Part shown: positions 1 to 64,000 of the stretch, in pieces | Layout: the number at the start of each line of letters is the position of its first letter | Numbering within the stretch: position 1 is the first letter of the stretch | NCBI RefSeq assembly: GCF_028368995.1 | Contig: NZ_JAQNDL010000001.1 | Location: 3,776,001 to 3,840,000 of the forward strand | Length of the DNA stretch: 64,000 nucleotides | Source of the DNA: Nannocystis bainbridge | GTDB lineage: Bacteria > Myxococcota_A > Polyangia > Nannocystales > Nannocystaceae | Reading direction: 5' to 3' | Translations under genes and position numbers: made by a program | Notes under the pieces: generated by a model | The model's database searches: none | What the model saw: only the letters and a program-made list of their open reading frames with translations | Told to the model about the DNA's origin: nothing

Positions 1-1
1 C

Positions 2-1435
2 GTGCTCGACGAGCAGCGCGATCGTCTGTACGTCCTGACCCGCTTCGACAACGGCATCTCGATCATCGACACCGACGACCGCGAGGAGATCGCCCACGTC
101 ACCATGCACAACCCCGAGCCGGCGTCGCTGGTGGCCGGGCGGCGCTTCCTCTACGACGCCGCGCTGACCTCGAGCAACGGCGACCAGTCGTGCGCCTCGT
201 GCCATATCTTCGGCGACAAGGACGAGCTCGCGTGGGACCTCGGCGACCCTGACGGCGACGTCACCGCCCCGCCGAACATCCTCAAGGACTCGTTCTTCGG
301 CTTCCAGGTCCCGCTGCACCCCAACAAGGGTCCGATGACCACCCAGAGCTTGCGCGGCCTCGCCAACCACGGGCCGATGCACTGGCGCGGCGATCGCAAC
401 GGCGAGGGTCAGGGCGTCAACGCCCAGCCCAACGGCGGCGCCTTCAGCGAGGTCGCCGCCTTCAACGCCTTCAACGTCGCCTTCGAGGGCCTGCTCGGTC
501 GCAACGAGCCGCTGACGGCCCAGCAGATGCAGGCGTTCACCGACTTCCAGTTGCAGGTGATGTACCCGCCGAACCCGATCCGCGCGCTCGACGACAGCCT
601 CAACGCCGACCAGCAGTTCGGCCGCGACTTCTTCATGAACGTCGAGACTTTCTCGTTCTTGCCCGAGCGCAAGTTCACCTGCGAGGGCTGTCACCGGCTC
701 GACCTCGCCGCCAACCCGACCGACGCTCACCCCGGCTTCTTCGGCAGCGACGGCGAGGTCGTCGGCGGCGAGTTCTCGCAGACCTTCAAGATCCCCCACC
801 TGCGCAACATGTACACCAAGGTCGGGACCTTCGGCTTCCCCGGCGGCGACCCCGTCTTCAACGACCCGATCGCCAGCGGCTTCTACGACCCGAGCCACAA
901 GGGCGACCAGATCCGCGGCTTCGGTTACACCCACGACGGCTCGAAGGACACGCCGATGCGGTTCTTCAACGCCTTTGTCGCCACGCCCGTGACCCCCGGC
1001 GGGTTCACCAACTTCGAGCAGATGCGCAAGGTCGCGGAGTTCACGTTCGCCTTCGACACCAACTTCAAGCCGGTCGTCGGCCAGCAGATCAGCCTCACCG
1101 CCAGCAACGGCCCCGTCGTCGGCCCGCGCATCAACCTGCTGCGCCAGCGCGCCGACGCCGGCGACTGCGACCTGATCGCCAAGGCCCACGTCGGCGGCGT
1201 CGAGCTCGGGCTCTTCTACAGCGGCGGCGCCTACGTCACCAGCTTCTCCTCGATCCCGCCGCTCAGCGACGTCGCGGTGCGCTTCCTGGCCCAGACCGGC
1301 AAGCCCGTCACCTACACCTGCACCCCGCCCGGCTCGGGCTACCGCCTCGGCGTCGACCGCGACGGCGACGGCCACCGCGACGGCGACGAGGTCCTTCACC
1401 ACAGCGACCCGGCCGACCCCAGCGACACCCCGTGA
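2..1435 (+). CDS. 5'-truncated beta-propeller/di-haem cytochrome c peroxidase-like (YncE/MauG-type) secreted protein
   Basis: Two CXXCH motifs (CASCH, CEGCH), MTTQSLRG and FKIPHLRN motifs, C-terminal DRDGDG Ca-binding-type repeat; runs off the window start. Confidence 0.7.
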   Translation: MLDEQRDRLYVLTRFDNGISIIDTDDREEIAHVTMHNPEPASLVAGRRFLYDAALTSSNGDQSCASCHIFGDKDELAWDLGDPDGDVTAPPNILKDSFFGFQVPLHPNKGPMTTQSLRGLANHGPMHWRGDRNGEGQGVNAQPNGGAFSEVAAFNAFNVAFEGLLGRNEPLTAQQMQAFTDFQLQVMYPPNPIRALDDSLNADQQFGRDFFMNVETFSFLPERKFTCEGCHRLDLAANPTDAHPGFFGSDGEVVGGEFSQTFKIPHLRNMYTKVGTFGFPGGDPVFNDPIASGFYDPSHKGDQIRGFGYTHDGSKDTPMRFFNAFVATPVTPGGFTNFEQMRKVAEFTFAFDTNFKPVVGQQISLTASNGPVVGPRINLLRQRADAGDCDLIAKAHVGGVELGLFYSGGAYVTSFSSIPPLSDVAVRFLAQTGKPVTYTCTPPGSGYRLGVDRDGDGHRDGDEVLHHSDPADPSDTP

Positions 1436-1641
1436 GCGGCGGCGCCTGCGAGGATATGTCTTTCGGGACATATCCTCGGGGCGCGCGATTCGACCTGTCC
1501 CGAAGGACATCCATGGCGCGGCCTCGCATCGGGCTCGCGCCGCGCGCAGGTGCACCCCTGTTCAGGACGGCGCCTGCCGCGCGGGAACGCACCTTTCATC
1601 GGCTTCACCGCCGAGGGCGCTCGAGCTGATATCCTCGGCCC

Positions 1642-3720
1642 GTGATCCTCGACCCTCAGCTCGCCCGGCTGGCTGAGTGGTTCGCGGCGCTCCAGGGGCG
1701 AGCCGGCGAGCTGCTCGACCAGCGTTTGCGCGGAGACTGCCTCGGCGGCCTGGAGCAGGTGGCGCTGACGCTCGAGCAGCAGATACAGCCGCCGCTCGCG
1801 CCGGAGGAGGCGCTCGTCACCCTCGCGGACGACGACAACCGCCACCCGCTGTCGCGCACGCGCTGGCGGGCGGTGCTCGAGCACGAGATCCGGCCGGCCA
1901 TCCACGGCGCCCGCGACACCCTCACCGCCACCGCCGCCTCCTTCTCCGAGGGCATGGCGGCCGCCGGGCTGCTGACCGACCTCGCGCGCACCGTCGCCGA
2001 GGAGCCCGAGATCTACTTCCTCGAGCGCGCCGCCCCGGACGACGGCGACGACGCCCCGACCGAGCCGGAGCAGATCGCCGTGCCGCTGCGCCGCTGGCTC
2101 GGCGAGGTGTTCGCCGAGCCGGTGCGCGGCCTCGTCGAGGAGCTCACGCGCCGCGCCGCCGCCCTCGCCCGCGACGCCGCCGCCGAGCTCGAGCGCATCG
2201 AAACCGTGCTCGACTACCACCTCTTCATCGTCGAGGACAGCCGCGAGGTCGACGCGCGCGACGAGTCGGCCCACACCGGCCTCGGCCACGCGATCCGCCT
2301 GGTGCGCGCGCTGTCCGAGCGGACCGCTCGCGGCGTCCGGCGCCTGTTCGAGTGGTTCGTCGCCGAGAGCTCCGCGCGCATGGACGACGCCCTCGCCCCG
2401 CTGCGCACCCACCGGCCCGACGAGCTCCTGCAGCAGCTCGAGGCGCGCGCTGCCCGGTCGCGCGCCTCGTGGCTCCGAGCCCAGCGCGACCGCGCACGCC
2501 TCGGCGCTCTGGCGCTCTACGGTCGCGCCGCGCCGGTAGTCCGCGAGCTGGCCCAGGACGTGCGCCGCACCTTCACCGGCGAGGGCCCGCGGGTCGGCTA
2601 CTGGGACCTCCTGATCGCCGGAGAGAACCGCGCCGGCAGCCTGCCCGCGATCTACCGGCGCCTGTTCGGCGAGGTCCCGCTCGGCCTGTCGGACCTCTAC
2701 CAGCACCGCCTGCGCCTCGAGGCCCCGTGCCGCGAGGTGTTCCAGACCTGGCTCGCCGGCCAGCGCGTCGCCTTGCTCGTCACCGGCGATCGCGGGGCCG
2801 GCAAGCGCACCCTCGTCAACCGCGTGCGCGCCGAGCTGCACGGCGAGCTCCCGGTCCACTGGATCTCCATGGGCCCGCACCTGGCCAGCGAGGCCCGCCT
2901 GTGCGCCGCCCTGTGCGAGGCCACCGGCGCCCCCTACGCCGGCAGCTTCCGCGAGTTCGCGCGGACCGTCCCGCTGATCGGCGGGCGGCGGGTGCTGATC
3001 CTCGAGAACGCCGAGCAGCTGTTCGTGCGCACCCCCGAGGGCCTCGCGCGCATGCAGGCCTTCCTCGACCTGGTCCGCGGCACCGACGAGGCGATCCTGT
3101 GGGTCGTGTTGATGGCCGCGCCCGCGGCCACGCTGCTCGAGACCTGCCTGCGGCTGCCGCTGTACTTCGGCCAGGTCGTGCACGTCCCGGCCGAGAGCGG
3201 GCGCTTCATCGAGAGCATGATCCGCTCGCGCCACCGCGTCAGCGGCTTCGGCCTCGGCTTCCGCGAGCGCCGCGCCCCCGCGCTACAGCGGCTGCGGCGG
3301 CCGTTCACCCGCGCCGACATGCTGCCCGACCCGGGCGAGGAGTGGTTCACCGACCTCGAGCGCATGTGCGGCGGCAACCTGCGGCAGGCGCTCGACTACT
3401 GGCTGCTCTCGGCCCGCCTCGACGCCAAGACCCAACACGACATCCTCGTGCGCCCGCTGCCGCGCCGCCGCGGCACCGCGCTGAACGACCTGTCGCTGCC
3501 GCAGCGGCAGGTGCTGGTCAGCCTGGTCCAGCACGGCGCGCTGACCGAGGGGCAGCTGCAGGAGATCGTGCGCACCACGGCCGGCGGCATCGGTCCCGAG
3601 ATCGACGACCTGCGCCGGCGCCACCTCGTCGACCAGGGCGGGCCCGGCGGCTTCCTCACTCTCCGTCCCACCGCCGTCGGCCCCGTCACCCACGACCTCC
3701 GCTGGCGCAGCATGATCTGA
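1642..3720 (+). CDS. P-loop AAA-family ATPase with helical N-terminus and C-terminal wHTH-like region
   Basis: Walker A GDRGAGKRT, Walker B-like LILENAE; high GC3 coding pattern. Confidence 0.7.
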   Translation: MILDPQLARLAEWFAALQGRAGELLDQRLRGDCLGGLEQVALTLEQQIQPPLAPEEALVTLADDDNRHPLSRTRWRAVLEHEIRPAIHGARDTLTATAASFSEGMAAAGLLTDLARTVAEEPEIYFLERAAPDDGDDAPTEPEQIAVPLRRWLGEVFAEPVRGLVEELTRRAAALARDAAAELERIETVLDYHLFIVEDSREVDARDESAHTGLGHAIRLVRALSERTARGVRRLFEWFVAESSARMDDALAPLRTHRPDELLQQLEARAARSRASWLRAQRDRARLGALALYGRAAPVVRELAQDVRRTFTGEGPRVGYWDLLIAGENRAGSLPAIYRRLFGEVPLGLSDLYQHRLRLEAPCREVFQTWLAGQRVALLVTGDRGAGKRTLVNRVRAELHGELPVHWISMGPHLASEARLCAALCEATGAPYAGSFREFARTVPLIGGRRVLILENAEQLFVRTPEGLARMQAFLDLVRGTDEAILWVVLMAAPAATLLETCLRLPLYFGQVVHVPAESGRFIESMIRSRHRVSGFGLGFRERRAPALQRLRRPFTRADMLPDPGEEWFTDLERMCGGNLRQALDYWLLSARLDAKTQHDILVRPLPRRRGTALNDLSLPQRQVLVSLVQHGALTEGQLQEIVRTTAGGIGPEIDDLRRRHLVDQGGPGGFLTLRPTAVGPVTHDLRWRSMI

Positions 3721-3744
3721 CCCTCAGGACATGTCCTTTTGACC

Positions 3745-5997
3745 ATGGTCTTCGGCACAGCCGTCATGACGCTCACGGACACCGCCGCCCAGGCCGGCGC
3801 AGCCGGCGAGGTGGTCCTCAAGTCGCTCGGGCACCACGCGGTGTTCTTGCTGCTGCTGCAGCTCGCGGTGCTGCTGGCGACCGCGCGGCTGCTCGGCGAG
3901 CTGCTGCGCAAGTTGAAGCAGCCGGCGGTGATCGGCGAGCTGGCCGCCGGGGTGCTGCTCGGGCCCTCCGTGCTCGGCGCGCTGGCGCCCGAGCTGCAGC
4001 ATTACGTGTTCCCGCGCGACCAGCACCAGGCCGACCTGCTGTCGGTGGTGTCGTGGCTCGGCGTCCTGTTCCTCATCATCGTCACCGGGCTCGAGACCGA
4101 CATCGGCCTCATCAAGCGCCGGGGCAAGAGCGCGCTGCTGATCTCGAGCTGCGGGATCACCATCCCGCTGCTCGCCGGCGCCACCTTCGGCTGGTACTTG
4201 CCCGAGGTCTACCTGGCCGACCCGAGCAAGCGGCTGGTGTTCGCGCTGTTCATGGCGGTGTCGATGAGCATCTGCGCGGTCCCGGTGATCGCCAAGGTGC
4301 TGATGGACCTCAAGCTGATCCGGCGCGACATCGGCCAGCTGATCCTCGCCTCGGCGATGACCGACGACACCGTCGGGTGGATCCTGCTCGCCGTCGTCGC
4401 CGGCCTCGCCACCGCCGGGCAGGTCGACCCGGTCTCCGTCGCCGAGGCCGTCGGCGGCGCGCTGGTGTTCCTCGGCCTGATGTTGACCGTCGGCGTGCCG
4501 ATCGTCGCGCGCATCATCTCCGGCGTCGACCGGCGGATCGGCGGCGTCAACGCCCAGACCTCGCTGGTCATCGCCCTCGCCCTCGGGGCCGCCGCGCTGA
4601 CCCACCAGATGGGCATCGAGGCCGTGCTCGGCGCCTTCGCCATCGGCATCCTCGCCGGCCAGGCCCCGCGGTTCCGCCGCGAGGTCGGGCACACCCTCGA
4701 GGTCGTCACCGCCAGCTTCCTCGCCCCGATCTTCTTCGCGTCGGCCGGCGTCAAGGTCGACCTCGCGCGGCTCGCCAACCAGGAGGTCGCGCTCGTCGGC
4801 CTCGCCGTGCTCGGGCTCGCGTGCGCGTGCAAGATCGCCGGCGTCTACGTCGGCGCCGCCCTGGCCCGCCTGACGCACTGGGAGCGGCTGGCCATGGGCT
4901 TCGGCATGAACGCCCGCGGCGCCATGGAGATCGTCGTCGCCACCGTCGGCCTCGGCCTCGGCATCCTCACCATCGAGCTCTACTCGATCATCGTCATGGT
5001 CGCGATCGTGACCTCGATGATGGCGCCGCCGATGCTGCGGTGGGCGCTGTCGCGGGTGAAGATGGGCGAGAGCGAGGCGCGGCGGCTCGAGGCCGAGGCG
5101 ATCGCCGCCAGCAGCTTCATCCGCCAGATCCGCCGGGTCCTGCTCGTCACCCGGCACGCGCACAGCTTCGACCTGCCGGCGCAGATCATCGGCTACATCA
5201 GCCACAAGCAGCCGATCGAGGCCACCGCCGTGTACGCCCGGCCGCTGGCCGTGCGGCGCCCGTGGTGGCAGTTCTGGAGCCGTCGCGGCCGGCGTTACGC
5301 GGCGGTCGGCGCCAAGGCGCTCGAGCGGATCGGCCGGCCGCTGCGGCTGCTCAAGGGTTCGCGGCCCGAGCTCAAGATCATCAGCGACCCTGACCCGGCC
5401 GAGCAGGTGTTGACCGAGGCGCACCGCGACTACGAGCTGCTGGTGCTGGGCGAGGTCCACCGCGGCACCGAGGCGCTGTTCGGGCCGATGGCCGACCGCA
5501 TCATCCACAAGGCCCCGTGCCCGACCCTGATCGTGCGCGAGCCGGCGCGGGAGCTCGTGCCCGGGCAGCCGCCGCTCTATCGCCTGTGGTCGCCGAAGAA
5601 GATCCTCGTGCCCACCGTCGGCACCGAGTACAGCAAGAACGCCGTCGAGCTCGCGGCCGTGCTCGCGGCCAGCACCAAGGCCGAGGTCACGATCCTCCAC
5701 ATCTCGCGCACCGGCTCGAACGACGTCGACTCCGCGCGGCCGCACGAGATCGGCGCTCAGATCGTCGCTCGCGAGGCCGAGCGGGCCAAGAAGTTCGGCG
5801 CCAGCGTCGAGACCGTCGTCCTCGAGGGCGCCCGGCCCGAAGAGGACATCGTCCACCTGGCCGCGCAGGGGAGCTTCGACCTCATCGTGCTCGGCAGCAG
5901 CCTGCGCGCCGTCTCGGCCCGCGCCTTCTTCGGCCACCGCGTCGAGAGCGTGCTGAAGAACGCCCCCTGCCCGGTCCTGCTGCTGAGCGCCGGTTGA
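3745..5997 (+). CDS. CPA2 cation:proton antiporter fused to C-terminal universal stress protein (USP) domains, copy 1
   Basis: About 12 TM helices, GELAAGVLLGPS, AMTDD and GMNARGAMEI motifs; USP motifs KILVPTVG and FFGHRVESVLKNAPCPVL; start 3745 or 3766. Confidence 0.88.
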   Translation: MVFGTAVMTLTDTAAQAGAAGEVVLKSLGHHAVFLLLLQLAVLLATARLLGELLRKLKQPAVIGELAAGVLLGPSVLGALAPELQHYVFPRDQHQADLLSVVSWLGVLFLIIVTGLETDIGLIKRRGKSALLISSCGITIPLLAGATFGWYLPEVYLADPSKRLVFALFMAVSMSICAVPVIAKVLMDLKLIRRDIGQLILASAMTDDTVGWILLAVVAGLATAGQVDPVSVAEAVGGALVFLGLMLTVGVPIVARIISGVDRRIGGVNAQTSLVIALALGAAALTHQMGIEAVLGAFAIGILAGQAPRFRREVGHTLEVVTASFLAPIFFASAGVKVDLARLANQEVALVGLAVLGLACACKIAGVYVGAALARLTHWERLAMGFGMNARGAMEIVVATVGLGLGILTIELYSIIVMVAIVTSMMAPPMLRWALSRVKMGESEARRLEAEAIAASSFIRQIRRVLLVTRHAHSFDLPAQIIGYISHKQPIEATAVYARPLAVRRPWWQFWSRRGRRYAAVGAKALERIGRPLRLLKGSRPELKIISDPDPAEQVLTEAHRDYELLVLGEVHRGTEALFGPMADRIIHKAPCPTLIVREPARELVPGQPPLYRLWSPKKILVPTVGTEYSKNAVELAAVLAASTKAEVTILHISRTGSNDVDSARPHEIGAQIVAREAERAKKFGASVETVVLEGARPEEDIVHLAAQGSFDLIVLGSSLRAVSARAFFGHRVESVLKNAPCPVLLLSAG

Positions 5998-6037
5998 TCT
6001 GGCCGCGTGGCTCGAAATAGCCCGGCGATGGCGCGCT

Positions 6038-6057
6038 TCACGAAGCGCGCTTCGTGA
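6038..6057. promoter_or_regulatory. Perfect 20-bp palindrome TCACGAAGCGCGCTTCGTGA upstream of antiporter copy 2 (candidate operator)
   Basis: Exact inverted repeat followed by AT-rich TACATAAAAT. Confidence 0.4.
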
Positions 6058-6156
6058 TACATAAAATTCCGAGGATCACCGTCGCGACCGGTCTCGCCGG
6101 GGGCTTTCGCGGCATCGACCCCTCCCGGGCGCGTCCTGAGCGGACCTGAGGCACCT

Positions 6157-8451
6157 GTGACGGCGACCATGTCCTTCTGCGCCACCCTCGCGTCCTCCTT
6201 CGATCTCTCGCTGCTCGCGGCCCTGAGCGAGCCCGCGGCCGAGGCTGCGGCCGCCGCCCCGGCCGTCCTCAAGGGCCTGTCGCACCACGCCGTCCTCATG
6301 CTGCTGGTGCAGATCGCCGTGCTGTTGGCGACCGCGCGCTTCCTCGGCGAGATCATGCGCAAGTTGAAGCAGCCGCCGGTGGTCGGCGAGCTGATGGCGG
6401 GCGTCGTGCTCGGGCCCTCGGTGCTCGGCATCGCCTGGCCCGAGGCGCAGCACCTGCTGTTCCCCAAGGACCAGCACCTCGCCGACCTGCTGTCCGCGAT
6501 CTCGTGGATCGGCGTGCTGTTCCTGCTGATCTGCACCGGCCTCGAGACCGACCTCGGCCTCATCAAGCGGCGCGGCAAGACGGCGCTGATGATCTCGGCC
6601 GGCGGCATTTTGGTCCCGTTCGCCACCGGCTTCGCCCTGGGTCAGTTCATCGACTCGGCCTACCTCGCCAACCCTGACATGCGGCTGGTGTTCAGCCTGT
6701 TCATGGCCGTGGCGATGAGCATCTCGGCGGTGCCGGTGATCGCCAAGGTCCTGATGGACCTCAAGTTGATCCGGCGCGACATCGGTCAGCTGATTTTGGC
6801 CGCGGCGATGACCGACGACACCATCGGGTGGATCTTGCTCGCGGTGGTCGCCGGCCTGGCCAAGACCGGCGTGGTCGACGTCGTCACCGCGCTCAAGTCG
6901 GTCGGCGGCGCGGTCGTCTTCATGCTGTTCGCCTTCACGCTCGGCGCGCCGCTGATCGCCCGGGTCATGGCCACCGTCGACAAGCGGTTCGGCGGCGCCG
7001 GCTCGCAGATGTCATTGGTCCTGGCGCTCGCGTTCGCCACCGCCGCCTTGACCCACGAGATGGGCATCGAGGCCGTGCTCGGCGCCTTCACTGTCGGCAT
7101 CCTCGCCGGTCAGGCTCCGCGGTTCCGCCACGAGGTCGGGCACACCCTCGAGCTCGTCACCGCCAGCTTCCTCGCCCCGATCTTCTTCGCCTCGGCTGGC
7201 GTCAAGGTCGACCTCATGCGCCTCGCCGACCCCGAGGTCGCCCTCGTCGGCGCCGTCGTGCTCGCCATCGCCTGCTTCGGCAAGTTCGTCGGCTGCTATC
7301 TCGGCGCCTGGGCGTGCAAGATTCCCCACTGGGAGCGGCTCGCGCTCGGCTCCGGCATGAACGCCCGCGGCGCCATGGAGATCATCGTCGCCACCATCGG
7401 CCTCAGCCTCGGCGTCCTCACCGTCGAGATGTACTCGATCGTCGTCATGGTCGCGATCGCCACCTCGCTGATGGCCCCGCCGCTGCTGCGCTGGACCCTC
7501 TCCAAGGTCCGCATGGGCGAGACCGAGGCCAAGCGGCTCGAGATGGAGGCGCTGGCGGCCAGCAGCTTCATCCGCCAGGTGCGGCGCGTCCTGCTGGTCG
7601 GGCGCAGCGCCACCCGCTTCGACCTGCCGGCGCAGATCCTCGGCTACCTCAGCCACAAGCAGCCGATCGAGGTCACCGCCGTCTACGCCCGGCCGCAGGC
7701 GGTGCGGACCCCGTGGTGGCGCGGCCTGACGCGGCCGGTGCGGCGGTTCCACGCCGCCGGGGCCAAGGCGCTCGAGCGGATCGGTCGGCCGCTGCGGCTG
7801 CTCAAGGGTTCGCGGCCCGAGCTCAAGGTCATCAGCGACCCTGACCCGGCCGAGCAGGTGTTGGCCGAGGCTGCGCGCGACTACGAGCTCGTCGTGCTCG
7901 GCGAGAGCCACCGCAGCACCGAGGCGCTGTTCGGGCCGATGGCCGACCGCATCATCCACAAGTCGCCGTGCCCGACCCTGGTCGTGCGCGAGCCGGCGAC
8001 CCGGCCGAGCGAGGGCGGCAAGCCGCCGCTGTACCGCGTGTGGACGCCGAAGAAGATCCTCGTGCCGACTGTCGGCACCGAGTACAGCAAGAACGCCGTC
8101 GAGCTCGCGGCCGTGCTCGCCGTCAGCACCAAGGCCGAGGTCACGATCATCCACATCTCGCGCACCGGCTCGAACGACGTCGACAGCGCGCGGCCGCACG
8201 AGATCGGCGCCCAGATCGTCGCCCGCGAGGCCGAGCGGGCCAAGAAGTTCGGCGCCAGCGTCGAGACCGTCGTCACCGAGGGCGCGCGACCCGAGGAGGA
8301 CATCGTCCGCATCGCCGCGCAGGGCGGCTACGACCTGCTCGTCATCGGCAGCAGCCTGCGCGCCGTCTCGGCCCGGGCCTTCTTCGGCCACCGGGTCGAG
8401 AACATGCTGAAGAACGCGCCCTGCCCGGTCGTGCTGCTCAGCGCCGGCTGA
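6157..8451 (+). CDS. CPA2 cation:proton antiporter-USP fusion, copy 2
   Basis: Tandem paralogue of 3745-5997 with the same motifs. Confidence 0.88.
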   Translation: MTATMSFCATLASSFDLSLLAALSEPAAEAAAAAPAVLKGLSHHAVLMLLVQIAVLLATARFLGEIMRKLKQPPVVGELMAGVVLGPSVLGIAWPEAQHLLFPKDQHLADLLSAISWIGVLFLLICTGLETDLGLIKRRGKTALMISAGGILVPFATGFALGQFIDSAYLANPDMRLVFSLFMAVAMSISAVPVIAKVLMDLKLIRRDIGQLILAAAMTDDTIGWILLAVVAGLAKTGVVDVVTALKSVGGAVVFMLFAFTLGAPLIARVMATVDKRFGGAGSQMSLVLALAFATAALTHEMGIEAVLGAFTVGILAGQAPRFRHEVGHTLELVTASFLAPIFFASAGVKVDLMRLADPEVALVGAVVLAIACFGKFVGCYLGAWACKIPHWERLALGSGMNARGAMEIIVATIGLSLGVLTVEMYSIVVMVAIATSLMAPPLLRWTLSKVRMGETEAKRLEMEALAASSFIRQVRRVLLVGRSATRFDLPAQILGYLSHKQPIEVTAVYARPQAVRTPWWRGLTRPVRRFHAAGAKALERIGRPLRLLKGSRPELKVISDPDPAEQVLAEAARDYELVVLGESHRSTEALFGPMADRIIHKSPCPTLVVREPATRPSEGGKPPLYRVWTPKKILVPTVGTEYSKNAVELAAVLAVSTKAEVTIIHISRTGSNDVDSARPHEIGAQIVAREAERAKKFGASVETVVTEGARPEEDIVRIAAQGGYDLLVIGSSLRAVSARAFFGHRVENMLKNAPCPVVLLSAG

Positions 8452-8459
8452 GCCGCGGA

Positions 8460-8529
8460 TGCGCGAAGGGACATGCCCTCGCGGGCATGTCCCTTCATTC
8501 ATGTCCTGGAGGGCATGCCCTCCGGACCA
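8460..8529. repeat. Phased array of five TGTC-N6-GACA-type 14-bp units
   Basis: CATG junctions at 8472, 8486, 8500, 8514 (exact 14-bp period); fills the gap between convergent genes. Confidence 0.85.
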
Positions 8530-8533
8530 GGCA

Positions 8534-10462
8534 TCACTGCGGGTTGATGATCTTGAGCCGCATGCCGCCGGGGTAGGCGTACGACGTCACCGCCGTGTAG
8601 CCGACGCTGATGATGCCGAACGGCTGCTCGCTCTCGGCCAGGTGGCCGCCCTGGTTGATCTTCCAGTCGGCGACCTCGTAGTTGCCGACCGCGTAGTAGC
8701 CGCTGACGATGTTGCCGTCGACCTTGACGTCGGCGGCGCCCTTCTCGCGGATGACCTGGACGTAGTCGGCGGTGTAGCCGGTGCCGGTGGCGAACGCGTA
8801 GCGGTCGAGGAACTGCTCGACCGGGATCATCTGGTACATGGCGGGGTCGCCGGTGTTGGCGCCGCCGTTCTGGCTCTCGAGGTACTGGACCGGCAGGAAC
8901 GGCTTGTCGCCGTTGAACATGAAGCTCACGTTGTTGGGGATCACCAGATCCTTGAACTGGCCCTTGTTCAGGTTGATGGGCGTCCCGGGCTGGACCGGGT
9001 CGGTGGTGATCGTGGTGTTGTCCTCGCCGGCGAACACGCGCCAGTAGTGCTTCTCGGTGCCGCGCTTGGGCGAGTGGGCGCCGACGTAGGTCTTGCCCCA
9101 ATAGTCGAGCGGCAGCATCTGCTCCTCGATGTGGTCGCAGTAGCTGACCGCGTTGGTCGGCACGTTGACGCACTCGACCGCGCCGATGACCCAGATCGGC
9201 TTGTCGGCCTCGATGAAGGTGCCCGACACGTCGCTGCCCGCCTGCGGTCCGCGCACCTGCAGGGTGTCGAACCGGTTCATCGCCACCTGCCCGGTCGCGC
9301 CGCCGGCCACCGCCGGCACGCCGTTGCCGGCCAGGGTGCCCTGCGGCGGCGTCCACTTGACGGTGGTGCCGTCCTGCAGCGCGATCACGTTGAAGTAGCT
9401 CGGGTACTGGTTGTGGGTGTCACGCCACGAGGCGACGATGTAGTTCTGCCGCAGAGCGTACTCGGGCAGCAGCATCGACGCGTCGTTGGTGGCCTGCTGG
9501 CCGAGCGGCGAGTGCAGGTAGGCGATGATCGGGATGTTGCTGTTGACGCGGTAGACCCCGCCCTTGCGCAGCTCGGACTTCTTGTCGAGCGCCGCGTTGC
9601 TCATCGTGTACGTGTAGGTCATGCCCGGCGCGAGGTTGATCGGCGCGCCCTGGGGCTGCTCGACGTTGGTGCCGTTGGGCACGAAGTACAGCTGGACCTG
9701 CGCCGCCTTGCTCGGGTGGGTGTTGCCGACGATCAGCGAGTCCGCCTGGCCGTCGTTGAAGTTGTCCATCTTGTGGCCGAGGAACGAGCAGCCGATCGAG
9801 CTCGGGCTCGACTGCACGAGGTCACACAGCTCGGTGCAGCCGCCGAAGTCGCACTGCTGGGTCTCCGTGCACGCGACCGGCGGGTCGTAGGCGTCGCCGG
9901 CCCCGTTGCAGGTCTTCTCGGCGTCGAGGCCCTCGCACACCACCTGGCCCGGGTTGCACAGCATCGAGCCGCACGCGCCGTTCTTGCAGGACTGGCCGTT
10001 GCCGGGGCACGGCTCCGGCGCGAAGCCCTGACAGTCGTCGGTACAGACGAGGATCTGGTCGCCCTCGCAGCCGTTGAGGTCGCCCGGGTTGCACACGCAC
10101 GGGCCGACCGTGGTGGTGTCGGGGTCGGTCGTGGAGGTCGTGGTCGCGGTGACCGGCCCCGTGGTGTCGGTCGTGGACGTCGAGGTCCCGTCGCTGGCGA
10201 CCGTGGTGGCGTCGGTCGTCGTGGCGACGGTGGTGCCCTCGCTGTCGCTGAGGCTGCCAGTGCCGTCGGTGGTGGCCACCGTCGTCGTCGGCCCCTCGGT
10301 GGAGGTCGGCGAGTCGGTGGTCGAGGTCGTGGTGATCGGGTTGGTGATACCCGTCACGTTCGTCACCGACGCGCTGGCCGAGGTCGTGCCGTCGTCGCCA
10401 CACGCCGGCAGCAGCGCGGCCGCCATCACCCCAAGCTTGAACAAGTCTTCCCGCTTCAGCAT
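8534..10462 (-). CDS. Lipoprotein with Thr-rich linker, Cys-rich repeats and IgGFc-binding N-terminal-type domain
   Basis: Lipobox LLPAC, T-rich linker, NDASMLLP, DHIEEQMLP and SYAYPGG motifs; ATG at 10462. Confidence 0.8.
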   Translation of the reverse strand: MLKREDLFKLGVMAAALLPACGDDGTTSASASVTNVTGITNPITTTSTTDSPTSTEGPTTTVATTDGTGSLSDSEGTTVATTTDATTVASDGTSTSTTDTTGPVTATTTSTTDPDTTTVGPCVCNPGDLNGCEGDQILVCTDDCQGFAPEPCPGNGQSCKNGACGSMLCNPGQVVCEGLDAEKTCNGAGDAYDPPVACTETQQCDFGGCTELCDLVQSSPSSIGCSFLGHKMDNFNDGQADSLIVGNTHPSKAAQVQLYFVPNGTNVEQPQGAPINLAPGMTYTYTMSNAALDKKSELRKGGVYRVNSNIPIIAYLHSPLGQQATNDASMLLPEYALRQNYIVASWRDTHNQYPSYFNVIALQDGTTVKWTPPQGTLAGNGVPAVAGGATGQVAMNRFDTLQVRGPQAGSDVSGTFIEADKPIWVIGAVECVNVPTNAVSYCDHIEEQMLPLDYWGKTYVGAHSPKRGTEKHYWRVFAGEDNTTITTDPVQPGTPINLNKGQFKDLVIPNNVSFMFNGDKPFLPVQYLESQNGGANTGDPAMYQMIPVEQFLDRYAFATGTGYTADYVQVIREKGAADVKVDGNIVSGYYAVGNYEVADWKINQGGHLAESEQPFGIISVGYTAVTSYAYPGGMRLKIINPQ

Positions 10463-10955
10463 CAGCCACGTGTGCCACACACGGGCGAGCCGCTCAAACG
10501 CAAACTGCGGGCTCGCCAGCGTGCCCTCGCGTGCACACGGGAAGTCTGCCCGCCTGCATGTGCGGCCGCTTGCGCGCTCGCGCCCGTGCGCTCGCCTCGC
10601 AACTCCGCGTCTGCGGGTCGGCGACGCCACGCGTCCGAGCGGCCTGTCTTTCGAGACAGCTGTTGCTCGAGACAGCTCCGATCGGCGCAGGAGCCGTCGG
10701 GGACGCGGTGCGACACGCCATCTGTCTCTCGGGACATCCGGCGGACGGCACGCGAGCGCGCGACGACCGTCGCGTGGCGCGCGCTGCGTGACCTGAGCTG
10801 TCGCTCGTCACGCCGCCCGGCGCACGACGGTCGTCGCGGACCCGCACACGTCTGACTTGTCTCTCGCCTCACCCAGGCGCGCACCCGACTCGGGCGCGAA
10901 GCCTGCGGAGCGCGGCCGTCCCGGTCGGGGGACAGCAGCGCGCGCCGCGGGTGCG

Positions 10956-11132
10956 TCAGCCGGCGATCTTCTTGCCCGCCACGAGGCCGGCGACCAGCAT
11001 CACCGCGAAGATGACGATGAAGATGAAGAACAGCACCTGCGCGATGTCGGAGGCGGCATTGGCGACGCCGCCGAAGCCGAAGACCGCTGCGATGATGGAG
11101 ATGATGAAGAAGACGACGGCCCAACGAAGCAT
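10956..11132 (-). CDS. DUF1328 (UPF0391/YtjA-like) small membrane protein, 58 aa, missing from the ORF track
   Basis: [38 protein letters not shown]...; AGGAGG RBS upstream. Confidence 0.88.
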
Positions 11133-11325
11133 GATTTTTTCCTCCTGCTCAATTCATGATCCGATTCATCGATGAGGCAACCTCGACCATCACTCTTTTC
11201 TTTAATCATCGTGGTGGCATCCATCAACCCCTGATATTCGATTCCTACCACCCCGCGGAGGGCGGTCCCAGCACCGGTCCGGAGCCCGTCCTGGCGCTGC
11301 TGTGAATGCGAGCGCTTAAATGGGG

Positions 11326-11365
11326 ACCGCGCCCATCCCCCGATTGCATCGGGGGAGGGCGCGGT
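11326..11365 (-). terminator. Stable hairpin downstream of the CsbD gene
   Basis: ACCGCGCCC-ATCCCCCGAT-TGC-ATCGGGGGA-GGGCGCGGT inverted repeat. Confidence 0.45.
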
Positions 11366-11405
11366 GATTCAGCCGGCGACGATGTCGACGCCGGCGCTTC
11401 GTTGG

Positions 11406-11606
11406 TTATGGCAGATGGAGGTCCTGAAGCTTGCGTTGAATCGCCTCCTTCCCGTCGCCGAAGCGCTCCTGAATGACACCGTACAGCTTGTCGGCAGAGC
11501 CCTCTGCCTTGAGGAAATCGTCGTCGGTCAGCTCGCCCCAGATCTTCTTGGCCTTGCCCTTGAGCTGGTCCCACTTCCCCTGCGCCTGGTCTTGATTGAT
11601 TGCCAT
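11406..11606 (-). CDS. CsbD/YjbJ family general stress protein
   Basis: NQDQAQGKWDQLKGKAKKIWGELTDDD...G.IQERFG signature. Confidence 0.9.
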   Translation of the reverse strand: MAINQDQAQGKWDQLKGKAKKIWGELTDDDFLKAEGSADKLYGVIQERFGDGKEAIQRKLQDLHLP

Positions 11607-11871
11607 CTTTGTTCTCGTTTCCTGGTCCAAGTCTGATCGCTGTTGCAGCCAGGACGAACTCGACTACATCCCCGGAACGTCGTTTTATGGGCCTATTGGG
11701 GCAATAGCGGCGAGCGCGGGCGGCGATGCGTCAAGCGCGCACAGCATTGGCGCGAACAGCGCTCGCCAATCGCCAATGCGTGGTCTCTCCGCGGCCCTGC
11801 CATTCGCCGAAAGCGCGACGCGGAGGCGGGCGCCGCAGCGCCACACCTCCGCGTCGGTCCCCCGCACCGGC

Positions 11872-14800
11872 CTACGGCGCGTCCGGGGTGGTGTCGGCCT
11901 GGGCCGTGCGCTTGGTCGGCGGCGGGTCCGGCTCGACCTTCGGCGCCGGGGTCTTCTGCCCCTCGGCGCCGGTGCGGCCGAAGGTGCGGCGCCAGAACAG
12001 GTCGAGGCCGCCGACCGCGGCGTCGCCGAAGAACGTCTCCACCGACCACTGCGGCTTGAAGCGGTACTCGAACGAGCCCTGGATGCGGTTGTTCCGGATC
12101 GGCGCGTTGTGATGGTAGGTCGTCTCGGCGTAGATCTTCTTCGTCAGGTGCTTGCCGACGCTCAGCACCGGCTGCGTGACGTCGTCGGCGAAGCCGAACT
12201 TGATGCGGTCGATGCCGAGCTTCTGATCGGCGAAGCGCGACAGCGTCGGGTTGCTGAAGTTGACGAGCAGGCCGGCGGCGCTCGCCTGGGTCTTCTTCGG
12301 GTCGCTCTCCTGAGTGTCGGCGCTGCCGGTCAGCAGCAGGGCGAAGATCTGGCCCTCGGTCAGCGACGGGCGCGAGCGCAGCTTGAGCGCGGGCCGGCTG
12401 AGGCGGCCGCGGATCGCCACGTTGACCTCGGCCTGCGGCGTGGTCGTGTCGGCGGTGAGGTCGAGGTACGGGTCGATCGTCGAGCCGTCCTCCGGCAAGA
12501 ACACGCGGCCCTGGTCGATGGTGAAGCGGTTGCCGAGCAGCTCGAAGCGGCCGCGGTCGGCCCGGAAGCCGCCAGTGACCCCGGCCTCCTCGCCCTTGCG
12601 GTGCAGCGCCAGCGCGCCGCTCCAGCTCATGTCCATCGTCGGGCCCTTGATGTGCACCGGGGCCTTGAGCCGCACCGCGAGGTCGAACTGGCTGCTCTGG
12701 ACGTCGGCCGTCGGCGGCTTTTTGGTCGGCGGAGCCGTCGCCTCCTCGGCCTGCACCACCGGCGTCTCCTTGTCGCTCAAGGCGCCTGCCTGGCTGCCGA
12801 GCGCGGCCTGCAGCTCGGGCAGCGGCCCGCTGACGATCGTGATGTTGTCGTTCTCGGGCACCGGGTCGGGCGCGCGCGTGGTGAGGTCGGAGACCCAGAT
12901 CTCGGCGCCGTCGACGTCGATCTTGACCCCGAGCCCGGCCGCGCTGCGCTTCACGTCGGCGCTCACGTGCGTGTCGATGATCATCTGCGGCAGGCCGGGG
13001 CGGACCACCGGGAACTTGCGCAGGTCGAGCTGAGCGTCGGCGTCGACCCTGCCGCCGCTGGCGAACGTCACCTTGCCGTCAGCCTTGACCCGGCCCTCGC
13101 CGCTGGTCGCGGTGAGGCTGGTCAGCTTGACCTCGGGCCCGTCGGCGAGGATCTCGAAGTTGAGGTCGCGGAACCGCTGCTGCAGGGCCACCACGGTCAC
13201 GCCGCCCTTCTGCAGGCGGGCCGAGCCTCGCAGCTTGGGCTTGCCGATGACGCCGCCCGCGGTGATCTCGCTCGAGAAGAAGCCGGTGAAGTCGTAGATG
13301 GCCTCGGGGAAGAAGCCGCTGAGGTAGCGCAGGTCGGTCGCCTCGGCCTTGAGCTCGCCACGCATCGGGGTGTCGGTCAGCTTGGCCTGCTTGGCCCGCA
13401 GCTTCGGGATCGAGGCGGTGGTGTCGGCCGAGAACTCGAGCCAGCCCCGCTTCTTGTCGCGCTGGCCGAAGCTGCCGCGCACCGTCTGCTTGGCGTCGCC
13501 CACGTCGAGCTGGATCTTGAGCGGCTGGCCGCCGAGCACCTTGTGGCCGATCTCTCCGAGCACCTGGGCCTCGGCGTGCACGGTCTTGGCGTCGAGCTCG
13601 GCCGTGGCGTGGATGTTGAGGGCCACCACCGCCTGCTGCGGCAGCGGGCTGAACGGCTCGAGCGCGTCGTGGTCGAGGTTCTTGACGTCGAGCTTGGCCT
13701 TGGCGGGCCGCTCGGTCGCCCACGCGAACTCGCCCGACGCGAGGTCGATGTCGAGCGGCACGCGCCCGCCCAGCTCGATGGTGGTGATCTTGCCGAGCCG
13801 ACCGTGAGCGCCGACCTTGGCCAGGCCGTCGCGGTACTCGACGTCGGCCCGCAGCGCGCCGACCGGCTGGCCCTTGAACGCCAGCTTGTCGGCACGCACG
13901 GCCCCGACCAACTTGGGGTGGCGACCGGCGCCGTCGAAGGTCACGCCGCCGGTGATCCGGCCGGCGAGGTTGAGCCCGAGCAGCGGCTCGAGCGGCGCCA
14001 GCTCGAGCTCGCGAAGGTCGAGCATCAGCGCGTACCAGCCGTCGCGACGCCAGCGCACGCCAGAGGCGTCGAGCGCGAGCGGGGCCAGGCCGCGCAGCTG
14101 GAACTGCCCGACCTGCCCGCCGCCGCCCGAGATGTCGACGGCGACCCCGCCGTCGCGCATGGTCGCGACCAGCGACAGCGCGCCGAACTCGATCCGGCGG
14201 TGCATCAGGCGCTCGCCGTGCAGCTCGGCCTGCAGCTCCGGCTTGGTCGCCGGGCCAGTCATCTCGGCCTTCAGCGTCAGCTTGCCGCCGGCGTCGTGGC
14301 CGGGCGCGAGCGCGTCGAGCTGGTCAGCCACGTCGATGTCGTCGAGCTGGACCAGGACCCGGTGCTCGCGCTCGCGGTGCCAGGCGAACTTGCCGCGCAG
14401 CGGGTCGAGCTCGATCGGCACCTGCACGTCGACCTGGGCCCGACCGCCGCTGCGGTGGAGATCGACCTTGCCCTGCAGCCAGTCGCCGCGGTGCGTGACG
14501 CTGACCGCGACGTCGCCGACCGGCGCGCCCGAGATCGTCAGCCCCTTCGCGCGCCACTCGGTCACCACCCGCGGGGTCGCCAGCGGGCCGTCTGTGCCGT
14601 TGGCCTCGAACAGGACCATGCCGTCGAGCCGGCCGGTCAGCTCCGGCTGCTTGAGCCACGGCCGCAGCCGGTCGAGCCGGACCTCCTGGGCCTGCAGCTC
14701 GAGCTTGGTGTACGTATGTCCGATCGAGCCTGTCCTTAGCGACATGTTCACGTGGACAGGCGCCTGCGCGCGCAGCTCGAGCTTGCGCGCCAGCGGCCCG

Positions 14801-16890
14801 CGCAGATCGACGTCGACCGCGGCCTGGCCGTCGGCGAGCCGGGCGGCGACGTCGAGGTCGCCGAAGGTGTTGCCGCGCAGGCCGGCGCGGGCGATCGTCA
14901 CGTCCGCCACCAGCGACGGCGCCTCGGGCCGCCCGTGGACCCGCACGTGCGCGCTCGCCAGGCCGGCCGGGCGCAGCTTCGGCAGCAGCGGCCGCAGCCG
15001 GGCCAGCGCCAGCCCGGTCAGGTCGACATGCACGTCGCTCGGCCCGTCGGCGTCGAGGGTCCCGCCGGCCGCCAGGCGCCCGCCGGCGATCTTCAGCGCC
15101 AGGTCCTCCTCGATGCGCAGGCGCGAGCCCGACAGCACCGCCCGCGCCGGCCGCTCGAGCTCGGCGTGGAAGCCGGCCATCTCGGCCGTCAGCGCCCGCA
15201 GCTCCGCGCCGATCTCCTGACCTGTCCGTACAGACAGGTCGAGCTCCACCCGCGCGTCCGGCCCGAGCGCCCCGGCCCGCAGCCGCGCGTGCAGCGGCGG
15301 CAGCGAGGCCGGCACCGGCGGGGCCACCGGCCCGGGCGGCAGCTTGTCCGCGTCGAGCCGCACCTCGCCGCGATCGATCTGCACCGAGCCGGCCTTAAGG
15401 CCCGCGAGCGCCACCGCGACTGTCCCTTCGGACATGCCCCGAAGGACATCCACGTCGACGCGCGCCTGCTCGAGCGCGACCCCGCCGACGCCGACGCGGC
15501 GCAGCTCGAGCGCGCCGGCGCAGCGCAGCTCCGGCCCGCTGCAGGCCCCGCGGCCCGAGACCGTGCCGGTGATGTCCGGCAGCCTGGCGAACTGGCGGCC
15601 GACCGCGACCGGGCGGGCCACGTCGACCACCGCCAGGCGCCAGTCGATCTGCCGCAGCGCGCCGCGGATGGCGACCACGTCGACCAGGGCGCCGACCCCG
15701 GCCGCGTCGAGCGCTGCCGCGAGGGACAGGCTCTTGCTCGACGGATCGATCACACCATCGACGTCGAGGGCGACGCCGCCGAGGGGCGCGCACTCGGGGC
15801 AGCGCAGCCCGCCGGCCAGCGCCAGGCGCTTGCTCGGCATCTGTCGCGCGTGCAGCTCGAGCGTCGGCCGCACGCGTCCGAGCCGCGCCTGGGTCCACGG
15901 CGCCAGGTCGGCGTCGACCGCCAGGGTGATGTCGGCCTCCGGCGTCCCGCGCCACGCGCCCGCGCCTGTCAGCTTCAGCGCCAGGTTCGGCGCCAGCGCC
16001 AGCCGGACTTCGGCCGCCATGTCCTCGGGCACACCTTCGGCCGCGACCGAAAGCTCGACCGTGCCTGCCGGCGCCTTCAACTTCTCGACCGTGCCTGCGG
16101 GCAGGTACTCGGCCAGCAGCCCGACCGCCGCGCGGGCCTCGAGGTCGACCAGCATCCGCCACGCCCGCACATCGAGCTGCGCCTGCGGGATCTCGATCGC
16201 CGCCGCGTCGGCCACGATCCGCAGCCCCTCGATCTGCGCCACCGGCGAGCCCCAGCGGGCCTTCAGCACCAGCTCTTCGATCTCGCGGTTGCCCAGCAGG
16301 CGCCCGTGGGCCCGCACGATCTCCGCCTCGGCCGCGCGCCCGACCCCGCGGGCCCGCAGGTCGACGTCGAGCCCCTCGACGATCGGCGCGCCGTCGGCGA
16401 AATAGACCGCGCCGTCGTGCAGGTGCAGCGCCGCGGCGATGCCGAGCGGCAGGTCCGGACCCGGCGGAAGGGACATGTCCTTTGGGACATCATCACCGGG
16501 CGGCGCGATGTCGGCGAAGCTGCCGCCGGGCCCGGGCAGGTAGACGCGCAGGCTCTCGAGCGTCAGCGCGTCGACGGCGAGGTCGCGGCCGAGCAGCGCG
16601 CGCGGCGACCAGTCGAGCGAGAGCGCGTCGGCGGTGATCAGCGCGCGACCTTCGCGGTCGGAGAGCGTCACGCCGCGCAGGGTGAACGAGCCCAGCAGTG
16701 AGCCCTCGACCTCCGCGATCGCCACGCTGCCGGCGATCTTGCCGTTGTAGATCGGCAGGCCGACCCGCAGCGCGAGCCGCAGACCCGCGTTCGTGGTCAA
16801 GATCAGGACGACCGCGGACACCACCACCACGAGGACCAGCGCGAGCCCTTTCAGCGTGGTGCGTGCGATCTTTGCGATCCTCGTCGTCAT
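11872..16890 (-). CDS. tamB: Translocation and assembly module TamB (C-terminal DUF490)
   Basis: N-terminal TM anchor, long beta-rich body, C-terminal DPYLDLTA...LRSRPSLTEGQIFALLLTG...VGKHLT; adjacent to Omp85 gene. Confidence 0.85.
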   Translation of the reverse strand: MTTRIAKIARTTLKGLALVLVVVVSAVVLILTTNAGLRLALRVGLPIYNGKIAGSVAIAEVEGSLLGSFTLRGVTLSDREGRALITADALSLDWSPRALLGRDLAVDALTLESLRVYLPGPGGSFADIAPPGDDVPKDMSLPPGPDLPLGIAAALHLHDGAVYFADGAPIVEGLDVDLRARGVGRAAEAEIVRAHGRLLGNREIEELVLKARWGSPVAQIEGLRIVADAAAIEIPQAQLDVRAWRMLVDLEARAAVGLLAEYLPAGTVEKLKAPAGTVELSVAAEGVPEDMAAEVRLALAPNLALKLTGAGAWRGTPEADITLAVDADLAPWTQARLGRVRPTLELHARQMPSKRLALAGGLRCPECAPLGGVALDVDGVIDPSSKSLSLAAALDAAGVGALVDVVAIRGALRQIDWRLAVVDVARPVAVGRQFARLPDITGTVSGRGACSGPELRCAGALELRRVGVGGVALEQARVDVDVLRGMSEGTVAVALAGLKAGSVQIDRGEVRLDADKLPPGPVAPPVPASLPPLHARLRAGALGPDARVELDLSVRTGQEIGAELRALTAEMAGFHAELERPARAVLSGSRLRIEEDLALKIAGGRLAAGGTLDADGPSDVHVDLTGLALARLRPLLPKLRPAGLASAHVRVHGRPEAPSLVADVTIARAGLRGNTFGDLDVAARLADGQAAVDVDLRGPLARKLELRAQAPVHVNMSLRTGSIGHTYTKLELQAQEVRLDRLRPWLKQPELTGRLDGMVLFEANGTDGPLATPRVVTEWRAKGLTISGAPVGDVAVSVTHRGDWLQGKVDLHRSGGRAQVDVQVPIELDPLRGKFAWHREREHRVLVQLDDIDVADQLDALAPGHDAGGKLTLKAEMTGPATKPELQAELHGERLMHRRIEFGALSLVATMRDGGVAVDISGGGGQVGQFQLRGLAPLALDASGVRWRRDGWYALMLDLRELELAPLEPLLGLNLAGRITGGVTFDGAGRHPKLVGAVRADKLAFKGQPVGALRADVEYRDGLAKVGAHGRLGKITTIELGGRVPLDIDLASGEFAWATERPAKAKLDVKNLDHDALEPFSPLPQQAVVALNIHATAELDAKTVHAEAQVLGEIGHKVLGGQPLKIQLDVGDAKQTVRGSFGQRDKKRGWLEFSADTTASIPKLRAKQAKLTDTPMRGELKAEATDLRYLSGFFPEAIYDFTGFFSSEITAGGVIGKPKLRGSARLQKGGVTVVALQQRFRDLNFEILADGPEVKLTSLTATSGEGRVKADGKVTFASGGRVDADAQLDLRKFPVVRPGLPQMIIDTHVSADVKRSAAGLGVKIDVDGAEIWVSDLTTRAPDPVPENDNITIVSGPLPELQAALGSQAGALSDKETPVVQAEEATAPPTKKPPTADVQSSQFDLAVRLKAPVHIKGPTMDMSWSGALALHRKGEEAGVTGGFRADRGRFELLGNRFTIDQGRVFLPEDGSTIDPYLDLTADTTTPQAEVNVAIRGRLSRPALKLRSRPSLTEGQIFALLLTGSADTQESDPKKTQASAAGLLVNFSNPTLSRFADQKLGIDRIKFGFADDVTQPVLSVGKHLTKKIYAETTYHHNAPIRNNRIQGSFEYRFKPQWSVETFFGDAAVGGLDLFWRRTFGRTGAEGQKTPAPKVEPDPPPTKRTAQADTTPDAP

Positions 16891-16910
16891 CCGTCCCCTG
16901 ATCCCTTTAG

Positions 16911-18884
16911 TTAGAATGCTTCACCGAGGCCGAAGTGCACGGCCCAGATCTTCTGGTCGCGCGCGTACTCGGTCTCGTTGAGGCGGAAGCCGACGTCCAG
17001 GCGGAACATGCCGATCGGCGTATCAAGACGCACACCGGGTCCGGCCGAGTAGTTGAATTGGCCCAGCGCGAATTGATTGACCCCGGCGCGCACGTCGCCG
17101 CCGTCGGCGAAGGCGACGAAGCTGAGCATCTTGGTGGCCCGCACGCGCGCCTCGATGTTGGCGAGGATCATCGTGTTGCCGCCGACGGGGATGCCGCGGC
17201 AGTCGGCCTCGCCCGGCGTGCAGCCGTCCGGGAACACCTGCGGCGACAGCCGCCGCAGGCCCCAGCCGCGCACCGTGTCGGCGCCGCCGAGGTAGAAGCG
17301 CATGTCGATCGGCGCCCCGCCCTTGGCCCCGTACGGCACGATCCACCCCATCTCGAAGCGACCGGCGAAGGTGATGCGCCAGTGCGGGGTCCAGTAGAGG
17401 CGGATGCTCGGGCGCACGCGGTGGGCGCTGAAGTCGCCGCCCAGGCCCATGATGTCGTAGACGGCGCCGATGATCGCGCCGTTCTGCGGCCGCAGCACGG
17501 AGTCGGTGAGGTAGAGGCGCAGCGACGGCTCGAGGTAGCTGAGCGTGTACGGGTCGCGGAAGTCGAGCCCGAGGATCGAGTTCTGGCCCTTGAGGGTCGG
17601 CGACACGTTGAAGAAGTCGACGAAGCGGAAGTTGTAGGCGAGCTCGGCCTCGACGAAGCGGCTGAAGAAGCGCGACAGGCCGGCGCGCATGGTCGGGCTG
17701 TAGAACTGATAGCCCTCCCAGATCCCGAGCTCGAACGCCGGCGACAGCGTCGCCACCGTGCGCTTCTCGATCAGGCCCTTCTGCCGCAGCGTCGGCTCGA
17801 ACTTGACGATCGGCCCGTGCTCTTGCGGGTTGAAGATGCTCGGCAGCTCGGCGTAGCCGGCGCGCGCGCGCAGGTCGAAGCGGGTCAGGTTCTTGAACAG
17901 GTTCTTGTGGGTGTAGAGCAGGCTGCCGCGCTGCTCCCAGCGGACCGGGTCGAGGCCGAAGCCGGCGCCGAGCTTGATCGACTGCGGCTTGGCCGGGCGC
18001 GCCTTGACGACCAGGTCGATCGTGCCTGGCTTGGTCTCCGACGGCACCTCCTCGATCGTGACGGTGTCGAACACCTCGAGCCCGTAGGTCGCCGCCTCGA
18101 CCTTCTTGACCAGCTTGGGCGAGTACGGCTTGCCCGGGGCGTAGTCGCTCTCGTTGCGGACGTACTTCTCGGGCACGTTGCCGAGGCCCTCGAACTTGAT
18201 CTCGCCGATCTTGAAGTACGGGCCCGGGCGGATCTCGAAGCGCACGGTGGCCCCGACGCCGGGCGACACCTCGGCCGTCTCGCGCACCTCCGCCTTGGCG
18301 TAGCCGGCGTCGCGCAGGGTCTCGAGCAGCTGCTCGACGGAGCGGTTCAGCTTCGGCACCTCGAACGCCCGCTCGGTCTCGAGCGCGACCCGCTTGAGCA
18401 GCGCGACCTCGCCGACCTTCGGGTCGGCGGCGGCGATGCCGGGGCGACCGGCCGGGAACGTCAGCTGGATGTTCTTGACCAGCGTGGGTTCGCCTTCGCG
18501 GACCACCACCTTGAGGGCGGCCTTGCCGGGGCGACGCTCCCCCGGCGTGCGGGCGAACAGGCGTATCCGCCCGGCCTTCACCGTCGGGGTGATCGACACC
18601 ACCTCGGCGTCGTAGTAGCCGTGGGCCTTGTAGACCTCGACGATGCGCTTGGCGTCGACCGGGATGTTCGCCGGCAGGAACGCGTAGCGCTCCTTGAACG
18701 GCAAGATCGAAGTCTCGCCCATGTGCAGGTAGGTCAGCAGCTCCTTCTCGGTGAAGCGCTCGACCCCGACGAACTGGACGTCCTTGATATAGGCGTCGGA
18801 CCCACGGACGTCGTCGAGCTTGCTCGAGCAGCCGACCAGGACGGCGATCACCAGTCCGAAGAGACATGTCCACAATGGGCGCAC
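16911..18884 (-). CDS. tamA: Omp85 family TamA/BamA outer-membrane protein (POTRA + barrel), probable lipoprotein
   Basis: POTRA YKAHGYYDA, RFYLGGADTVRGW, TPIGMFRLDVG, C-terminal FGLGEAF; GTG start at 18884 inferred. Confidence 0.85.
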   Translation of the reverse strand: MRPLWTCLFGLVIAVLVGCSSKLDDVRGSDAYIKDVQFVGVERFTEKELLTYLHMGETSILPFKERYAFLPANIPVDAKRIVEVYKAHGYYDAEVVSITPTVKAGRIRLFARTPGERRPGKAALKVVVREGEPTLVKNIQLTFPAGRPGIAAADPKVGEVALLKRVALETERAFEVPKLNRSVEQLLETLRDAGYAKAEVRETAEVSPGVGATVRFEIRPGPYFKIGEIKFEGLGNVPEKYVRNESDYAPGKPYSPKLVKKVEAATYGLEVFDTVTIEEVPSETKPGTIDLVVKARPAKPQSIKLGAGFGLDPVRWEQRGSLLYTHKNLFKNLTRFDLRARAGYAELPSIFNPQEHGPIVKFEPTLRQKGLIEKRTVATLSPAFELGIWEGYQFYSPTMRAGLSRFFSRFVEAELAYNFRFVDFFNVSPTLKGQNSILGLDFRDPYTLSYLEPSLRLYLTDSVLRPQNGAIIGAVYDIMGLGGDFSAHRVRPSIRLYWTPHWRITFAGRFEMGWIVPYGAKGGAPIDMRFYLGGADTVRGWGLRRLSPQVFPDGCTPGEADCRGIPVGGNTMILANIEARVRATKMLSFVAFADGGDVRAGVNQFALGQFNYSAGPGVRLDTPIGMFRLDVGFRLNETEYARDQKIWAVHFGLGEAF

Positions 18885-19035
18885 GACGCGCGAACTATGA
18901 TCTCGACCAGCCTCAAGGGCCACGCGCGCGGCCCCTGGAATCCCCGAGCAGCCGCTCCTCCAGCCTTTCCCTGGCCGTCCGCCCGTGCAGCCGCGCAAAG
19001 TCCGCGAGACAGCGAAGTCCGCGCGACCCAATCAT

Positions 19036-19081
19036 GACATGACTGAAACAACATGCCCGTTAGGACATGTGTTGTTCGACC
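19036..19081. repeat. Degenerate three-unit 14-bp TGTC-N6-GACA array
   Basis: GACA-TGAC TGAAAC AACA-TGCC CGTTAG GACA-TGTG TTGTTC GACC. Confidence 0.7.
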
Positions 19082-19159
19082 GCGCGTGTCGGTTCCGCCC
19101 ACCGCTGGCGAACCGGCCGAACCCGATCACAATCGCCAAGTACGGCCAGGAGAGCTCCT

Positions 19160-20065
19160 ATGCGGACACTGCGCAAGATCTTCCAGCTCATCAAAGAAGC
19201 AGGGCTCGAGTTCTCTCGCGAGGACCCGTTCACGCAGGCGGGCGCGCTTTCTTATTACACGATGCTGTCGCTGGCGCCGTTCCTGCTGCTGCTGGTGGCC
19301 ATCGTCGGCCTGATCTACGGCGAGGAGGCCGCGCGCGGCGAGGTCGTCGATCGGCTGTCGCACTTCGTCGGGCCCCAGGCCGCCGAGGTGGCGCAGGACA
19401 TCCTCGCCCACGCGCACAAGGCCGGCGGCGGGTGGCTCTCGGCGGTCATCAGCGGCGTGGTCATGCTGGTCGGCGCGACCACGGCGTTCGGCCAGTTGCA
19501 GTCGGCCCTCGACCACATCTGGGGCGCCGCGCCGAGCCAGACCGGCTGGCGCAACACCGTGCGCGGGCGCCTGCTCGGCCTCGTGCTCATCCTCGCCATG
19601 GGCGGCGCCGTCGTCGCCCTGCTGGTGGCCGGCTCCGTCGTCTCCGGCCTGTCGGCGCTGCCCGGCACCGAGGGCCTCGGGTGGTTCTGGCGCCTCGTCG
19701 ACCTCGGCATCTCGGTCACGGTGATGACCGGCATGTTCGCGCTGCTGTTCAAGCTGCTGCCGAACGCCGAGGTCCGCTGGCGCGAGGTGGCCATCGGCGC
19801 CGCGACCACCTCGCTGCTGTTCACCATCGGTCAGTGGGCGATCGGCGTCTACCTCGGCCGCGCCGCCGTGGGTTCGGCCTACGGCGCGGCCGGCTCGGTG
19901 GTGGTGCTGATGGCGTGGGTCTACTACTCGTCGCTGATCATGCTGTTCGGCGCCGAGATCACGCAGGTCCACGCGCGGCGCTCCGGTCGCGCGATCGTCT
20001 CGCGCGGGCAGGCGCAGCCCGAGGACGGGCAGATGCCCGCCGGCGCCGTGACGTCGCATTCGTGA
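19160..20065 (+). CDS. YihY/virulence factor BrkB family membrane protein
   Basis: AGALSYYTMLSLAPFLL, SAYGAAGSVVVLMAWVYYSSLIMLFGAE. Confidence 0.9.
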   Translation: MRTLRKIFQLIKEAGLEFSREDPFTQAGALSYYTMLSLAPFLLLLVAIVGLIYGEEAARGEVVDRLSHFVGPQAAEVAQDILAHAHKAGGGWLSAVISGVVMLVGATTAFGQLQSALDHIWGAAPSQTGWRNTVRGRLLGLVLILAMGGAVVALLVAGSVVSGLSALPGTEGLGWFWRLVDLGISVTVMTGMFALLFKLLPNAEVRWREVAIGAATTSLLFTIGQWAIGVYLGRAAVGSAYGAAGSVVVLMAWVYYSSLIMLFGAEITQVHARRSGRAIVSRGQAQPEDGQMPAGAVTSHS

Positions 20066-20108
20066 CCGCGGTAGCGTCGGCCTGGCGCGGCGACTATGCT
20101 GCCGCGCC

Positions 20109-21134
20109 ATGCCGCACGACACGCTCCTCGTCTGCGACGATCGCATGCTCGGCCACGAGCAAGGCCCGCATCACCCCGAGAGCCCGGCCCGGCTGCGGGC
20201 GGTCTGCGAGCGCCTGCGCCGCGATCCGATCGCCGGCGTCCGCTGGGCCTCGGCCCCGCCGGCCACGCGTGAGCAGGTGCTGCGGGTGCACGACCCGGGC
20301 TACGTCGACACCGTCGACCGCGTCCGCGGCGTCGCCTTCGACCTCGACCCCGACGTCCTGCTCGGCCCCGGCAGCGTCGACGCCGCCTACCTGGCCGCAG
20401 GGGCAGGCATCGCCGCGGTCGAGGCGGTAGTCGGCGGCGCCGCCCGCCGCGCCTTCGCCCTGGTGCGCCCGCCGGGCCACCACGCGGAGCACAGCGCGGC
20501 GATGGGCTTCTGCGTGTTCAGCAACATCGCCGCGGCCGCCGAGCACGCCCGCGTCGCGCTCGGGCTGTCGCGCGTGCTGGTGGTCGACTGGGACGTCCAC
20601 CACGGCAACGGGACGCAGCACCTGTTCGAGGGCCGGCGCGACGTGATGGTGTTCAACACCCATCAAGCGCCGCACTACCCGGGCACCGGCGCGGCCGGGG
20701 AGGTCGGCAGCGGCGAGGGCCGCGGCTTCACCGTCAACGTCCCGCTGCCCGGCGGCCTCGGCGACGGCGACTACGCGACCATCTACCGCGACCTCCTGAC
20801 GCCGATCGCCGAGCAGTTCGCCCCCGAGCTGATCCTGGTGTCGGCCGGCTTCGACCCGCACCGCGACGACCCGCTCGGCGACATGCAGGTCACCGCCGAC
20901 GGCTTCGCCCACCTGTGCGGCGTGGTCTGCGAGCTCGCCGACCGCCTCGCCGAGGGCCGCCTGGTCCTCCTGCTCGAGGGTGGCTACGACCTCCGCGGCC
21001 TCGCCGACAGCGTCCACGCCTGCACGGCGGTGCTGGCCGGCAGCACGCCGCCCGGCGGGGGCCCCGCGAGCCCCGCCGGCGAGACAGCCGTCCGCCGCGC
21101 CCGCGCCGCGCAAGCCCCGTACTGGCGCCTCTGA
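20109..21134 (+). CDS. Zn-dependent histone deacetylase family protein
   Basis: HPESPARL, RPPGHHA, GFCVFSN, DWDVHHGNGTQ, SAGFD, LEGGY. Confidence 0.93.
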   Translation: MPHDTLLVCDDRMLGHEQGPHHPESPARLRAVCERLRRDPIAGVRWASAPPATREQVLRVHDPGYVDTVDRVRGVAFDLDPDVLLGPGSVDAAYLAAGAGIAAVEAVVGGAARRAFALVRPPGHHAEHSAAMGFCVFSNIAAAAEHARVALGLSRVLVVDWDVHHGNGTQHLFEGRRDVMVFNTHQAPHYPGTGAAGEVGSGEGRGFTVNVPLPGGLGDGDYATIYRDLLTPIAEQFAPELILVSAGFDPHRDDPLGDMQVTADGFAHLCGVVCELADRLAEGRLVLLLEGGYDLRGLADSVHACTAVLAGSTPPGGGPASPAGETAVRRARAAQAPYWRL

Positions 21135-21212
21135 CCGACCCGCCCGTCCGTGAGCTCGCCCAGCTCGGCGCCCGCGCCGGCTTCCGTTACTCTCCGCCTC
21201 CGCCGCCGAGCC

Positions 21213-21578
21213 ATGGACATCTTCAAACAGTTCCGCTTCGAGGCCGCCCACCTGCTGCCCAACGTGCCCGCGGGCCACAAGTGCGCGCGGCTGCACGGCC
21301 ACTCGTTCATGATCGAGATCCACGTGCGGGGCCCGGTCGGCGACACGAGCGGCTGGGTGCTCGACTTCGCCGACATCGGCGCCGCCTGGCAACCGCTGCA
21401 CGCGCTGCTCGACCACCACTACCTCAACGAGGTCGAAGGCCTCGAGAACCCGACCAGCGAGCTGCTGGCCCGGTGGATCTGGCGCCGCTTGCTGCCCGCC
21501 CTGCCCGGCCTGTCGCAGGTGGTCGTCCGCGAGACCTGCACCACCGGCTGCATCTACCGCGGCGAAGACGAGCGCTAG
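21213..21578 (+). CDS. queD: 6-carboxy-5,6,7,8-tetrahydropterin synthase
   Basis: [30 protein letters not shown]. Confidence 0.93.
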
Positions 21579-21597
21579 ACCTCTTTTTTAAAGAGAG

Positions 21598-21657
21598 GAC
21601 ATGTTCATGAGGACATGTCCCCGAGGGCATGCTCTCGAGAACATGTCCTGAGGGTCT
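21598..21657. repeat. Four-unit phased TGTC-N6-GACA array
   Basis: GACA TGTT CATGAG GACA TGTC CCCGAG GGCA TGCT CTCGAG AACA TGTC. Confidence 0.85.
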
Positions 21658-21778
21658 AGATCTGGCTGACGCCCGCGGCCATCGGCGCCGCGGAGCGACA
21701 GGCCCTGCTCGAGCGCCCCGCGTCGCTCGCCGCACCGCGACGCGCCCGCGCGAGGGCGCGTCGCTGCGGCACACTCAC

Positions 21779-23005
21779 TCACTTATTAAACGTGCGCGAG
21801 TAGAGCTCGTTGCCGTTCTTGTCGAAGATGACGCCGGTGAAGCTGTTGTCGTTGAGCTCCACCCAGGTGAAGCCTTCCATCTCGGCGATCTGGAAGTGGA
21901 ACGGGTTGCTGCCCTCGATCGTGTTGGCCTTGCTGCCCGCGCCGGCGACGATGAACTCGGTGCCGCAGGCCGCCTGCAGCCACTGCATCGTGTGGTCGTG
22001 GCCGCAGATGTAGACGTCGATCTTGCCGCAGACCGACTCCTCCATGAACTCCTTGACGGAGTCGCCGGCCACGAACGGCAGCGGGATGCCCTCGAGGTCC
22101 TCGTAGTCGCCGGCGTTGCCGTGGTCGCCGTTCGAGAGGTAGGGGTGGTGGCCGAAGCCGATCTTCCACGTCGCGGTGCTGGCGGCGAGGGTCTGGTCGA
22201 GCCAGTTCTGCTGCGGGTCGGCGCTGCCGTTGAACGGATCCGTCATCACCTGGTTGGTGTCGAGGCCCCAGAACTCCGCGTGGGCCTGCTTCCACGAGTA
22301 GTACTTGTCCGGCATGCGCCACAGCTCGCTGTGCTGGGTGTACTCGACCTGGTAGTCGGACTTGTTGGTGTCGAAGTCGACGCCGATGCCGCCGCCGCCG
22401 TAGTCGTGGTTGCCGAGCACCGCGTAGATCGGGAACGTGATGCCCATGTAGGGCAGCTCGAACTTCTCCTGCCACTGCGGGTCGTCGACGCCCTCGACGC
22501 CGCTGTCGTAGAAGTTGTCGCCGGTCAGCATCGCCCAGTCGCAGCCGCGCTGCTCGCACACGGCGATGATCGCGTCGGCGACCTGATACTGGTCCTCGTT
22601 GCCCTCGCCGACGTCGCCGAGCACCACGAAGCGGACCAGCCCGCCGGTCCCCTCGGTCGTCTCCTCGCCGGTCGTGGAGGTCGTGGAGGTCGTGCTCGTC
22701 GTCGTGCCCGGGGTGGTGGCCGTGGTCGTCGACGAGGTCGGGTCGCTGGTCGGGCCCGCGGTCGGGTCGGGCTCGGTCGTATTGGTCTGACCGCCGGACT
22801 GGGTGCCGTCGCTCGAGCCGGGCCCACCGGTGACCATGGTCGGGTCGGGCGTCTGCGTCGCGGCGGTCGAGTCGGACGACTGCGCGGTGGTTTCGACGCT
22901 CTGCGTGCCCGCGCCCGTGCCTCCGTCGTCGCTGCAACCACCGGCGAACACCGCCGCGAGCATCGTCCCACGCGCAATTCGGCTGACCATCTTCATGTCC
23001 ATCAT
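21779..23005 (-). CDS. Lipoprotein metallophosphoesterase (purple/tartrate-resistant acid phosphatase-like)
   Basis: Lipobox FAGGC, T-rich linker, GDVG, GDNFY, GNHD, GHHP and GHDH motifs. Confidence 0.88.
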   Translation of the reverse strand: MMDMKMVSRIARGTMLAAVFAGGCSDDGGTGAGTQSVETTAQSSDSTAATQTPDPTMVTGGPGSSDGTQSGGQTNTTEPDPTAGPTSDPTSSTTTATTPGTTTSTTSTTSTTGEETTEGTGGLVRFVVLGDVGEGNEDQYQVADAIIAVCEQRGCDWAMLTGDNFYDSGVEGVDDPQWQEKFELPYMGITFPIYAVLGNHDYGGGGIGVDFDTNKSDYQVEYTQHSELWRMPDKYYSWKQAHAEFWGLDTNQVMTDPFNGSADPQQNWLDQTLAASTATWKIGFGHHPYLSNGDHGNAGDYEDLEGIPLPFVAGDSVKEFMEESVCGKIDVYICGHDHTMQWLQAACGTEFIVAGAGSKANTIEGSNPFHFQIAEMEGFTWVELNDNSFTGVIFDKNGNELYSRTFNK

Positions 23006-23396
23006 CCCCTCAGGCCGCGGCAATATACACGAGCGGCCCAGCCCGAAGCGTCGCGAAGGCCACGCGCAGGTGAACCCTGTAGCGATCGTCGACGCACGTG
23101 CGCAAGCTCGCGGGTGTCGCCCGCGATGATTGGGGCCTCGATGCGACGCCCATCGCCGCGTCGTCGCCCGTTGCAAGCGTGCGCCGATCCTCGCGCGAGC
23201 GGCCCGGGGGCATCGAGGCTCGCAGCGACACCTCGCCGATCCGCTGCGCCGCCCCTCGCCTGTCGGGCGCGCGCCACTCGCCATCGCGGCAGGCAGCGTC
23301 GGTCTGTTCCGTCGATCGCGGCTCCATGGCTCGCCTCCTCGCGCGGCTGCGCCCGGGGCGCGGCCGCGAACCGAGATTCGTGCTACTCGCGAGGCC

Positions 23397-24152
23397 ATGT
23401 CGTCCGCTGCCGCCTCCTCGAGCCTCCCGCGCGGCCTCCAGCTGGCCGGCCGTGGCCTGCAGATCGCGCTCGCCAGCCCCGAGGTCCGCCGCGCCTATCT
23501 CCGCCTGGCGGTGGTGCTGGTCATCCTCGCCGTCGTGCTCACGGCGCTGCTCGGCGGCCTGCTGTGGTGGCTGGTGCCTGTCTCTGGGGACATGTCCTGG
23601 ACGACATGGCTCGGGCGCTGGGCGCTGCGGATCGGCGGCGGCCTGCTGGCGCTGGTGGCCGCGCCGATGCTGTCCTTCTTCGTCGTCAGCATCGGCCTCC
23701 CGTTCCTGGCCGACGGCGTGTTCATGGCCGGCATGCGCGCGACCGACCCGGCGCTGGCGGCCCGGCTCGAGCGGCCGGCCGAGCTCGGGTTCGTGGCCGC
23801 GACCGTCGGCAGCATCCGCCGCGCGGTCTATTTCCTCGGCGTCACCGCGGTCCTGTTCGGGCTCACGCTGGTCCCGTTCGTCGGGCCGCTGCTCGGGCCG
23901 CCGCTGCAGCTGTGGTACGCGGCGCGGACCTTCACCTGGGAGCTGCTCGACCCGTACTTCGAGCGGACCGGCCAGACCTACGCGCAACAGCAGACGGTCG
24001 TGCGGGCCCACCGCGCGACCCTCGCCGGCTTTGGTCTGCCGTGGGTGGCGGTGATGGCCCTCCCATTCGTGGGCCCTCTGCTCTTTGGTCTCGCGCAGGC
24101 CGCCGTGGCGACGGTCGTCGCCGACGAGCTCGAAGCGGCTACAGCGCGCTGA
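23397..24152 (+). CDS. EI24/CysZ-like membrane protein
   Basis: Four to five hydrophobic segments, LVPFVGP, WELLDPY, LPFVGPL pattern. Confidence 0.7.
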   Translation: MSSAAASSSLPRGLQLAGRGLQIALASPEVRRAYLRLAVVLVILAVVLTALLGGLLWWLVPVSGDMSWTTWLGRWALRIGGGLLALVAAPMLSFFVVSIGLPFLADGVFMAGMRATDPALAARLERPAELGFVAATVGSIRRAVYFLGVTAVLFGLTLVPFVGPLLGPPLQLWYAARTFTWELLDPYFERTGQTYAQQQTVVRAHRATLAGFGLPWVAVMALPFVGPLLFGLAQAAVATVVADELEAATAR

Positions 24153-24434
24153 TTCTGTCCGCGGGGACAATCGGACAATCGTCCGGGCGACCGTCCGCAA
24201 CCTGTCGGAAAGGCCAGGTGGTCGGCACAGCTCGCTGGGGGCCCGAGGTCCGAGATCGGGACGCCACTCGAACCGCGTTCGTCAGGCCCCTGAGGGGCGT
24301 GGACACCGCCCCCCAGGCTGACTGCTGAGGCAGGGCTTTCCAGCCCTGTGCACACGTCGTAGGATATCAACCTCGATGTCGGCCCAAAAGGTATCCTGAT
24401 GGCCCCTTCTCGTCAAATTGACGCTTCCAGGGTT

Positions 24435-24450
24435 TGGCAAGCTTCTTGCT
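24435..24450 (+). promoter_or_regulatory. Sigma-54 (-24/-12) promoter
   Basis: TGGCAAGCTTCTTGCT: GG-N10-GC spacing matches the TGGCAC-N5-TTGCW consensus with one mismatch. Confidence 0.6.
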
Positions 24451-24479
24451 GTTAGAGACCTGCCCCCCCTGGAGCCGCC

Positions 24480-24659
24480 ATGTCCGCCAAGACCGAAGTT
24501 CCCTGGGTCTACCTGTGCCTCAAGGTGCAATACGCCTCTCCACAGGTCGGTGCCCGCCTGGCTCTGGGGTTAGCCCATACCTGGCCCGCGAACGACAGTG
24601 TAGAAGCCCCCACGCCCGTCGCGCCGGGCAAGCTCGGCGCCCGCCGTGACAGCGCCTAG
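24480..24659 (+). CDS. Putative 59-aa small protein
   Basis: GGAG RBS then ATG about 30 nt after the sigma-54 site; MSAKTEVPWVYLCLKVQYASPQVGARLALGLAHTWPANDSVEAPTPVAPGKLGARRDSA. Confidence 0.4.
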   Translation: MSAKTEVPWVYLCLKVQYASPQVGARLALGLAHTWPANDSVEAPTPVAPGKLGARRDSA

Positions 24660-24902
24660 ACCGCTGTTCTCTTGCCCTGGCGGCTGATTCTGTCGCCGCC
24701 GGGCCCCACCCTGTCCCGTCCTGTTTCGCGCCGGCAGGCTCCGCTCCTGGGGCCGCTCGCCCGCGCAGGATCGCCCGACCCGAAGCCCGGACGCCTGTCC
24801 GCTTCGTGTTGACACCACCAGCGTCGCGGCCTCTCGCCGGCCGTCAGACCGGGCCCCGGCAGCCCTAGAGTCCTCCCGCCCGCGACGCGCGGGGGAGGAC
24901 CC

Positions 24903-25928
<1,026 letters not shown>

Positions 25929-25931
25929 CCC

Positions 25932-25987
25932 GTTCGCAAGGGACAGGTCCCCGAGGACCTGTCCCTTTCAACATGTCCGAGAGGACC
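25932..25987. repeat. Four-unit phased TGTC-N6-GACA array
   Basis: GACA GGTC CCCGAG GACC TGTC CCTTTC AACA TGTC CGAGAG GACC. Confidence 0.8.
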
Positions 25988-25990
25988 GAC

Positions 25991-26422
25991 TCAGTGCAGC
26001 CACTCGTGGCGGCGAGCCCGCTCCTGCAGGGCCTGGACCGAGTCGTTGGTGTAGTCGCCGATGATCTCGCGGACCACCGACTTCTGCAGGGTGGCCCTGG
26101 CGACCTCGCGCAGGCGACCGACGAAGTCGGCCGGGGCGGCGATGACCAGGCGGCCGAACTGACGCTGGTGCTGGGCCTGCGTCAGGCGCTCGACGATCTG
26201 GCGCACGAACTTGGAGTCTTGCTCCTCGGCCGCGCCGCGGGTCTCGCTGACCAGGTCACGCCGACCTGACGCGCTGCTCGAACCCCCGCGCCGCTCGTAA
26301 CGGGGACGTTCGGGGCTCTCGAGCGTCTCGATCGGGGTCAACGTGGGCTTCATGCGGGAGCCTTGGACCTCGAAGAGCAGGGCCTGACTGCGATCCGCGA
26401 CGACGAACCAGGTCGATTCCAT
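25991..26422 (-). CDS. Host-attachment / baeRF (aeRF1-like) family protein
   Basis: TWFVVADRSQA N-terminus, LVIAAPADFVGRLR, EIIGDYT C-terminal motif; GAGGAGG RBS. Confidence 0.75.
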   Translation of the reverse strand: MESTWFVVADRSQALLFEVQGSRMKPTLTPIETLESPERPRYERRGGSSSASGRRDLVSETRGAAEEQDSKFVRQIVERLTQAQHQRQFGRLVIAAPADFVGRLREVARATLQKSVVREIIGDYTNDSVQALQERARRHEWLH

Positions 26423-26805
26423 TCCGGTACCTCCTCATTTTCGATGCTGGGGCAGGCCGTGAGGCCGTACAAGCCGGGACGGGCCGCCCGGCCGCGTGAA
26501 CAACCGCGGGGCCCCTGCCGCCCATTCCCGCCCGGCGATCCCCCAGCGCCGCGCCCCCGGCCTCGCGTCGGCGCGGCAAAACTCCGTGACTACGCGTGAA
26601 TTCCCGGTCCCGGGGGCCTGGCGCGCTTCGTGAGCCGGCGCATCTACGTCGGCCGCCTCACGCACCGCCGCTGCGGGCCCCTGCAGCAGCGCTGCGGGGC
26701 CGGGCGCGGCCATAGCGCGGGGGGCGCCGCCAGGGTCCGCGGCGGCCGGCAAAAGCGCGTAGCCGCGTCGGACCGCCCGCGCTATCCTCCCGCCCCTCAC
26801 GGCGT

Positions 26806-29412
<2,607 letters not shown>

Positions 29413-29414
29413 CC

Positions 29415-29456
29415 TGTCCCTCCGGACATGTTCTCAAGCACCTGGCCCCGAGGACA
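29415..29456. repeat. Three-unit TGTC-N6-GACA array filling the gyrA-hemL spacer
   Basis: TGTC CCTCCG GACA TGTT CTCAAG CACC TGGC CCCGAG GACA. Confidence 0.75.
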
Positions 29457-29459
29457 GCG

Positions 29460-30809
29460 ATGAGCACCACGCCCGAGTTCTGGACCCAGATCCCCGGTGA
29501 CGGCCGGGCCGGCGCCAACAGCCGCGCGCTCTTCAACGCCGCCCAGTTCGTCATCCCGGGCGGCGTCAACAGCCCGGTGCGCGCGTTCAAGGCGGTCGGC
29601 GGCGACCCGCCGTTCATCCGCGCCGCCCGCGGGCCCTACCTGCTGACGGAGGACGGCGTCACTCTGGTCGACTACGTCGGCTCCTGGGGCCCGGCGATCC
29701 TCGGCCACGCCCACCCCGAGGTGGTCGACGCCGTCTGCCGCGCCGCCCGCGACGGCCTGTCCTTCGGGGCATGTTCGGCCGGCGAGGTCGAGTTCGCCGA
29801 GCTGCTGTGCCGCGTGGTCCCGGCGCTCAAGGACGGCATGGTCCGCCTGGTCTCGTCGGGCACCGAGGCGACGATGAGCGCCCTGCGGCTGGCCCGCGGC
29901 TTCACCGGCCGCAGCAAGATCGTCAAGATCGACGGCGGCTACCACGGCCACGCCGACTTCCTGCTGGTGGCCGCCGGCTCGGGCGCCGCCACCCTCGGCA
30001 TCCCCGGCTCCGAGGGCGTGCCCGCGGCCACGGTCGCCGACACCCTCACCGTCCCGTTCAACAGCGTCGTCGCCGTCGAGCAGGTGCTCGAGCAGCACCG
30101 CGGCGACATCGCCGCCATCATCGTCGAGCCCGTGCCCGGCAACATGGGCTGCGTGCCGCCCGACCCCGGCTACCTGCAGGCGCTGCGCGACGCCTGCACC
30201 CGCGAGGGCGTGGTCCTGGTGTTCGACGAGGTGATGACGGGCTTCCGCGTCGCCCTCGGCGGCGCCCAGCAGCGCTACGGCGTCACCCCCGACCTCGTCT
30301 GCCTCGGCAAGATCGTCGGCGGCGGCATGCCGGTCGGCGCCTACGGCGGTCGCCGCGACATCATGCAGCACGTCGCCCCGCTGGGCCCGGTCTACCAGGC
30401 GGGCACCCTCAGCGGGAACCCGGTCGCGGTCGCGGCCGGCCTGGCGACCCTGCAGATCTTGACCCGCGACGACCCCTACGCCGCCCTCGAGGCCACCTCC
30501 GCCGCCCTGGCCGCGGGCCTGTCCGCCCGCGCCGCCAAGGCCGGCGTGCCGGTGGTGATGAACCGCGTCGGCGCCATGTTCACCGGCTTCTTCCGCAGCG
30601 GAGAGGTCCACGACTACGACGACGCCAAGGCCAGCGACCTCGGCGCCTTCGCCGAATTCCACCGCGAGATGCTGACCTGCGGGGTCTACCTGGCGCCCTC
30701 GCAATTCGAGGCCAGCTTTGTCTCGCTCGCCCACGACGCCGCGGCCATCGAGCACACCCTCGCCGCCGCCGAGGCCGCCTTCGCCGCGGTCGCCCGTCGC
30801 TACGGCTAG
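29460..30809 (+). CDS. hemL: Glutamate-1-semialdehyde 2,1-aminomutase
   Basis: [50 protein letters not shown]. Confidence 0.96.
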
Positions 30810-30827
30810 CGAGGGAGAGATCCGCCC

Positions 30828-31163
30828 ATGACCGAACGCCGCAAGAGAGAGCCGCTGCTCAAGCAGGCGCGGTGGTTCCAGCTCGCCGAGGCCGGCTCGG
30901 TCGGCATCGAGATGGCCGTGGCGATCGCCATCGGCGCGTTTGGGGGCATGTACCTCGAGCGTCACGTCACGCACTGGGCCCCGTGGACCACCTACATCGG
31001 CCTGGCGGTCGGCATCAGCGCCGCCGGGCTGGCGGTGGTCCGCACCGCCCGCAAGTTCAGCGCCCGCATCGAGGCCGAGGAGCGGGCCGAGGCGCGGGCC
31101 GCCGGGGCCAGTCCCCAAAGTCACCAAAGTCACGAGTCGACTGACGATCCCGAGGTCCGGTAG
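30828..31163 (+). CDS. AtpZ/AtpI family protein (ATP synthase gene 1)
   Basis: Two-TM protein SVGIEMAVAIAIG...W.PW at the head of the F0 operon. Confidence 0.8.
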   Translation: MTERRKREPLLKQARWFQLAEAGSVGIEMAVAIAIGAFGGMYLERHVTHWAPWTTYIGLAVGISAAGLAVVRTARKFSARIEAEERAEARAAGASPQSHQSHESTDDPEVR

Positions 31164-31165
31164 TC

Positions 31166-31582
31166 GTGGATCCGGCGATCTGGGATCTCGTACGGCGCCG
31201 CGTGTATTTGTGGACGCTCACGCTCACCGCGATCGCGGCCGGCCTCGCAGCCGCGCTGGCGGGCGCCGAGCAGGGTTGGAGCGTCGTCGCCGGGGCTCTG
31301 ATCGGCTTCGTCAACCTCGCCTCGCTCGCGCGGGCCGTGGTGCGCCTGGTGGGCGAGGCGCGGGCCGACCCGCAGCGGCACGCCGGCGGGGGCGGCGGAG
31401 CGGTGCTCGCTCTGGTGCGCTGGCCGGTCGCTGCTCTTGCGACCGTCGCCGTCCTTTGGTACATGCCCGGCCGACCTGAGGGGCTCGCAGCAGGGGTCCT
31501 GGCGGCATTGGCCGCCTTCTGCCTGGCGGCACTCCACAGCCGCGCCGACCTCTCCCGCGACGATCCCGAACCGGACGCCTGA
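31166..31582 (+). CDS. ATP synthase subunit I-like membrane protein
   Basis: Four TM segments, GALIGFVN; lies between atpZ and atpB. Confidence 0.7.
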   Translation: MDPAIWDLVRRRVYLWTLTLTAIAAGLAAALAGAEQGWSVVAGALIGFVNLASLARAVVRLVGEARADPQRHAGGGGGAVLALVRWPVAALATVAVLWYMPGRPEGLAAGVLAALAAFCLAALHSRADLSRDDPEPDA

Positions 31583-31584
31583 AC

Positions 31585-32373
31585 ATGGGTGATCACGACA
31601 GTTGGTACACGCTCCTGATGCCCGAGTTTTGGGCCCACCTGGAGTCCAGCGCCGCCGAGCATCTCGCCCGTGACAAGGCGTTCCTGATCTTCGGTGCCTC
31701 GCACTTCACGCTGGTGCACGTCGCCGGCGCCCTCCTCGCCTTCATCATTTTGATCATCGCCGCGCTGCGCTACCGCGCCAGCCTGCAGGACAGTTCGCGC
31801 GGGGTGATCCCGCCGCGCAACTTCGGTCTGGCGGCGATGGTCGATGGCTTCGTCGGCGCGGTCTACAACCTCTCGGCCGACGTCATGGGTGAGGAGGACG
31901 CCAAGAAGTTCCTCCCGCTGACCGGCACGCTGGCGCTGTTCATCTTCGTCTGCAACATCCAGGGTCTGGTCCCCGGCATGTTGCCGCCGACCGACACGCT
32001 GAAGACCAACCTCGTCTTCGCGCTGATCGTCTTCATCGTCTACAACGTCGCTGGCGTGGTGCGGAACGGCTTCGGCTACCTCGCTCACTTCCTCGGCCCG
32101 AAGATCGGCGGGTTCCCCTGGCTGTTCTTCCTGTTCTTGCCGATCGAGATCGTCAGCCACCTGGCCCGTCCGGTCTCGCTGTCCTTGCGCCTCACCGGCA
32201 ACATCGTCGCTGACCACAAGGTCGTCGGCGTGGTCGCCCTGATGGTGCCGCTGCTGGTGCCGCTGCCGTTCCTCCTGCTGGGTACGGTCGTGGCGATCGT
32301 CCAGACCCTCGTCTTCACCTTGCTGACCATCATCTTCATCGGCCTCGCCGTCGAGCACGCCGAAGAGCACTGA
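31585..32373 (+). CDS. atpB: F0F1 ATP synthase subunit a
   Basis: PIEIVSHLARPVSLSLRLTGN, VQTLVFTLLT. Confidence 0.95.
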   Translation: MGDHDSWYTLLMPEFWAHLESSAAEHLARDKAFLIFGASHFTLVHVAGALLAFIILIIAALRYRASLQDSSRGVIPPRNFGLAAMVDGFVGAVYNLSADVMGEEDAKKFLPLTGTLALFIFVCNIQGLVPGMLPPTDTLKTNLVFALIVFIVYNVAGVVRNGFGYLAHFLGPKIGGFPWLFFLFLPIEIVSHLARPVSLSLRLTGNIVADHKVVGVVALMVPLLVPLPFLLLGTVVAIVQTLVFTLLTIIFIGLAVEHAEEH

Positions 32374-32414
32374 GCCCCCTGTCCTCGCGGCCCTGGCCGT
32401 TTCGGAGCTGTCCC

Positions 32415-32756
32415 ATGCGCAACATCACCAAGATCGCCTCCTTCCTGTTCACCTTCCTCGTCCCCGCGATCGTCCTGGCCGCTCCCGCTGGTGCTGCCGA
32501 GACCTCCGGCTCCGAGCGCTCGATCTACGGCTTCGCCATGGCGATCGCCATCGGCCTCGCCGCGCTCGGCGGTGGCCTGGGCCAGGGTCGCGCCGTCGCG
32601 GCCGCCCTCGAGGGCATCTGCCGCAACCCGAACAGCGCCGGCAAGGTCCTCGTCCCGATGCTCCTCGGCCTCGCCTTCATCGAGTCGCTGGTCATCTTCG
32701 CCCTCATCATCGCCTTCACCCTCGGCGGCTACGTCGCCCCGACGATCGGCGGCTGA
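32415..32756 (+). CDS. atpE: F0F1 ATP synthase subunit c with N-terminal extension
   Basis: GLAALGGGLGQG, RNP loop, essential Glu in FIESL. Confidence 0.95.
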   Translation: MRNITKIASFLFTFLVPAIVLAAPAGAAETSGSERSIYGFAMAIAIGLAALGGGLGQGRAVAAALEGICRNPNSAGKVLVPMLLGLAFIESLVIFALIIAFTLGGYVAPTIGG

Positions 32757-32788
32757 GCAGCCCCGAGCCGCTCCGGCTCTTCGGCCTC

Positions 32789-32833
32789 CACGAGCCCCTC
32801 GGACCTCGCGTCCGCGGGGCTTCGTGTTTAATT
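32789..32833 (+). terminator. Intrinsic terminator after atpE
   Basis: CACGAGCCCC-TCGGAC...GTCCG-CGGGGCTTCGTG followed by TTTAATT. Confidence 0.6.
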
Positions 32834-32839
32834 CAGGCC

Positions 32840-32881
32840 TGACTTTTCGCGCATGTCCGATGCGACATGTCCCATCGGACA
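32840..32881. repeat. Three-unit TGTC-N6-GACA array
   Basis: TGAC TTTTCG CGCA TGTC CGATGC GACA TGTC CCATCG GACA. Confidence 0.8.
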
Positions 32882-32947
32882 TCGCGGTCGACCTGCGCAT
32901 CAGGAATGATCCCCCGGCGCACCCCGCCGAGCTGACCGCCGCGACCA

Positions 32948-33120
32948 CGCCCTCGTCGTCGCCCGCCTCCCGCTCGTCGCGCCACGACAACGCCCTCGTC
33001 GTCGCCCGCCTCCTGCTCGTCGCGCCGCGCCGACCCCTCGTCGTCGCCAGGCTCCCGCTCGTCGCGCCGCGACGACGCCCTCGTCGTCGCCAGCCTCCCG
33101 CTCGTCGCGCCGGGACGAAC
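32948..33120. repeat. Tandem repeat, four copies of 42-43 bp
   Basis: Unit CGCCCTCGTCGTCGCC(C/A)GCCTCCCGCTCGTCGCGCC.CGAC; cores at 32950, 32993, 33035, 33078. Confidence 0.85.
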
Positions 33121-33433
33121 GCCTCGTCTCGCCGGAACGAACGCCGAACTTTTCGCGAGAAAGCGTCTGTTCGGCGGCCAGCCCTGGCCGACGAACAGGC
33201 GCCGCCGATCGCCGCCTGGGCGTCCCTCGCAGCGGAGCCGAGGACGGCGGTCGGGCCTCTCACGGCTGCAGCCGTGCTCGGGGTTCGGGGGAGGGTCGGC
33301 GACGAATACGAGACAGGATGGCCGCGAGGAACGAGCGTCCATCCAGACGCTGAACTCGTCGCCGACCCTCCCCCGGACCCCTTGCGAGGCGCAGTCGGCA
33401 ATATGCGAAGCAGCCTGCCCCCCTCGAGCGAGC

Positions 33434-34345
33434 TCAGTAGGGACTGGGCATCTCGCTCTTGCGGTCCGCCCCCGCCACCGACCGCTCGATGTACTCGATG
33501 ATCGAGTCCGCCACATCGATCTCGGTCGTCCGCTCGATCCCCTCGAGCCCTGGCGAAGAGTTCACCTCGAGCACCACCGGACCGCGGCGGCTGCGGAGGA
33601 TATCGACCCCTGCCACCTTCAGTCCCAGGATCGCGGCGGCGCGGACCGCCGTCGAGCGTTCCTTCGGCGTCAGCTTGATCTTCGTCGCCTTCCCGCCGCG
33701 GTGGAGGTTCGAGCGGAACTCGCCTGGTGCGCCCTGGCGCTTCATCGCTGCCACCACCCGGTTGCCGATCACGAACGCCCGGATGTCCGCGCCTTCGGCT
33801 TCCTTCACGAACTCCTGGACCAGGATGTTCACGTCGAGCCCGCGGAACGCCTCGATCACGCTGCGAGCGGCTGCCGGCGTATCGGCCAGCACCACCCCGA
33901 TCCCTTGCGTCCCCTCGAGCATCTTCACCACCACTGGTGGTCCGCCGATCACCTCGAGCAGGCCCTCGATGTCCTTGATCGAGTGGCCGAACCCCGTGAT
34001 CGGCAGCCCGATGCCTTTCGCCGCCAGGATCTGCATCGTCCGCAGCTTGTCGCGCGAGCGCGAGATCGCCTGCGAGCGGTTCGGCGTGAACACCCCCATC
34101 ATCTCGAACTGGCGGACCACCGCCGTCCCGTAGAACGTATTGGAAGCCCCGATCCGCGGGATGATCGCGTCGACATCGCGCAGGTCTTCGCCGTGGTAGA
34201 CCACGTGGGGTCGGCTCGACGTGATGTTCATGTAGCAGCGCAGGTAGTCGACCACCTGCACCTCGTGCCCGCGATGCTCGGCCGCCTCGCGCAGGCGGCT
34301 GGTCGAGTACAGCGACCCGTCACGCGACAAGATCGCGATCTTCAC
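33434..34345 (-). CDS. rimK: ATP-grasp ribosomal protein S6--L-glutamate ligase
   Basis: [53 protein letters not shown]; GTGA overlap with the upstream gene. Confidence 0.93.
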
Positions 34346-34794
34346 GACACCCTCCGCAGCTTGTGACCGCAGCAGAAGCTCCGCTGTGGGTCGACGAGGA
34401 AGCGCCCGCGCACGGCTTCGCGTCCGAGCAGCATACGAAAGCCGAGCAGCGCTCGGTTGGACAGCGTCAGCTCCACGTCGAACTCGAGCGAGCCGACGCG
34501 GATCGGCGTCTGCACCACGGGTCGCAGCTCGCTGTGGCCGCCGGAGGTCCGGACCACGCGCTCGTCGACCATCATCGCCTCCGACACCACGGCGTCGCCG
34601 TCGTGGTTCTGATGCGGATGGACGCGGAAGCGGACCCTCGCGTTCGGCAGCTTTTCGACGCCAAACGCGTGCAGAGCGGAGGTACGGGCCCCGGTATCGA
34701 CCTTGACCTTGAGCGCGCCGATCCCCAGATCGGGCAACGCCACCCACTCGCGCCAACCGAGCACCACCAGGGCATCGACCCCGAGCGTCGTCAT
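34342..34794 (-). CDS. RimK-associated ATP-dependent Zn protease / retropepsin-like protein (RimB-like)
   Basis: [32 protein letters not shown]. Confidence 0.88.
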
Positions 34795-34949
34795 CACCAC
34801 CACTCGCTTCACCTCGTCGGCGCGTGCGCCAGGGCTAACGCTTGCCGAACTCGATGATACGGTCAAGCACACGCCCCCCGGCGCGACCGTAGCGCGCTGC
34901 GGGGGGCGTGCGACCTCACGCTTTTTGGTGAGGTGGTGACTGTGTCTGC

Positions 34950-35381
34950 TCACTCGTCGGCGAACTCGACATCTTCGCCGTGCGTGTCACACGGACCGAG
35001 CTCCTCGGGCTCGGCTGCGAGCGCGTCGGAGGCCGGGGCGGGGACCTCGCCTGCGTGCGTCGGGCGCGGCCGGATCGTCAGCCCCTCGCGGGCGCCGAGG
35101 CCTTCCGTGTGAGTGAACACGAGCGGGTTGCGGAGCTCCTTCAGCCCCTCCGGGCGCTGGTGCGGCCGGTGCGTCAAGAGCCGCTCGTCGGTCAGCTCGA
35201 GCGGACCTGCCTCGAGCTCCGCATCGAGCGCATCGAGCTCCTCGGCGGACATCACCTCGAGGTCCTCGACCGTCACACCGAGCGACTCGTAGGTCGCGGC
35301 ATCGTCACAGCCGGGGGCGACGACGGTCGCGGCGGTGAGAGCGGTGAGGGTGAGCGTGCGGATACGGGTGAAGATCGACAT
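34950..35381 (-). CDS. Hypothetical lipoprotein
   Basis: Signal peptide with APGC lipobox. Confidence 0.55.
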   Translation of the reverse strand: MSIFTRIRTLTLTALTAATVVAPGCDDAATYESLGVTVEDLEVMSAEELDALDAELEAGPLELTDERLLTHRPHQRPEGLKELRNPLVFTHTEGLGAREGLTIRPRPTHAGEVPAPASDALAAEPEELGPCDTHGEDVEFADE

Positions 35382-35536
35382 GGCCGGGAATCCTTTTGTG
35401 GTCCGCTGCTGGACCGGGATGCCGCCCCCTTTACAATCCTCGCGCCGTCGCGTTTCTCCTTGAAATTATTCAATTTCGCAGCGGAGCACCGATCGCCGCC
35501 GCAACACCCGTCGCCAGCGCTGCGGCCTGCCGCCGG

Positions 35537-36154
35537 CTACTCCGGTTGCCACGCGCGGCTCGCCGCCGCCGTGAACTCGGCGCGCCAGACCGGTCCGTGC
35601 ACCAGCAGCTCGAACGCCGCCGCTGCGAGCCCGAGCCCGAGCGCCACCAGCAGCCCGAGTCCGAGCGGCGCTGGCAGGCGCGAAAAGGGCGCCGTCAGCA
35701 CGCGCAGCCCCGGGATGAGCACCCCTGCCGCCGCCAGGTAATTGGCGAAGCCCATGCCGAACGAGAACCCGACGAACCACAGCAGCCGCTGTTGCGGCGG
35801 CCAGCCTGTCGGCGCCCGCGGGTCGACGATCCCCAGCGACACGTCGAACGCCTGCAGCGTCACCAGCCCGACGTACGTGAGCGCCAGCGCGAACGTGTAG
35901 CGCACCGGCCGCGAGTCGATCGCCATCCACCGCGGCATCCGGCGCGCGTGCTCCCCGTAGTCGAGGCGCCCCTCGAGCGCGCCGGCGACCAGCAGCAGCG
36001 GGAAGCAGGCCCACAGCATCGCCGCGTGGGCCTGCGCCGGGATTTGCCCGCCGAAGCCGTCGAACCGCGACAACACCATCGCCGCGAACACCAGCGCGAA
36101 CAGCCAGAACAGCGGCGCCACCGCGGCCGGCGCCAGGTCTTGCTTGCGGGCCAC
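35537..36154 (-). CDS. Hypothetical integral membrane protein
   Basis: About five hydrophobic helices; operonic with the YkgJ gene. Confidence 0.65.
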   Translation of the reverse strand: MARKQDLAPAAVAPLFWLFALVFAAMVLSRFDGFGGQIPAQAHAAMLWACFPLLLVAGALEGRLDYGEHARRMPRWMAIDSRPVRYTFALALTYVGLVTLQAFDVSLGIVDPRAPTGWPPQQRLLWFVGFSFGMGFANYLAAAGVLIPGLRVLTAPFSRLPAPLGLGLLVALGLGLAAAAFELLVHGPVWRAEFTAAASRAWQPE

Positions 36155-36157
36155 CGC

Positions 36158-36562
36158 TCACCCCGTCCGTCGGTTCATCGTCCGCCGCGTCGGGTACGGC
36201 AGCCCGGCCGCCGCGCGCAGCCCGGCGCAGATCTCGAGCGCGTCGCCTGGCCGCCACTTCATCGGAAACCCCACGCACTGCGTCGGCTTGAGCGCGTGCA
36301 CCTCGCAGGTGTTCTCCGGCGTCAGGTACACGCACGAGCGCAGCGCGTCCCCCTGGTCGATCAGACAGGTCGCCCCGTCCTCGCGCCGAACCGTATAACG
36401 GGCCAGGTACGCCGCTTCCTCCAGCCCCGCGTGGGCCGCCAGCCGCGTCACGTCGTCCGCCGTCAGGACCACGTCGCCGTCGCCGCGGCAGCAGTTGCCG
36501 CAGCGATGGCACGCGAACTCGGACACCTCGTAAGGCCACTCGCTCTCGGGGGGCGCCGCCAT
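36158..36562 (-). CDS. YkgJ family cysteine-cluster (Fe-S/Zn) protein
   Basis: FACHRCGNCC...CVYL...CEVH..KPTQCVGFP. Confidence 0.88.
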   Translation of the reverse strand: MAAPPESEWPYEVSEFACHRCGNCCRGDGDVVLTADDVTRLAAHAGLEEAAYLARYTVRREDGATCLIDQGDALRSCVYLTPENTCEVHALKPTQCVGFPMKWRPGDALEICAGLRAAAGLPYPTRRTMNRRTG

Positions 36563-36714
36563 CGGCCGGACTATCGCCGCGCTCGCCGCCCGCGTCGAGC
36601 CCCCGCTGCGCCGCCTCGCTCACCCCGCGTCGAGCCTCCGCGGCGCCGCCACCGGCCGATCGCCGCCGCGCTCGTCGCCCGCGTCGAGCCCCCCGGGCGT
36701 GGCATCATCCGGGC

Positions 36715-38100
36715 GTGCTGCCTCGCCTGCTCCTCGCCAGCGCCATCCTCTCCGCCTGCGCCGCGAGGCCGGCGCCGCCGCCCCAGCCCGCGGCCGTATG
36801 TCCGGTCCCCGAGCGCGACGCCCCGCTCGTGCGCGCCGCCGACCTGTCCCCGGAGACAGCCGCCGCCGAGGCCCTCCTCCTGCGCAACGCCCGGCTCATC
36901 GACGGCAGCGGCGGCGCCCCGCAGCTCGGCGTCGACATCCTCCTCAAGGCCGGGCGGATCGCCGAGATCGGCAAGGGCCTCGCCGCGCCTGCTGGCGCCG
37001 CCGTCATCGACCTCGGCGGCCGCACCCTCCTGCCCGGCCTCATCGATGCCCACACCCACCTCCTCGGCCACATGCCCGCCTCGCACGCCGAGGCCGTCAT
37101 GCTCGAGGTCCAGGAGAGCGACGCCGACCTCGCCTTGCGCGGCGTCGCCCACGCGCGCGCCACCTTGCTGGCCGGCTTCACCACCGTGCGCGACGTCGGC
37201 GGCACCTTCGCCATCCGCAGCCTGCGCGACGCCATCGCCGCCGGACGGATCGCCGGCCCGCGGATCGTCGCTGCCAACCACGCCATCGGCATCACCGGCG
37301 GCCACTGTGACGACACCAACGGCCTGCGCCCCGAAGTCTTCGGCGGCCCGCCCGACTTTCGCGCCGGCATCGCCGACGGCCCCGACGACGTGCGCAAGGC
37401 CGTGCGCCACCAGATCAAGCTCGGCGCCGACGTCATCAAGGTCTGCGCCACCGGCGGCGTGCTCAGCTCCGGCGACGGCGTCGGCGACCCGCAGCTCACC
37501 CCGGCCGAGCTCACCGCCATCGTCGACGAGGCCGCCCGCGCCGGGCGCAAGGTCGCCGCGCACGCCCACGGCACCGAGGGCATCAAGGACGCCGTGCGCG
37601 CCGGCGTGCACAGCATCGAGCACGGCAGCCTGCTCGACGCCGACGCCATCGCCCTCATGAAGAAGAAGGGCACCTTCCTCGTGCCCACCGTCTACGTCGG
37701 CCGCGTCGTCGAGCAGGCCGCCGAGACCGGCAAGCTCGCGCCCGACAGCGCCGCCAAGGCCCGCTTCATCGCCCCGCGCATGCGCGACAGCTTCGCCCGC
37801 GCCGTCAAGGCCGGCGTCAAGATCGCCTTCGGCACCGACGCCGGCGTCTTCCCCCACGGCGACAACGCCCGCGAGTTCGCCGTCATGGTCGACCTCGGCA
37901 TGGCCCCCAAGGACGCCATCGTCGCCGCCACCCGCAGCGCCGCCGAGCTGCTCGGCCTGCGCGACCTCGGCCAGGTCAAGCCCGGCTTCATCGCCGACCT
38001 GCTCGTCGTCGACGGCGACCCCCTCACCGACATCCGCGTGCTCGAGCGCCCCGCGCTGGTCGTCCAGGGCGGTCGTCCCGTGCGGCCACCCGCCTGGTGA
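36715..38100 (+). CDS. Metal-dependent amidohydrolase (Xaa-Pro dipeptidase-like), lipoprotein
   Basis: LSAC lipobox, PGLIDAHTH, GFTTVRD, IKVCATGGV, AAHAHG, SIEHG, FGTDAG. Confidence 0.9.
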   Translation: MLPRLLLASAILSACAARPAPPPQPAAVCPVPERDAPLVRAADLSPETAAAEALLLRNARLIDGSGGAPQLGVDILLKAGRIAEIGKGLAAPAGAAVIDLGGRTLLPGLIDAHTHLLGHMPASHAEAVMLEVQESDADLALRGVAHARATLLAGFTTVRDVGGTFAIRSLRDAIAAGRIAGPRIVAANHAIGITGGHCDDTNGLRPEVFGGPPDFRAGIADGPDDVRKAVRHQIKLGADVIKVCATGGVLSSGDGVGDPQLTPAELTAIVDEAARAGRKVAAHAHGTEGIKDAVRAGVHSIEHGSLLDADAIALMKKKGTFLVPTVYVGRVVEQAAETGKLAPDSAAKARFIAPRMRDSFARAVKAGVKIAFGTDAGVFPHGDNAREFAVMVDLGMAPKDAIVAATRSAAELLGLRDLGQVKPGFIADLLVVDGDPLTDIRVLERPALVVQGGRPVRPPAW

Positions 38101-38303
38101 TACCGAGCCTGCGGGTCGTCCAGGGCGGTCGTCCCGTGCAGCCATCCGCCTGTTGATGATGCCCCGAGCGTGCAGGAGGCCGCGCGCGCGTCGCCCAGGG
38201 CCGTCGTCCCGTGCAGCCGCCGCCTGAGCACGCCCCGAGCGTGCAGGGGCGCCCCGCGCGAGTCACCGGGCCGGTCGTCCCGTGCGGCCGCCCGCCTGGT
38301 GAT
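38059..38303. repeat. Degenerate four-copy repeat of the amidohydrolase 3' end
   Basis: Core GTCGTCCCGTGC(G/A)GCC..CGCCTG at 38072, 38128, 38203, 38274. Confidence 0.8.
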
Positions 38304-38924
38304 GTGCCAAACTTCGCGCGCGTGCACTCCCTCCCGCGCGACCTCAGCCTGCGGCTCGACCCCATCGGCGACCCGTTGCCCGACCCCGCGCCGCTCCGCC
38401 ACGCGGCAGTGCTCGCCCCGATCTTGATCGAGGAGACCCCCGGCGACGGCCCCCGCCTCCTCCTCATCGAGCGCGCCGGCAACCTGCGCAACCACCCCGG
38501 CCAGATCGCCTTCCCTGGCGGCAAGCCCGACCCCGAGGACCGCGACCTCGTCGCCACCGCCCTGCGCGAGGCCTGGGAGGAGGTCGCCCTGCCGCCGGAG
38601 CGGGTCACCATCCTCGGCCGCCTCAGCCCCGTCCCCGTCCCCACCGGCTACCTCATCATCCCCTTCGTCGGCCTCGTCGACGGCCCCTTCGTCCCCACCC
38701 ACGCCGAGGCCGAGGTCACCGCCGTCCTCATGCCGTCCTTCCGCCGCGTCGCCGACCCCGCCCTCTACCGCTTCGCCGGCGAGCGCGAGTGGCAGGGCCA
38801 GCGCTACGAGCTGCACGAGTTCCAGATCCACGAACCCCCGCTGTGGGGCGCCACGGCCCGCATCGTCTACGACCTGCTGCAGCGCCTCGACCTCGCCCCT
38901 GCCCGCCCGCCCGAGGCGCCGTGA
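38304..38924 (+). CDS. NUDIX CoA pyrophosphatase (NudL-like)
   Basis: HPGQIAFPGG then Nudix box ALREAWEEV, WGATA; GTG start at 38304 or 38322. Confidence 0.88.
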   Translation: MPNFARVHSLPRDLSLRLDPIGDPLPDPAPLRHAAVLAPILIEETPGDGPRLLLIERAGNLRNHPGQIAFPGGKPDPEDRDLVATALREAWEEVALPPERVTILGRLSPVPVPTGYLIIPFVGLVDGPFVPTHAEAEVTAVLMPSFRRVADPALYRFAGEREWQGQRYELHEFQIHEPPLWGATARIVYDLLQRLDLAPARPPEAP

Positions 38925-40240
38925 TGCCGCCTGTCCCCAAAGACAGGGATTCACTGGATCTCTCTGCGACCTCCCACGCGCCGAAGGGACTCGCTTCGGA
39001 CCCGCCGGGCAGCGCACAACCTGTCCCCGAGGACACCTCACTCGCCCCCGCCGTCTCACCTGTCCCCGAGGACACCTCACTCACCCTCACCCCTGCGATC
39101 CTCGCCCGCCTCGCCGCCGTCGCCGAGGCGAGCGGCCTATTAAAACTCGGCGTCGTCCGCCTCGACCATCCTGGCTTCGTCCCTGCGCGCGCCGCTCTGG
39201 ACGCCTACGTCGCCGCCGGCAAGGCTGGTGACATGGACTTCATCCCGCGCACCCTCGACCTGCGCAAAGATCCGTCCGGCATGCTCCCTGGCGCGCGCAC
39301 CATGCTCGTCGCCGCCGTCCCTTACGGCGGCGAGCCGGGCCCGATCGCCCGCTACGCCCGCACCGTCGACTACCACACCGTCGTCCACCAGCGCCTCATC
39401 GCCCTCGAGGCCGCCCTGCACGCCGAGCTCCCCGGCGTACGCAGCCTGATCTGCGTCGACACCAAGCCCGTCCTCGAGCGCAGCGCCGCCGCCCTCGCTG
39501 GCCTCGGCTTCATCGGCAAGCACGGCTGCCTCATCGTCCCTGGCCTCGGCAGCTACGTTCTGCTCGGCGAGCTCCTCTGCACCGCCGACTGGTCCGAACC
39601 ACCTCCCTCCGCCCCGCCCCGGGGCGTCCCGTGGGACGCTTGCGGCGCCTGCACCCGCTGCCTCGACGCCTGCCCCACCGCCGCCTTCGACGCCCCTGGC
39701 CAGCTCGACCCCCGGCGCTGCCTCAGCTACCTCACCATCGAGCACCGCGGGCCTGTCCCCGAGGACATGTCCGAAAAGTTCGGCGAGCGCCTGGCCGGCT
39801 GCGACGTGTGCCAGGAGGTCTGCCCCTACAACGCCGGCCTCGGCCGCAATGCGCGGATCCCCACGGTCGCCTGGCTCCCGCCCGCGCCCCGGCCCGCGCC
39901 CACCGTCACCGCCATGGCCGCGCTCGGCGGCGCCCAGTACCGCGGCTTCGTCCGCCACACCGCCCTGCGGCGAATCCCCCACCGCCTCATGCGCCGCAAC
40001 GCCCTGCTCGCGCTCGGCAACCGCACCGGCGCCCCCGACCCCGACGAGCGCCACGCCTTCGCCGCCGGCCTGCTCGAGCCCGACTCACGCGTCCACGACG
40101 CCGCCCGCTGGGCCGCCGCCCGCCGCGGCCTCGACGAGCAGGCCCTGACCCCCGAGCTCGAGCAGATCCGCCGCGAACGCGAGGCAGCAGCCGCCGCCGC
40201 CCTCGCCGCCGCCGAGGCCCGCGAGCAGGAAGACGACTGA
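38924..40240 (+). CDS. queG: tRNA epoxyqueuosine reductase
   Basis: IARYA..DYH, VDTKPVLER, GLGFIGK, CGACTRCLDACPT, CLSYLTIE, GCDVCQEVCPYN. Confidence 0.9.
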   Translation: MPPVPKDRDSLDLSATSHAPKGLASDPPGSAQPVPEDTSLAPAVSPVPEDTSLTLTPAILARLAAVAEASGLLKLGVVRLDHPGFVPARAALDAYVAAGKAGDMDFIPRTLDLRKDPSGMLPGARTMLVAAVPYGGEPGPIARYARTVDYHTVVHQRLIALEAALHAELPGVRSLICVDTKPVLERSAAALAGLGFIGKHGCLIVPGLGSYVLLGELLCTADWSEPPPSAPPRGVPWDACGACTRCLDACPTAAFDAPGQLDPRRCLSYLTIEHRGPVPEDMSEKFGERLAGCDVCQEVCPYNAGLGRNARIPTVAWLPPAPRPAPTVTAMAALGGAQYRGFVRHTALRRIPHRLMRRNALLALGNRTGAPDPDERHAFAAGLLEPDSRVHDAARWAAARRGLDEQALTPELEQIRREREAAAAAALAAAEAREQEDD

Positions 40241-40271
40241 CTCCCGGCGCCCGTCGTCTTTCAAACTTTAT

Positions 40272-40331
40272 GACATGTCCTTGAAGACATTGTCGGAAGG
40301 ACATGCTCCCAAGAACATGTCCTTCACGCCA
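40272..40331. repeat. Four-unit phased TGTC-N6-GACA array
   Basis: GACA TGTC CTTGAA GACA TTGT CGGAAG GACA TGCT CCCAAG AACA TGTC. Confidence 0.85.
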
Positions 40332-40426
40332 TCTCTGTGAACCACACCTACAACTGCCTCATCCCCGCGCCGCCTGCCCCGGCCTCATCGCCGCAGCCCT
40401 GCTGACCGACGTCCCTTCGGACAGCC

Positions 40427-41176
40427 TCAGCTCCGCCCCGCCAGCCACGCCGTCATCGCCGCGTGCCCGCTGCGCAGCGCCGCCGGTCCCGCGTCGAGGC
40501 GGAACGGCGTCACTCGCGGCAGGTCGTCGACCATCAGCACCTTGCGGCCTGGCCCATCGGACAGCCCGTGCGGCACCCCGGCCGACAGCCCGCGCCACGG
40601 GCTGCGCGAGCGCAGCGCGTGGTGGAGCGCTCGCTCGCCCGGCTTCAGCGCGCACAGCCCCAGCCGGTCCGCCACCCCGCCGTCGAGCAGCAGTCGGCCC
40701 TCGTGGCGCAGCGGGCGGAACATCAGCGGCACCGTGCACGACGCCTGGATCGCCGGACCCAGCGGCCCCTGGTCGACCGCCCGGACCCGGCGCGAGCCCA
40801 CGTCGTAGACCACCGCCGCGAACGGCAGCCGGCAGTCCTCCACCTTGCGGACCCCGCGGTCGTCGAGCAGCGAGCGCAGCTTCGCCGCGAACTTCCCGCC
40901 CTTGAGCAGCCCCCCGAGCGGCAGCCCCGGGTCCCAGAAATCGGCCCGACGCAGGCGCAGCAGCTCCTCCGCCAGCTCGGTCGCCGACAGCCCCGAAGCC
41001 CACAGCCCGCCCGCCAGCGCCCCCGCGCTCACCCCCACGATCCGCCGCGGCGAAAGCCCGGCCTCCTCGAGCGCCTGCAGCACCCCCGTGTGGGCGAAGA
41101 AGCCGAAGAACCCGGCCGACAGGGCCAGCGTGAACGGCTCGGCGGCCAGCCACTCGCGATTGGAGGCGTGCGTCAT
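40427..41176 (-). CDS. Patatin-like phospholipase
   Basis: LALSAGFFGFFAHTGV, nucleophile GVSAG, DGG. Confidence 0.88.
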   Translation of the reverse strand: MTHASNREWLAAEPFTLALSAGFFGFFAHTGVLQALEEAGLSPRRIVGVSAGALAGGLWASGLSATELAEELLRLRRADFWDPGLPLGGLLKGGKFAAKLRSLLDDRGVRKVEDCRLPFAAVVYDVGSRRVRAVDQGPLGPAIQASCTVPLMFRPLRHEGRLLLDGGVADRLGLCALKPGERALHHALRSRSPWRGLSAGVPHGLSDGPGRKVLMVDDLPRVTPFRLDAGPAALRSGHAAMTAWLAGRS

Positions 41177-41183
41177 GGATGAC

Positions 41184-44100
41184 TCAAGGGACATGTGCGT
41201 ACAGCAACGCCAGGACACGATAGCCGGCCACCAGCTCCTCGGGAAGCCCGGACCCTGGCAGCCCGCGAGCGCGCGCCTCGGCGAACAGCTGCGCCAGCGC
41301 CAGCGAAGCGGCCGCGAACAGCGCGTCGTGCGATGCCTCCTCTGCCAGCGCGCGCTGGATCTCCGCGTTGCGGCGCCCCAGCTCCACCGACCACGCTCGC
41401 CCCTCCACGTTGCCCAGTCGCGCCGCCTGCCACGACAGGATCGCCCCCTCCACCGCCACCGGCCGCACCAGCGCCTGCTTCAACAACCCCTCGAACCCGC
41501 GCGGCCCCGCGGGCAGCCGGCGCAGCGGGTGCTGCTTCAGCGACTGCGCGCACATGTCCGCAAGGGCATGTCCTTCGATACCTGTCCGTTCGCGCATAAA
41601 CTCTGCGACAGGTGAGCCCGGCGCCGCGCAGCGCTCGCGGAACGCGTCGAGCCCGGCCCGTTGCGGCGAGCCCGGCGCGTGCAGCAGCCGCTCGCGCAGC
41701 GCCGTGCGGACCACCTCGCGGGCCAGCCCCTTCACCTGCGCCGCCAGCCGCTCGCTGCCCGCCCGCGCCCCTTCGCGCGTCAGCGCCAGGCGCCCGCCGA
41801 TCCAGTCGAGCGGCGGCGGCAGCTCGACATCGCTGATGTGCAGCCCTCCGCCCCACACCGCGATCTTGGCCGGCCCTGCCTCCACCCGCAGCGCCCCCAG
41901 GCCCAGCGCGTCGGCCACCGGCAGCACCGCCAGCGGCGGCCCGGCCCCGCCCGCGCGACGCAGCGGCGCCCGGCTCGGCCGCGCGTGCATCGTCGCCGTC
42001 CCCGTCGCCGCCGCCGCCAGCGGGTGCCCGGCCGCGTGCAGCAGCCGCGCCTCGCCCGGCGTCACCAGCAGCACCGGCCCCGCCAGCGCCCGCGTCCCCG
42101 ACCCCGGCGGCAGCAGCCCCAGCCCCTCCGTCCGCGCGTCCGAGCGCGACACCATCCGCACCGGCTCGAGCGTGCGCGGGTCGTAGCGGATCCACAGCGG
42201 CGCATCGATCACCTCCGCCACCGGCAGCCCCAGCCCCTCCGCCACCAGCAGGTGCGCCCGCAGCTCCGCCCGCAGCCGCGGCGGCTTCGGCGATGCCAGC
42301 GCCTGCTCGATCGCACCTGGCCCGAGGACCAGCCGCCGCTGCGCCTCCGCCGGCCCCGGCAGCAGGTGCCCCTCCGGCGTCGTCGGCATGTCCCAGAGGA
42401 CAGCTGCCCCGATCACCCGCTCGCACAGCGCCCGGCCCTCGCGGCTCAGCGCCCACGGCTCGTGGAGTGGGTCGCGCGAGCGGAAGGTCGTCCAGCGCTG
42501 CTTCGGATCTTCGACCACGATCCCGCCGACCTCGCGGCAGCGGACCAGCGCCTGCTGCAGCGTCACTGGCTGCCCCGCCATGTCGTGCCCGACCTTCAGC
42601 GCCAGCAGCGGTGACTCGTCCCACGCCAGCTCCGCCAGCTCCGCCCCGCCCGGCTCGCGCCGCGGCCGGTAGCGCACCGCCAGCCCTGCCCCCGTCAGCG
42701 CCCCCGCCTGCGCCCGCACCAGCGGCAGCTCCCACGGGCTCTCGTGGGCCAGCGCCGGCGCCAACAGCCCGGCGATCGCCCGCTGCGCCGCCGCCTTGCA
42801 GCTGTCCGCGATCGCGTTCAAGAGCCCCTTCTCGGCCCGCAGCCCGTCGATCGTCAGCGCCTCGGGCGTCTCGCCGACCAGCTTGGCCACCAGCGTCACC
42901 CCGGCGATCGTGCGCCCCGCCTCGCGCACGTGGGCCACCCGCCGCTCGTGGAACAGCAGCGCGATCGCCCCCTCCTCGGCCGACGCGAACCGGTGCACGA
43001 ACGCCTCCAGCGTCAACTGCACCCGCCCCGCCGGCGTCATCACGCTCGCCTCCGGCCCCATCGCCACCTGGCTCGAAGGCAATGAACTTTTGAACAGGTT
43101 TGAAAGGTCAGCTCGCTCGAACTGCGGGCTCTCGCCGAGCGCTCGCGCCGGCACCGGCCGCGCCTCTGGGATCGCCTTCTGCAGCAGCGCCAGCTCCGAC
43201 GGCCACAGCGCGAACACCCGCGCCCGGATCGCCTCCGGCACCGACGACGCCTGATGCGGCCACACGTACACCAGATCGCGGCCCTGACGGCAGCGCTGCG
43301 CCACCTGCTCGAGCGGCGCCGGCCGGCCCGACACTGTCGGCACGTGGCGCAGCTCGCTCGGCCACTGGACCGCGAACCCGGCCGCGCTCGTGTCCGGGAA
43401 GCTGTGCGCCCGCGCGTCGAGCAGCCACGCCGCCAGCAGCTCGCAGCCGGCGTCGATCGCCACCGACGCCTCGTCCGCCGTCAGCCGGATCCGCGGACAA
43501 TCGATCCACCCCGCGAACTCGGCCGGCGTCAGCCCCAGGCGGGTCAGCGCCGGCGCCAGCGACACCAGCCGCACCCCCTCGCGCACCAGCCATGGCCCGC
43601 CCTGCTGCGGCGCCCAGCCCCACGTCCCGATCGGCGCCTCGGCGGTCCCGAGCGCCACCTCGAGCCCCGGCAGCGGCCGCCCCAGCCGGAGCCACGAGCT
43701 CGCCTTCTCGCTCGGCTCCGCCCCCGGCAGCGCCGCCAGCCACAGCTCCGTCAGCGCCGCCTCCGCGCTCGCCTGGCGCGCCAGCCAGCTCGTCAGCCGG
43801 CGCCCGAAGCCCGGCCGCGGCCACTGCAGCTCGACCTCGAACGCCTGCGGCAGGCAGCGCCCCGCCGACCGCTGCTCGCCGTACGGATCCTGCCCCGCCG
43901 CGAAGCTGTCCTTACGGACATATCGCACCGCCCCCGCCGAAGTCCGCACCTCGACCGCCACCGGCGACCCTGCCAGCGCCTCGTTGACCCCCGCTCCGAC
44001 CAGCCGGCGCCACGCCGCGAACTGCCCCATCGCACATGTCCCTTCGGACATGTCCGAATCACCCTCCGCCGCCGCCAGCACCAGCCCGCGCAGGTCGACC

Positions 44101-44384
44101 CCCGTGAAATCGAAGCCGCCCGTCGCGAACGTCAGCGTCAGCGTGCGCAGCTCGCCCTGCTCCTGCTCCTTGGCGAAGCCACGCGCCCCGCTGGCCACCG
44201 CGTTGGCCGCCCGCACCAGCGGCTGCGTGAAGTGCCACGCCCCTGGCCGCGGCAGCTCGCGCAGGCGCAGCACCGCCTCCGTGCGCGCCACCGTGAACGC
44301 CCGCAGCGCCCCGCCCTCGCCCTCGCCCCGGCGGATCCGCGCCAGCGCCAACGCCACGCTCGGGTGCAGCTCGCTCATCCGCAC
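41184..44384 (-). CDS. Large hypothetical protein with a degenerate HSP90/GHKL-like N-terminal region
   Basis: Long high-GC3 ORF; LVRAANA and LVGAGVNEAL segments, plus WIDCPRIRLTADEASV resembling WADSPNLRTTMARDKV of 45208-46857. Confidence 0.6.
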   Translation of the reverse strand: MRMSELHPSVALALARIRRGEGEGGALRAFTVARTEAVLRLRELPRPGAWHFTQPLVRAANAVASGARGFAKEQEQGELRTLTLTFATGGFDFTGVDLRGLVLAAAEGDSDMSEGTCAMGQFAAWRRLVGAGVNEALAGSPVAVEVRTSAGAVRYVRKDSFAAGQDPYGEQRSAGRCLPQAFEVELQWPRPGFGRRLTSWLARQASAEAALTELWLAALPGAEPSEKASSWLRLGRPLPGLEVALGTAEAPIGTWGWAPQQGGPWLVREGVRLVSLAPALTRLGLTPAEFAGWIDCPRIRLTADEASVAIDAGCELLAAWLLDARAHSFPDTSAAGFAVQWPSELRHVPTVSGRPAPLEQVAQRCRQGRDLVYVWPHQASSVPEAIRARVFALWPSELALLQKAIPEARPVPARALGESPQFERADLSNLFKSSLPSSQVAMGPEASVMTPAGRVQLTLEAFVHRFASAEEGAIALLFHERRVAHVREAGRTIAGVTLVAKLVGETPEALTIDGLRAEKGLLNAIADSCKAAAQRAIAGLLAPALAHESPWELPLVRAQAGALTGAGLAVRYRPRREPGGAELAELAWDESPLLALKVGHDMAGQPVTLQQALVRCREVGGIVVEDPKQRWTTFRSRDPLHEPWALSREGRALCERVIGAAVLWDMPTTPEGHLLPGPAEAQRRLVLGPGAIEQALASPKPPRLRAELRAHLLVAEGLGLPVAEVIDAPLWIRYDPRTLEPVRMVSRSDARTEGLGLLPPGSGTRALAGPVLLVTPGEARLLHAAGHPLAAAATGTATMHARPSRAPLRRAGGAGPPLAVLPVADALGLGALRVEAGPAKIAVWGGGLHISDVELPPPLDWIGGRLALTREGARAGSERLAAQVKGLAREVVRTALRERLLHAPGSPQRAGLDAFRERCAAPGSPVAEFMRERTGIEGHALADMCAQSLKQHPLRRLPAGPRGFEGLLKQALVRPVAVEGAILSWQAARLGNVEGRAWSVELGRRNAEIQRALAEEASHDALFAAASLALAQLFAEARARGLPGSGLPEELVAGYRVLALLYAHVP

Positions 44385-44436
44385 GCCCTCGCTCGCCGCC
44401 CCGCCACGGCCGTCAGTCTACCGCAACTCCGCCCCG

Positions 44437-45144
44437 TCACTCGCACACGAGCGGCCCGGCCACGCACTTGAGCTGCTGCGTATCGACGAGGATATACGGT
44501 CGCAGGCACCCCCACGCCGCGCTCGCCGTGTTCTGCCCCCTGCAGAGGGCGAACACCTTCCCTGACTCCAGCCATAGCGCCGCCTCGGCGTACTCATAAT
44601 TAAAGTCCTCGACCACCTCCCGGCGCGAGATCACGAACTCGCCCGCGATCTCGAGCGTCACTCGATCGGAGCCGAGCACCGGCCAGCTCAGCTCGAACGA
44701 GACCTCGCCGATCACGCGGTCGCGCAGCGCCTCGATCAGGCAGTGGACCCGCGACAGATCTTCCGTGCTGACCGTCTCTTCCGACTCCGGCGGGCCCTCG
44801 AACGAGAACAGCCCCGCGACCCCGTTCGACGGGCACACCACCGTCGTGTGGCCGCACGTGAACTGGACCGGCAACCCCTCCTCTTCCGGGCGCTCGGACG
44901 TCTCGAACTCGAGGCACGACCCGCCGGTCGTCGTATCACTCGTCGTCGTATCACTCGTCGACGTCGTGCTCGTCGGCGCCGTGCTCGTGTTCGTGCCCGT
45001 GCCCGTGCTCGTCGTCGTGCTCGAGGTCTCCGTCGTCCCGTCCGTCGTCGTCGTCGCCGCCGGCAGCGGCCCGCAGGCCAACCCGCTCCCCATCAACGTA
45101 CCGACGAGCATCACCAGGTTCGACCTCTTCGCGATCGTGTGCAC
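44437..45144 (-). CDS. Hypothetical Cys-containing lipoprotein with Thr-rich linker
   Basis: GLAC lipobox, T-rich stretch; start uncertain (45144 GTG or 45111 ATG). Confidence 0.6.
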   Translation of the reverse strand: MHTIAKRSNLVMLVGTLMGSGLACGPLPAATTTTDGTTETSSTTTSTGTGTNTSTAPTSTTSTSDTTTSDTTTGGSCLEFETSERPEEEGLPVQFTCGHTTVVCPSNGVAGLFSFEGPPESEETVSTEDLSRVHCLIEALRDRVIGEVSFELSWPVLGSDRVTLEIAGEFVISRREVVEDFNYEYAEAALWLESGKVFALCRGQNTASAAWGCLRPYILVDTQQLKCVAGPLVCE

Positions 45145-45207
45145 GGTCCCGCGACTGTCGCACGCCCCAACTCCGCGCGCCATCTTGCGACCTCGCGCAG
45201 CGCGACC

Positions 45208-46857
45208 TCAGCCCGCCCGGCCGAGCCCTGCGTCGATCGCCTCTGCCACCCGCTCCGGCGGAGGCCCCTCGCTCAGCTGCGCGCGGATCGCCAGCGCCAG
45301 CCCGCGTCCCGCCGCTCGCGGCTCGGCCGGATGGCTCTTCGCCGCCGCCCGCAGCAGTGGTTCACCGGCGTCGAGCCACAGCGGCGTCGCCCGCCAGCAC
45401 GCCCCCGCCAGCGGCTGACCTGTCCACAAGACCAGCACCCCCTCCGGGCTGCGGCCCAGCTCCACCCCCACGCCGCCGCGCGGCGACTCGCTGCCTGGCT
45501 CCGTCCCCACCCGCAGCTGCACCGGCGCCCCCGCGGCCTGCAGCCCGGCCTCGACCGCCGCTCGCAGCGGCTCTGCCTCGCCCGCCGCCTCGCCGACCAG
45601 CGCGCAGCAGCGGCCGAGCTCGGCCAGCGTCAGACCTGTCCCTTCGACCAGGCGCCCCAACCACTCGAGATCGCCCGCCTCCGCCGCCAGCACCGGCACC
45701 CCGGCCGCCCCGGCCGCCGCCAGCAGCCGCTCCGTCGCCGCCTCGTTCGTCCCCGGCGGCGCCCACAGCAGCGGCCGCCCTGCGGCTTGCAGCTGCCCCA
45801 GCGTCAGCGCCCGCCCCCCTGCCAGGTCGCGCAGCACCGGCCGCCCGCTTAGGCTCGCGCCGAGGTGGCCGCGCTCGCGGGCCAGGTGCGCGTGCAGGTA
45901 CGCGTAGTGGTCGTGGCGCGCGCGCGTCCACGGCCCCGGCTCGGCCGCCGCCTCGGCTGTCCTTTCGACCAGGCGCTCGCGCAGCCCCGCGATCGCCTGC
46001 GCGATCTTCCCCAGCACCGCCGCGCGGCCCGGGTCGTCGACCACCTTGTCGCGCGCCATCGTCGTGCGCAGGTTCGGCGAGTCGGCCCAGACTTGCAGGT
46101 GCTCGAGCGTCGGCCCTGGCGGCGGCTGCAGGTCGGCCAGCAGATCCGCGGCTGTCCCTTGAGACAGCACCAGACCGCGCCGCAGCATCACCGCCGCCGG
46201 CGGGACCGCGAACGCCACGTGGATCGCCCCGTCGGCCTGGGCCTCCACCGCCGCCAGCGCCCCTGGCGGCGCCGGAGCGTCCTGGATCAGCTCCGGACCC
46301 TCGCCGCCGGCCACGTCCTCGAACGACAGCTCGAGCCTGCAGAACCGGCACCAGCGCCACAGGCTGTCGCGCACCGCCTCGGCGATCGGGCCGCGCTCGG
46401 GCGCCCGGCCGCGGCGCAGCAGCGTCACCGTCGTGCCCTCGAACGGCTCCGCCAGCGCGCGCTTGTCGAACCGGCGGTCGGCGTAGAACGTCAGCTCCCA
46501 CGCCTCGCCCGCGCGGCCCGTCTGGACCACCACCGCCTCGGGCTGCCACGCGAACACGCTGACGAAGCCGATGCCGAACCCGCCGGCCATCGTGCGGTCG
46601 TCGGCCTTGGTCGACGCGAACAGCCGCGTCAGCCCGCCGTCGACGATCGCCTCGTCCATGCCCGCGCCGGCGTCGGCCACCCGCAGCTCGAACACCACCT
46701 CGTCGGGGTCGGCCGACTCGCCCGGGTGGACGTCGAGCGCCACCTCGGCGCGGTCGCTGCCCGCGTCGAGGGCGTTCTGGACCAGCTCGCGCAGGAAGTC
46801 GTACGGCCCCTCGAACTGCGCGACCAGTCGGTCGAGCAGCGCGGCGACGTCGCTCAC
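45208..46857 (-). CDS. HSP90-like GHKL ATPase
   Basis: FLRELVQNALDA (N box), DAGAGMD (G1), GGFGIGFVSVF (G2), GTTVTL. Confidence 0.85.
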   Translation of the reverse strand: MSDVAALLDRLVAQFEGPYDFLRELVQNALDAGSDRAEVALDVHPGESADPDEVVFELRVADAGAGMDEAIVDGGLTRLFASTKADDRTMAGGFGIGFVSVFAWQPEAVVVQTGRAGEAWELTFYADRRFDKRALAEPFEGTTVTLLRRGRAPERGPIAEAVRDSLWRWCRFCRLELSFEDVAGGEGPELIQDAPAPPGALAAVEAQADGAIHVAFAVPPAAVMLRRGLVLSQGTAADLLADLQPPPGPTLEHLQVWADSPNLRTTMARDKVVDDPGRAAVLGKIAQAIAGLRERLVERTAEAAAEPGPWTRARHDHYAYLHAHLARERGHLGASLSGRPVLRDLAGGRALTLGQLQAAGRPLLWAPPGTNEAATERLLAAAGAAGVPVLAAEAGDLEWLGRLVEGTGLTLAELGRCCALVGEAAGEAEPLRAAVEAGLQAAGAPVQLRVGTEPGSESPRGGVGVELGRSPEGVLVLWTGQPLAGACWRATPLWLDAGEPLLRAAAKSHPAEPRAAGRGLALAIRAQLSEGPPPERVAEAIDAGLGRAG

Positions 46858-46869
46858 GCTCGCCCGACC

Positions 46870-46911
46870 TGTCGTTTGGGACCTGTCCGTGAGAACATGT
46901 CCTCAGTCACT
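46870..46911. repeat. Three-unit TGTC-N6-GACA array
   Basis: TGTC GTTTGG GACC TGTC CGTGAG AACA TGTC CTCAGT CACT. Confidence 0.75.
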
Positions 46912-47450
46912 CATGTCTCTTCGGCCAGCAGCGCCGCCAGCTCCGGGTCGGCCGCCAGCAGGCCGCGCACGTCGCCGGCGATGTCGAGCTCGAGCGGCGA
47001 GTTGACGGCCGGGCGCCCGCGCAGGCCCCAGATGCGCTTCGACTGGTAGCGGACCGCCCCGAGCGGGTCGCCGTGCAGCATGATGCAGCTGTCGAGGCCG
47101 GCGTCCGGCTCGCACGTCTCGGTGCGGATCTTCACGGACTTGTCGTCCTGCAGCAGGCGCATGTGGGCCCGGCCCTCGTGCTCGTCGGGCTGCCACTCGA
47201 ACAGCTCGAACGAGCCCCGCAGCAGCGAACCCTTGTAGAGCGCGCCGAATTGGCGCCGGCCGCGGGCCTCGAACACCACCAGGGCGCCGACGGTGTCGCC
47301 CGCCTTCTTGGGCACCTGGGTCAGCCACACGCGGTTCGTGAGCGGCAGCCGGTCCTCGGCGTCCTCTCCGCCGCACGCGGCCATGGGTGTCAGGGAGACC
47401 CCGAAAAGCGCCAGGGTCGCAGTTTGCAGAGTGCGCGTAAAGCTGGTCAC
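46911..47450 (-). CDS. Hypothetical lipoprotein
   Basis: MAAC lipobox; LTNRVWL; coding-like codon bias. Confidence 0.65.
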   Translation of the reverse strand: MTSFTRTLQTATLALFGVSLTPMAACGGEDAEDRLPLTNRVWLTQVPKKAGDTVGALVVFEARGRRQFGALYKGSLLRGSFELFEWQPDEHEGRAHMRLLQDDKSVKIRTETCEPDAGLDSCIMLHGDPLGAVRYQSKRIWGLRGRPAVNSPLELDIAGDVRGLLAADPELAALLAEET

Positions 47451-47458
47451 GGTGCGCT

Positions 47459-48628
47459 ATGGTCGCAACAGTCATGGTTCGTCGCAAGCGTTCCGCAACA
47501 GTTCCCTGCTTTGGCCCGTTGCTCGTGCTCGGGGCCGCTATCGCGGCAGCCGGCTGCGAAGGAGGCGCCGGCAAGGCCTCCCCAACTCCTGCCGTCGCGA
47601 GCAAGTCCGAGAGCAAGTCCGACGCGCCCAAGAAGAAGGCGAGCCGGCCGGTGCCCTCGGCCGCGCAGCTGCTCGATACCGCCAAGAAGTACTTCGCGCC
47701 GCTGCCCGCCTCCGCTGATTCGCCGAACAACCCGATCACCCTCGAGAAGGTCGCGCTCGGCCGGATCCTCTACTACGACACGCGCCTGTCGAAGAACCAC
47801 GACCTGTCGTGCAACAGCTGCCACAAGCTCGACGAGTACGGCGTCGACCACGAGGCGACCTCGCCCGGCCACAAGAAGCAACGCGGCGAGCGCAACACCC
47901 CGACCGTCTACAACGCGGCCATGCACATCGCCCAGTTCTGGGACGGCCGCGCCACCGACGTCGAGGACCAGGCGCTCAAGCCGGTGACGAACCCGGTCGA
48001 GATGGCGCTGGCCGACGAGGCCGCCTGCGTCAACTCGGTCAAGTCGGTGCCCGGCTACGCCGACCTGTTCAAGGCCGCCTTCCCGGCCGACCCCGACCCC
48101 TGCAACCCGCGCAACATCTCGCTGGCGATCGGCGCCTTCGAGCGCGGCCTGGTCACCCCCGCGCCGTTCGACGACTTCCTGGGCGGCAACATGACCGCGC
48201 TCAGCTCCGACGCCCTCCGCGGCCTCGAGCTGTTCATCGAGCTCAACTGCGTCAGCTGTCACACCGGCCCGACGCTCGGCGGCACGATGTACCAGAAGCT
48301 CGGCGCCGTGAAGCCGTACGAGTCGAAGGACGTCGGCCGCTTCAAGGTCACCAACAAGCCCGAGGACAAGTTCGTGTTCAAGGTCCCCGGCCTGCGCAAC
48401 GTCGCCAAGACCGCGCCCTACCTGCACGACGGCTCGGCCAAGGAGCTCGGCGACGCGCTCGACGTCATGGCCGAGTACCAGCTCGCCAAGGGCAAGCTTT
48501 CGGACGAGGAGAAGACCTACCTGATCGCCTTCCTCGACAGCCTCACCGGCAAGATCGACATGGACTACATCAAGCTGCCGGACCTGCCGATCAGCGGCCC
48601 CGACACCATCAAGCCCGACCCGAACTGA
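47459..48628 (+). CDS. Di-haem cytochrome c peroxidase, lipoprotein
   Basis: LGRILYYDTRLS, CNSCH, RNTPTVYNA, QFWDGRA, CVSCH, FKVPGLRNVA.TAPYLHDGS. Confidence 0.92.
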   Translation: MVATVMVRRKRSATVPCFGPLLVLGAAIAAAGCEGGAGKASPTPAVASKSESKSDAPKKKASRPVPSAAQLLDTAKKYFAPLPASADSPNNPITLEKVALGRILYYDTRLSKNHDLSCNSCHKLDEYGVDHEATSPGHKKQRGERNTPTVYNAAMHIAQFWDGRATDVEDQALKPVTNPVEMALADEAACVNSVKSVPGYADLFKAAFPADPDPCNPRNISLAIGAFERGLVTPAPFDDFLGGNMTALSSDALRGLELFIELNCVSCHTGPTLGGTMYQKLGAVKPYESKDVGRFKVTNKPEDKFVFKVPGLRNVAKTAPYLHDGSAKELGDALDVMAEYQLAKGKLSDEEKTYLIAFLDSLTGKIDMDYIKLPDLPISGPDTIKPDPN

Positions 48629-48647
48629 TCGGAACGTCGCGCCCGCC

Positions 48648-48690
48648 GAGTCCCGCGCAGCAGCCCATGCCGCGCGGGACTCTTCGTCTT
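48648..48690 (+). terminator. Intrinsic terminator after the peroxidase gene
   Basis: GAGTCCCGCGC...GCGCGGGACTC stem followed by TTCGTCTT. Confidence 0.55.
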
Positions 48691-48950
48691 CGTGGCATCG
48701 GCCCGGCCGACGGGCCGCCGGCGAGCCTGCAGCGACCCGCTGCAACCGGTTCGATCACGCGCGTCGCCACCGAGGACATACCCTGTCCTCGAGGACACAT
48801 TGTTCATCGCCCCTGGACGCGGGCCCGCAGCCCGCGAGCCCGAGCCCGTCCGCGCGACATGTCCCTTCGAACATATGCCATCCATGCCGTGACCGCGGCA
48901 TCGCTGTCACACTTGACCCCCCTCGCCCGGCCGGCTAACCCCGTCCTGGT

Positions 48951-49565
48951 ATGCGTTCCCTTATTTTTGGCTTCTCCGCGCTCCTCCTCCTCGCCGCCGC
49001 CCCGGCCTCCGCCGCCGAGTTCGTCACCACCAGCGACACCGACTTCGAGCCACCCTCGGTCGTCATCGTCTCGCCCGCCGACGGCAGCAGCTTCGACGGC
49101 ACGCCCGACGCCGTCGTCCCCGTCACGATCGAGCATCAGGGCTACCCGAGCCCGACCGACGTCTCGCTGTGGATCGACGAGGCCGAGGTCGGCGCCTGCC
49201 CCGAAGCGCCGCCGTGCACGTTCGAGGCGACCCTGGCCCCCGGCACCCACGTGCTGAAGGCCGTCGGCAACGACGTCATCGCCGGGACCGACGTCCACGA
49301 GATCACGATCGAGGTCAAGGCCACCAGCGCCGAGACCGAGTCCGGCAGCGACACCGACACCGACCCGACCGGCCAGCCCACCGGCACCGGCGCCGACACC
49401 GACGCCACCGACACCGACGCCACCGACACCGAGAGCGACAGCAGCGGCAGCGGCGACGGCGACAAGCAGGGCTGCGGCTGCAACGCCGGCCCGGGCGCCG
49501 CCGACGTGCTGGGCCTGGCCCTGTTCGCCCTGTTCGCCCCGTGGCGCCGCCGGCGTCACGCCTGA
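48951..49565 (+). CDS. Secreted Ig-like-domain protein with MYXO-CTERM sorting signal
   Basis: Signal peptide, PPSVVIVSPADG Ig motif, acidic linker, GCGC-TM-RRRR tail. Confidence 0.8.
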   Translation: MRSLIFGFSALLLLAAAPASAAEFVTTSDTDFEPPSVVIVSPADGSSFDGTPDAVVPVTIEHQGYPSPTDVSLWIDEAEVGACPEAPPCTFEATLAPGTHVLKAVGNDVIAGTDVHEITIEVKATSAETESGSDTDTDPTGQPTGTGADTDATDTDATDTESDSSGSGDGDKQGCGCNAGPGAADVLGLALFALFAPWRRRRHA

Positions 49566-49580
49566 GCGCCAGGACGAGCC

Positions 49581-51209
49581 ATGCGATCCGCGAGCGCCAG
49601 CTCCGACTCGACCCGCCGCGCCACCGAGCGAGCGCCCGGGCACGGCGAGCGCGCAGCGATCGGCCTCCTGCTGCTCGGCATCTTCGCGGTCGCCTGCGCG
49701 CCCGAGCCCGCGGCGCCACCTGTCCCCGAGGCCATGGTCCGCCGCCTCACCGCCTTCGAGTACGCCAACACCGTGCGCGACGTCCTCGGGGTCGAGGCAT
49801 CACTCGCGCGCGAGTTCCCCGGCGATCCGCCAGCGCTCGGCTTCGACACGGTGGCGACCTCGCAGCCCCCCTCTTCGCTGCTGGTCCAGATCTTCCAACA
49901 CTCGGCGGAGTCGATCGCCGACGCGACCCTGCGCTCCGAGTCGGCCCGGGCGGCGCTGCACGTGTGCACGCCCGCGCCCGCCGATCCGTCGCCGTGCCTG
50001 CGCGCGATCGTCGAGTCGCTGCTCACGCGCGCGTGGCGGCGCCCGCCCGAACGCGCCGAGCTCGAGCGCTACTTGGCCCTCATCGAGCCCGCCGAGCTCG
50101 ACGCCGGCCTGCGCCTCGTGATCGAGGCCGCCTTGCTGTCGCCGCAGTTCACCTTCCGCTGGGAGCGCGACGCCGGCGCGCCGGGCGAGTCGCACTGGCT
50201 CGACGACCACGCCCTCGCCGTGCGCCTCTCCTACTTCCTGTGGAGCAGCGCGCCCGACGACGAGCTGCTGGCGCTGGCCGTCGTCGGCCGCCTGCAGGAC
50301 GCGTCGGTGCTGGCCGAGCAAGTCGAGCGCATGCTCGCCGACCCACGCGCGGCCGGCTTCGTCGACGGCTTCGCCGGCCAGTGGCTGCACTTCCGCGGCC
50401 TCGACGACATCTTCCGCGACGCCCACCGCTACCCGCGCTACGACGAGGCCGTGCGCGACTCGATGCGCGAGGCGATGCGCCGCCGCTTCCGCGAGTTCCT
50501 GGTCCCCGGCCGCGACCTCCGCGACCTGCTGCTCGACACCCACGCCCACGTCGACGCCGAGCTGGCCGCGCTCTACTACCTGCCCGACGAGGTCGCCGTC
50601 GGAGAATTCACGCGCATCGACCTCGGCCCGCACAAGCGCCGCGGCCTGCTCACCGAGCCAGGCCTGATGACCGTGCTCGCCTATCCGTTCGCCAGCGCCC
50701 CGACCCGCCGCGGCCGCTTCGTGCTCGAGCAACTGCTGTGCTCGCCCCTACCGCCGCCCCCGCCCGAGGCCGCCGCCCAGCCGGTGAGCGACGCCAGCAC
50801 CGCCCGCGAGCGCCTCGCCCACCACCGCGCCGATCCGGCCTGCGCCGGCTGCCACGCGATCCTCGACCCCATCGGCCTCGCCTTCGAACACTTCGACGCC
50901 GTCGGCGCCTGGCGCGGCAGCGAACACGGCGAGCTCATCGACGCCGCCGGCGAGCTGCCCACCGGCGAGCGCTTCGCCGACGTCCGCGAGCTGGCGGCGA
51001 TCGTCGCCGACGACCCCCGCTTCCCCCGCTGCGTCGCCACTCATGTCCTGACCTACGCCCTCGGCCGCCCGCTGGTCGCCGAGGACCAACCCGTCCTCTC
51101 GAACATTTATAAAAAGTTCATCGCCGCCGACCGCGACCTGGTCGCGCTGATCGTGGCCGTGGTCCAGAGCGATCCGTTCCGGGCCCGCCGCGCCCAGGAG
51201 GCCCCATGA
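49581..51209 (+). CDS. DUF1587/1592/1595/1588/1585 (PSD) c-type cytochrome-like protein
   Basis: RRLTAFEYANTVRD, LLSPQF, RLSYFLWSSAPD, PTRRG, CAGCH, DPIGLAFEHFDAVG, LTYALGR. Confidence 0.88.
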   Translation: MRSASASSDSTRRATERAPGHGERAAIGLLLLGIFAVACAPEPAAPPVPEAMVRRLTAFEYANTVRDVLGVEASLAREFPGDPPALGFDTVATSQPPSSLLVQIFQHSAESIADATLRSESARAALHVCTPAPADPSPCLRAIVESLLTRAWRRPPERAELERYLALIEPAELDAGLRLVIEAALLSPQFTFRWERDAGAPGESHWLDDHALAVRLSYFLWSSAPDDELLALAVVGRLQDASVLAEQVERMLADPRAAGFVDGFAGQWLHFRGLDDIFRDAHRYPRYDEAVRDSMREAMRRRFREFLVPGRDLRDLLLDTHAHVDAELAALYYLPDEVAVGEFTRIDLGPHKRRGLLTEPGLMTVLAYPFASAPTRRGRFVLEQLLCSPLPPPPPEAAAQPVSDASTARERLAHHRADPACAGCHAILDPIGLAFEHFDAVGAWRGSEHGELIDAAGELPTGERFADVRELAAIVADDPRFPRCVATHVLTYALGRPLVAEDQPVLSNIYKKFIAADRDLVALIVAVVQSDPFRARRAQEAP

Positions 51210-51475
51210 GCCTCTTCTTCAAGGCGCCGGCGCGCACACATCACCTGTCCTCTCGGACATTTGATTCGTCACCCCCGCGCGCGACTCCTCCATCCTCACA
51301 TGTCCTCGCGGACATCCCATCCGGAGGCCCCATGAGCCTCCCCTTCAAAGCGCCTGCTCGCGCAGCTCGCCTGTCCTCTCGGACATTTGATTCATCGCCC
51401 CCGTGCGCGACTCCTCCGCGCATGGCTCGCACATCTCACCTGTCCTCTCGGACATCTCATCAGGAGGCCCCATGA
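51206..51475 (+). CDS. Internally duplicated 89-aa linker ORF, translationally coupled at both ends
   Basis: ATGA overlaps at 51206 and 51472; two copies of MSL.FKAPAR...LSSRTFDSSPP. Confidence 0.4.
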   Translation: MSLFFKAPARTHHLSSRTFDSSPPRATPPSSHVLADIPSGGPMSLPFKAPARAARLSSRTFDSSPPCATPPRMARTSHLSSRTSHQEAP

Positions 51476-52797
51476 AGTCCGCCACGCGTCGGGGCCTCTC
51501 GCGTCGCGCCTTGCTGGCGGGCGGCGCCGTCGCCGTCGGTCTGCCCTTCCTCGACGTCATGCGCCCGCCTGCGCGCGCGGCCGGGCCCGTGCGGCCGCGG
51601 CGGCTCCTCTGTTACTTCGTGCCCAACGGTGTGCGCGGCGACGCCTGGTTCCCCGCGTCCGACCCGGTGCTGCAGCTCTCGCCCTCGCTGGCCGCCCTCG
51701 CCCCGGTCAAGGAGCGCGTCATCGTCTTCTCCGGCCTCGCCAACGCCCCTGGTTTGCCCGAGCTGCCGGGCTCGCACGCCTCGGGCACGGCCGCCTTCCT
51801 CACCGCTCGCAAGGCGCGGCGCTCCGAGGTCGATCTGCACGTCGGCGTCTCGCTCGACCAGCGATACGCCGCCGCGATCGCCGGCGCCACCCCGCTCGAC
51901 TCGCTGCAGCTCGGGTGCGAGGGCGGCGGCTCCTTCGGCGCCTGCGACATCGGCTTCGCCTGCGCTTATCACCGATCGATCTCCTGGTCCTCGTCCACCA
52001 CCCCGCTGCCCAAGCTCACCTCGCCGCGGCTCGCCTTCGACCTCCTCCTCGCCGGCGACGATCCCGGCGCCAGCGCGGCCGCGCGGGCCCGGCGGCGGGC
52101 CCAGCGGCGCTCCGTGCTCGACGTCGTGCTCGCCGACATTCATGACCTCGAGGGCGACCTCGGCGTCGGCGATCGCGTCCGTCTGGACGCCTACCTCGCG
52201 GGCTTGCGCGCGCTCGAGCGCCAGGTCGACGCCCCCGCTGGCGCCTGTCCGGCCGCCAGCCCGCCCGGCGAGCCCGCCGATTTCCTCGCCCACCTCGACC
52301 TCATGAACGAGCTGATGGTGCTCGCGTTCGCCTGCGACCGCACGCGCGTCCTCACCTTCATGCTCGGCAACGCCGCCAGCAACCGCGCCTTCCCCTTCCT
52401 CGGCGTCGAGGGTGGCCACCACGACCTCTCGCATCACGCCGGCGACGCCAGCAAGATCGCCGGCCTGCGCCAGGTCGACGCCTGGCAAGCGGCCCAGTTC
52501 GCGCGCCTGCTGCAGCGGCTCGCCGACACCCCCGACGGCGACGGCGACCTGCTGCGCTCGACCATCGTCCTGCTCGGCAGCGACGTCGGCGACGGCAACA
52601 GCCACTCCCACCACGACCTGCCGGTCCTGCTGGCCGGCGGCGACGACCTGTGGGGTGGCGGCCGTCACCTGGCCTATGAGACAGGCACCCCGCTGGCGCG
52701 CCTCTACGTCTCGCTCCTCCAGGCCCTCGGCCTGCCCGACACCCGCTTCGGCGAGGACGGCGACGGCCCGTTGACCGGCCTGCGCCTCGACGCCTGA
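51472..52797 (+). CDS. DUF1552 (HXXSHH) family protein with Tat-like signal
   Basis: LSRRALLAGG..VGLPFLD, PNG, SLDQ, HHDLSHH; GGAGG RBS. Confidence 0.9.
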   Translation: MKSATRRGLSRRALLAGGAVAVGLPFLDVMRPPARAAGPVRPRRLLCYFVPNGVRGDAWFPASDPVLQLSPSLAALAPVKERVIVFSGLANAPGLPELPGSHASGTAAFLTARKARRSEVDLHVGVSLDQRYAAAIAGATPLDSLQLGCEGGGSFGACDIGFACAYHRSISWSSSTTPLPKLTSPRLAFDLLLAGDDPGASAAARARRRAQRRSVLDVVLADIHDLEGDLGVGDRVRLDAYLAGLRALERQVDAPAGACPAASPPGEPADFLAHLDLMNELMVLAFACDRTRVLTFMLGNAASNRAFPFLGVEGGHHDLSHHAGDASKIAGLRQVDAWQAAQFARLLQRLADTPDGDGDLLRSTIVLLGSDVGDGNSHSHHDLPVLLAGGDDLWGGGRHLAYETGTPLARLYVSLLQALGLPDTRFGEDGDGPLTGLRLDA

Positions 52798-52814
52798 CGG
52801 GTTCGCCAGGAGAT

Positions 52815-52856
52815 GTGTCCACAGAACATGTCCTCGAGGACATGTCTACTGGGACA
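52815..52856. repeat. Three-unit TGTC-N6-GACA array
   Basis: AACA TGTC CTCGAG GACA TGTC TACTGG GACA. Confidence 0.85.
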
Positions 52857-53014
52857 CCAAATAAGACAACCTCCGGAGTCGCGCCCACGACCTCGACGGC
52901 TGCGCTCACAAACACCAACCTCATGACCTACGGAGTCGCCCTCGACCTCGACGGTCACCTCCTAAGACACCGACCCGACGCTCTCCGGGACGCCACCCCC
53001 CTCGGCGCCTGCGC

Positions 53015-55348
53015 TCACGGCTTCGTCTGCTTCACGGCCTTCTTCTTCTTCGGCCCCTGCTTCTCCGCCAGCAGCGAGTCCATCCTCGCTGGCGGCACCA
53101 CCAGCCACCAGCGCTGCTCCACCTCGTCGAGCAGCACCAGCCCTTCCTTCGAGGAGTAGCCCAGCGACACCTTGAAGTCGCCTTGCTCGACCACCCCCCA
53201 GCGACCGAGCGGTACCCGCCCGCGGAACTCGTTCGCCTCTTCCTCGCGCTTCGCGGTCGCGAACTCCTCGCGCGTCACCGCCACGTCGCCGTGGCCCGCC
53301 TCCGCCAGCGCCACCAGCCACGCGCGCGCCTGCAGCCGCAGGCTCGAGGTGCCCGCACCTGCGGCCACGCTCGCGAACAGCTCCGGCAGGCCCTCGAGGC
53401 TCTGCATGCGGAACGCCAGCGCCCCCGCGTTGAGGCGGGCGGCCAGCTCGTCCCCGTCGGCCGCCGCCGCGCGCTCGAGGATCGTCATCGCCGCCGGCAG
53501 GTCGCCCGAGAAGGCCACCACCAGCGCCGCGTTGTTCAGCGCCAGCGCCCGATCTTTCCCGGTCTTGCGCTCGGCCAGCGCCGTGAACCCGTCGAACGCT
53601 CGCTGCAGCAACGCCTTCTCGCCCTCGCGGCCCGCGATCGCGTCCACCGTCGCGTTGAAGAACGCCGCCGCGTCGGCATCGACCCCGCTCGGCAGGCTCT
53701 TCACCGACTTCACCGCCGTCAGCAGCAGCTCCTCGTCCTCCCACGCCAGCGCCCCCGCCAGCTGCGCGCGGGCCTGCTGCAGCCGCAGATCCGGATCCTC
53801 CTGCAGCGTCGCCGGCAGCGGCGCGCTCGCCAGCAGCCGGACCTTGCGCGGATCGGCGAGCAGCCGCGTGCTCGAGAACACCAGCCGCCACGCGTCGCGC
53901 GACTCCGGGAACTTGCGCGTCAGCGCCAGCGCCTGCTCGGGCAGCTTGCGCAGCAGCGCCAGCGCCGGCGCGCGCTGCTTGGCCACGAACTTCGGCATCG
54001 CCTCGCGCGTCAGCGTGAACAACAGCTCGAGCACCGCCGCGCGCGCCGGGTCGTGAGCGCGGAAGCCGTGGACCAGCGCCATCAGCTCCGCCAGCTGCGC
54101 GTCGAGGTTCGGCGGCGGTGCCTCGGGCGCGCGCGTCATCTGGGTGGCGAGCTCGCCGATCATCACCAGCGGCACCGTACCGAGCGCGACCTCGTAGTAG
54201 AGCCGGTCGTGATTGGCCAGCTCGCGGGCCGCGCGGACGTGGCGGGTCGCGATCGCCAGATCGAAGTTGCGCTGCAGCGCCACCACTGCCAGCCCCGTCA
54301 GCGGGCGCGCGTCGCTCGGGTGCGCCGTCGCCATCGCCTTGAACGTCGCCTCCGCGTCGCCCAGGCGGTTCAGCTTCAGCAGCAGGTGCCCGCGCTCGAG
54401 CTGCAGCGTCAGCTCTGGCGTTTGCCCGATCTCCGCCACGCGTCGCACCAGCGTCGCTGTCGCGTCGAGATCCGCCAGTCGCTTGGCGAACGCCGCCGCC
54501 TTGGCCTCGCCGGCCTCCTCGGGCCCGCGCGCCGCCGCCAGCGCGCGCGCCTCCTCGGCGCACGCGAGGTCGAGCGCCGTCAGGCACGACCCCGTCAGCT
54601 CCGCGTAGTCGCCCCCGGTCGCGCGCGCGCCCTTGCGCTGCACCGCCAGCCGGCGCAGCGCCACCGCCTCCGCGAACTGTTCGGCCTCTCGCTTCGCCTG
54701 GCTCGCGCGCACCAGCACCTCCGGCACCGTCGGGTGACGCGGGTGCTCGCGCAGCAGTCGCGCCGTCACGTGCATGTGCAGCGAAGGCGCCCGCTCGACC
54801 GCCCGGCCCGCCGCCGCCAGCGCCTCCTCGATCTGCTGCGCCTCGAGCTGGGCCTCCTTGCGCGCCGTAGCGATCGCCAGCTCGAGCAGCTGACCGAACA
54901 GCGCGCTGCGCTGGAACAGCCGCAGGCTGTCGACCACCCCGTACGCCTTCGTCAGCGCCGCCAGCAGCTCTGGATCGTCGCTGCCGGCCACCACCGCGCG
55001 CTCCGCCAGGATCAGCCCGCGCGCGAACAGCAGCGCCGTCTGCATCATCGATCCGGCGTCGCGCGTATCGAGCTTGTCCCACGCCGCGATCGCCTCGCGC
55101 GCCTCGGCGATCCGCTTCGGCGACTTCGGGTCGCCGGTCAGCGACGACTCGACCCTGGCCTTGAGCCACGGCGGCAGCACCTCGTGCAGCGGCGGCTGCG
55201 GCCCCGGGTCGAGCTTCGCGGCCACCGCCTCGAGCTCCGGGTCGCCCGCCTGCGCCGGCGCCGTCGCGCGCGCCTCGGGCTTCGTCGTCGCCGTGGAGGC
55301 CGGCCTGCACCCGGCCGCGAAAATCACCACGAGCGCGAGTCGTCGCAT
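53015..55348 (-). CDS. TPR-rich helical lipoprotein
   Basis: MRRLALVVIFAAGC lipobox; TPR-like ERGHLLLKLNRLGDAEATF; true start 55348 lies inside the longer track ORF. Confidence 0.7.
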   Translation of the reverse strand: MRRLALVVIFAAGCRPASTATTKPEARATAPAQAGDPELEAVAAKLDPGPQPPLHEVLPPWLKARVESSLTGDPKSPKRIAEAREAIAAWDKLDTRDAGSMMQTALLFARGLILAERAVVAGSDDPELLAALTKAYGVVDSLRLFQRSALFGQLLELAIATARKEAQLEAQQIEEALAAAGRAVERAPSLHMHVTARLLREHPRHPTVPEVLVRASQAKREAEQFAEAVALRRLAVQRKGARATGGDYAELTGSCLTALDLACAEEARALAAARGPEEAGEAKAAAFAKRLADLDATATLVRRVAEIGQTPELTLQLERGHLLLKLNRLGDAEATFKAMATAHPSDARPLTGLAVVALQRNFDLAIATRHVRAARELANHDRLYYEVALGTVPLVMIGELATQMTRAPEAPPPNLDAQLAELMALVHGFRAHDPARAAVLELLFTLTREAMPKFVAKQRAPALALLRKLPEQALALTRKFPESRDAWRLVFSSTRLLADPRKVRLLASAPLPATLQEDPDLRLQQARAQLAGALAWEDEELLLTAVKSVKSLPSGVDADAAAFFNATVDAIAGREGEKALLQRAFDGFTALAERKTGKDRALALNNAALVVAFSGDLPAAMTILERAAAADGDELAARLNAGALAFRMQSLEGLPELFASVAAGAGTSSLRLQARAWLVALAEAGHGDVAVTREEFATAKREEEANEFRGRVPLGRWGVVEQGDFKVSLGYSSKEGLVLLDEVEQRWWLVVPPARMDSLLAEKQGPKKKKAVKQTKP

Positions 55349-55359
55349 CGGCCGCCAGC

Positions 55360-56550
55360 TTACCGCGAGCCGCGCAGCGCCGTCTCGACCGCCGGATCGC
55401 GCCAGCCGACCGCCAGCCACAGCGCGGCCGCGAGCGCGAACGCGGCCGCGAGCGCGAAGGCCCACTGCAGCCCGAACTCTGCCGCGTGGCCGGCCGCGCC
55501 CGAGCCGACGAACCGCGCCGCCCCGTAGCACAGCGCCGCGTACAGCCCCTGCACCGAGTTGCGGAAGTCCGGCGTCGCCTTGTGGTCGAGCACCATCGGC
55601 GGCAGCAGATACAGGCTCATCACCACCGGCCCGTGCAGCACCTGCGTCGCCAGCACCGTCGTCGGCGTCGCCTCCACCGCCAGCAGCGCCATCCTCACCG
55701 TCATGCACCCCGCCCCGAACAGCATCAACGAGCGCACGCTCGTGCGGCGCAGGATCGCCGGCGCCAAAAAGATCCACGGCAGCTCGAACAGCACCCCGAG
55801 GTTCGACACCAGACCCACCCACGACGGATCGATCCCCACCTCGACCACCAGCCGCGGGTAGAACGCATAGAACACGCTGATCGACGCGAACAGCAGCACC
55901 AGCGGCCCGACCAGCGCGAACGTCGGCGGCCGGCGCAGCTCGGCCCACGCCGCCGCCGTCGGCACCGCCGTCGCGCTGCGTGGCTCCGGCACCACCCGCG
56001 GCAGCAGCGGCGCGCACAGCACCGCCAGCGCCGCCGCGGCCGCGCCCGTCAGCATCGCCGCGCGCCCGCCCGCGAGGCCCGAGTGCATCAACGCGAACAG
56101 CACGAACGCCGGCGCCATGAAGCCGAGGCTGCCCCACACCCGCAGCGCCCCGTAGTTCGGCGGTGTCGCGCCCGAAGTGCGCGCGCGCGCCATCTCGGTG
56201 AACGCCAGCGCGTCGAGCAGCGGCGTCATTGGCGTATAGGCCAGCCCGAACGCCGCCGACAGCAGCAGCGCCGCCGCGAACTCCTCGGCCCACGCGAACG
56301 CCAGCAGCACCGCGCACGACAGCGCGTAACCGACGGCCACCAGCGTGCGCCCCGGGACCTTGCGGTCGGCGAGGGCCGCCACTGCCGGCGGCGCGACCAG
56401 GACGGCGAGCCCGTAAGCCCCGGTGATCCAGCCGATCTGGCTGTCCGGTAACTTCAGGTCATGTCCCAAGAATACTGGCACATAGGGCAGGTACGCCCCG
56501 ACCACCGCATACAGCAGGAAGTAGTGGAGCTTGAAGCCCGCCGTGCGCAT
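55360..56550 (-). CDS. MFS transporter (LacY/HcaT/MFS_1-like)
   Basis: 12 TM pattern, ALADRK motif A, NYGALRVWGSLGF. Confidence 0.88.
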   Translation of the reverse strand: MRTAGFKLHYFLLYAVVGAYLPYVPVFLGHDLKLPDSQIGWITGAYGLAVLVAPPAVAALADRKVPGRTLVAVGYALSCAVLLAFAWAEEFAAALLLSAAFGLAYTPMTPLLDALAFTEMARARTSGATPPNYGALRVWGSLGFMAPAFVLFALMHSGLAGGRAAMLTGAAAAALAVLCAPLLPRVVPEPRSATAVPTAAAWAELRRPPTFALVGPLVLLFASISVFYAFYPRLVVEVGIDPSWVGLVSNLGVLFELPWIFLAPAILRRTSVRSLMLFGAGCMTVRMALLAVEATPTTVLATQVLHGPVVMSLYLLPPMVLDHKATPDFRNSVQGLYAALCYGAARFVGSGAAGHAAEFGLQWAFALAAAFALAAALWLAVGWRDPAVETALRGSR

Positions 56551-56555
56551 GCGGC

Positions 56556-57092
56556 TCAGCGGAACACGTGCTCGCGGTAGAACCGGAGCTCGGCGATCGA
56601 CTCGCGGATGTCGTCGAGCGCGCGGTGGGTCTCGCGCTTGGTCGGCGCGCTGACGGTCGGGTACCAGCGGCGGACCAGCTCCTTGATCGACGACACGTCG
56701 ATGTTGCGGTAGCTGAGGTGGCCGGTGAGCGCCGGCATGTAGCGGATCAGGAACCGGCGGTCGTGGCCGATCGAGTTGCCGCACAGCGGCGACTTGCCGG
56801 CCGGGCAGTGGCGGCGGACCAGCTCGAGCACCTGCGCCTCGGCCTCGGCCAGCGACACCGGCGACGCCTTGACCGCCGCCGTCAGCCCGCTGTTGCCGTG
56901 CTGGCGCGTGCACCACTCGTCCATCGCGTCGAGCACCGCGTCGGGCTGGTGGACCACCAGGTCGGGGCCCTCGGCGACGACGTTGAGGTCGCCGTCGGTG
57001 ATGATCGCCGCGATCTCGAGGATCTGGCAGTGGTCGGGGTCGAGGCCCGACATCTCGAGGTCGATCCACACGAGCGGCGGCGCGGCGTCCAT
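56556..57092 (-). CDS. orn: Oligoribonuclease
   Basis: WIDLEMSGLD, LCGNSI..DRRFL, YRNIDVSSIKEL, HRALDDIRESI. Confidence 0.96.
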   Translation of the reverse strand: MDAAPPLVWIDLEMSGLDPDHCQILEIAAIITDGDLNVVAEGPDLVVHQPDAVLDAMDEWCTRQHGNSGLTAAVKASPVSLAEAEAQVLELVRRHCPAGKSPLCGNSIGHDRRFLIRYMPALTGHLSYRNIDVSSIKELVRRWYPTVSAPTKRETHRALDDIRESIAELRFYREHVFR

Positions 57093-57107
57093 GGCCGCGC
57101 GATCCTA

Positions 57108-58850
57108 CTACGGCTCTTGCAGCGCCGCGAGCACCTGACCGATCTCCGTCAGCTCCGGATCGCCGGGCAGCGCCTTCTTCGCCGCCTCGAGTCGCTCCCA
57201 CGCGCGGTCGATCGCGCCGACGTCGCCGGCGTCGTACTGGATCGTGCGCAGCGCCGCCGCGTAGGCCAGCACCGCCTCGCCCTTCTCCAGCCAGCCCGTC
57301 TCGCCGGACAACAGCTGGGTCAGCTTCCACTCGGCGCTGGTCTGCTTGGCCTCGCCCGTGAGCGCGTCGACCCAGAGGATCTCGACCTGCACCACCCCTT
57401 GCGGGTCGAGCTCGTCGACGCACGGCCGCAGGCGGCGGTGGATCACCGAGTTGTCGGTCGGCGCCGCGGTCACGTGGTCCTGGCCGAGCACCTGCGCCTC
57501 GTCCGGCACGTCGGCCACCAGCTCGAGGCCCGGCGGCAGCGTCACGCGGACATCGACCGCCGAGGCCGTCAACCCGACCAGGCTGAGGAAGCGCTGGCCG
57601 AGCTGGGTCTCGGCCGCGCCGCCGCTGCCGACGTAGATCGAAGGGCCCGCGCCGGCCACCCCGATCGCGTCGATGAGGCCGCTGCGGTAGAGGCCCGGGT
57701 CGCCGACGCCGACGCCGATCGCGTGCACGCCGGTCTTGTTGGCGACGTCGCCGGCCCGCTTGGCCATCTGCTCGAGGTCGTCCTGGGTCGCGGTCGCGCC
57801 GCCGTCGCTGACGAGGATCAGGCGGTTGATGTCCTTCGGGACATACGCCTTGTCGGCCTGCGCGTAGCCGGCGGTCAGCGCCTGCGTCAGCTCGGCCGAG
57901 CCGCCGACGGTGAACCCGTCGATCGCCGCCAGCAGCTCCTTGTCGTGCGGGCCGGACACCATCTTCACCGGCAAGAGCGGCGCGTCGGCCTCGTTCCAGC
58001 TGACCACCGCCACCGTGTCGCCCGCGCGCAGCTTGCCGGCCAGCACGTGGCCGGACTGCTTCAGCAGCTCCAGCGCCTTGCCCTCCATCGAGCCCGAGTT
58101 GTCGAGCGCCAGCGTCAGGTGGACCGGCGGGCGGTCGGCCTCGGCCAGCTCGGGGCCGCGGATCGCCACCTGCAGCTCGTAGAGGTCGCCGAGGTCATCC
58201 TGGCTCGCGCGCAGCTGCGCCCCCGCGAGCAGCTGCCCCGGCGACGCCGCCGGATAGGCGAACGTGTAGTAGTTGAGGAATTCCCACGGGCGGATCGACA
58301 CGCTCGTCAGCGACGGCCACTGCCCGAGCATCGCCTCGCGCGCGTGGGCCGGCGACGACATCGCGTCGGGGTCGCGCGCCGCCAGCCGCCACCCCGTGGT
58401 CTGGTCACCCGCGCACACCACGTCTTCGGGGACGTTCTGCGGGTCCTTCTCGTCGATCGGAGCCGGCTCGTCCGAGGGCGGCGCTGGCAGCTCGCTGGTG
58501 CCCGAGGTCGAAGCGCCGCCGGTCTCGTCGTTGCCGGTGGTGACCGCCCCGTCGGACGCCGCCGTCGTGCCCTCGCCGCTCGATTCGCCCTGCGAGGCCG
58601 ACAGCCCGGAGGCGAAGCCACCGAAGCCGTCGGTGTCGGTGTCGCCGTCCTGAGCGCCGCCGACGTTGGCCGCCGACGAGCACCCGGCCGCCAGCACCGT
58701 CAGCGCCAGGCTCCACGGCCCCAGCAGCGCGCCGGGGTGGGACCACCGGGGCCGCGCGCGCGGCTCGTTTTCGGGGCGAACTGCGTCCGCGGGGCTGGCG
58801 GCAGCAGGGGTTGACGGACACACGGGGGGGGACCCGCGAAGAGAGGACAT
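57108..58850 (-). CDS. vWA-domain (YfbK-like) lipoprotein
   Basis: LAAGC lipobox, IRPWEFLNY, MIDAS DNSGSM, LVSDG. Confidence 0.85.
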   Translation of the reverse strand: MSSLRGSPPVCPSTPAAASPADAVRPENEPRARPRWSHPGALLGPWSLALTVLAAGCSSAANVGGAQDGDTDTDGFGGFASGLSASQGESSGEGTTAASDGAVTTGNDETGGASTSGTSELPAPPSDEPAPIDEKDPQNVPEDVVCAGDQTTGWRLAARDPDAMSSPAHAREAMLGQWPSLTSVSIRPWEFLNYYTFAYPAASPGQLLAGAQLRASQDDLGDLYELQVAIRGPELAEADRPPVHLTLALDNSGSMEGKALELLKQSGHVLAGKLRAGDTVAVVSWNEADAPLLPVKMVSGPHDKELLAAIDGFTVGGSAELTQALTAGYAQADKAYVPKDINRLILVSDGGATATQDDLEQMAKRAGDVANKTGVHAIGVGVGDPGLYRSGLIDAIGVAGAGPSIYVGSGGAAETQLGQRFLSLVGLTASAVDVRVTLPPGLELVADVPDEAQVLGQDHVTAAPTDNSVIHRRLRPCVDELDPQGVVQVEILWVDALTGEAKQTSAEWKLTQLLSGETGWLEKGEAVLAYAAALRTIQYDAGDVGAIDRAWERLEAAKKALPGDPELTEIGQVLAALQEP

Positions 58851-59051
58851 GGCGACCTCAGACAAGGAGTAATTCAGTGGGTCGGGCCGAAGCCCGCGGC
58901 CTGGAGGCCCGCCCGAAGCCCGCACGGGGCCCGGAGCGCAAAGTCGGGACGCAAGAGGCCGAACTCGGCCCGACATCAGTATATCGGGCCTCGCCGCGGC
59001 GCGCCAACCGGCGGCGGCGACCGGGCCCTCCCCGGCGAGCGCAGACCGGCG

Positions 59052-60314
59052 TCAAGTCGCGGGCGGCCCGAGCACCCGGTCGAGGGCGGCGCGGATCCAT
59101 GCGATGTGATCGTAGTCGGAGCGGCCGCTGATGGCCTGCGGCGCCACGACCCGCGCCACCACGTGGCCGGGGGAGTCATGCGCTTCGGCCGGGCGCTCCA
59201 CGAGGTGGATCTCCACCTCCTCCGGACACCCGCTGCACCGCGGCAACGCTACCTGACCGCCGTAAGCGTCGACGCAGTCGCGATAGTGCAGCCCGATGAC
59301 CTCCGGGGCTTCGACGGCGAAGCCCGAGCGGTCGAATTCCCCCAGCCGCACCATCACCAGGCCGAGCCCGTGCAGGAAGTATGTCGCCTGCTGCAGCGCC
59401 GGCAGGTCGCGCACCAGCCCGTCGAGCTCGAGGTCGACGCTGCCGAAGCGCCGCATCCCGCGGGTCGTGAGGCGCACCGCTTCGGGCTGGCGCGGGTCGA
59501 CGAACGGGACCACCGCCACCTGGTCGGCGACGTTGCCGAGGCTGGCCTGCAGCCGGCGCGCAGCGAACGCCGCCGGCCCGAAGGTCTCGAGCGTGTCGGG
59601 GTCGTGCACCAGCGCGCCGGTGTCGGCCGCCACCGCCCGCACCAGCGCCTGCAGCAGGCGCAGCCCGCGGACCGCGTTCTGGTTGCGGTAGAGCGCGCGC
59701 ACCATCACCAGCTGGGTGCGCTCGGGCAGGCTGGCCCGCTCCTCGGGCTCGAGCGCCCGCGTCAGCTCGGGGTCGGCCAGCAGCTTGGGCTCGACCGCCG
59801 CGGCCGGCAGCGCGTCGATCTCGAGGCCCAGCAGGTCGGACGTGGCCCACACCCGGGCCGCCGCCTCGGGGTCGAGCGGCGGCTCGTCGGCCCTGGCCTG
59901 CGGGGCAGCCTGCCCCGGCCCGTGCAGCGCGCTCAGGTCCGCGCGCGGCGGCGTCGCCACCAGGTCGAGCAGCAGCTCGACCTCCGGGTCGCCCACGCTC
60001 TCGGCGAACATCCGGCGCACGATCGCCTGCAGCTCCTCGCGCGTCGGGGCCGGCCCGGGCGGTCCGGGTAGCAGCAGCACGTACCCGAAGGAGATCCGGT
60101 CGGCGAACACCACCCGGTGGGCGGCGGCCTCGGCCCGGCGCGCCTCCTCGGCCGCCAGCTCCGCGGGCGTCGGCTCGGGCGGCGGCGCCTCCTTCGTCGG
60201 GCTCGGCGCCGGCTGCTCGGGCGCCGTCGCGCTCGGCCGCGCCTGCTCGGCCGGGCGCCCGCAGGCCAGCCCGTACACCAGGACATGTCCCAACAGACAT
60301 GTCCGATTAAGCAT
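59052..60314 (-). CDS. Hypothetical lipoprotein
   Basis: GLAC lipobox, Pro-rich linker, TTRGMRRFGSVDLEL; start 60314 or 60338. Confidence 0.65.
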   Translation of the reverse strand: MLNRTCLLGHVLVYGLACGRPAEQARPSATAPEQPAPSPTKEAPPPEPTPAELAAEEARRAEAAAHRVVFADRISFGYVLLLPGPPGPAPTREELQAIVRRMFAESVGDPEVELLLDLVATPPRADLSALHGPGQAAPQARADEPPLDPEAAARVWATSDLLGLEIDALPAAAVEPKLLADPELTRALEPEERASLPERTQLVMVRALYRNQNAVRGLRLLQALVRAVAADTGALVHDPDTLETFGPAAFAARRLQASLGNVADQVAVVPFVDPRQPEAVRLTTRGMRRFGSVDLELDGLVRDLPALQQATYFLHGLGLVMVRLGEFDRSGFAVEAPEVIGLHYRDCVDAYGGQVALPRCSGCPEEVEIHLVERPAEAHDSPGHVVARVVAPQAISGRSDYDHIAWIRAALDRVLGPPAT

Positions 60315-60356
60315 TGTCCTTCGAGCCATGTCCTTCATGACCTGTCCCGAAGTTCA
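60272..60356. repeat. Six-unit TGTC-N6-GACA array overlapping a gene start
   Basis: GACA TGTC CCAACA GACA TGTC CGATTA AGCA T TGTC CTTCGA GCCA TGTC CTTCAT GACC TGTC. Confidence 0.85.
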
Positions 60357-61319
60357 CACCGATCCCGCGTGGCGGGTCAGCAGCGCCGCGACCCGATCGG
60401 GCTCGACGTTGCCGCCCGACAGCAAGATCCCGACCCGACGCCCGCGCAGCGCCCCCGACAGCGTCGCCGCCACCGCGGCCGCGCCCGACGGCTCGACCAG
60501 CACCTTGGCGTGCAGCAGCACCGCCACCAGCGCTCGCCCGAGCGCCTCGTCGTCGACCTCGAAGCTGCCGCGGACCACCCGGCGGGCGATCTCGAAGTTG
60601 TGCGCGCCGACGCGGACCGGCTTCAGCCCGTCGGCCAGGGTCGGCCCCGGCGGCACGCCCACGCGCTCGCCGGCGGCCAGGCTCCGGGCCAGCGCGTTGC
60701 AGGTCCCGGGCTCGGCGCCGTAGACCGCGATGTCGGCCGCCTCGGCGACCAGGCAGGCCCCGGCGATCAGGCCCCCGCCGCCGACCGGCGCCACGATCGC
60801 GTCGAGCTTCGACCCGTGGGCCGCGACCTCCTCGACCAGCTCGAGGGTCGCCGTGCCCTGGCCGGCGATGACGTCGGGGTCGTCGAACGGCTCGACGATC
60901 GCCCCGCCGGTCCGCGCCTGGACCGCGAGCGCCGCCGCGCGCCGCTCCTCCGAAGTCGTCCCGGCGAACACGATCTCGGCCCCGAGCGCGCGCACGCCCG
61001 CGACCTTGACCGCCGGCGCGTCGGTCGGCATGGCGATCGTCGCCGGCACCCCGAACTCGCGCGCTGCCAGGGCCACCGCCTGCGCGTGGTTGCCGGAGCT
61101 GTAGGTGATCACGCCGCGGTCGCGGGCCGCCGGGCTCAGGCGCCCGACCGCGTGCAACGCCCCGCGCGCCTTGAACGCCCCGACCCGCTGCAGGCACTCG
61201 GCCTTGAGCCACAGCTCGGCCCCGGCCAGCGCGTCGAGGGCCGGCGAGCGGAGCACCGGTGTCCTCACGACCTTCCCGGCGAGGCGCTCGGCCGCGGCGC
61301 GCACGTCATCGACGGACAT
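60354..61319 (-). CDS. PLP-dependent threonine/serine dehydratase or racemase (fold type II, no ACT domain)
   Basis: [38 protein letters not shown]. Confidence 0.9.
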
Positions 61320-61375
61320 CGTCACGCACGCCAGGCTACACCCGCGGCCGCGGCTTTGGTACGACTCTCCCGCTC

Positions 61376-63841
61376 GTGGCCTTCGGACCCGTCTTTCGCC
61401 CGCCGACCTGGGCGCTGTTCGCACTCGCCGCCCTCGCCGTCGTCGCGCTCAGCGCCTGGTCGATGGCCGCCTGCGGCCCGTGGGACCCGTGGGAGACCCA
61501 TTACGGCGAGGTCGCGCGGCAGATCCTCGTCCGGAACGACCCGCTCGACCTGTGGTGGAAGCCCGGAGTCGGCCCCGACGGCAACGCCGAGAACACCTTC
61601 TGGTCCAAGCCTGCCCTGCCGTTCTGGCTGATGGCCGTCAGCATGAAGCTGCTCGGCATCGGCCTCGGCGCCGCCCCTGACGAGATGGTGCGCGCCCCCT
61701 GGCCCGAGCTGGCGATCCGCCTGCCGAGCATGATCACCGGCCTGGGCTGCGCCGCCTTCCTCGGCTGGGCCTGCGCCCGCTTGCTCGCCGCCGCCCGCCC
61801 CGCCGAACCCGGCCAGGCGGTGCGCGCCGGCTTCTACACCGCCCTCGCCCTCGTCACCATGCCGCAGTGGGCGATCGTCAGCCGCCAGGCGCTGACCGAC
61901 ATGTTCTTCGTCGCCCCGGTGACGCTCGCCATGGCCGCCTGGGCCCTCGCCTGGCTGCGCCCCGACCGTGCGCTGGGCCGCCGCGCCCTCGTCGATCTGC
62001 TCCCGCGTCGCCTCCGATTCGTGAACTCCGGCGTCGGTCCCAATGGTCATGTCTCTTCCGACATGTCCAAAAAGACAGACATTACCGCGCCCGCGGACCT
62101 GTCCGCTCGTACAGGCGCCGCTCTGACCGCAGCCGGCGACATGTCCCCGAAGCCAGGCGATCCCGCGCTCGCGCCCGCGACCCCGGACCTGTCCGCATCG
62201 TCAGCTTCGCCGGCCCACGCGACCGATCTCTCGCGCCGCGCCGGGACCGATCTCCCGCGCGCCGACTCCGCCAACTCGACGCCTGCGGCCACCGGCTGGC
62301 GCGCGCGCCTGCCCGCGATCGGCCGCCTGCAGCTGCCGTGGGACCGGGCCTACCTCGGCTTCCTCCTGCTCTTCCTGCTCGCGGTGGTCGCCCCGATCGT
62401 CGCCCTCGACCTCCACGTCAGCAGCGACCACACCGTCGCCCGCGTGTCGCGCTTCGTGAAGAAGCCCGGCGTCCCCAACTTCGCCACCCTGGTGAAGATC
62501 CACCTCGTCATGCTCGGCTACGCCGCCGTGGCCCTGCTGGTGCTGCTGCGGACCCTCCGCTGGCGCACGCGGGCCCAGGTGTGGATGGGCGTGCTCTACC
62601 TCGCCGCCGGCATCTCGCTGATCGGCAAGGGCATGATCGGCCCGGGCCTGGTCGGCCTGCTGGTGCTGCTGCACCTGATCGTCGGCGGCCGCCTCACCCT
62701 CGCCAACCTGTGGCGCTGCGGCCCGCTGACGGGCCTCCTGCTGTTCGCGCTGGCCTCGCTGCCGTGGCACCACGCGATGTGGATCTACCGCGGCGACCCG
62801 TGGCTCAACGAGCTGATCATCGTCAACAACCTGGCCCGCTTCGGCAGCGGCGAGCAGGACCAGGCCGTCGGCGGCTTCGCCTACTACCTGCGCACCCTCG
62901 GCATCGCCGCCCTGCCGTGGTCGGCCGCCCTGCCCGCCGCGCTGTGGGCCGCCGCCCGCCGGCTGCGCGGTGACGGTCCTTCGGGGCATGTCCCCGAGGA
63001 CCTGTCGCAATCACCAGGTCCCGAAGGACATGTCGCCACGGACATGTCTCCCGCCCCGCGCGAGGCCACGGGCGAGCTGTGGCGCTTCGCCCTGCTGTGG
63101 TTCTTCGCCACCCTGGCGCTGCTGACCACCAGCGTCACCAAGTACTACCACTACCTGCTGCCGACCCTGCCGCCGCTGGCCCTGCTGCTGGGCCTGTGGC
63201 TGAGCGAGCCGGCCCCGGCCGCGCGGGACCGCAAGCTCGCCTGGGCCGCCGCGGGCCTCGGCGCCGCCCTGCTCGCGCTGGTCCTGCGCGACGCCATCGT
63301 CGAGCCGGCGTGGATCACCCACCTCACCACCTACCTCTACGACCACATGTGGCGCAACGGCGCGCCCGAGACCACGGGCCTGGTCGCCTGCGCCCTGCCG
63401 TTCGCCCTCGGCCTGGCGCTGTGGGCCGCGCGGCGCCAGCGGGCCGCGCTCGTCGCCATGCTGCTGGCCGGCTTCATCACCCTGCACTACACGCTCAACA
63501 GCTACCTGCCCGCGGTGTCGGAGCACTGGTCGCAGCGCTCGGCGCTCCGCCACTACTACGACCACCGCGGCCCCGACGACCCGCTGGCCAGCTGGTGGTT
63601 CTACTACCGCGGCGAGACCTTCTTTACGAAGGGCGCCGTGTGGGTGAAAAAAGAGGCCGACCGCGAGGCCCTGGCCGAGCTGATCGACGCCAACCGCGGC
63701 CACGGCCGCAACGTCTGGATCATCACCACCGGAGGCCACGGCGCCCGCGCCAAGAGCTCCCTGCCCGCCGACCTGCGCTCCCGCAGCGAGGTCGCCTACG
63801 ACAACGCCCACTACACCCTGCTCAAGGTCCCCGTCCCCTAG
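61376..63841 (+). CDS. ArnT-like GT-C glycosyltransferase (PMT/GT39-83 type)
   Basis: [36 protein letters not shown]; multi-TM; GTG start at 61376 inferred. Confidence 0.82.
62975..63048. repeat. Five-unit in-frame TGTC-N6-GACA array inside the ArnT-like gene
   Basis: GGTC CTTCGG GGCA TGTC CCCGAG GACC TGTC GCAATC ACCA GGTC CCGAAG GACA TGTC GCCACG GACA TGTC. Confidence 0.85.
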
Positions 63842-64000
63842 GACCTGTCCCGTGGGTCAGGCGACCTCGTCCGCAATAGTCGCGTCCCCCGCGGGAACGC
63901 GGCGCCTACGAGCTCAAGGTCCCTGTCCCCAGGGCCTGCCCCTTCACGAGCCCTCGCATCCGAACGCGCCGTCCAGTGCGCGAGCAGGCCACCACTCTCT

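What the first reader, a model, noticed from the sequence alone, without database searches (positions are those of the whole stretch)
1457..63859. Highly iterated 14-bp palindrome TGTC-N6-GACA that builds phased arrays: candidate undescribed chromosome-wide DNA signal system
Seen: perfect TGTC-N6-GACA (mostly TGTCC-N4-GGACA) at 1457, 1496, 10645, 10723, 14731, 15223, 15421, 16476, 23579, 23593, 24156, 29415, 32854, 32868, 36845, 38932, 39022, 39061, 39754, 40276, 42389, 43907, 44037, 46153, 48784, 51246, 51301, 51372, 51441, 52829, 52843, 57830, 60286, 62050, 62064 and 63031. That is about 36 by eye, plus many one-mismatch copies. A mononucleotide model at about 72% GC expects roughly 0.4 per 64 kb. 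Units join head-to-tail with a 14-bp period (GACA|TGTC junctions) while the N6 spacers differ, so this is not slippage of one sequence; only the half-sites and their phasing are kept. Known context: abundant sites such as cyanobacterial HIP1, REP/BIME, parS, matS and Noc/SlmA sites behave partly like this, but none has this consensus. Inference: the sites bind a dimeric protein that polymerises cooperatively (nucleoid organiser, roadblock or topoisomerase recruiter), or are produced by a sequence-writing or methylation-linked process.
Basis: partly seen in the sequence, partly recalled or inferred. Interest (0 to 1): 0.9.

Follow-up and report, generated by a model that had tools for sequence, protein, structure and literature searches.

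The report
Genus-wide phased 14-bp palindrome arrays
A short palindromic DNA word, TGTCC-N4-GGACA, occurs thousands of times in this soil bacterium's genome, lined up side by side just after the ends of genes and even built into genes, and looks like an undescribed genome-wide docking signal for a DNA-binding protein.

Summary
All 36 listed sites exist, against 0.66 expected. Genome-wide (11.05 Mb) TGTC-N6-GACA occurs 3663 times, against 29-175 for the other spacers from 0 to 19. In my called ORFs there are 1509 sites, against 109 after synonymous-codon shuffling and 49 after codon shuffling.

The full consensus is a 20-bp palindrome, RCM-TGTCC-N4-GGACA-KGY. Units abut at a strict 14-bp register, up to about 7-8 units. 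Spacers are essentially unrelated, and there is no hairpin covariation or strand asymmetry.

Arrays sit at the ends of transcription units. In 1474 of 7910 called genes one starts within 100 nt after the stop, and 37% of convergent intergenic regions hold one.

Sites inside genes arose in place by substitution, without indels. Arms are better conserved than flanks.

The motif is frequent in 10 of 10 genomes of the genus. It is at chance level in 230 other genomes of the phylum. No RAYT transposase, Rfam match or publication was found.

Best reading: a genus-specific (probably Nannocystis) docking site for a symmetric, cooperatively binding dsDNA protein. It works like REP/BIME or uptake sequences but belongs to neither family. 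The protein and its function are unknown.

The parts
1457..1470 (.). single unit, 21 nt after the stop of the ORF ending at 1435; flanks extend it to a longer hairpin
1496..1509 (.). single unit; near reverse complement of the unit at 1457
10645..10658 (.). single unit in a divergent intergenic region
10723..10736 (.). single unit in a divergent intergenic region
14717..14758 (.). 3-unit array (42 bp) inside the TamB-like ORF 11872-16890(-)
15223..15236 (.). single unit inside the TamB-like ORF; conserved in G001, G010, G005
15421..15448 (.). 2-unit array inside the TamB-like ORF
16462..16489 (.). 2-unit array inside the TamB-like ORF
23579..23606 (.). 2-unit array inside the CysZ/EI24-family ORF 23397-24152(+); second unit (23593) identical in the three close relatives, first differs from own in its spacer
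24156..24169 (.). single unit 3 nt after the stop at 24152
29415..29456 (.). 3-unit array filling the 47-bp gap between the stop at 29412 and the start at 29460
32854..32881 (.). 2-unit array in a convergent intergenic region; relatives have units at the same place with different spacers
36845..36858 (.). single unit inside the amidohydrolase ORF 36715-38100(+)
38932..38945 (.). single unit upstream of the QueG domain (the called ORF start is probably too early)
39022..39035 (.). single unit; part of a 39-bp direct repeat with the unit at 39061
39061..39074 (.). single unit; second copy of the 39-bp repeat
39754..39767 (.). unit inside the QueG 4Fe-4S domain, built in place by substitutions with no indel
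40276..40331 (.). 4-unit array in a convergent intergenic region, 35 nt after the stop at 40240
42389..42402 (.). single unit inside ORF 41184-44384(-); also present in the divergent lineages G009, G006, G008
43907..43920 (.). single unit inside ORF 41184-44384(-)
44023..44050 (.). 2-unit array inside ORF 41184-44384(-)
46153..46166 (.). single unit inside the HATPase ORF 45208-46857(-); absent, with no net length change (at most 1-2-nt alignment gaps), in G009, G006, G008, G002
48784..48797 (.). single unit (a perfect 14-bp palindrome) in a tandem intergenic region
51246..51454 (.). four single units (51246, 51301, 51372, 51441) inside a locally duplicated segment of about 125 bp upstream of ORF 51403/51460-52797
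52829..52856 (.). 2-unit array in a convergent intergenic region, 31 nt after the stop at 52797
57830..57843 (.). single unit inside the VWA-domain ORF 57108-58865(-), read as Y-V-P-K-D-I
60272..60313 (.). 3-unit array between two minus-strand ORFs, 40 nt downstream of the stop of 60354-61325(-)
62036..62077 (.). 3-unit array inside ORF 61376-63841(+)
63017..63044 (.). 2-unit array inside ORF 61376-63841(+)
21598..21667 (.). array of imperfect units (no perfect seed) in a convergent intergenic region; one of the minority that form one long hairpin

Best explanation
The window holds 36 perfect copies (about 50 units in seeded arrays) of a genus-specific, highly iterated 20-bp palindrome, RCM-TGTCC-N4-GGACA-KGY. 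The genome holds about 2000 perfect 10/10 units and roughly 9500 recognisable ones.

My reading is that double-stranded DNA is read by a symmetric, HTH-type dimeric protein. One monomer contacts each 5-bp arm, and the variable, AT-enriched 4-bp centre is not contacted. Dimers dock side by side at a fixed 14-bp register, so each is rotated about 120 degrees from the last and three units span four helical turns. The resulting platforms are 14 to about 100 bp long.

The platforms lie where transcription units end: directly after stop codons, most densely between convergent genes. There they would mark or insulate gene ends, for example as a roadblock, a topological barrier or a nucleoid anchor, as proposed for REP/BIME.

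The word is not spread by copying an element. It is built in place by substitutions, even inside genes at the cost of amino-acid changes. The arms are then kept while the spacers drift. This implies a weak genome-wide selection or a molecular drive tied to the same reader protein.

Shown: the statistics, anatomy, placement, in-place origin, arm conservation and taxonomic restriction.
For: Specificity.
- k=6 gives 3663 against 29-175 for the other spacers from 0 to 19.
- TGTCC-N4-GGACA gives 1987 against 16 or fewer.
- ORFs hold 1509 sites against 108.6 and 49.2 under the two codon-aware nulls.
- A de novo scan of all 5-mer palindrome pairs returns only facets of this motif.

Signs of dsDNA reading rather than a hairpin.
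- Watson-Crick complementarity in the spacer equals the expectation about both dyad centres: 0.319/0.307 and 0.263/0.259; 0.274/0.281 and 0.246/0.258.
- Among double arm variants only TGCCC..GGGCA is enriched (2.15x). The other complementary doubles are depleted: G/C 0.2x, A/T 0.56x.
- Loops are strand-symmetric in 1720 units oriented by transcription, for example CGAA 85 against TTCG 72.
- Central positions are about 48% A+T in a 28.5% A+T genome.
- Isolated single units still show the flanks R-C-M and K-G-Y.

Cooperative register.
- Only 14-bp multiples are enriched, out to lag 84, and multiples of 42 bp are enhanced.
- Array sizes for 1 to 8 units are 2032/731/309/108/124/85/24/6.

Not copied.
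- The 3663 sites comprise 854 distinct 14-mers.
- 235 of 239 long arrays have only chance-level spacer matches to any other array.
- No PF01797 transposase was found, while the control search hit 6 of 14 genomes.

Placement.
- Arrays per kb: convergent 2.45, tandem 1.09, divergent 0.42.
- 1474 of 7910 genes have an array starting within 100 nt after the stop, with the peak at +2. Only 397 have one within 100 nt upstream of the start.
- In convergent regions of 150 bp or more, 107 of 436 arrays lie within 10 nt of a stop, against 9.1% under uniform placement.
- Tandem regions with arrays have a median of 280 bp, against 51 bp without.
- There are none in the 43-kb rpoBC/EF/ribosomal-protein cluster.

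In-place origin and maintenance.
- The QueG site has no gap in any of 26 other loci of the family (25 from other genera, 1 from the divergent same-genus G002), and the protein reads GPIPDELAA there against GPVPEDMSE here.
- Sites 39754 and 46153 are absent, with no net length change (39754 gapless; 46153 with 1-2-nt alignment gaps), in the divergent same-genus lineages, while 42389 is present.
- Between species pairs not used to choose the sites, arms are 0.927 identical, flanks 0.877 and spacers 0.789 (17 of 36 sites).
- Orthologous intergenic regions keep units but not spacers.

Restriction to one genus.
- 10 of 10 genomes of the genus carry the 19-mer form, from 1 to 223 copies each, 311 in the own genome.
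- Single hits occur in 2 of 30 other family or class genomes and in 3 of 200 other phylum genomes.
- No analogous motif appears in 200 kb each of two sister genera.
Against: No reader protein was found.
- 20 small genes with two or three upstream sites gave no HTH-type regulator, only one ECF sigma factor.
- There is no super-cluster of sites that would flag a locus; the maximum is 19 units in 3 kb.

A function at gene ends does not explain the 14-31-fold excess inside genes, so a second force has to be assumed.

Some hairpin signals exist.
- 5 of 6 window arrays fold better than shuffles as RNA, with z from -2.8 to -3.8.
- Spacers two units apart are exact reverse complements in 4.0% of pairs, against 1.2% by chance.
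- In tandem intergenic regions the U.G-compatible variant outnumbers the C.A variant 120 to 71.

Method limits.
- Placement statistics rest on my own crude GC3-based gene caller, not on a curated annotation.
- Arrays were defined from perfect seeds and extended at 7 or more matches of 10.
- Arm conservation was measured on only 17 sites, most of them in my called ORFs.
Confidence: 0.45

Rival explanations
1. RNA or single-strand hairpin element (REP-like). The arms pair in the transcript or in extruded DNA, and strings of short hairpins just after stop codons terminate transcription or protect mRNA 3' ends. The intragenic copies are by-products.
For: - Arrays start right after stops and at operon ends.
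- 5 of 6 window arrays fold with z from -2.8 to -3.8, and some are embedded in longer palindromes such as 1450-1477 and 21596-21649.
- Exact reverse-complement spacers at lag 2 occur in 4.0% of pairs against 1.2% by chance.
- The U.G-compatible variant outnumbers the C.A variant 120 to 71 in tandem intergenic regions.
- The double variant TGCCC..GGGCA is 2.15x enriched.
Against: - There is no complementarity excess in spacers or flanks.
- The other complementary double variants are depleted.
- Loops are strand-symmetric, UUCG-type 72 against CGAA 85.
- No T-tract follows arrays: T is 0.27 or less at +4 to +40 in 322 arrays.
- The stems are only 5 bp.
- In ORFs the asymmetry reverses, 94 against 135.
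- The 14-31-fold excess inside ORFs is not expected of a terminator.
- No Rfam family matched.
Confidence: 0.2
2. Uptake-signal-like molecular drive. The word is the preferred substrate of a DNA-uptake or recombination protein. It accumulates by biased transformation or gene conversion wherever it is tolerated and has no local function. Placement reflects only where constraint is lowest.
For: - In-place origin by substitution, with amino-acid changes.
- The excess in ORFs persists under codon-aware nulls.
- Density follows the order of expected constraint: convergent, then tandem, then divergent, then coding.
- It is absent from the ribosomal/RNAP cluster and sparse in an IS-rich, lower-GC region.
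- It is genus-specific, with a density gradient among lineages.
- ComEC and DprA are present, which only fails to exclude this reading.
Against: - Known uptake sequences are asymmetric and do not form phased tandem arrays (recalled, not tested here).
- Stop-codon hugging exceeds uniform placement even where no promoter constrains it, 24.5% against 9.1%.
- The strict 14-bp register needs cooperative binding in any case.
- Competence of this genus is unknown to me.
- The competence genes also hit 10-11 of 14 control genomes.
Confidence: 0.15
3. HIP1-like methylation- or repair-linked palindrome. A genus-specific methyltransferase, nicking enzyme or short-patch repair enzyme recognises the bipartite site, and biased repair converts near-cognate sequence into the site.
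For: - A hyper-abundant palindrome in both coding and non-coding DNA.
- Clusters of about 8-11 substitutions within 14-22 bp while the flanks stay almost unchanged at 39754 and 46153 (my count by eye from the printed alignment).
- Arms are conserved above flanks.
Against: - It offers no explanation for 14-bp phased arrays or for stop-codon proximity.
- No enzyme was identified and methylation was not testable here.
- The eightfold intergenic enrichment is unlike what I recall for HIP1.
Confidence: 0.1
4. Mobile miniature element (MITE or REPIN) whose copies have decayed. Arrays are insertions of an element of about 70-85 bp.
For: - The array-size distribution has a bump at 5-6 units (124 and 85, against 108 at 4 units).
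- Phase coherence stops near 98 bp.
- Intergenic regions differ by indels between species.
Against: - No families of similar copies: 235 of 239 long arrays are unique in their spacers.
- No conserved flanks beyond 3 bp.
- No RAYT.
- Intragenic sites arose without indels.
- No hit among 2.9 million viral contigs.
Confidence: 0.05

Closest known systems
REP/BIME elements of enterobacteria and pseudomonads (repetitive extragenic palindromes and their mosaic arrays)
   Same: Hundreds to thousands of short palindromic units, specific to a species or genus. They lie outside genes at 3' ends, especially between convergent genes, and are joined into arrays. A role in termination, mRNA stability and supercoiling has been proposed for them (PMC3733652, abstract read).
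   Different: - The unit is 14-20 bp, not 20-40 bp.
- There is no stem covariation.
- The consensus has no GTAG or CGTC tag (compared with PMC3733652 passages).
- No RAYT.
- No families of like copies.
- Strict 14-bp register with unrelated spacers.
- A strong excess inside genes, created in place.
DNA uptake sequences (Neisseria DUS, Pasteurellaceae USS); properties recalled, not taken from a call
   Same: About one site per 1-3 kb, in both coding and non-coding DNA, and genus- or family-specific. As I recall, they arise by point substitution and often sit as inverted pairs just downstream of genes. The in-place origin and taxonomic restriction were shown here.
   Different: This motif is a bipartite palindrome with a free centre. 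It forms phased tandem arrays of up to about 8 units and is eightfold denser in intergenic DNA. Uptake bias was not tested.
HIP1 (highly iterated palindrome GCGATCGC) of cyanobacteria; recalled
   Same: An over-represented palindrome throughout coding and non-coding DNA. As I recall, it is conserved at orthologous positions beyond the neighbouring sequence.
   Different: HIP1 is a contiguous 8-mer, without arrays, without a bias to gene ends, and phylum-wide. This motif is bipartite, phased, biased to gene ends and confined to one genus.
Tandem operator arrays of cooperative dimeric repressors (MetJ met-boxes, omega-repressor heptads, 14-bp phage 434 operators ACAA-N6-TTGT); recalled
   Same: Palindromic half-sites with a fixed, uncontacted centre, and abutting sites at a fixed register, which implies side-by-side cooperative dimers.
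   Different: Those occur at a few promoters per genome. Here there are about 3400 arrays, mostly after stop codons and rarely at promoters (0.42 per kb in divergent regions).
Rickettsia palindromic elements and other intragenic REPs (mentioned in PMC3733652, abstract and passages)
   Same: Palindromic repeats tolerated inside protein-coding genes.
   Different: Those are insertions of a whole element. Here the tested intragenic sites show no net length change against relatives that lack them.

Membership tests
REP/BIME (RAYT-associated repetitive extragenic palindromes) | Abundant short palindromic units outside genes, mostly at 3' ends, often in arrays | tested here: met
   57% of perfect sites lie in the 15% of the genome that is intergenic. 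37% of convergent regions hold an array.
REP/BIME (RAYT-associated repetitive extragenic palindromes) | Stem-loop maintained as a structure (compensatory changes, extended stems) | tested here: not met
   Complementarity equals expectation. Only one symmetric double variant is enriched, and the other complementary doubles are depleted.
REP/BIME (RAYT-associated repetitive extragenic palindromes) | GTAG or CGTC tetranucleotide tag at one end (PMC3733652) | tested here: not met
   The consensus RCM-TGTCC-N4-GGACA-KGY carries neither tag.
REP/BIME (RAYT-associated repetitive extragenic palindromes) | Cognate IS200/IS605-type tyrosine transposase (RAYT, PF01797) in the genome | tested here: not met
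   0 matches in the own genome (90.5% complete). The control hit 6 of 14 genomes. PMC3733652 notes that CGTC REPs also lack one.
MITE / REPIN | Families of near-identical copies of discrete length, inserted with flanking signatures | tested here: not met
   of 239 arrays with 5 or more units, 235 have best spacer matches of 10-15 of 20 to any other array, 1 reaches 16 and 3 reach 20. Searches show in-place origin with no net length change. Searches show no conserved flanks beyond 3 bp.
DNA uptake sequences (DUS/USS) | Thousands of copies in coding and non-coding DNA, lineage-specific, arising by substitution | tested here: met
DNA uptake sequences (DUS/USS) | Preferential uptake or transformation of motif-bearing DNA by a competent host | not testable with these tools
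   ComEC and DprA are present, but they are also found in 10-11 of 14 control genomes, so this does not discriminate.
HIP1-type highly iterated palindromes | A palindrome hyper-abundant genome-wide and conserved beyond its flanks | tested here: met
   arms 0.927 against flanks 0.877, on 17 sites only.
HIP1-type highly iterated palindromes | Cognate DNA methyltransferase or modification at the site | not testable with these tools
   No methylation data are available. The runs found are soil metagenome contigs.
Intrinsic (Rho-independent) terminators | G+C-rich hairpin followed by a T-tract downstream of the gene | tested here: not met
   Position after stops is met. There is no T-tract: T is 0.27 or less at +4 to +40 in 322 oriented arrays. 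The arms are only 5 bp.
Cooperative operator arrays of a dimeric dsDNA-binding protein | Symmetric half-sites at fixed spacing, with abutting sites at a fixed register | tested here: met
Cooperative operator arrays of a dimeric dsDNA-binding protein | An identified protein that binds the site | tested here: inconclusive
   20 of 136 small genes with upstream sites were scanned and none has an HTH repressor domain; no marker cluster. Identifying the protein needs biochemistry.

The most novel reading that the evidence does not exclude
One genus of Myxococcota (probably Nannocystis) has evolved a new kind of chromosome-wide signal. A reader protein polymerises on a 14-bp-phased palindrome, and its recognition word is actively driven into the genome. 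It overwrites codons in place and piles up in register against stop codons. About a fifth of genes therefore end in a protein-coated platform that delimits transcription units. This would combine the population dynamics of uptake sequences or HIP1 with the architecture of an operator array, and it would belong to none of the known repeat families.
Probability: 0.3. Interest if true: 0.9.

Novelty: new variant of a known kind. Interest (0 to 1): 0.7.

Why it matters
If a protein reads these arrays, roughly 3400 loci and about 19% of gene ends in an 11-Mb genome are marked by one factor. Neither the factor nor its site is described in the literature I could search. Finding it would give a handle on three things in large, high-GC myxobacterial genomes, where canonical terminators are scarce: how transcription units are delimited, how convergent transcription is insulated, and how the nucleoid is organised.

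The in-place creation of the word inside conserved proteins (QueG) makes it a clean natural case for separating selection from molecular drive in the spread of genomic words. That question is still open for uptake sequences and HIP1.

The genus-level gradient runs from about 0.2 to 28 copies of the 19-mer per Mb. It offers stages of the process for comparison.

In practice the motif is a sharp genus marker for metagenomic binning. It is also a likely source of assembly and cloning artefacts.

Tried and rejected
1. RAYT/REPtron origin. PF01797 gave no hit in the own genome.

2. Slippage or tandem duplication. Adjacent-unit identity is 0.28-0.33 against 0.26-0.29 expected. No lag stands out. Rejected for all but a few arrays, such as one with 8 near-identical units on C3.

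3. Codon-usage artefact. Rejected by the frame-equivalent spacers k=3, 9 and 12 and by two codon-aware shuffles.

4. Foreign-DNA explanation for motif-free stretches. The 43-kb gap on C2 is the rpoB/rpoC/EF-Tu/EF-G/ribosomal cluster, so it is not foreign. The C1 gap at 1.14-1.22 Mb does hold IS66 and DDE transposases. The gaps therefore have mixed causes.

5. The Mesorhizobium hits (14 of 49 stretches). They are a different thing: a perfect hairpin of about 44 bp whose spacers are complementary.

6. Outgroup test on the TamB-like protein. Only 3 weak matches in 24 family genomes, too divergent to use.

7. Expression and population evidence. The look-up of sequencing runs returned only soil, wetland and root metagenome contigs, with no culture RNA-seq. 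Laying X1-X4 gave fragmented contigs and nothing usable at the sites.

8. Reader-protein hunt.
- 136 small genes have upstream perfect sites. 20 were scanned with Pfam. They gave PEMT, GST, cupin, radical SAM, one ECF sigma factor and 13 without a family, and no HTH repressor.
- The densest 3-kb windows hold only 13-19 units, so no marker locus stands out.

9. 'Dialects' in sister genera. A palindrome scan of 200 kb each of G013 and G019 found nothing above a ratio of about 6.

10. Rfam gave no family in the window. The viral-contig scan for the two-unit form gave 0.

11. Literature. Searches and the passage look-ups found no description of the motif. Only the held library was searched, and supplementary files were not consulted.

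12. The cap means its 49 stretches are a sample, not a census.

Full report
OBSERVATION.
Dinucleotide-preserving shuffles give a mean of 0.66, and 0 of 100 reach 36. Of the 36 sites, 19 have both full arms TGTCC/GGACA, and there are 17 GACATGTC junctions.

Genome-wide the excess is confined to one spacing:
- k=6 gives 3663 sites; every other k from 0 to 19 gives 29-175.
- The spacers that keep the same codon phase give k=3: 66, k=9: 48, k=12: 63.
- k=20, which spans two units, gives 984.
- The junction GACA|TGTC occurs 2237 times and GACA-N14-TGTC 1305 times.

With 5-bp arms, TGTCC-N4-GGACA occurs 1987 times, against 0-16 at spacers of 1-8. Allowing mismatches gives 4258 sites at 9/10 (background 98-322) and 7530 at 8/10 (background 2058-5923). 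That is roughly 9500 recognisable units.

In my called ORFs there are 1509 sites, against 108.6 +/- 8.9 after synonymous-codon shuffling and 49.2 +/- 5.9 after codon shuffling. For k=3, 9 and 12 the counts are at or below expectation.

An unbiased scan of all 5-mer palindrome pairs at spacers of 0-12 returns only facets of this one motif.

ANATOMY.
The position matrix extends the site. Isolated single units (n=2032) still show R at -3 (0.85), C at -2 (0.62), M at -1 (0.94) and the mirror image on the other side. The site is therefore a 20-bp palindrome, RCM-TGTCC-N4-GGACA-KGY.

The four central positions vary: the 3663 sites comprise 854 distinct 14-mers. They are not random, however:
- positions 5 and 8 prefer Y and R;
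- the two central positions are about 48% A+T;
- the central step prefers CG, TC/GA and TT/AA over GC, CT/AG and AC/GT.

Units abut at a strict 14-bp register. Half-site autocorrelation gives 682, 315, 299, 150, 79 and 71 at lags 14 to 84, then 20 at lag 98, equal to the background median of 20. Multiples of 42 bp (three units, four helical turns) are relatively enhanced. There is no 7-bp direct arrangement.

I seeded arrays on perfect units and extended them at 7 or more matches of 10. This gives 3419 arrays. Sizes for 1 to 8 units are 2032/731/309/108/124/85/24/6, 6199 units in all.

HAIRPIN, COPY OR BINDING SITE?
Complementarity tests:
- Spacer complementarity about the unit centre is 0.319 against 0.307 expected, and 0.263 against 0.259.
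- About the junction centre it is 0.274 against 0.281, and 0.246 against 0.258.
- Flanks beyond 3 bp show at most a slight excess, 0.35/0.31 and 0.32/0.28 at 4-5 bp in intergenic single units.

At the variable arm positions only the symmetric double variant TGCCC..GGGCA is enriched, 2.15-fold. The other complementary doubles are depleted: G/C 0.2x and A/T 0.56x, computed from the table. This is what a protein with relaxed half-site specificity predicts, and not what base-pairing predicts.

In 1720 units oriented by the flanking genes the site is strand-symmetric. CGAA occurs 85 times against TTCG 72, and CTCG 73 against CGAG 67. The very different stabilities of these loops in RNA leave no trace.

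No T-tract follows arrays.

Adjacent units are barely more alike than the matrix predicts. Of the 239 arrays with 5 or more units, 235 have best spacer matches of 10-15 of 20 to any other array, which I take as chance level; one reaches 16 of 20 and three reach 20 of 20. No RAYT transposase is present and no Rfam family matches.

Points on the other side:
- 5 of 6 window arrays fold better than shuffles as RNA, with z from -2.8 to -3.8; this is expected from the arms alone.
- About 3% of arrays are genuine longer palindromes: exact reverse-complement spacers at lag 2 occur in 4.0% of pairs against 1.2% by chance. An example is 21596-21649.
- In tandem intergenic regions the U.G-compatible variant outnumbers the C.A variant 120 to 71. 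The bias reverses in ORFs, 94 against 135.

PLACEMENT.
These figures use my own GC3-based gene caller: 7915 ORFs, 85% coding.
- 2103 of 3663 perfect sites are fully intergenic, in 15% of the genome.
- Arrays per kb: convergent intergenic regions 2.45, with 493 of 1347 (37%) holding at least one; tandem 1.09; divergent 0.42.
- In 1474 of 7910 genes an array starts within 100 nt after the stop, against 397 within 100 nt upstream of a start. The distribution peaks at +2 (84 genes) and decays within about 20 nt.
- At +2 the stop is TGA in 72 of 84 cases, so its A supplies the -3 purine of the site.
- In convergent regions of 150 bp or more, where no promoter constrains placement, 107 of 436 arrays lie within 10 nt of a stop, against 9.1% under uniform placement.
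- In tandem context, array-bearing regions are long: median 280 bp, or 239 bp without the array. Regions without arrays have a median of 51 bp. Arrays therefore lie between transcription units, not inside operons.
- The longest motif-free stretches include the 43-kb rpoB/rpoC/EF-Tu/EF-G/ribosomal-protein cluster and an IS-rich, lower-GC region.
- Density varies locally, but I see no gradient along the contigs. The cumulative GC skew of each of the four contigs C1, C2, C4 and C5 has its extremes at the two contig ends (on C3 the maximum lies inside, at 1.47 of 2.0 Mb), so most look like single replichore arms.

INSIDE GENES.
1438 arrays lie in called ORFs. Of these, 826 have 50-codon flanks on both sides with GC3 of 0.86 or more in frame: 562 single, 188 double, 48 triple and 28 longer. 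They are spread along genes and occur in all three frames: 290, 209 and 63 for single units. The rarest is the frame that would need Cys (TGT).

The QueG case shows origin in place. The site at 39754 lies in the 4Fe-4S domain. None of 26 other loci of the family (25 from other genera and one from the divergent same-genus genome G002) has a gap in the 30 aligned residues. Typical relatives read GPIPDELAA (CCG ATC CCC GAC GAG CTC GCC), where this genome reads GPVPEDMSE (CCT GTC CCC GAG GAC ATG TCC).

Within the genus, four divergent lineages (G009, G006, G008, G002; 67-81% nucleotide identity) give the following:
- the site at 46153 is missing in all four, with no net length change (the blastn alignments carry 1-2-nt gaps); the site at 39754 is missing, without any gap, in G006, G008 and G002;
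- G009 has only the left half of 39754;
- the site at 42389 is present in the three that align.

Sites are therefore gained stepwise by clustered substitutions, some of them non-synonymous. About 8-11 changes fall within 14-22 bp while the flanks stay nearly identical. This count is mine, by eye, from the alignment printed.

CONSERVATION.
The window is syntenic with three close relatives, G001, G010 and G005, with most alignment blocks at 87-92% nucleotide identity (range 72-92%). 26 of the 36 sites align in at least one of them, and most keep the unit.

Conditioning on the own genome could bias the comparison. I therefore compared the three relatives with each other at own-ascertained sites. 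For the 17 of 36 sites that are gapless in at least two relatives, arms are 473/510 = 0.927 identical, flanks 1253/1428 = 0.877 and spacers 161/204 = 0.789.

A wider but ascertainment-biased sample, 117 HSPs covering 325 kb, gives:
- ORFs (n=64): arms 0.947, spacers 0.816, flanks about 0.86;
- intergenic DNA (n=16): arms 0.931, spacers 0.734, flanks 0.808.

Orthologous intergenic regions carry units at the same place. Their spacers differ and the number of units often differs.

DISTRIBUTION.
The 19-mer TGTCC-N4-GGACATGTCC occurs 311 times in the own genome and from 1 to 223 times in the 10 other genomes of the genus (10 of 10). That is roughly 0.2 to 19 per Mb; fragmentary assemblies and divergent lineages are lowest. 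It occurs once each in 2 of the 30 other family or class genomes searched. The reversed-pattern control gives 0 everywhere.

In 200 further genomes of the phylum (142 other genera), 3 have a single hit. Two sister genera show no analogous over-represented bipartite palindrome in 200 kb each.

A capped scan of named public genomes found the two-unit form in 49 stretches:
- 32 are Nannocystis records;
- 14 are Mesorhizobium, an unrelated perfect hairpin of about 44 bp;
- 3 are stray MAGs.

No hit was found among 2.9 million viral contigs.

INTERPRETATION.
Six features together fit a site read on double-stranded DNA by a symmetric dimer, with dimers docking side by side:
- a symmetric 20-bp site;
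- a free, AT-enriched centre;
- no covariation;
- no strand asymmetry;
- unrelated spacers;
- a strict 14-bp register.

Half-site centres 9 bp apart suit successive major grooves. Neighbouring dimers would be rotated by about 120 degrees. This geometry is inference.

Placement points to a role at the ends of transcription units, comparable to what is proposed for REP/BIME. The element fails the defining tests of REPs, MITEs and intrinsic terminators (see Membership tests).

The excess inside genes and the in-place origin resemble uptake sequences and HIP1. They require either weak selection at thousands of sites or a molecular drive, and my data cannot tell which. ComEC and DprA are present but do not discriminate.

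I put 0.45 on the protein-platform reading, 0.2 on an RNA or ssDNA hairpin role, 0.15 on pure uptake-like drive, 0.1 on a methylation- or repair-linked process and 0.05 on a decayed mobile element.

KNOWN OR NEW.
Seven literature steps found no description of this motif or of any extragenic repeat family in the genus:
- searches;
- passage look-ups in the N. exedens genome announcement PMC5658511 and in the myxobacterial genomics review PMC8538405.

In the survey of prokaryotic REPs (PMC3733652) my term look-up found no mention of Myxococcus, Sorangium, Haliangium or 'delta', and in the passages shown it defines REP superfamilies by GTAG or CGTC tags, which this motif lacks (abstract and passages read).

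I rate it a new variant of a known kind, the highly iterated genomic palindromes or extragenic repeats. There is a real chance (0.3) that it is something categorically new.

LIMITS.
- The gene calls are my own and crude.
- The array definition depends on seeds and thresholds.
- Arm conservation rests on 17 sites.
- No expression, methylation or binding data were available.
- Supplementary files of papers were not consulted.

Noticed in passing
L038:5788-5900; L007:4315-4362: Many Mesorhizobium species carry a perfect palindrome of about 44 bp (C-rich arm, TGTCC-TGCC-GGACA|TGTCC-GGCA-GGACA core, G-rich arm). It matches the two-unit pattern by coincidence. In L038 two copies sit 67 bp apart inside or between ABC-transporter ATPase reading frames. 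It looks like a separate REP-like hairpin family.
   Followed up: partly
window 51200-51470: A segment of about 125 bp holding a ribosome-binding site, an ATG, a short reading frame and two motif units is repeated in tandem upstream of ORF 51403/51460-52797. The relatives G001 and G005 have their own repeat versions at the same place.
   Followed up: partly
window 32990-33260: The convergent intergenic region 32756-33434 holds a tandem repeat of roughly 45 bp (…cgccctcgtcgtcgcc…gctcgtcgcgcc…). A related repeat occurs in the G005 orthologous region but not in G010.
   Followed up: no
window 3739-5997 and 6157-8451: Two adjacent ORFs of about 750 aa are paralogues at about 81-83% nucleotide identity, seen as off-diagonal BLAST hits in all three relatives.
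   Followed up: no
window 21578-21779 and 40240-40427: Gene-content differences among close species. The relatives carry 1.3-2.4 kb of extra DNA between the genes flanking 21578/21779. G001 and G010 carry extra DNA with an apparent short reading frame after QueG that is missing here and in G005.
   Followed up: no
G000:C2:2100542-2143127 (L106, L107): The 43-kb rpoB/rpoC/ribosomal cluster has no motif unit at all. It contains two EF-Tu-like ORFs of 399 aa with identical scores (L106:15475-16674 and L107:13147-14346), probably a tuf duplication.
   Followed up: partly
whole genome: CTAG is strongly avoided: 1509 observed against 7649 expected under a Markov model, a ratio of 0.20. GTAC is mildly avoided (0.80).
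   Followed up: no
window 39022-39100: A 39-bp direct repeat, each copy holding the identical unit TGTCCCCGAGGACA followed by cctcactc, lies upstream of the QueG domain. The ORF start I called at 38921 is probably too early.
   Followed up: no
window 29415-29456: A 3-unit array fills the entire 47-bp gap between a stop (29412) and the next start (29460). The last unit supplies a GAGGA that could serve as the ribosome-binding site of the downstream gene. This is an exception to the rule that arrays avoid operon-internal gaps.
   Followed up: no
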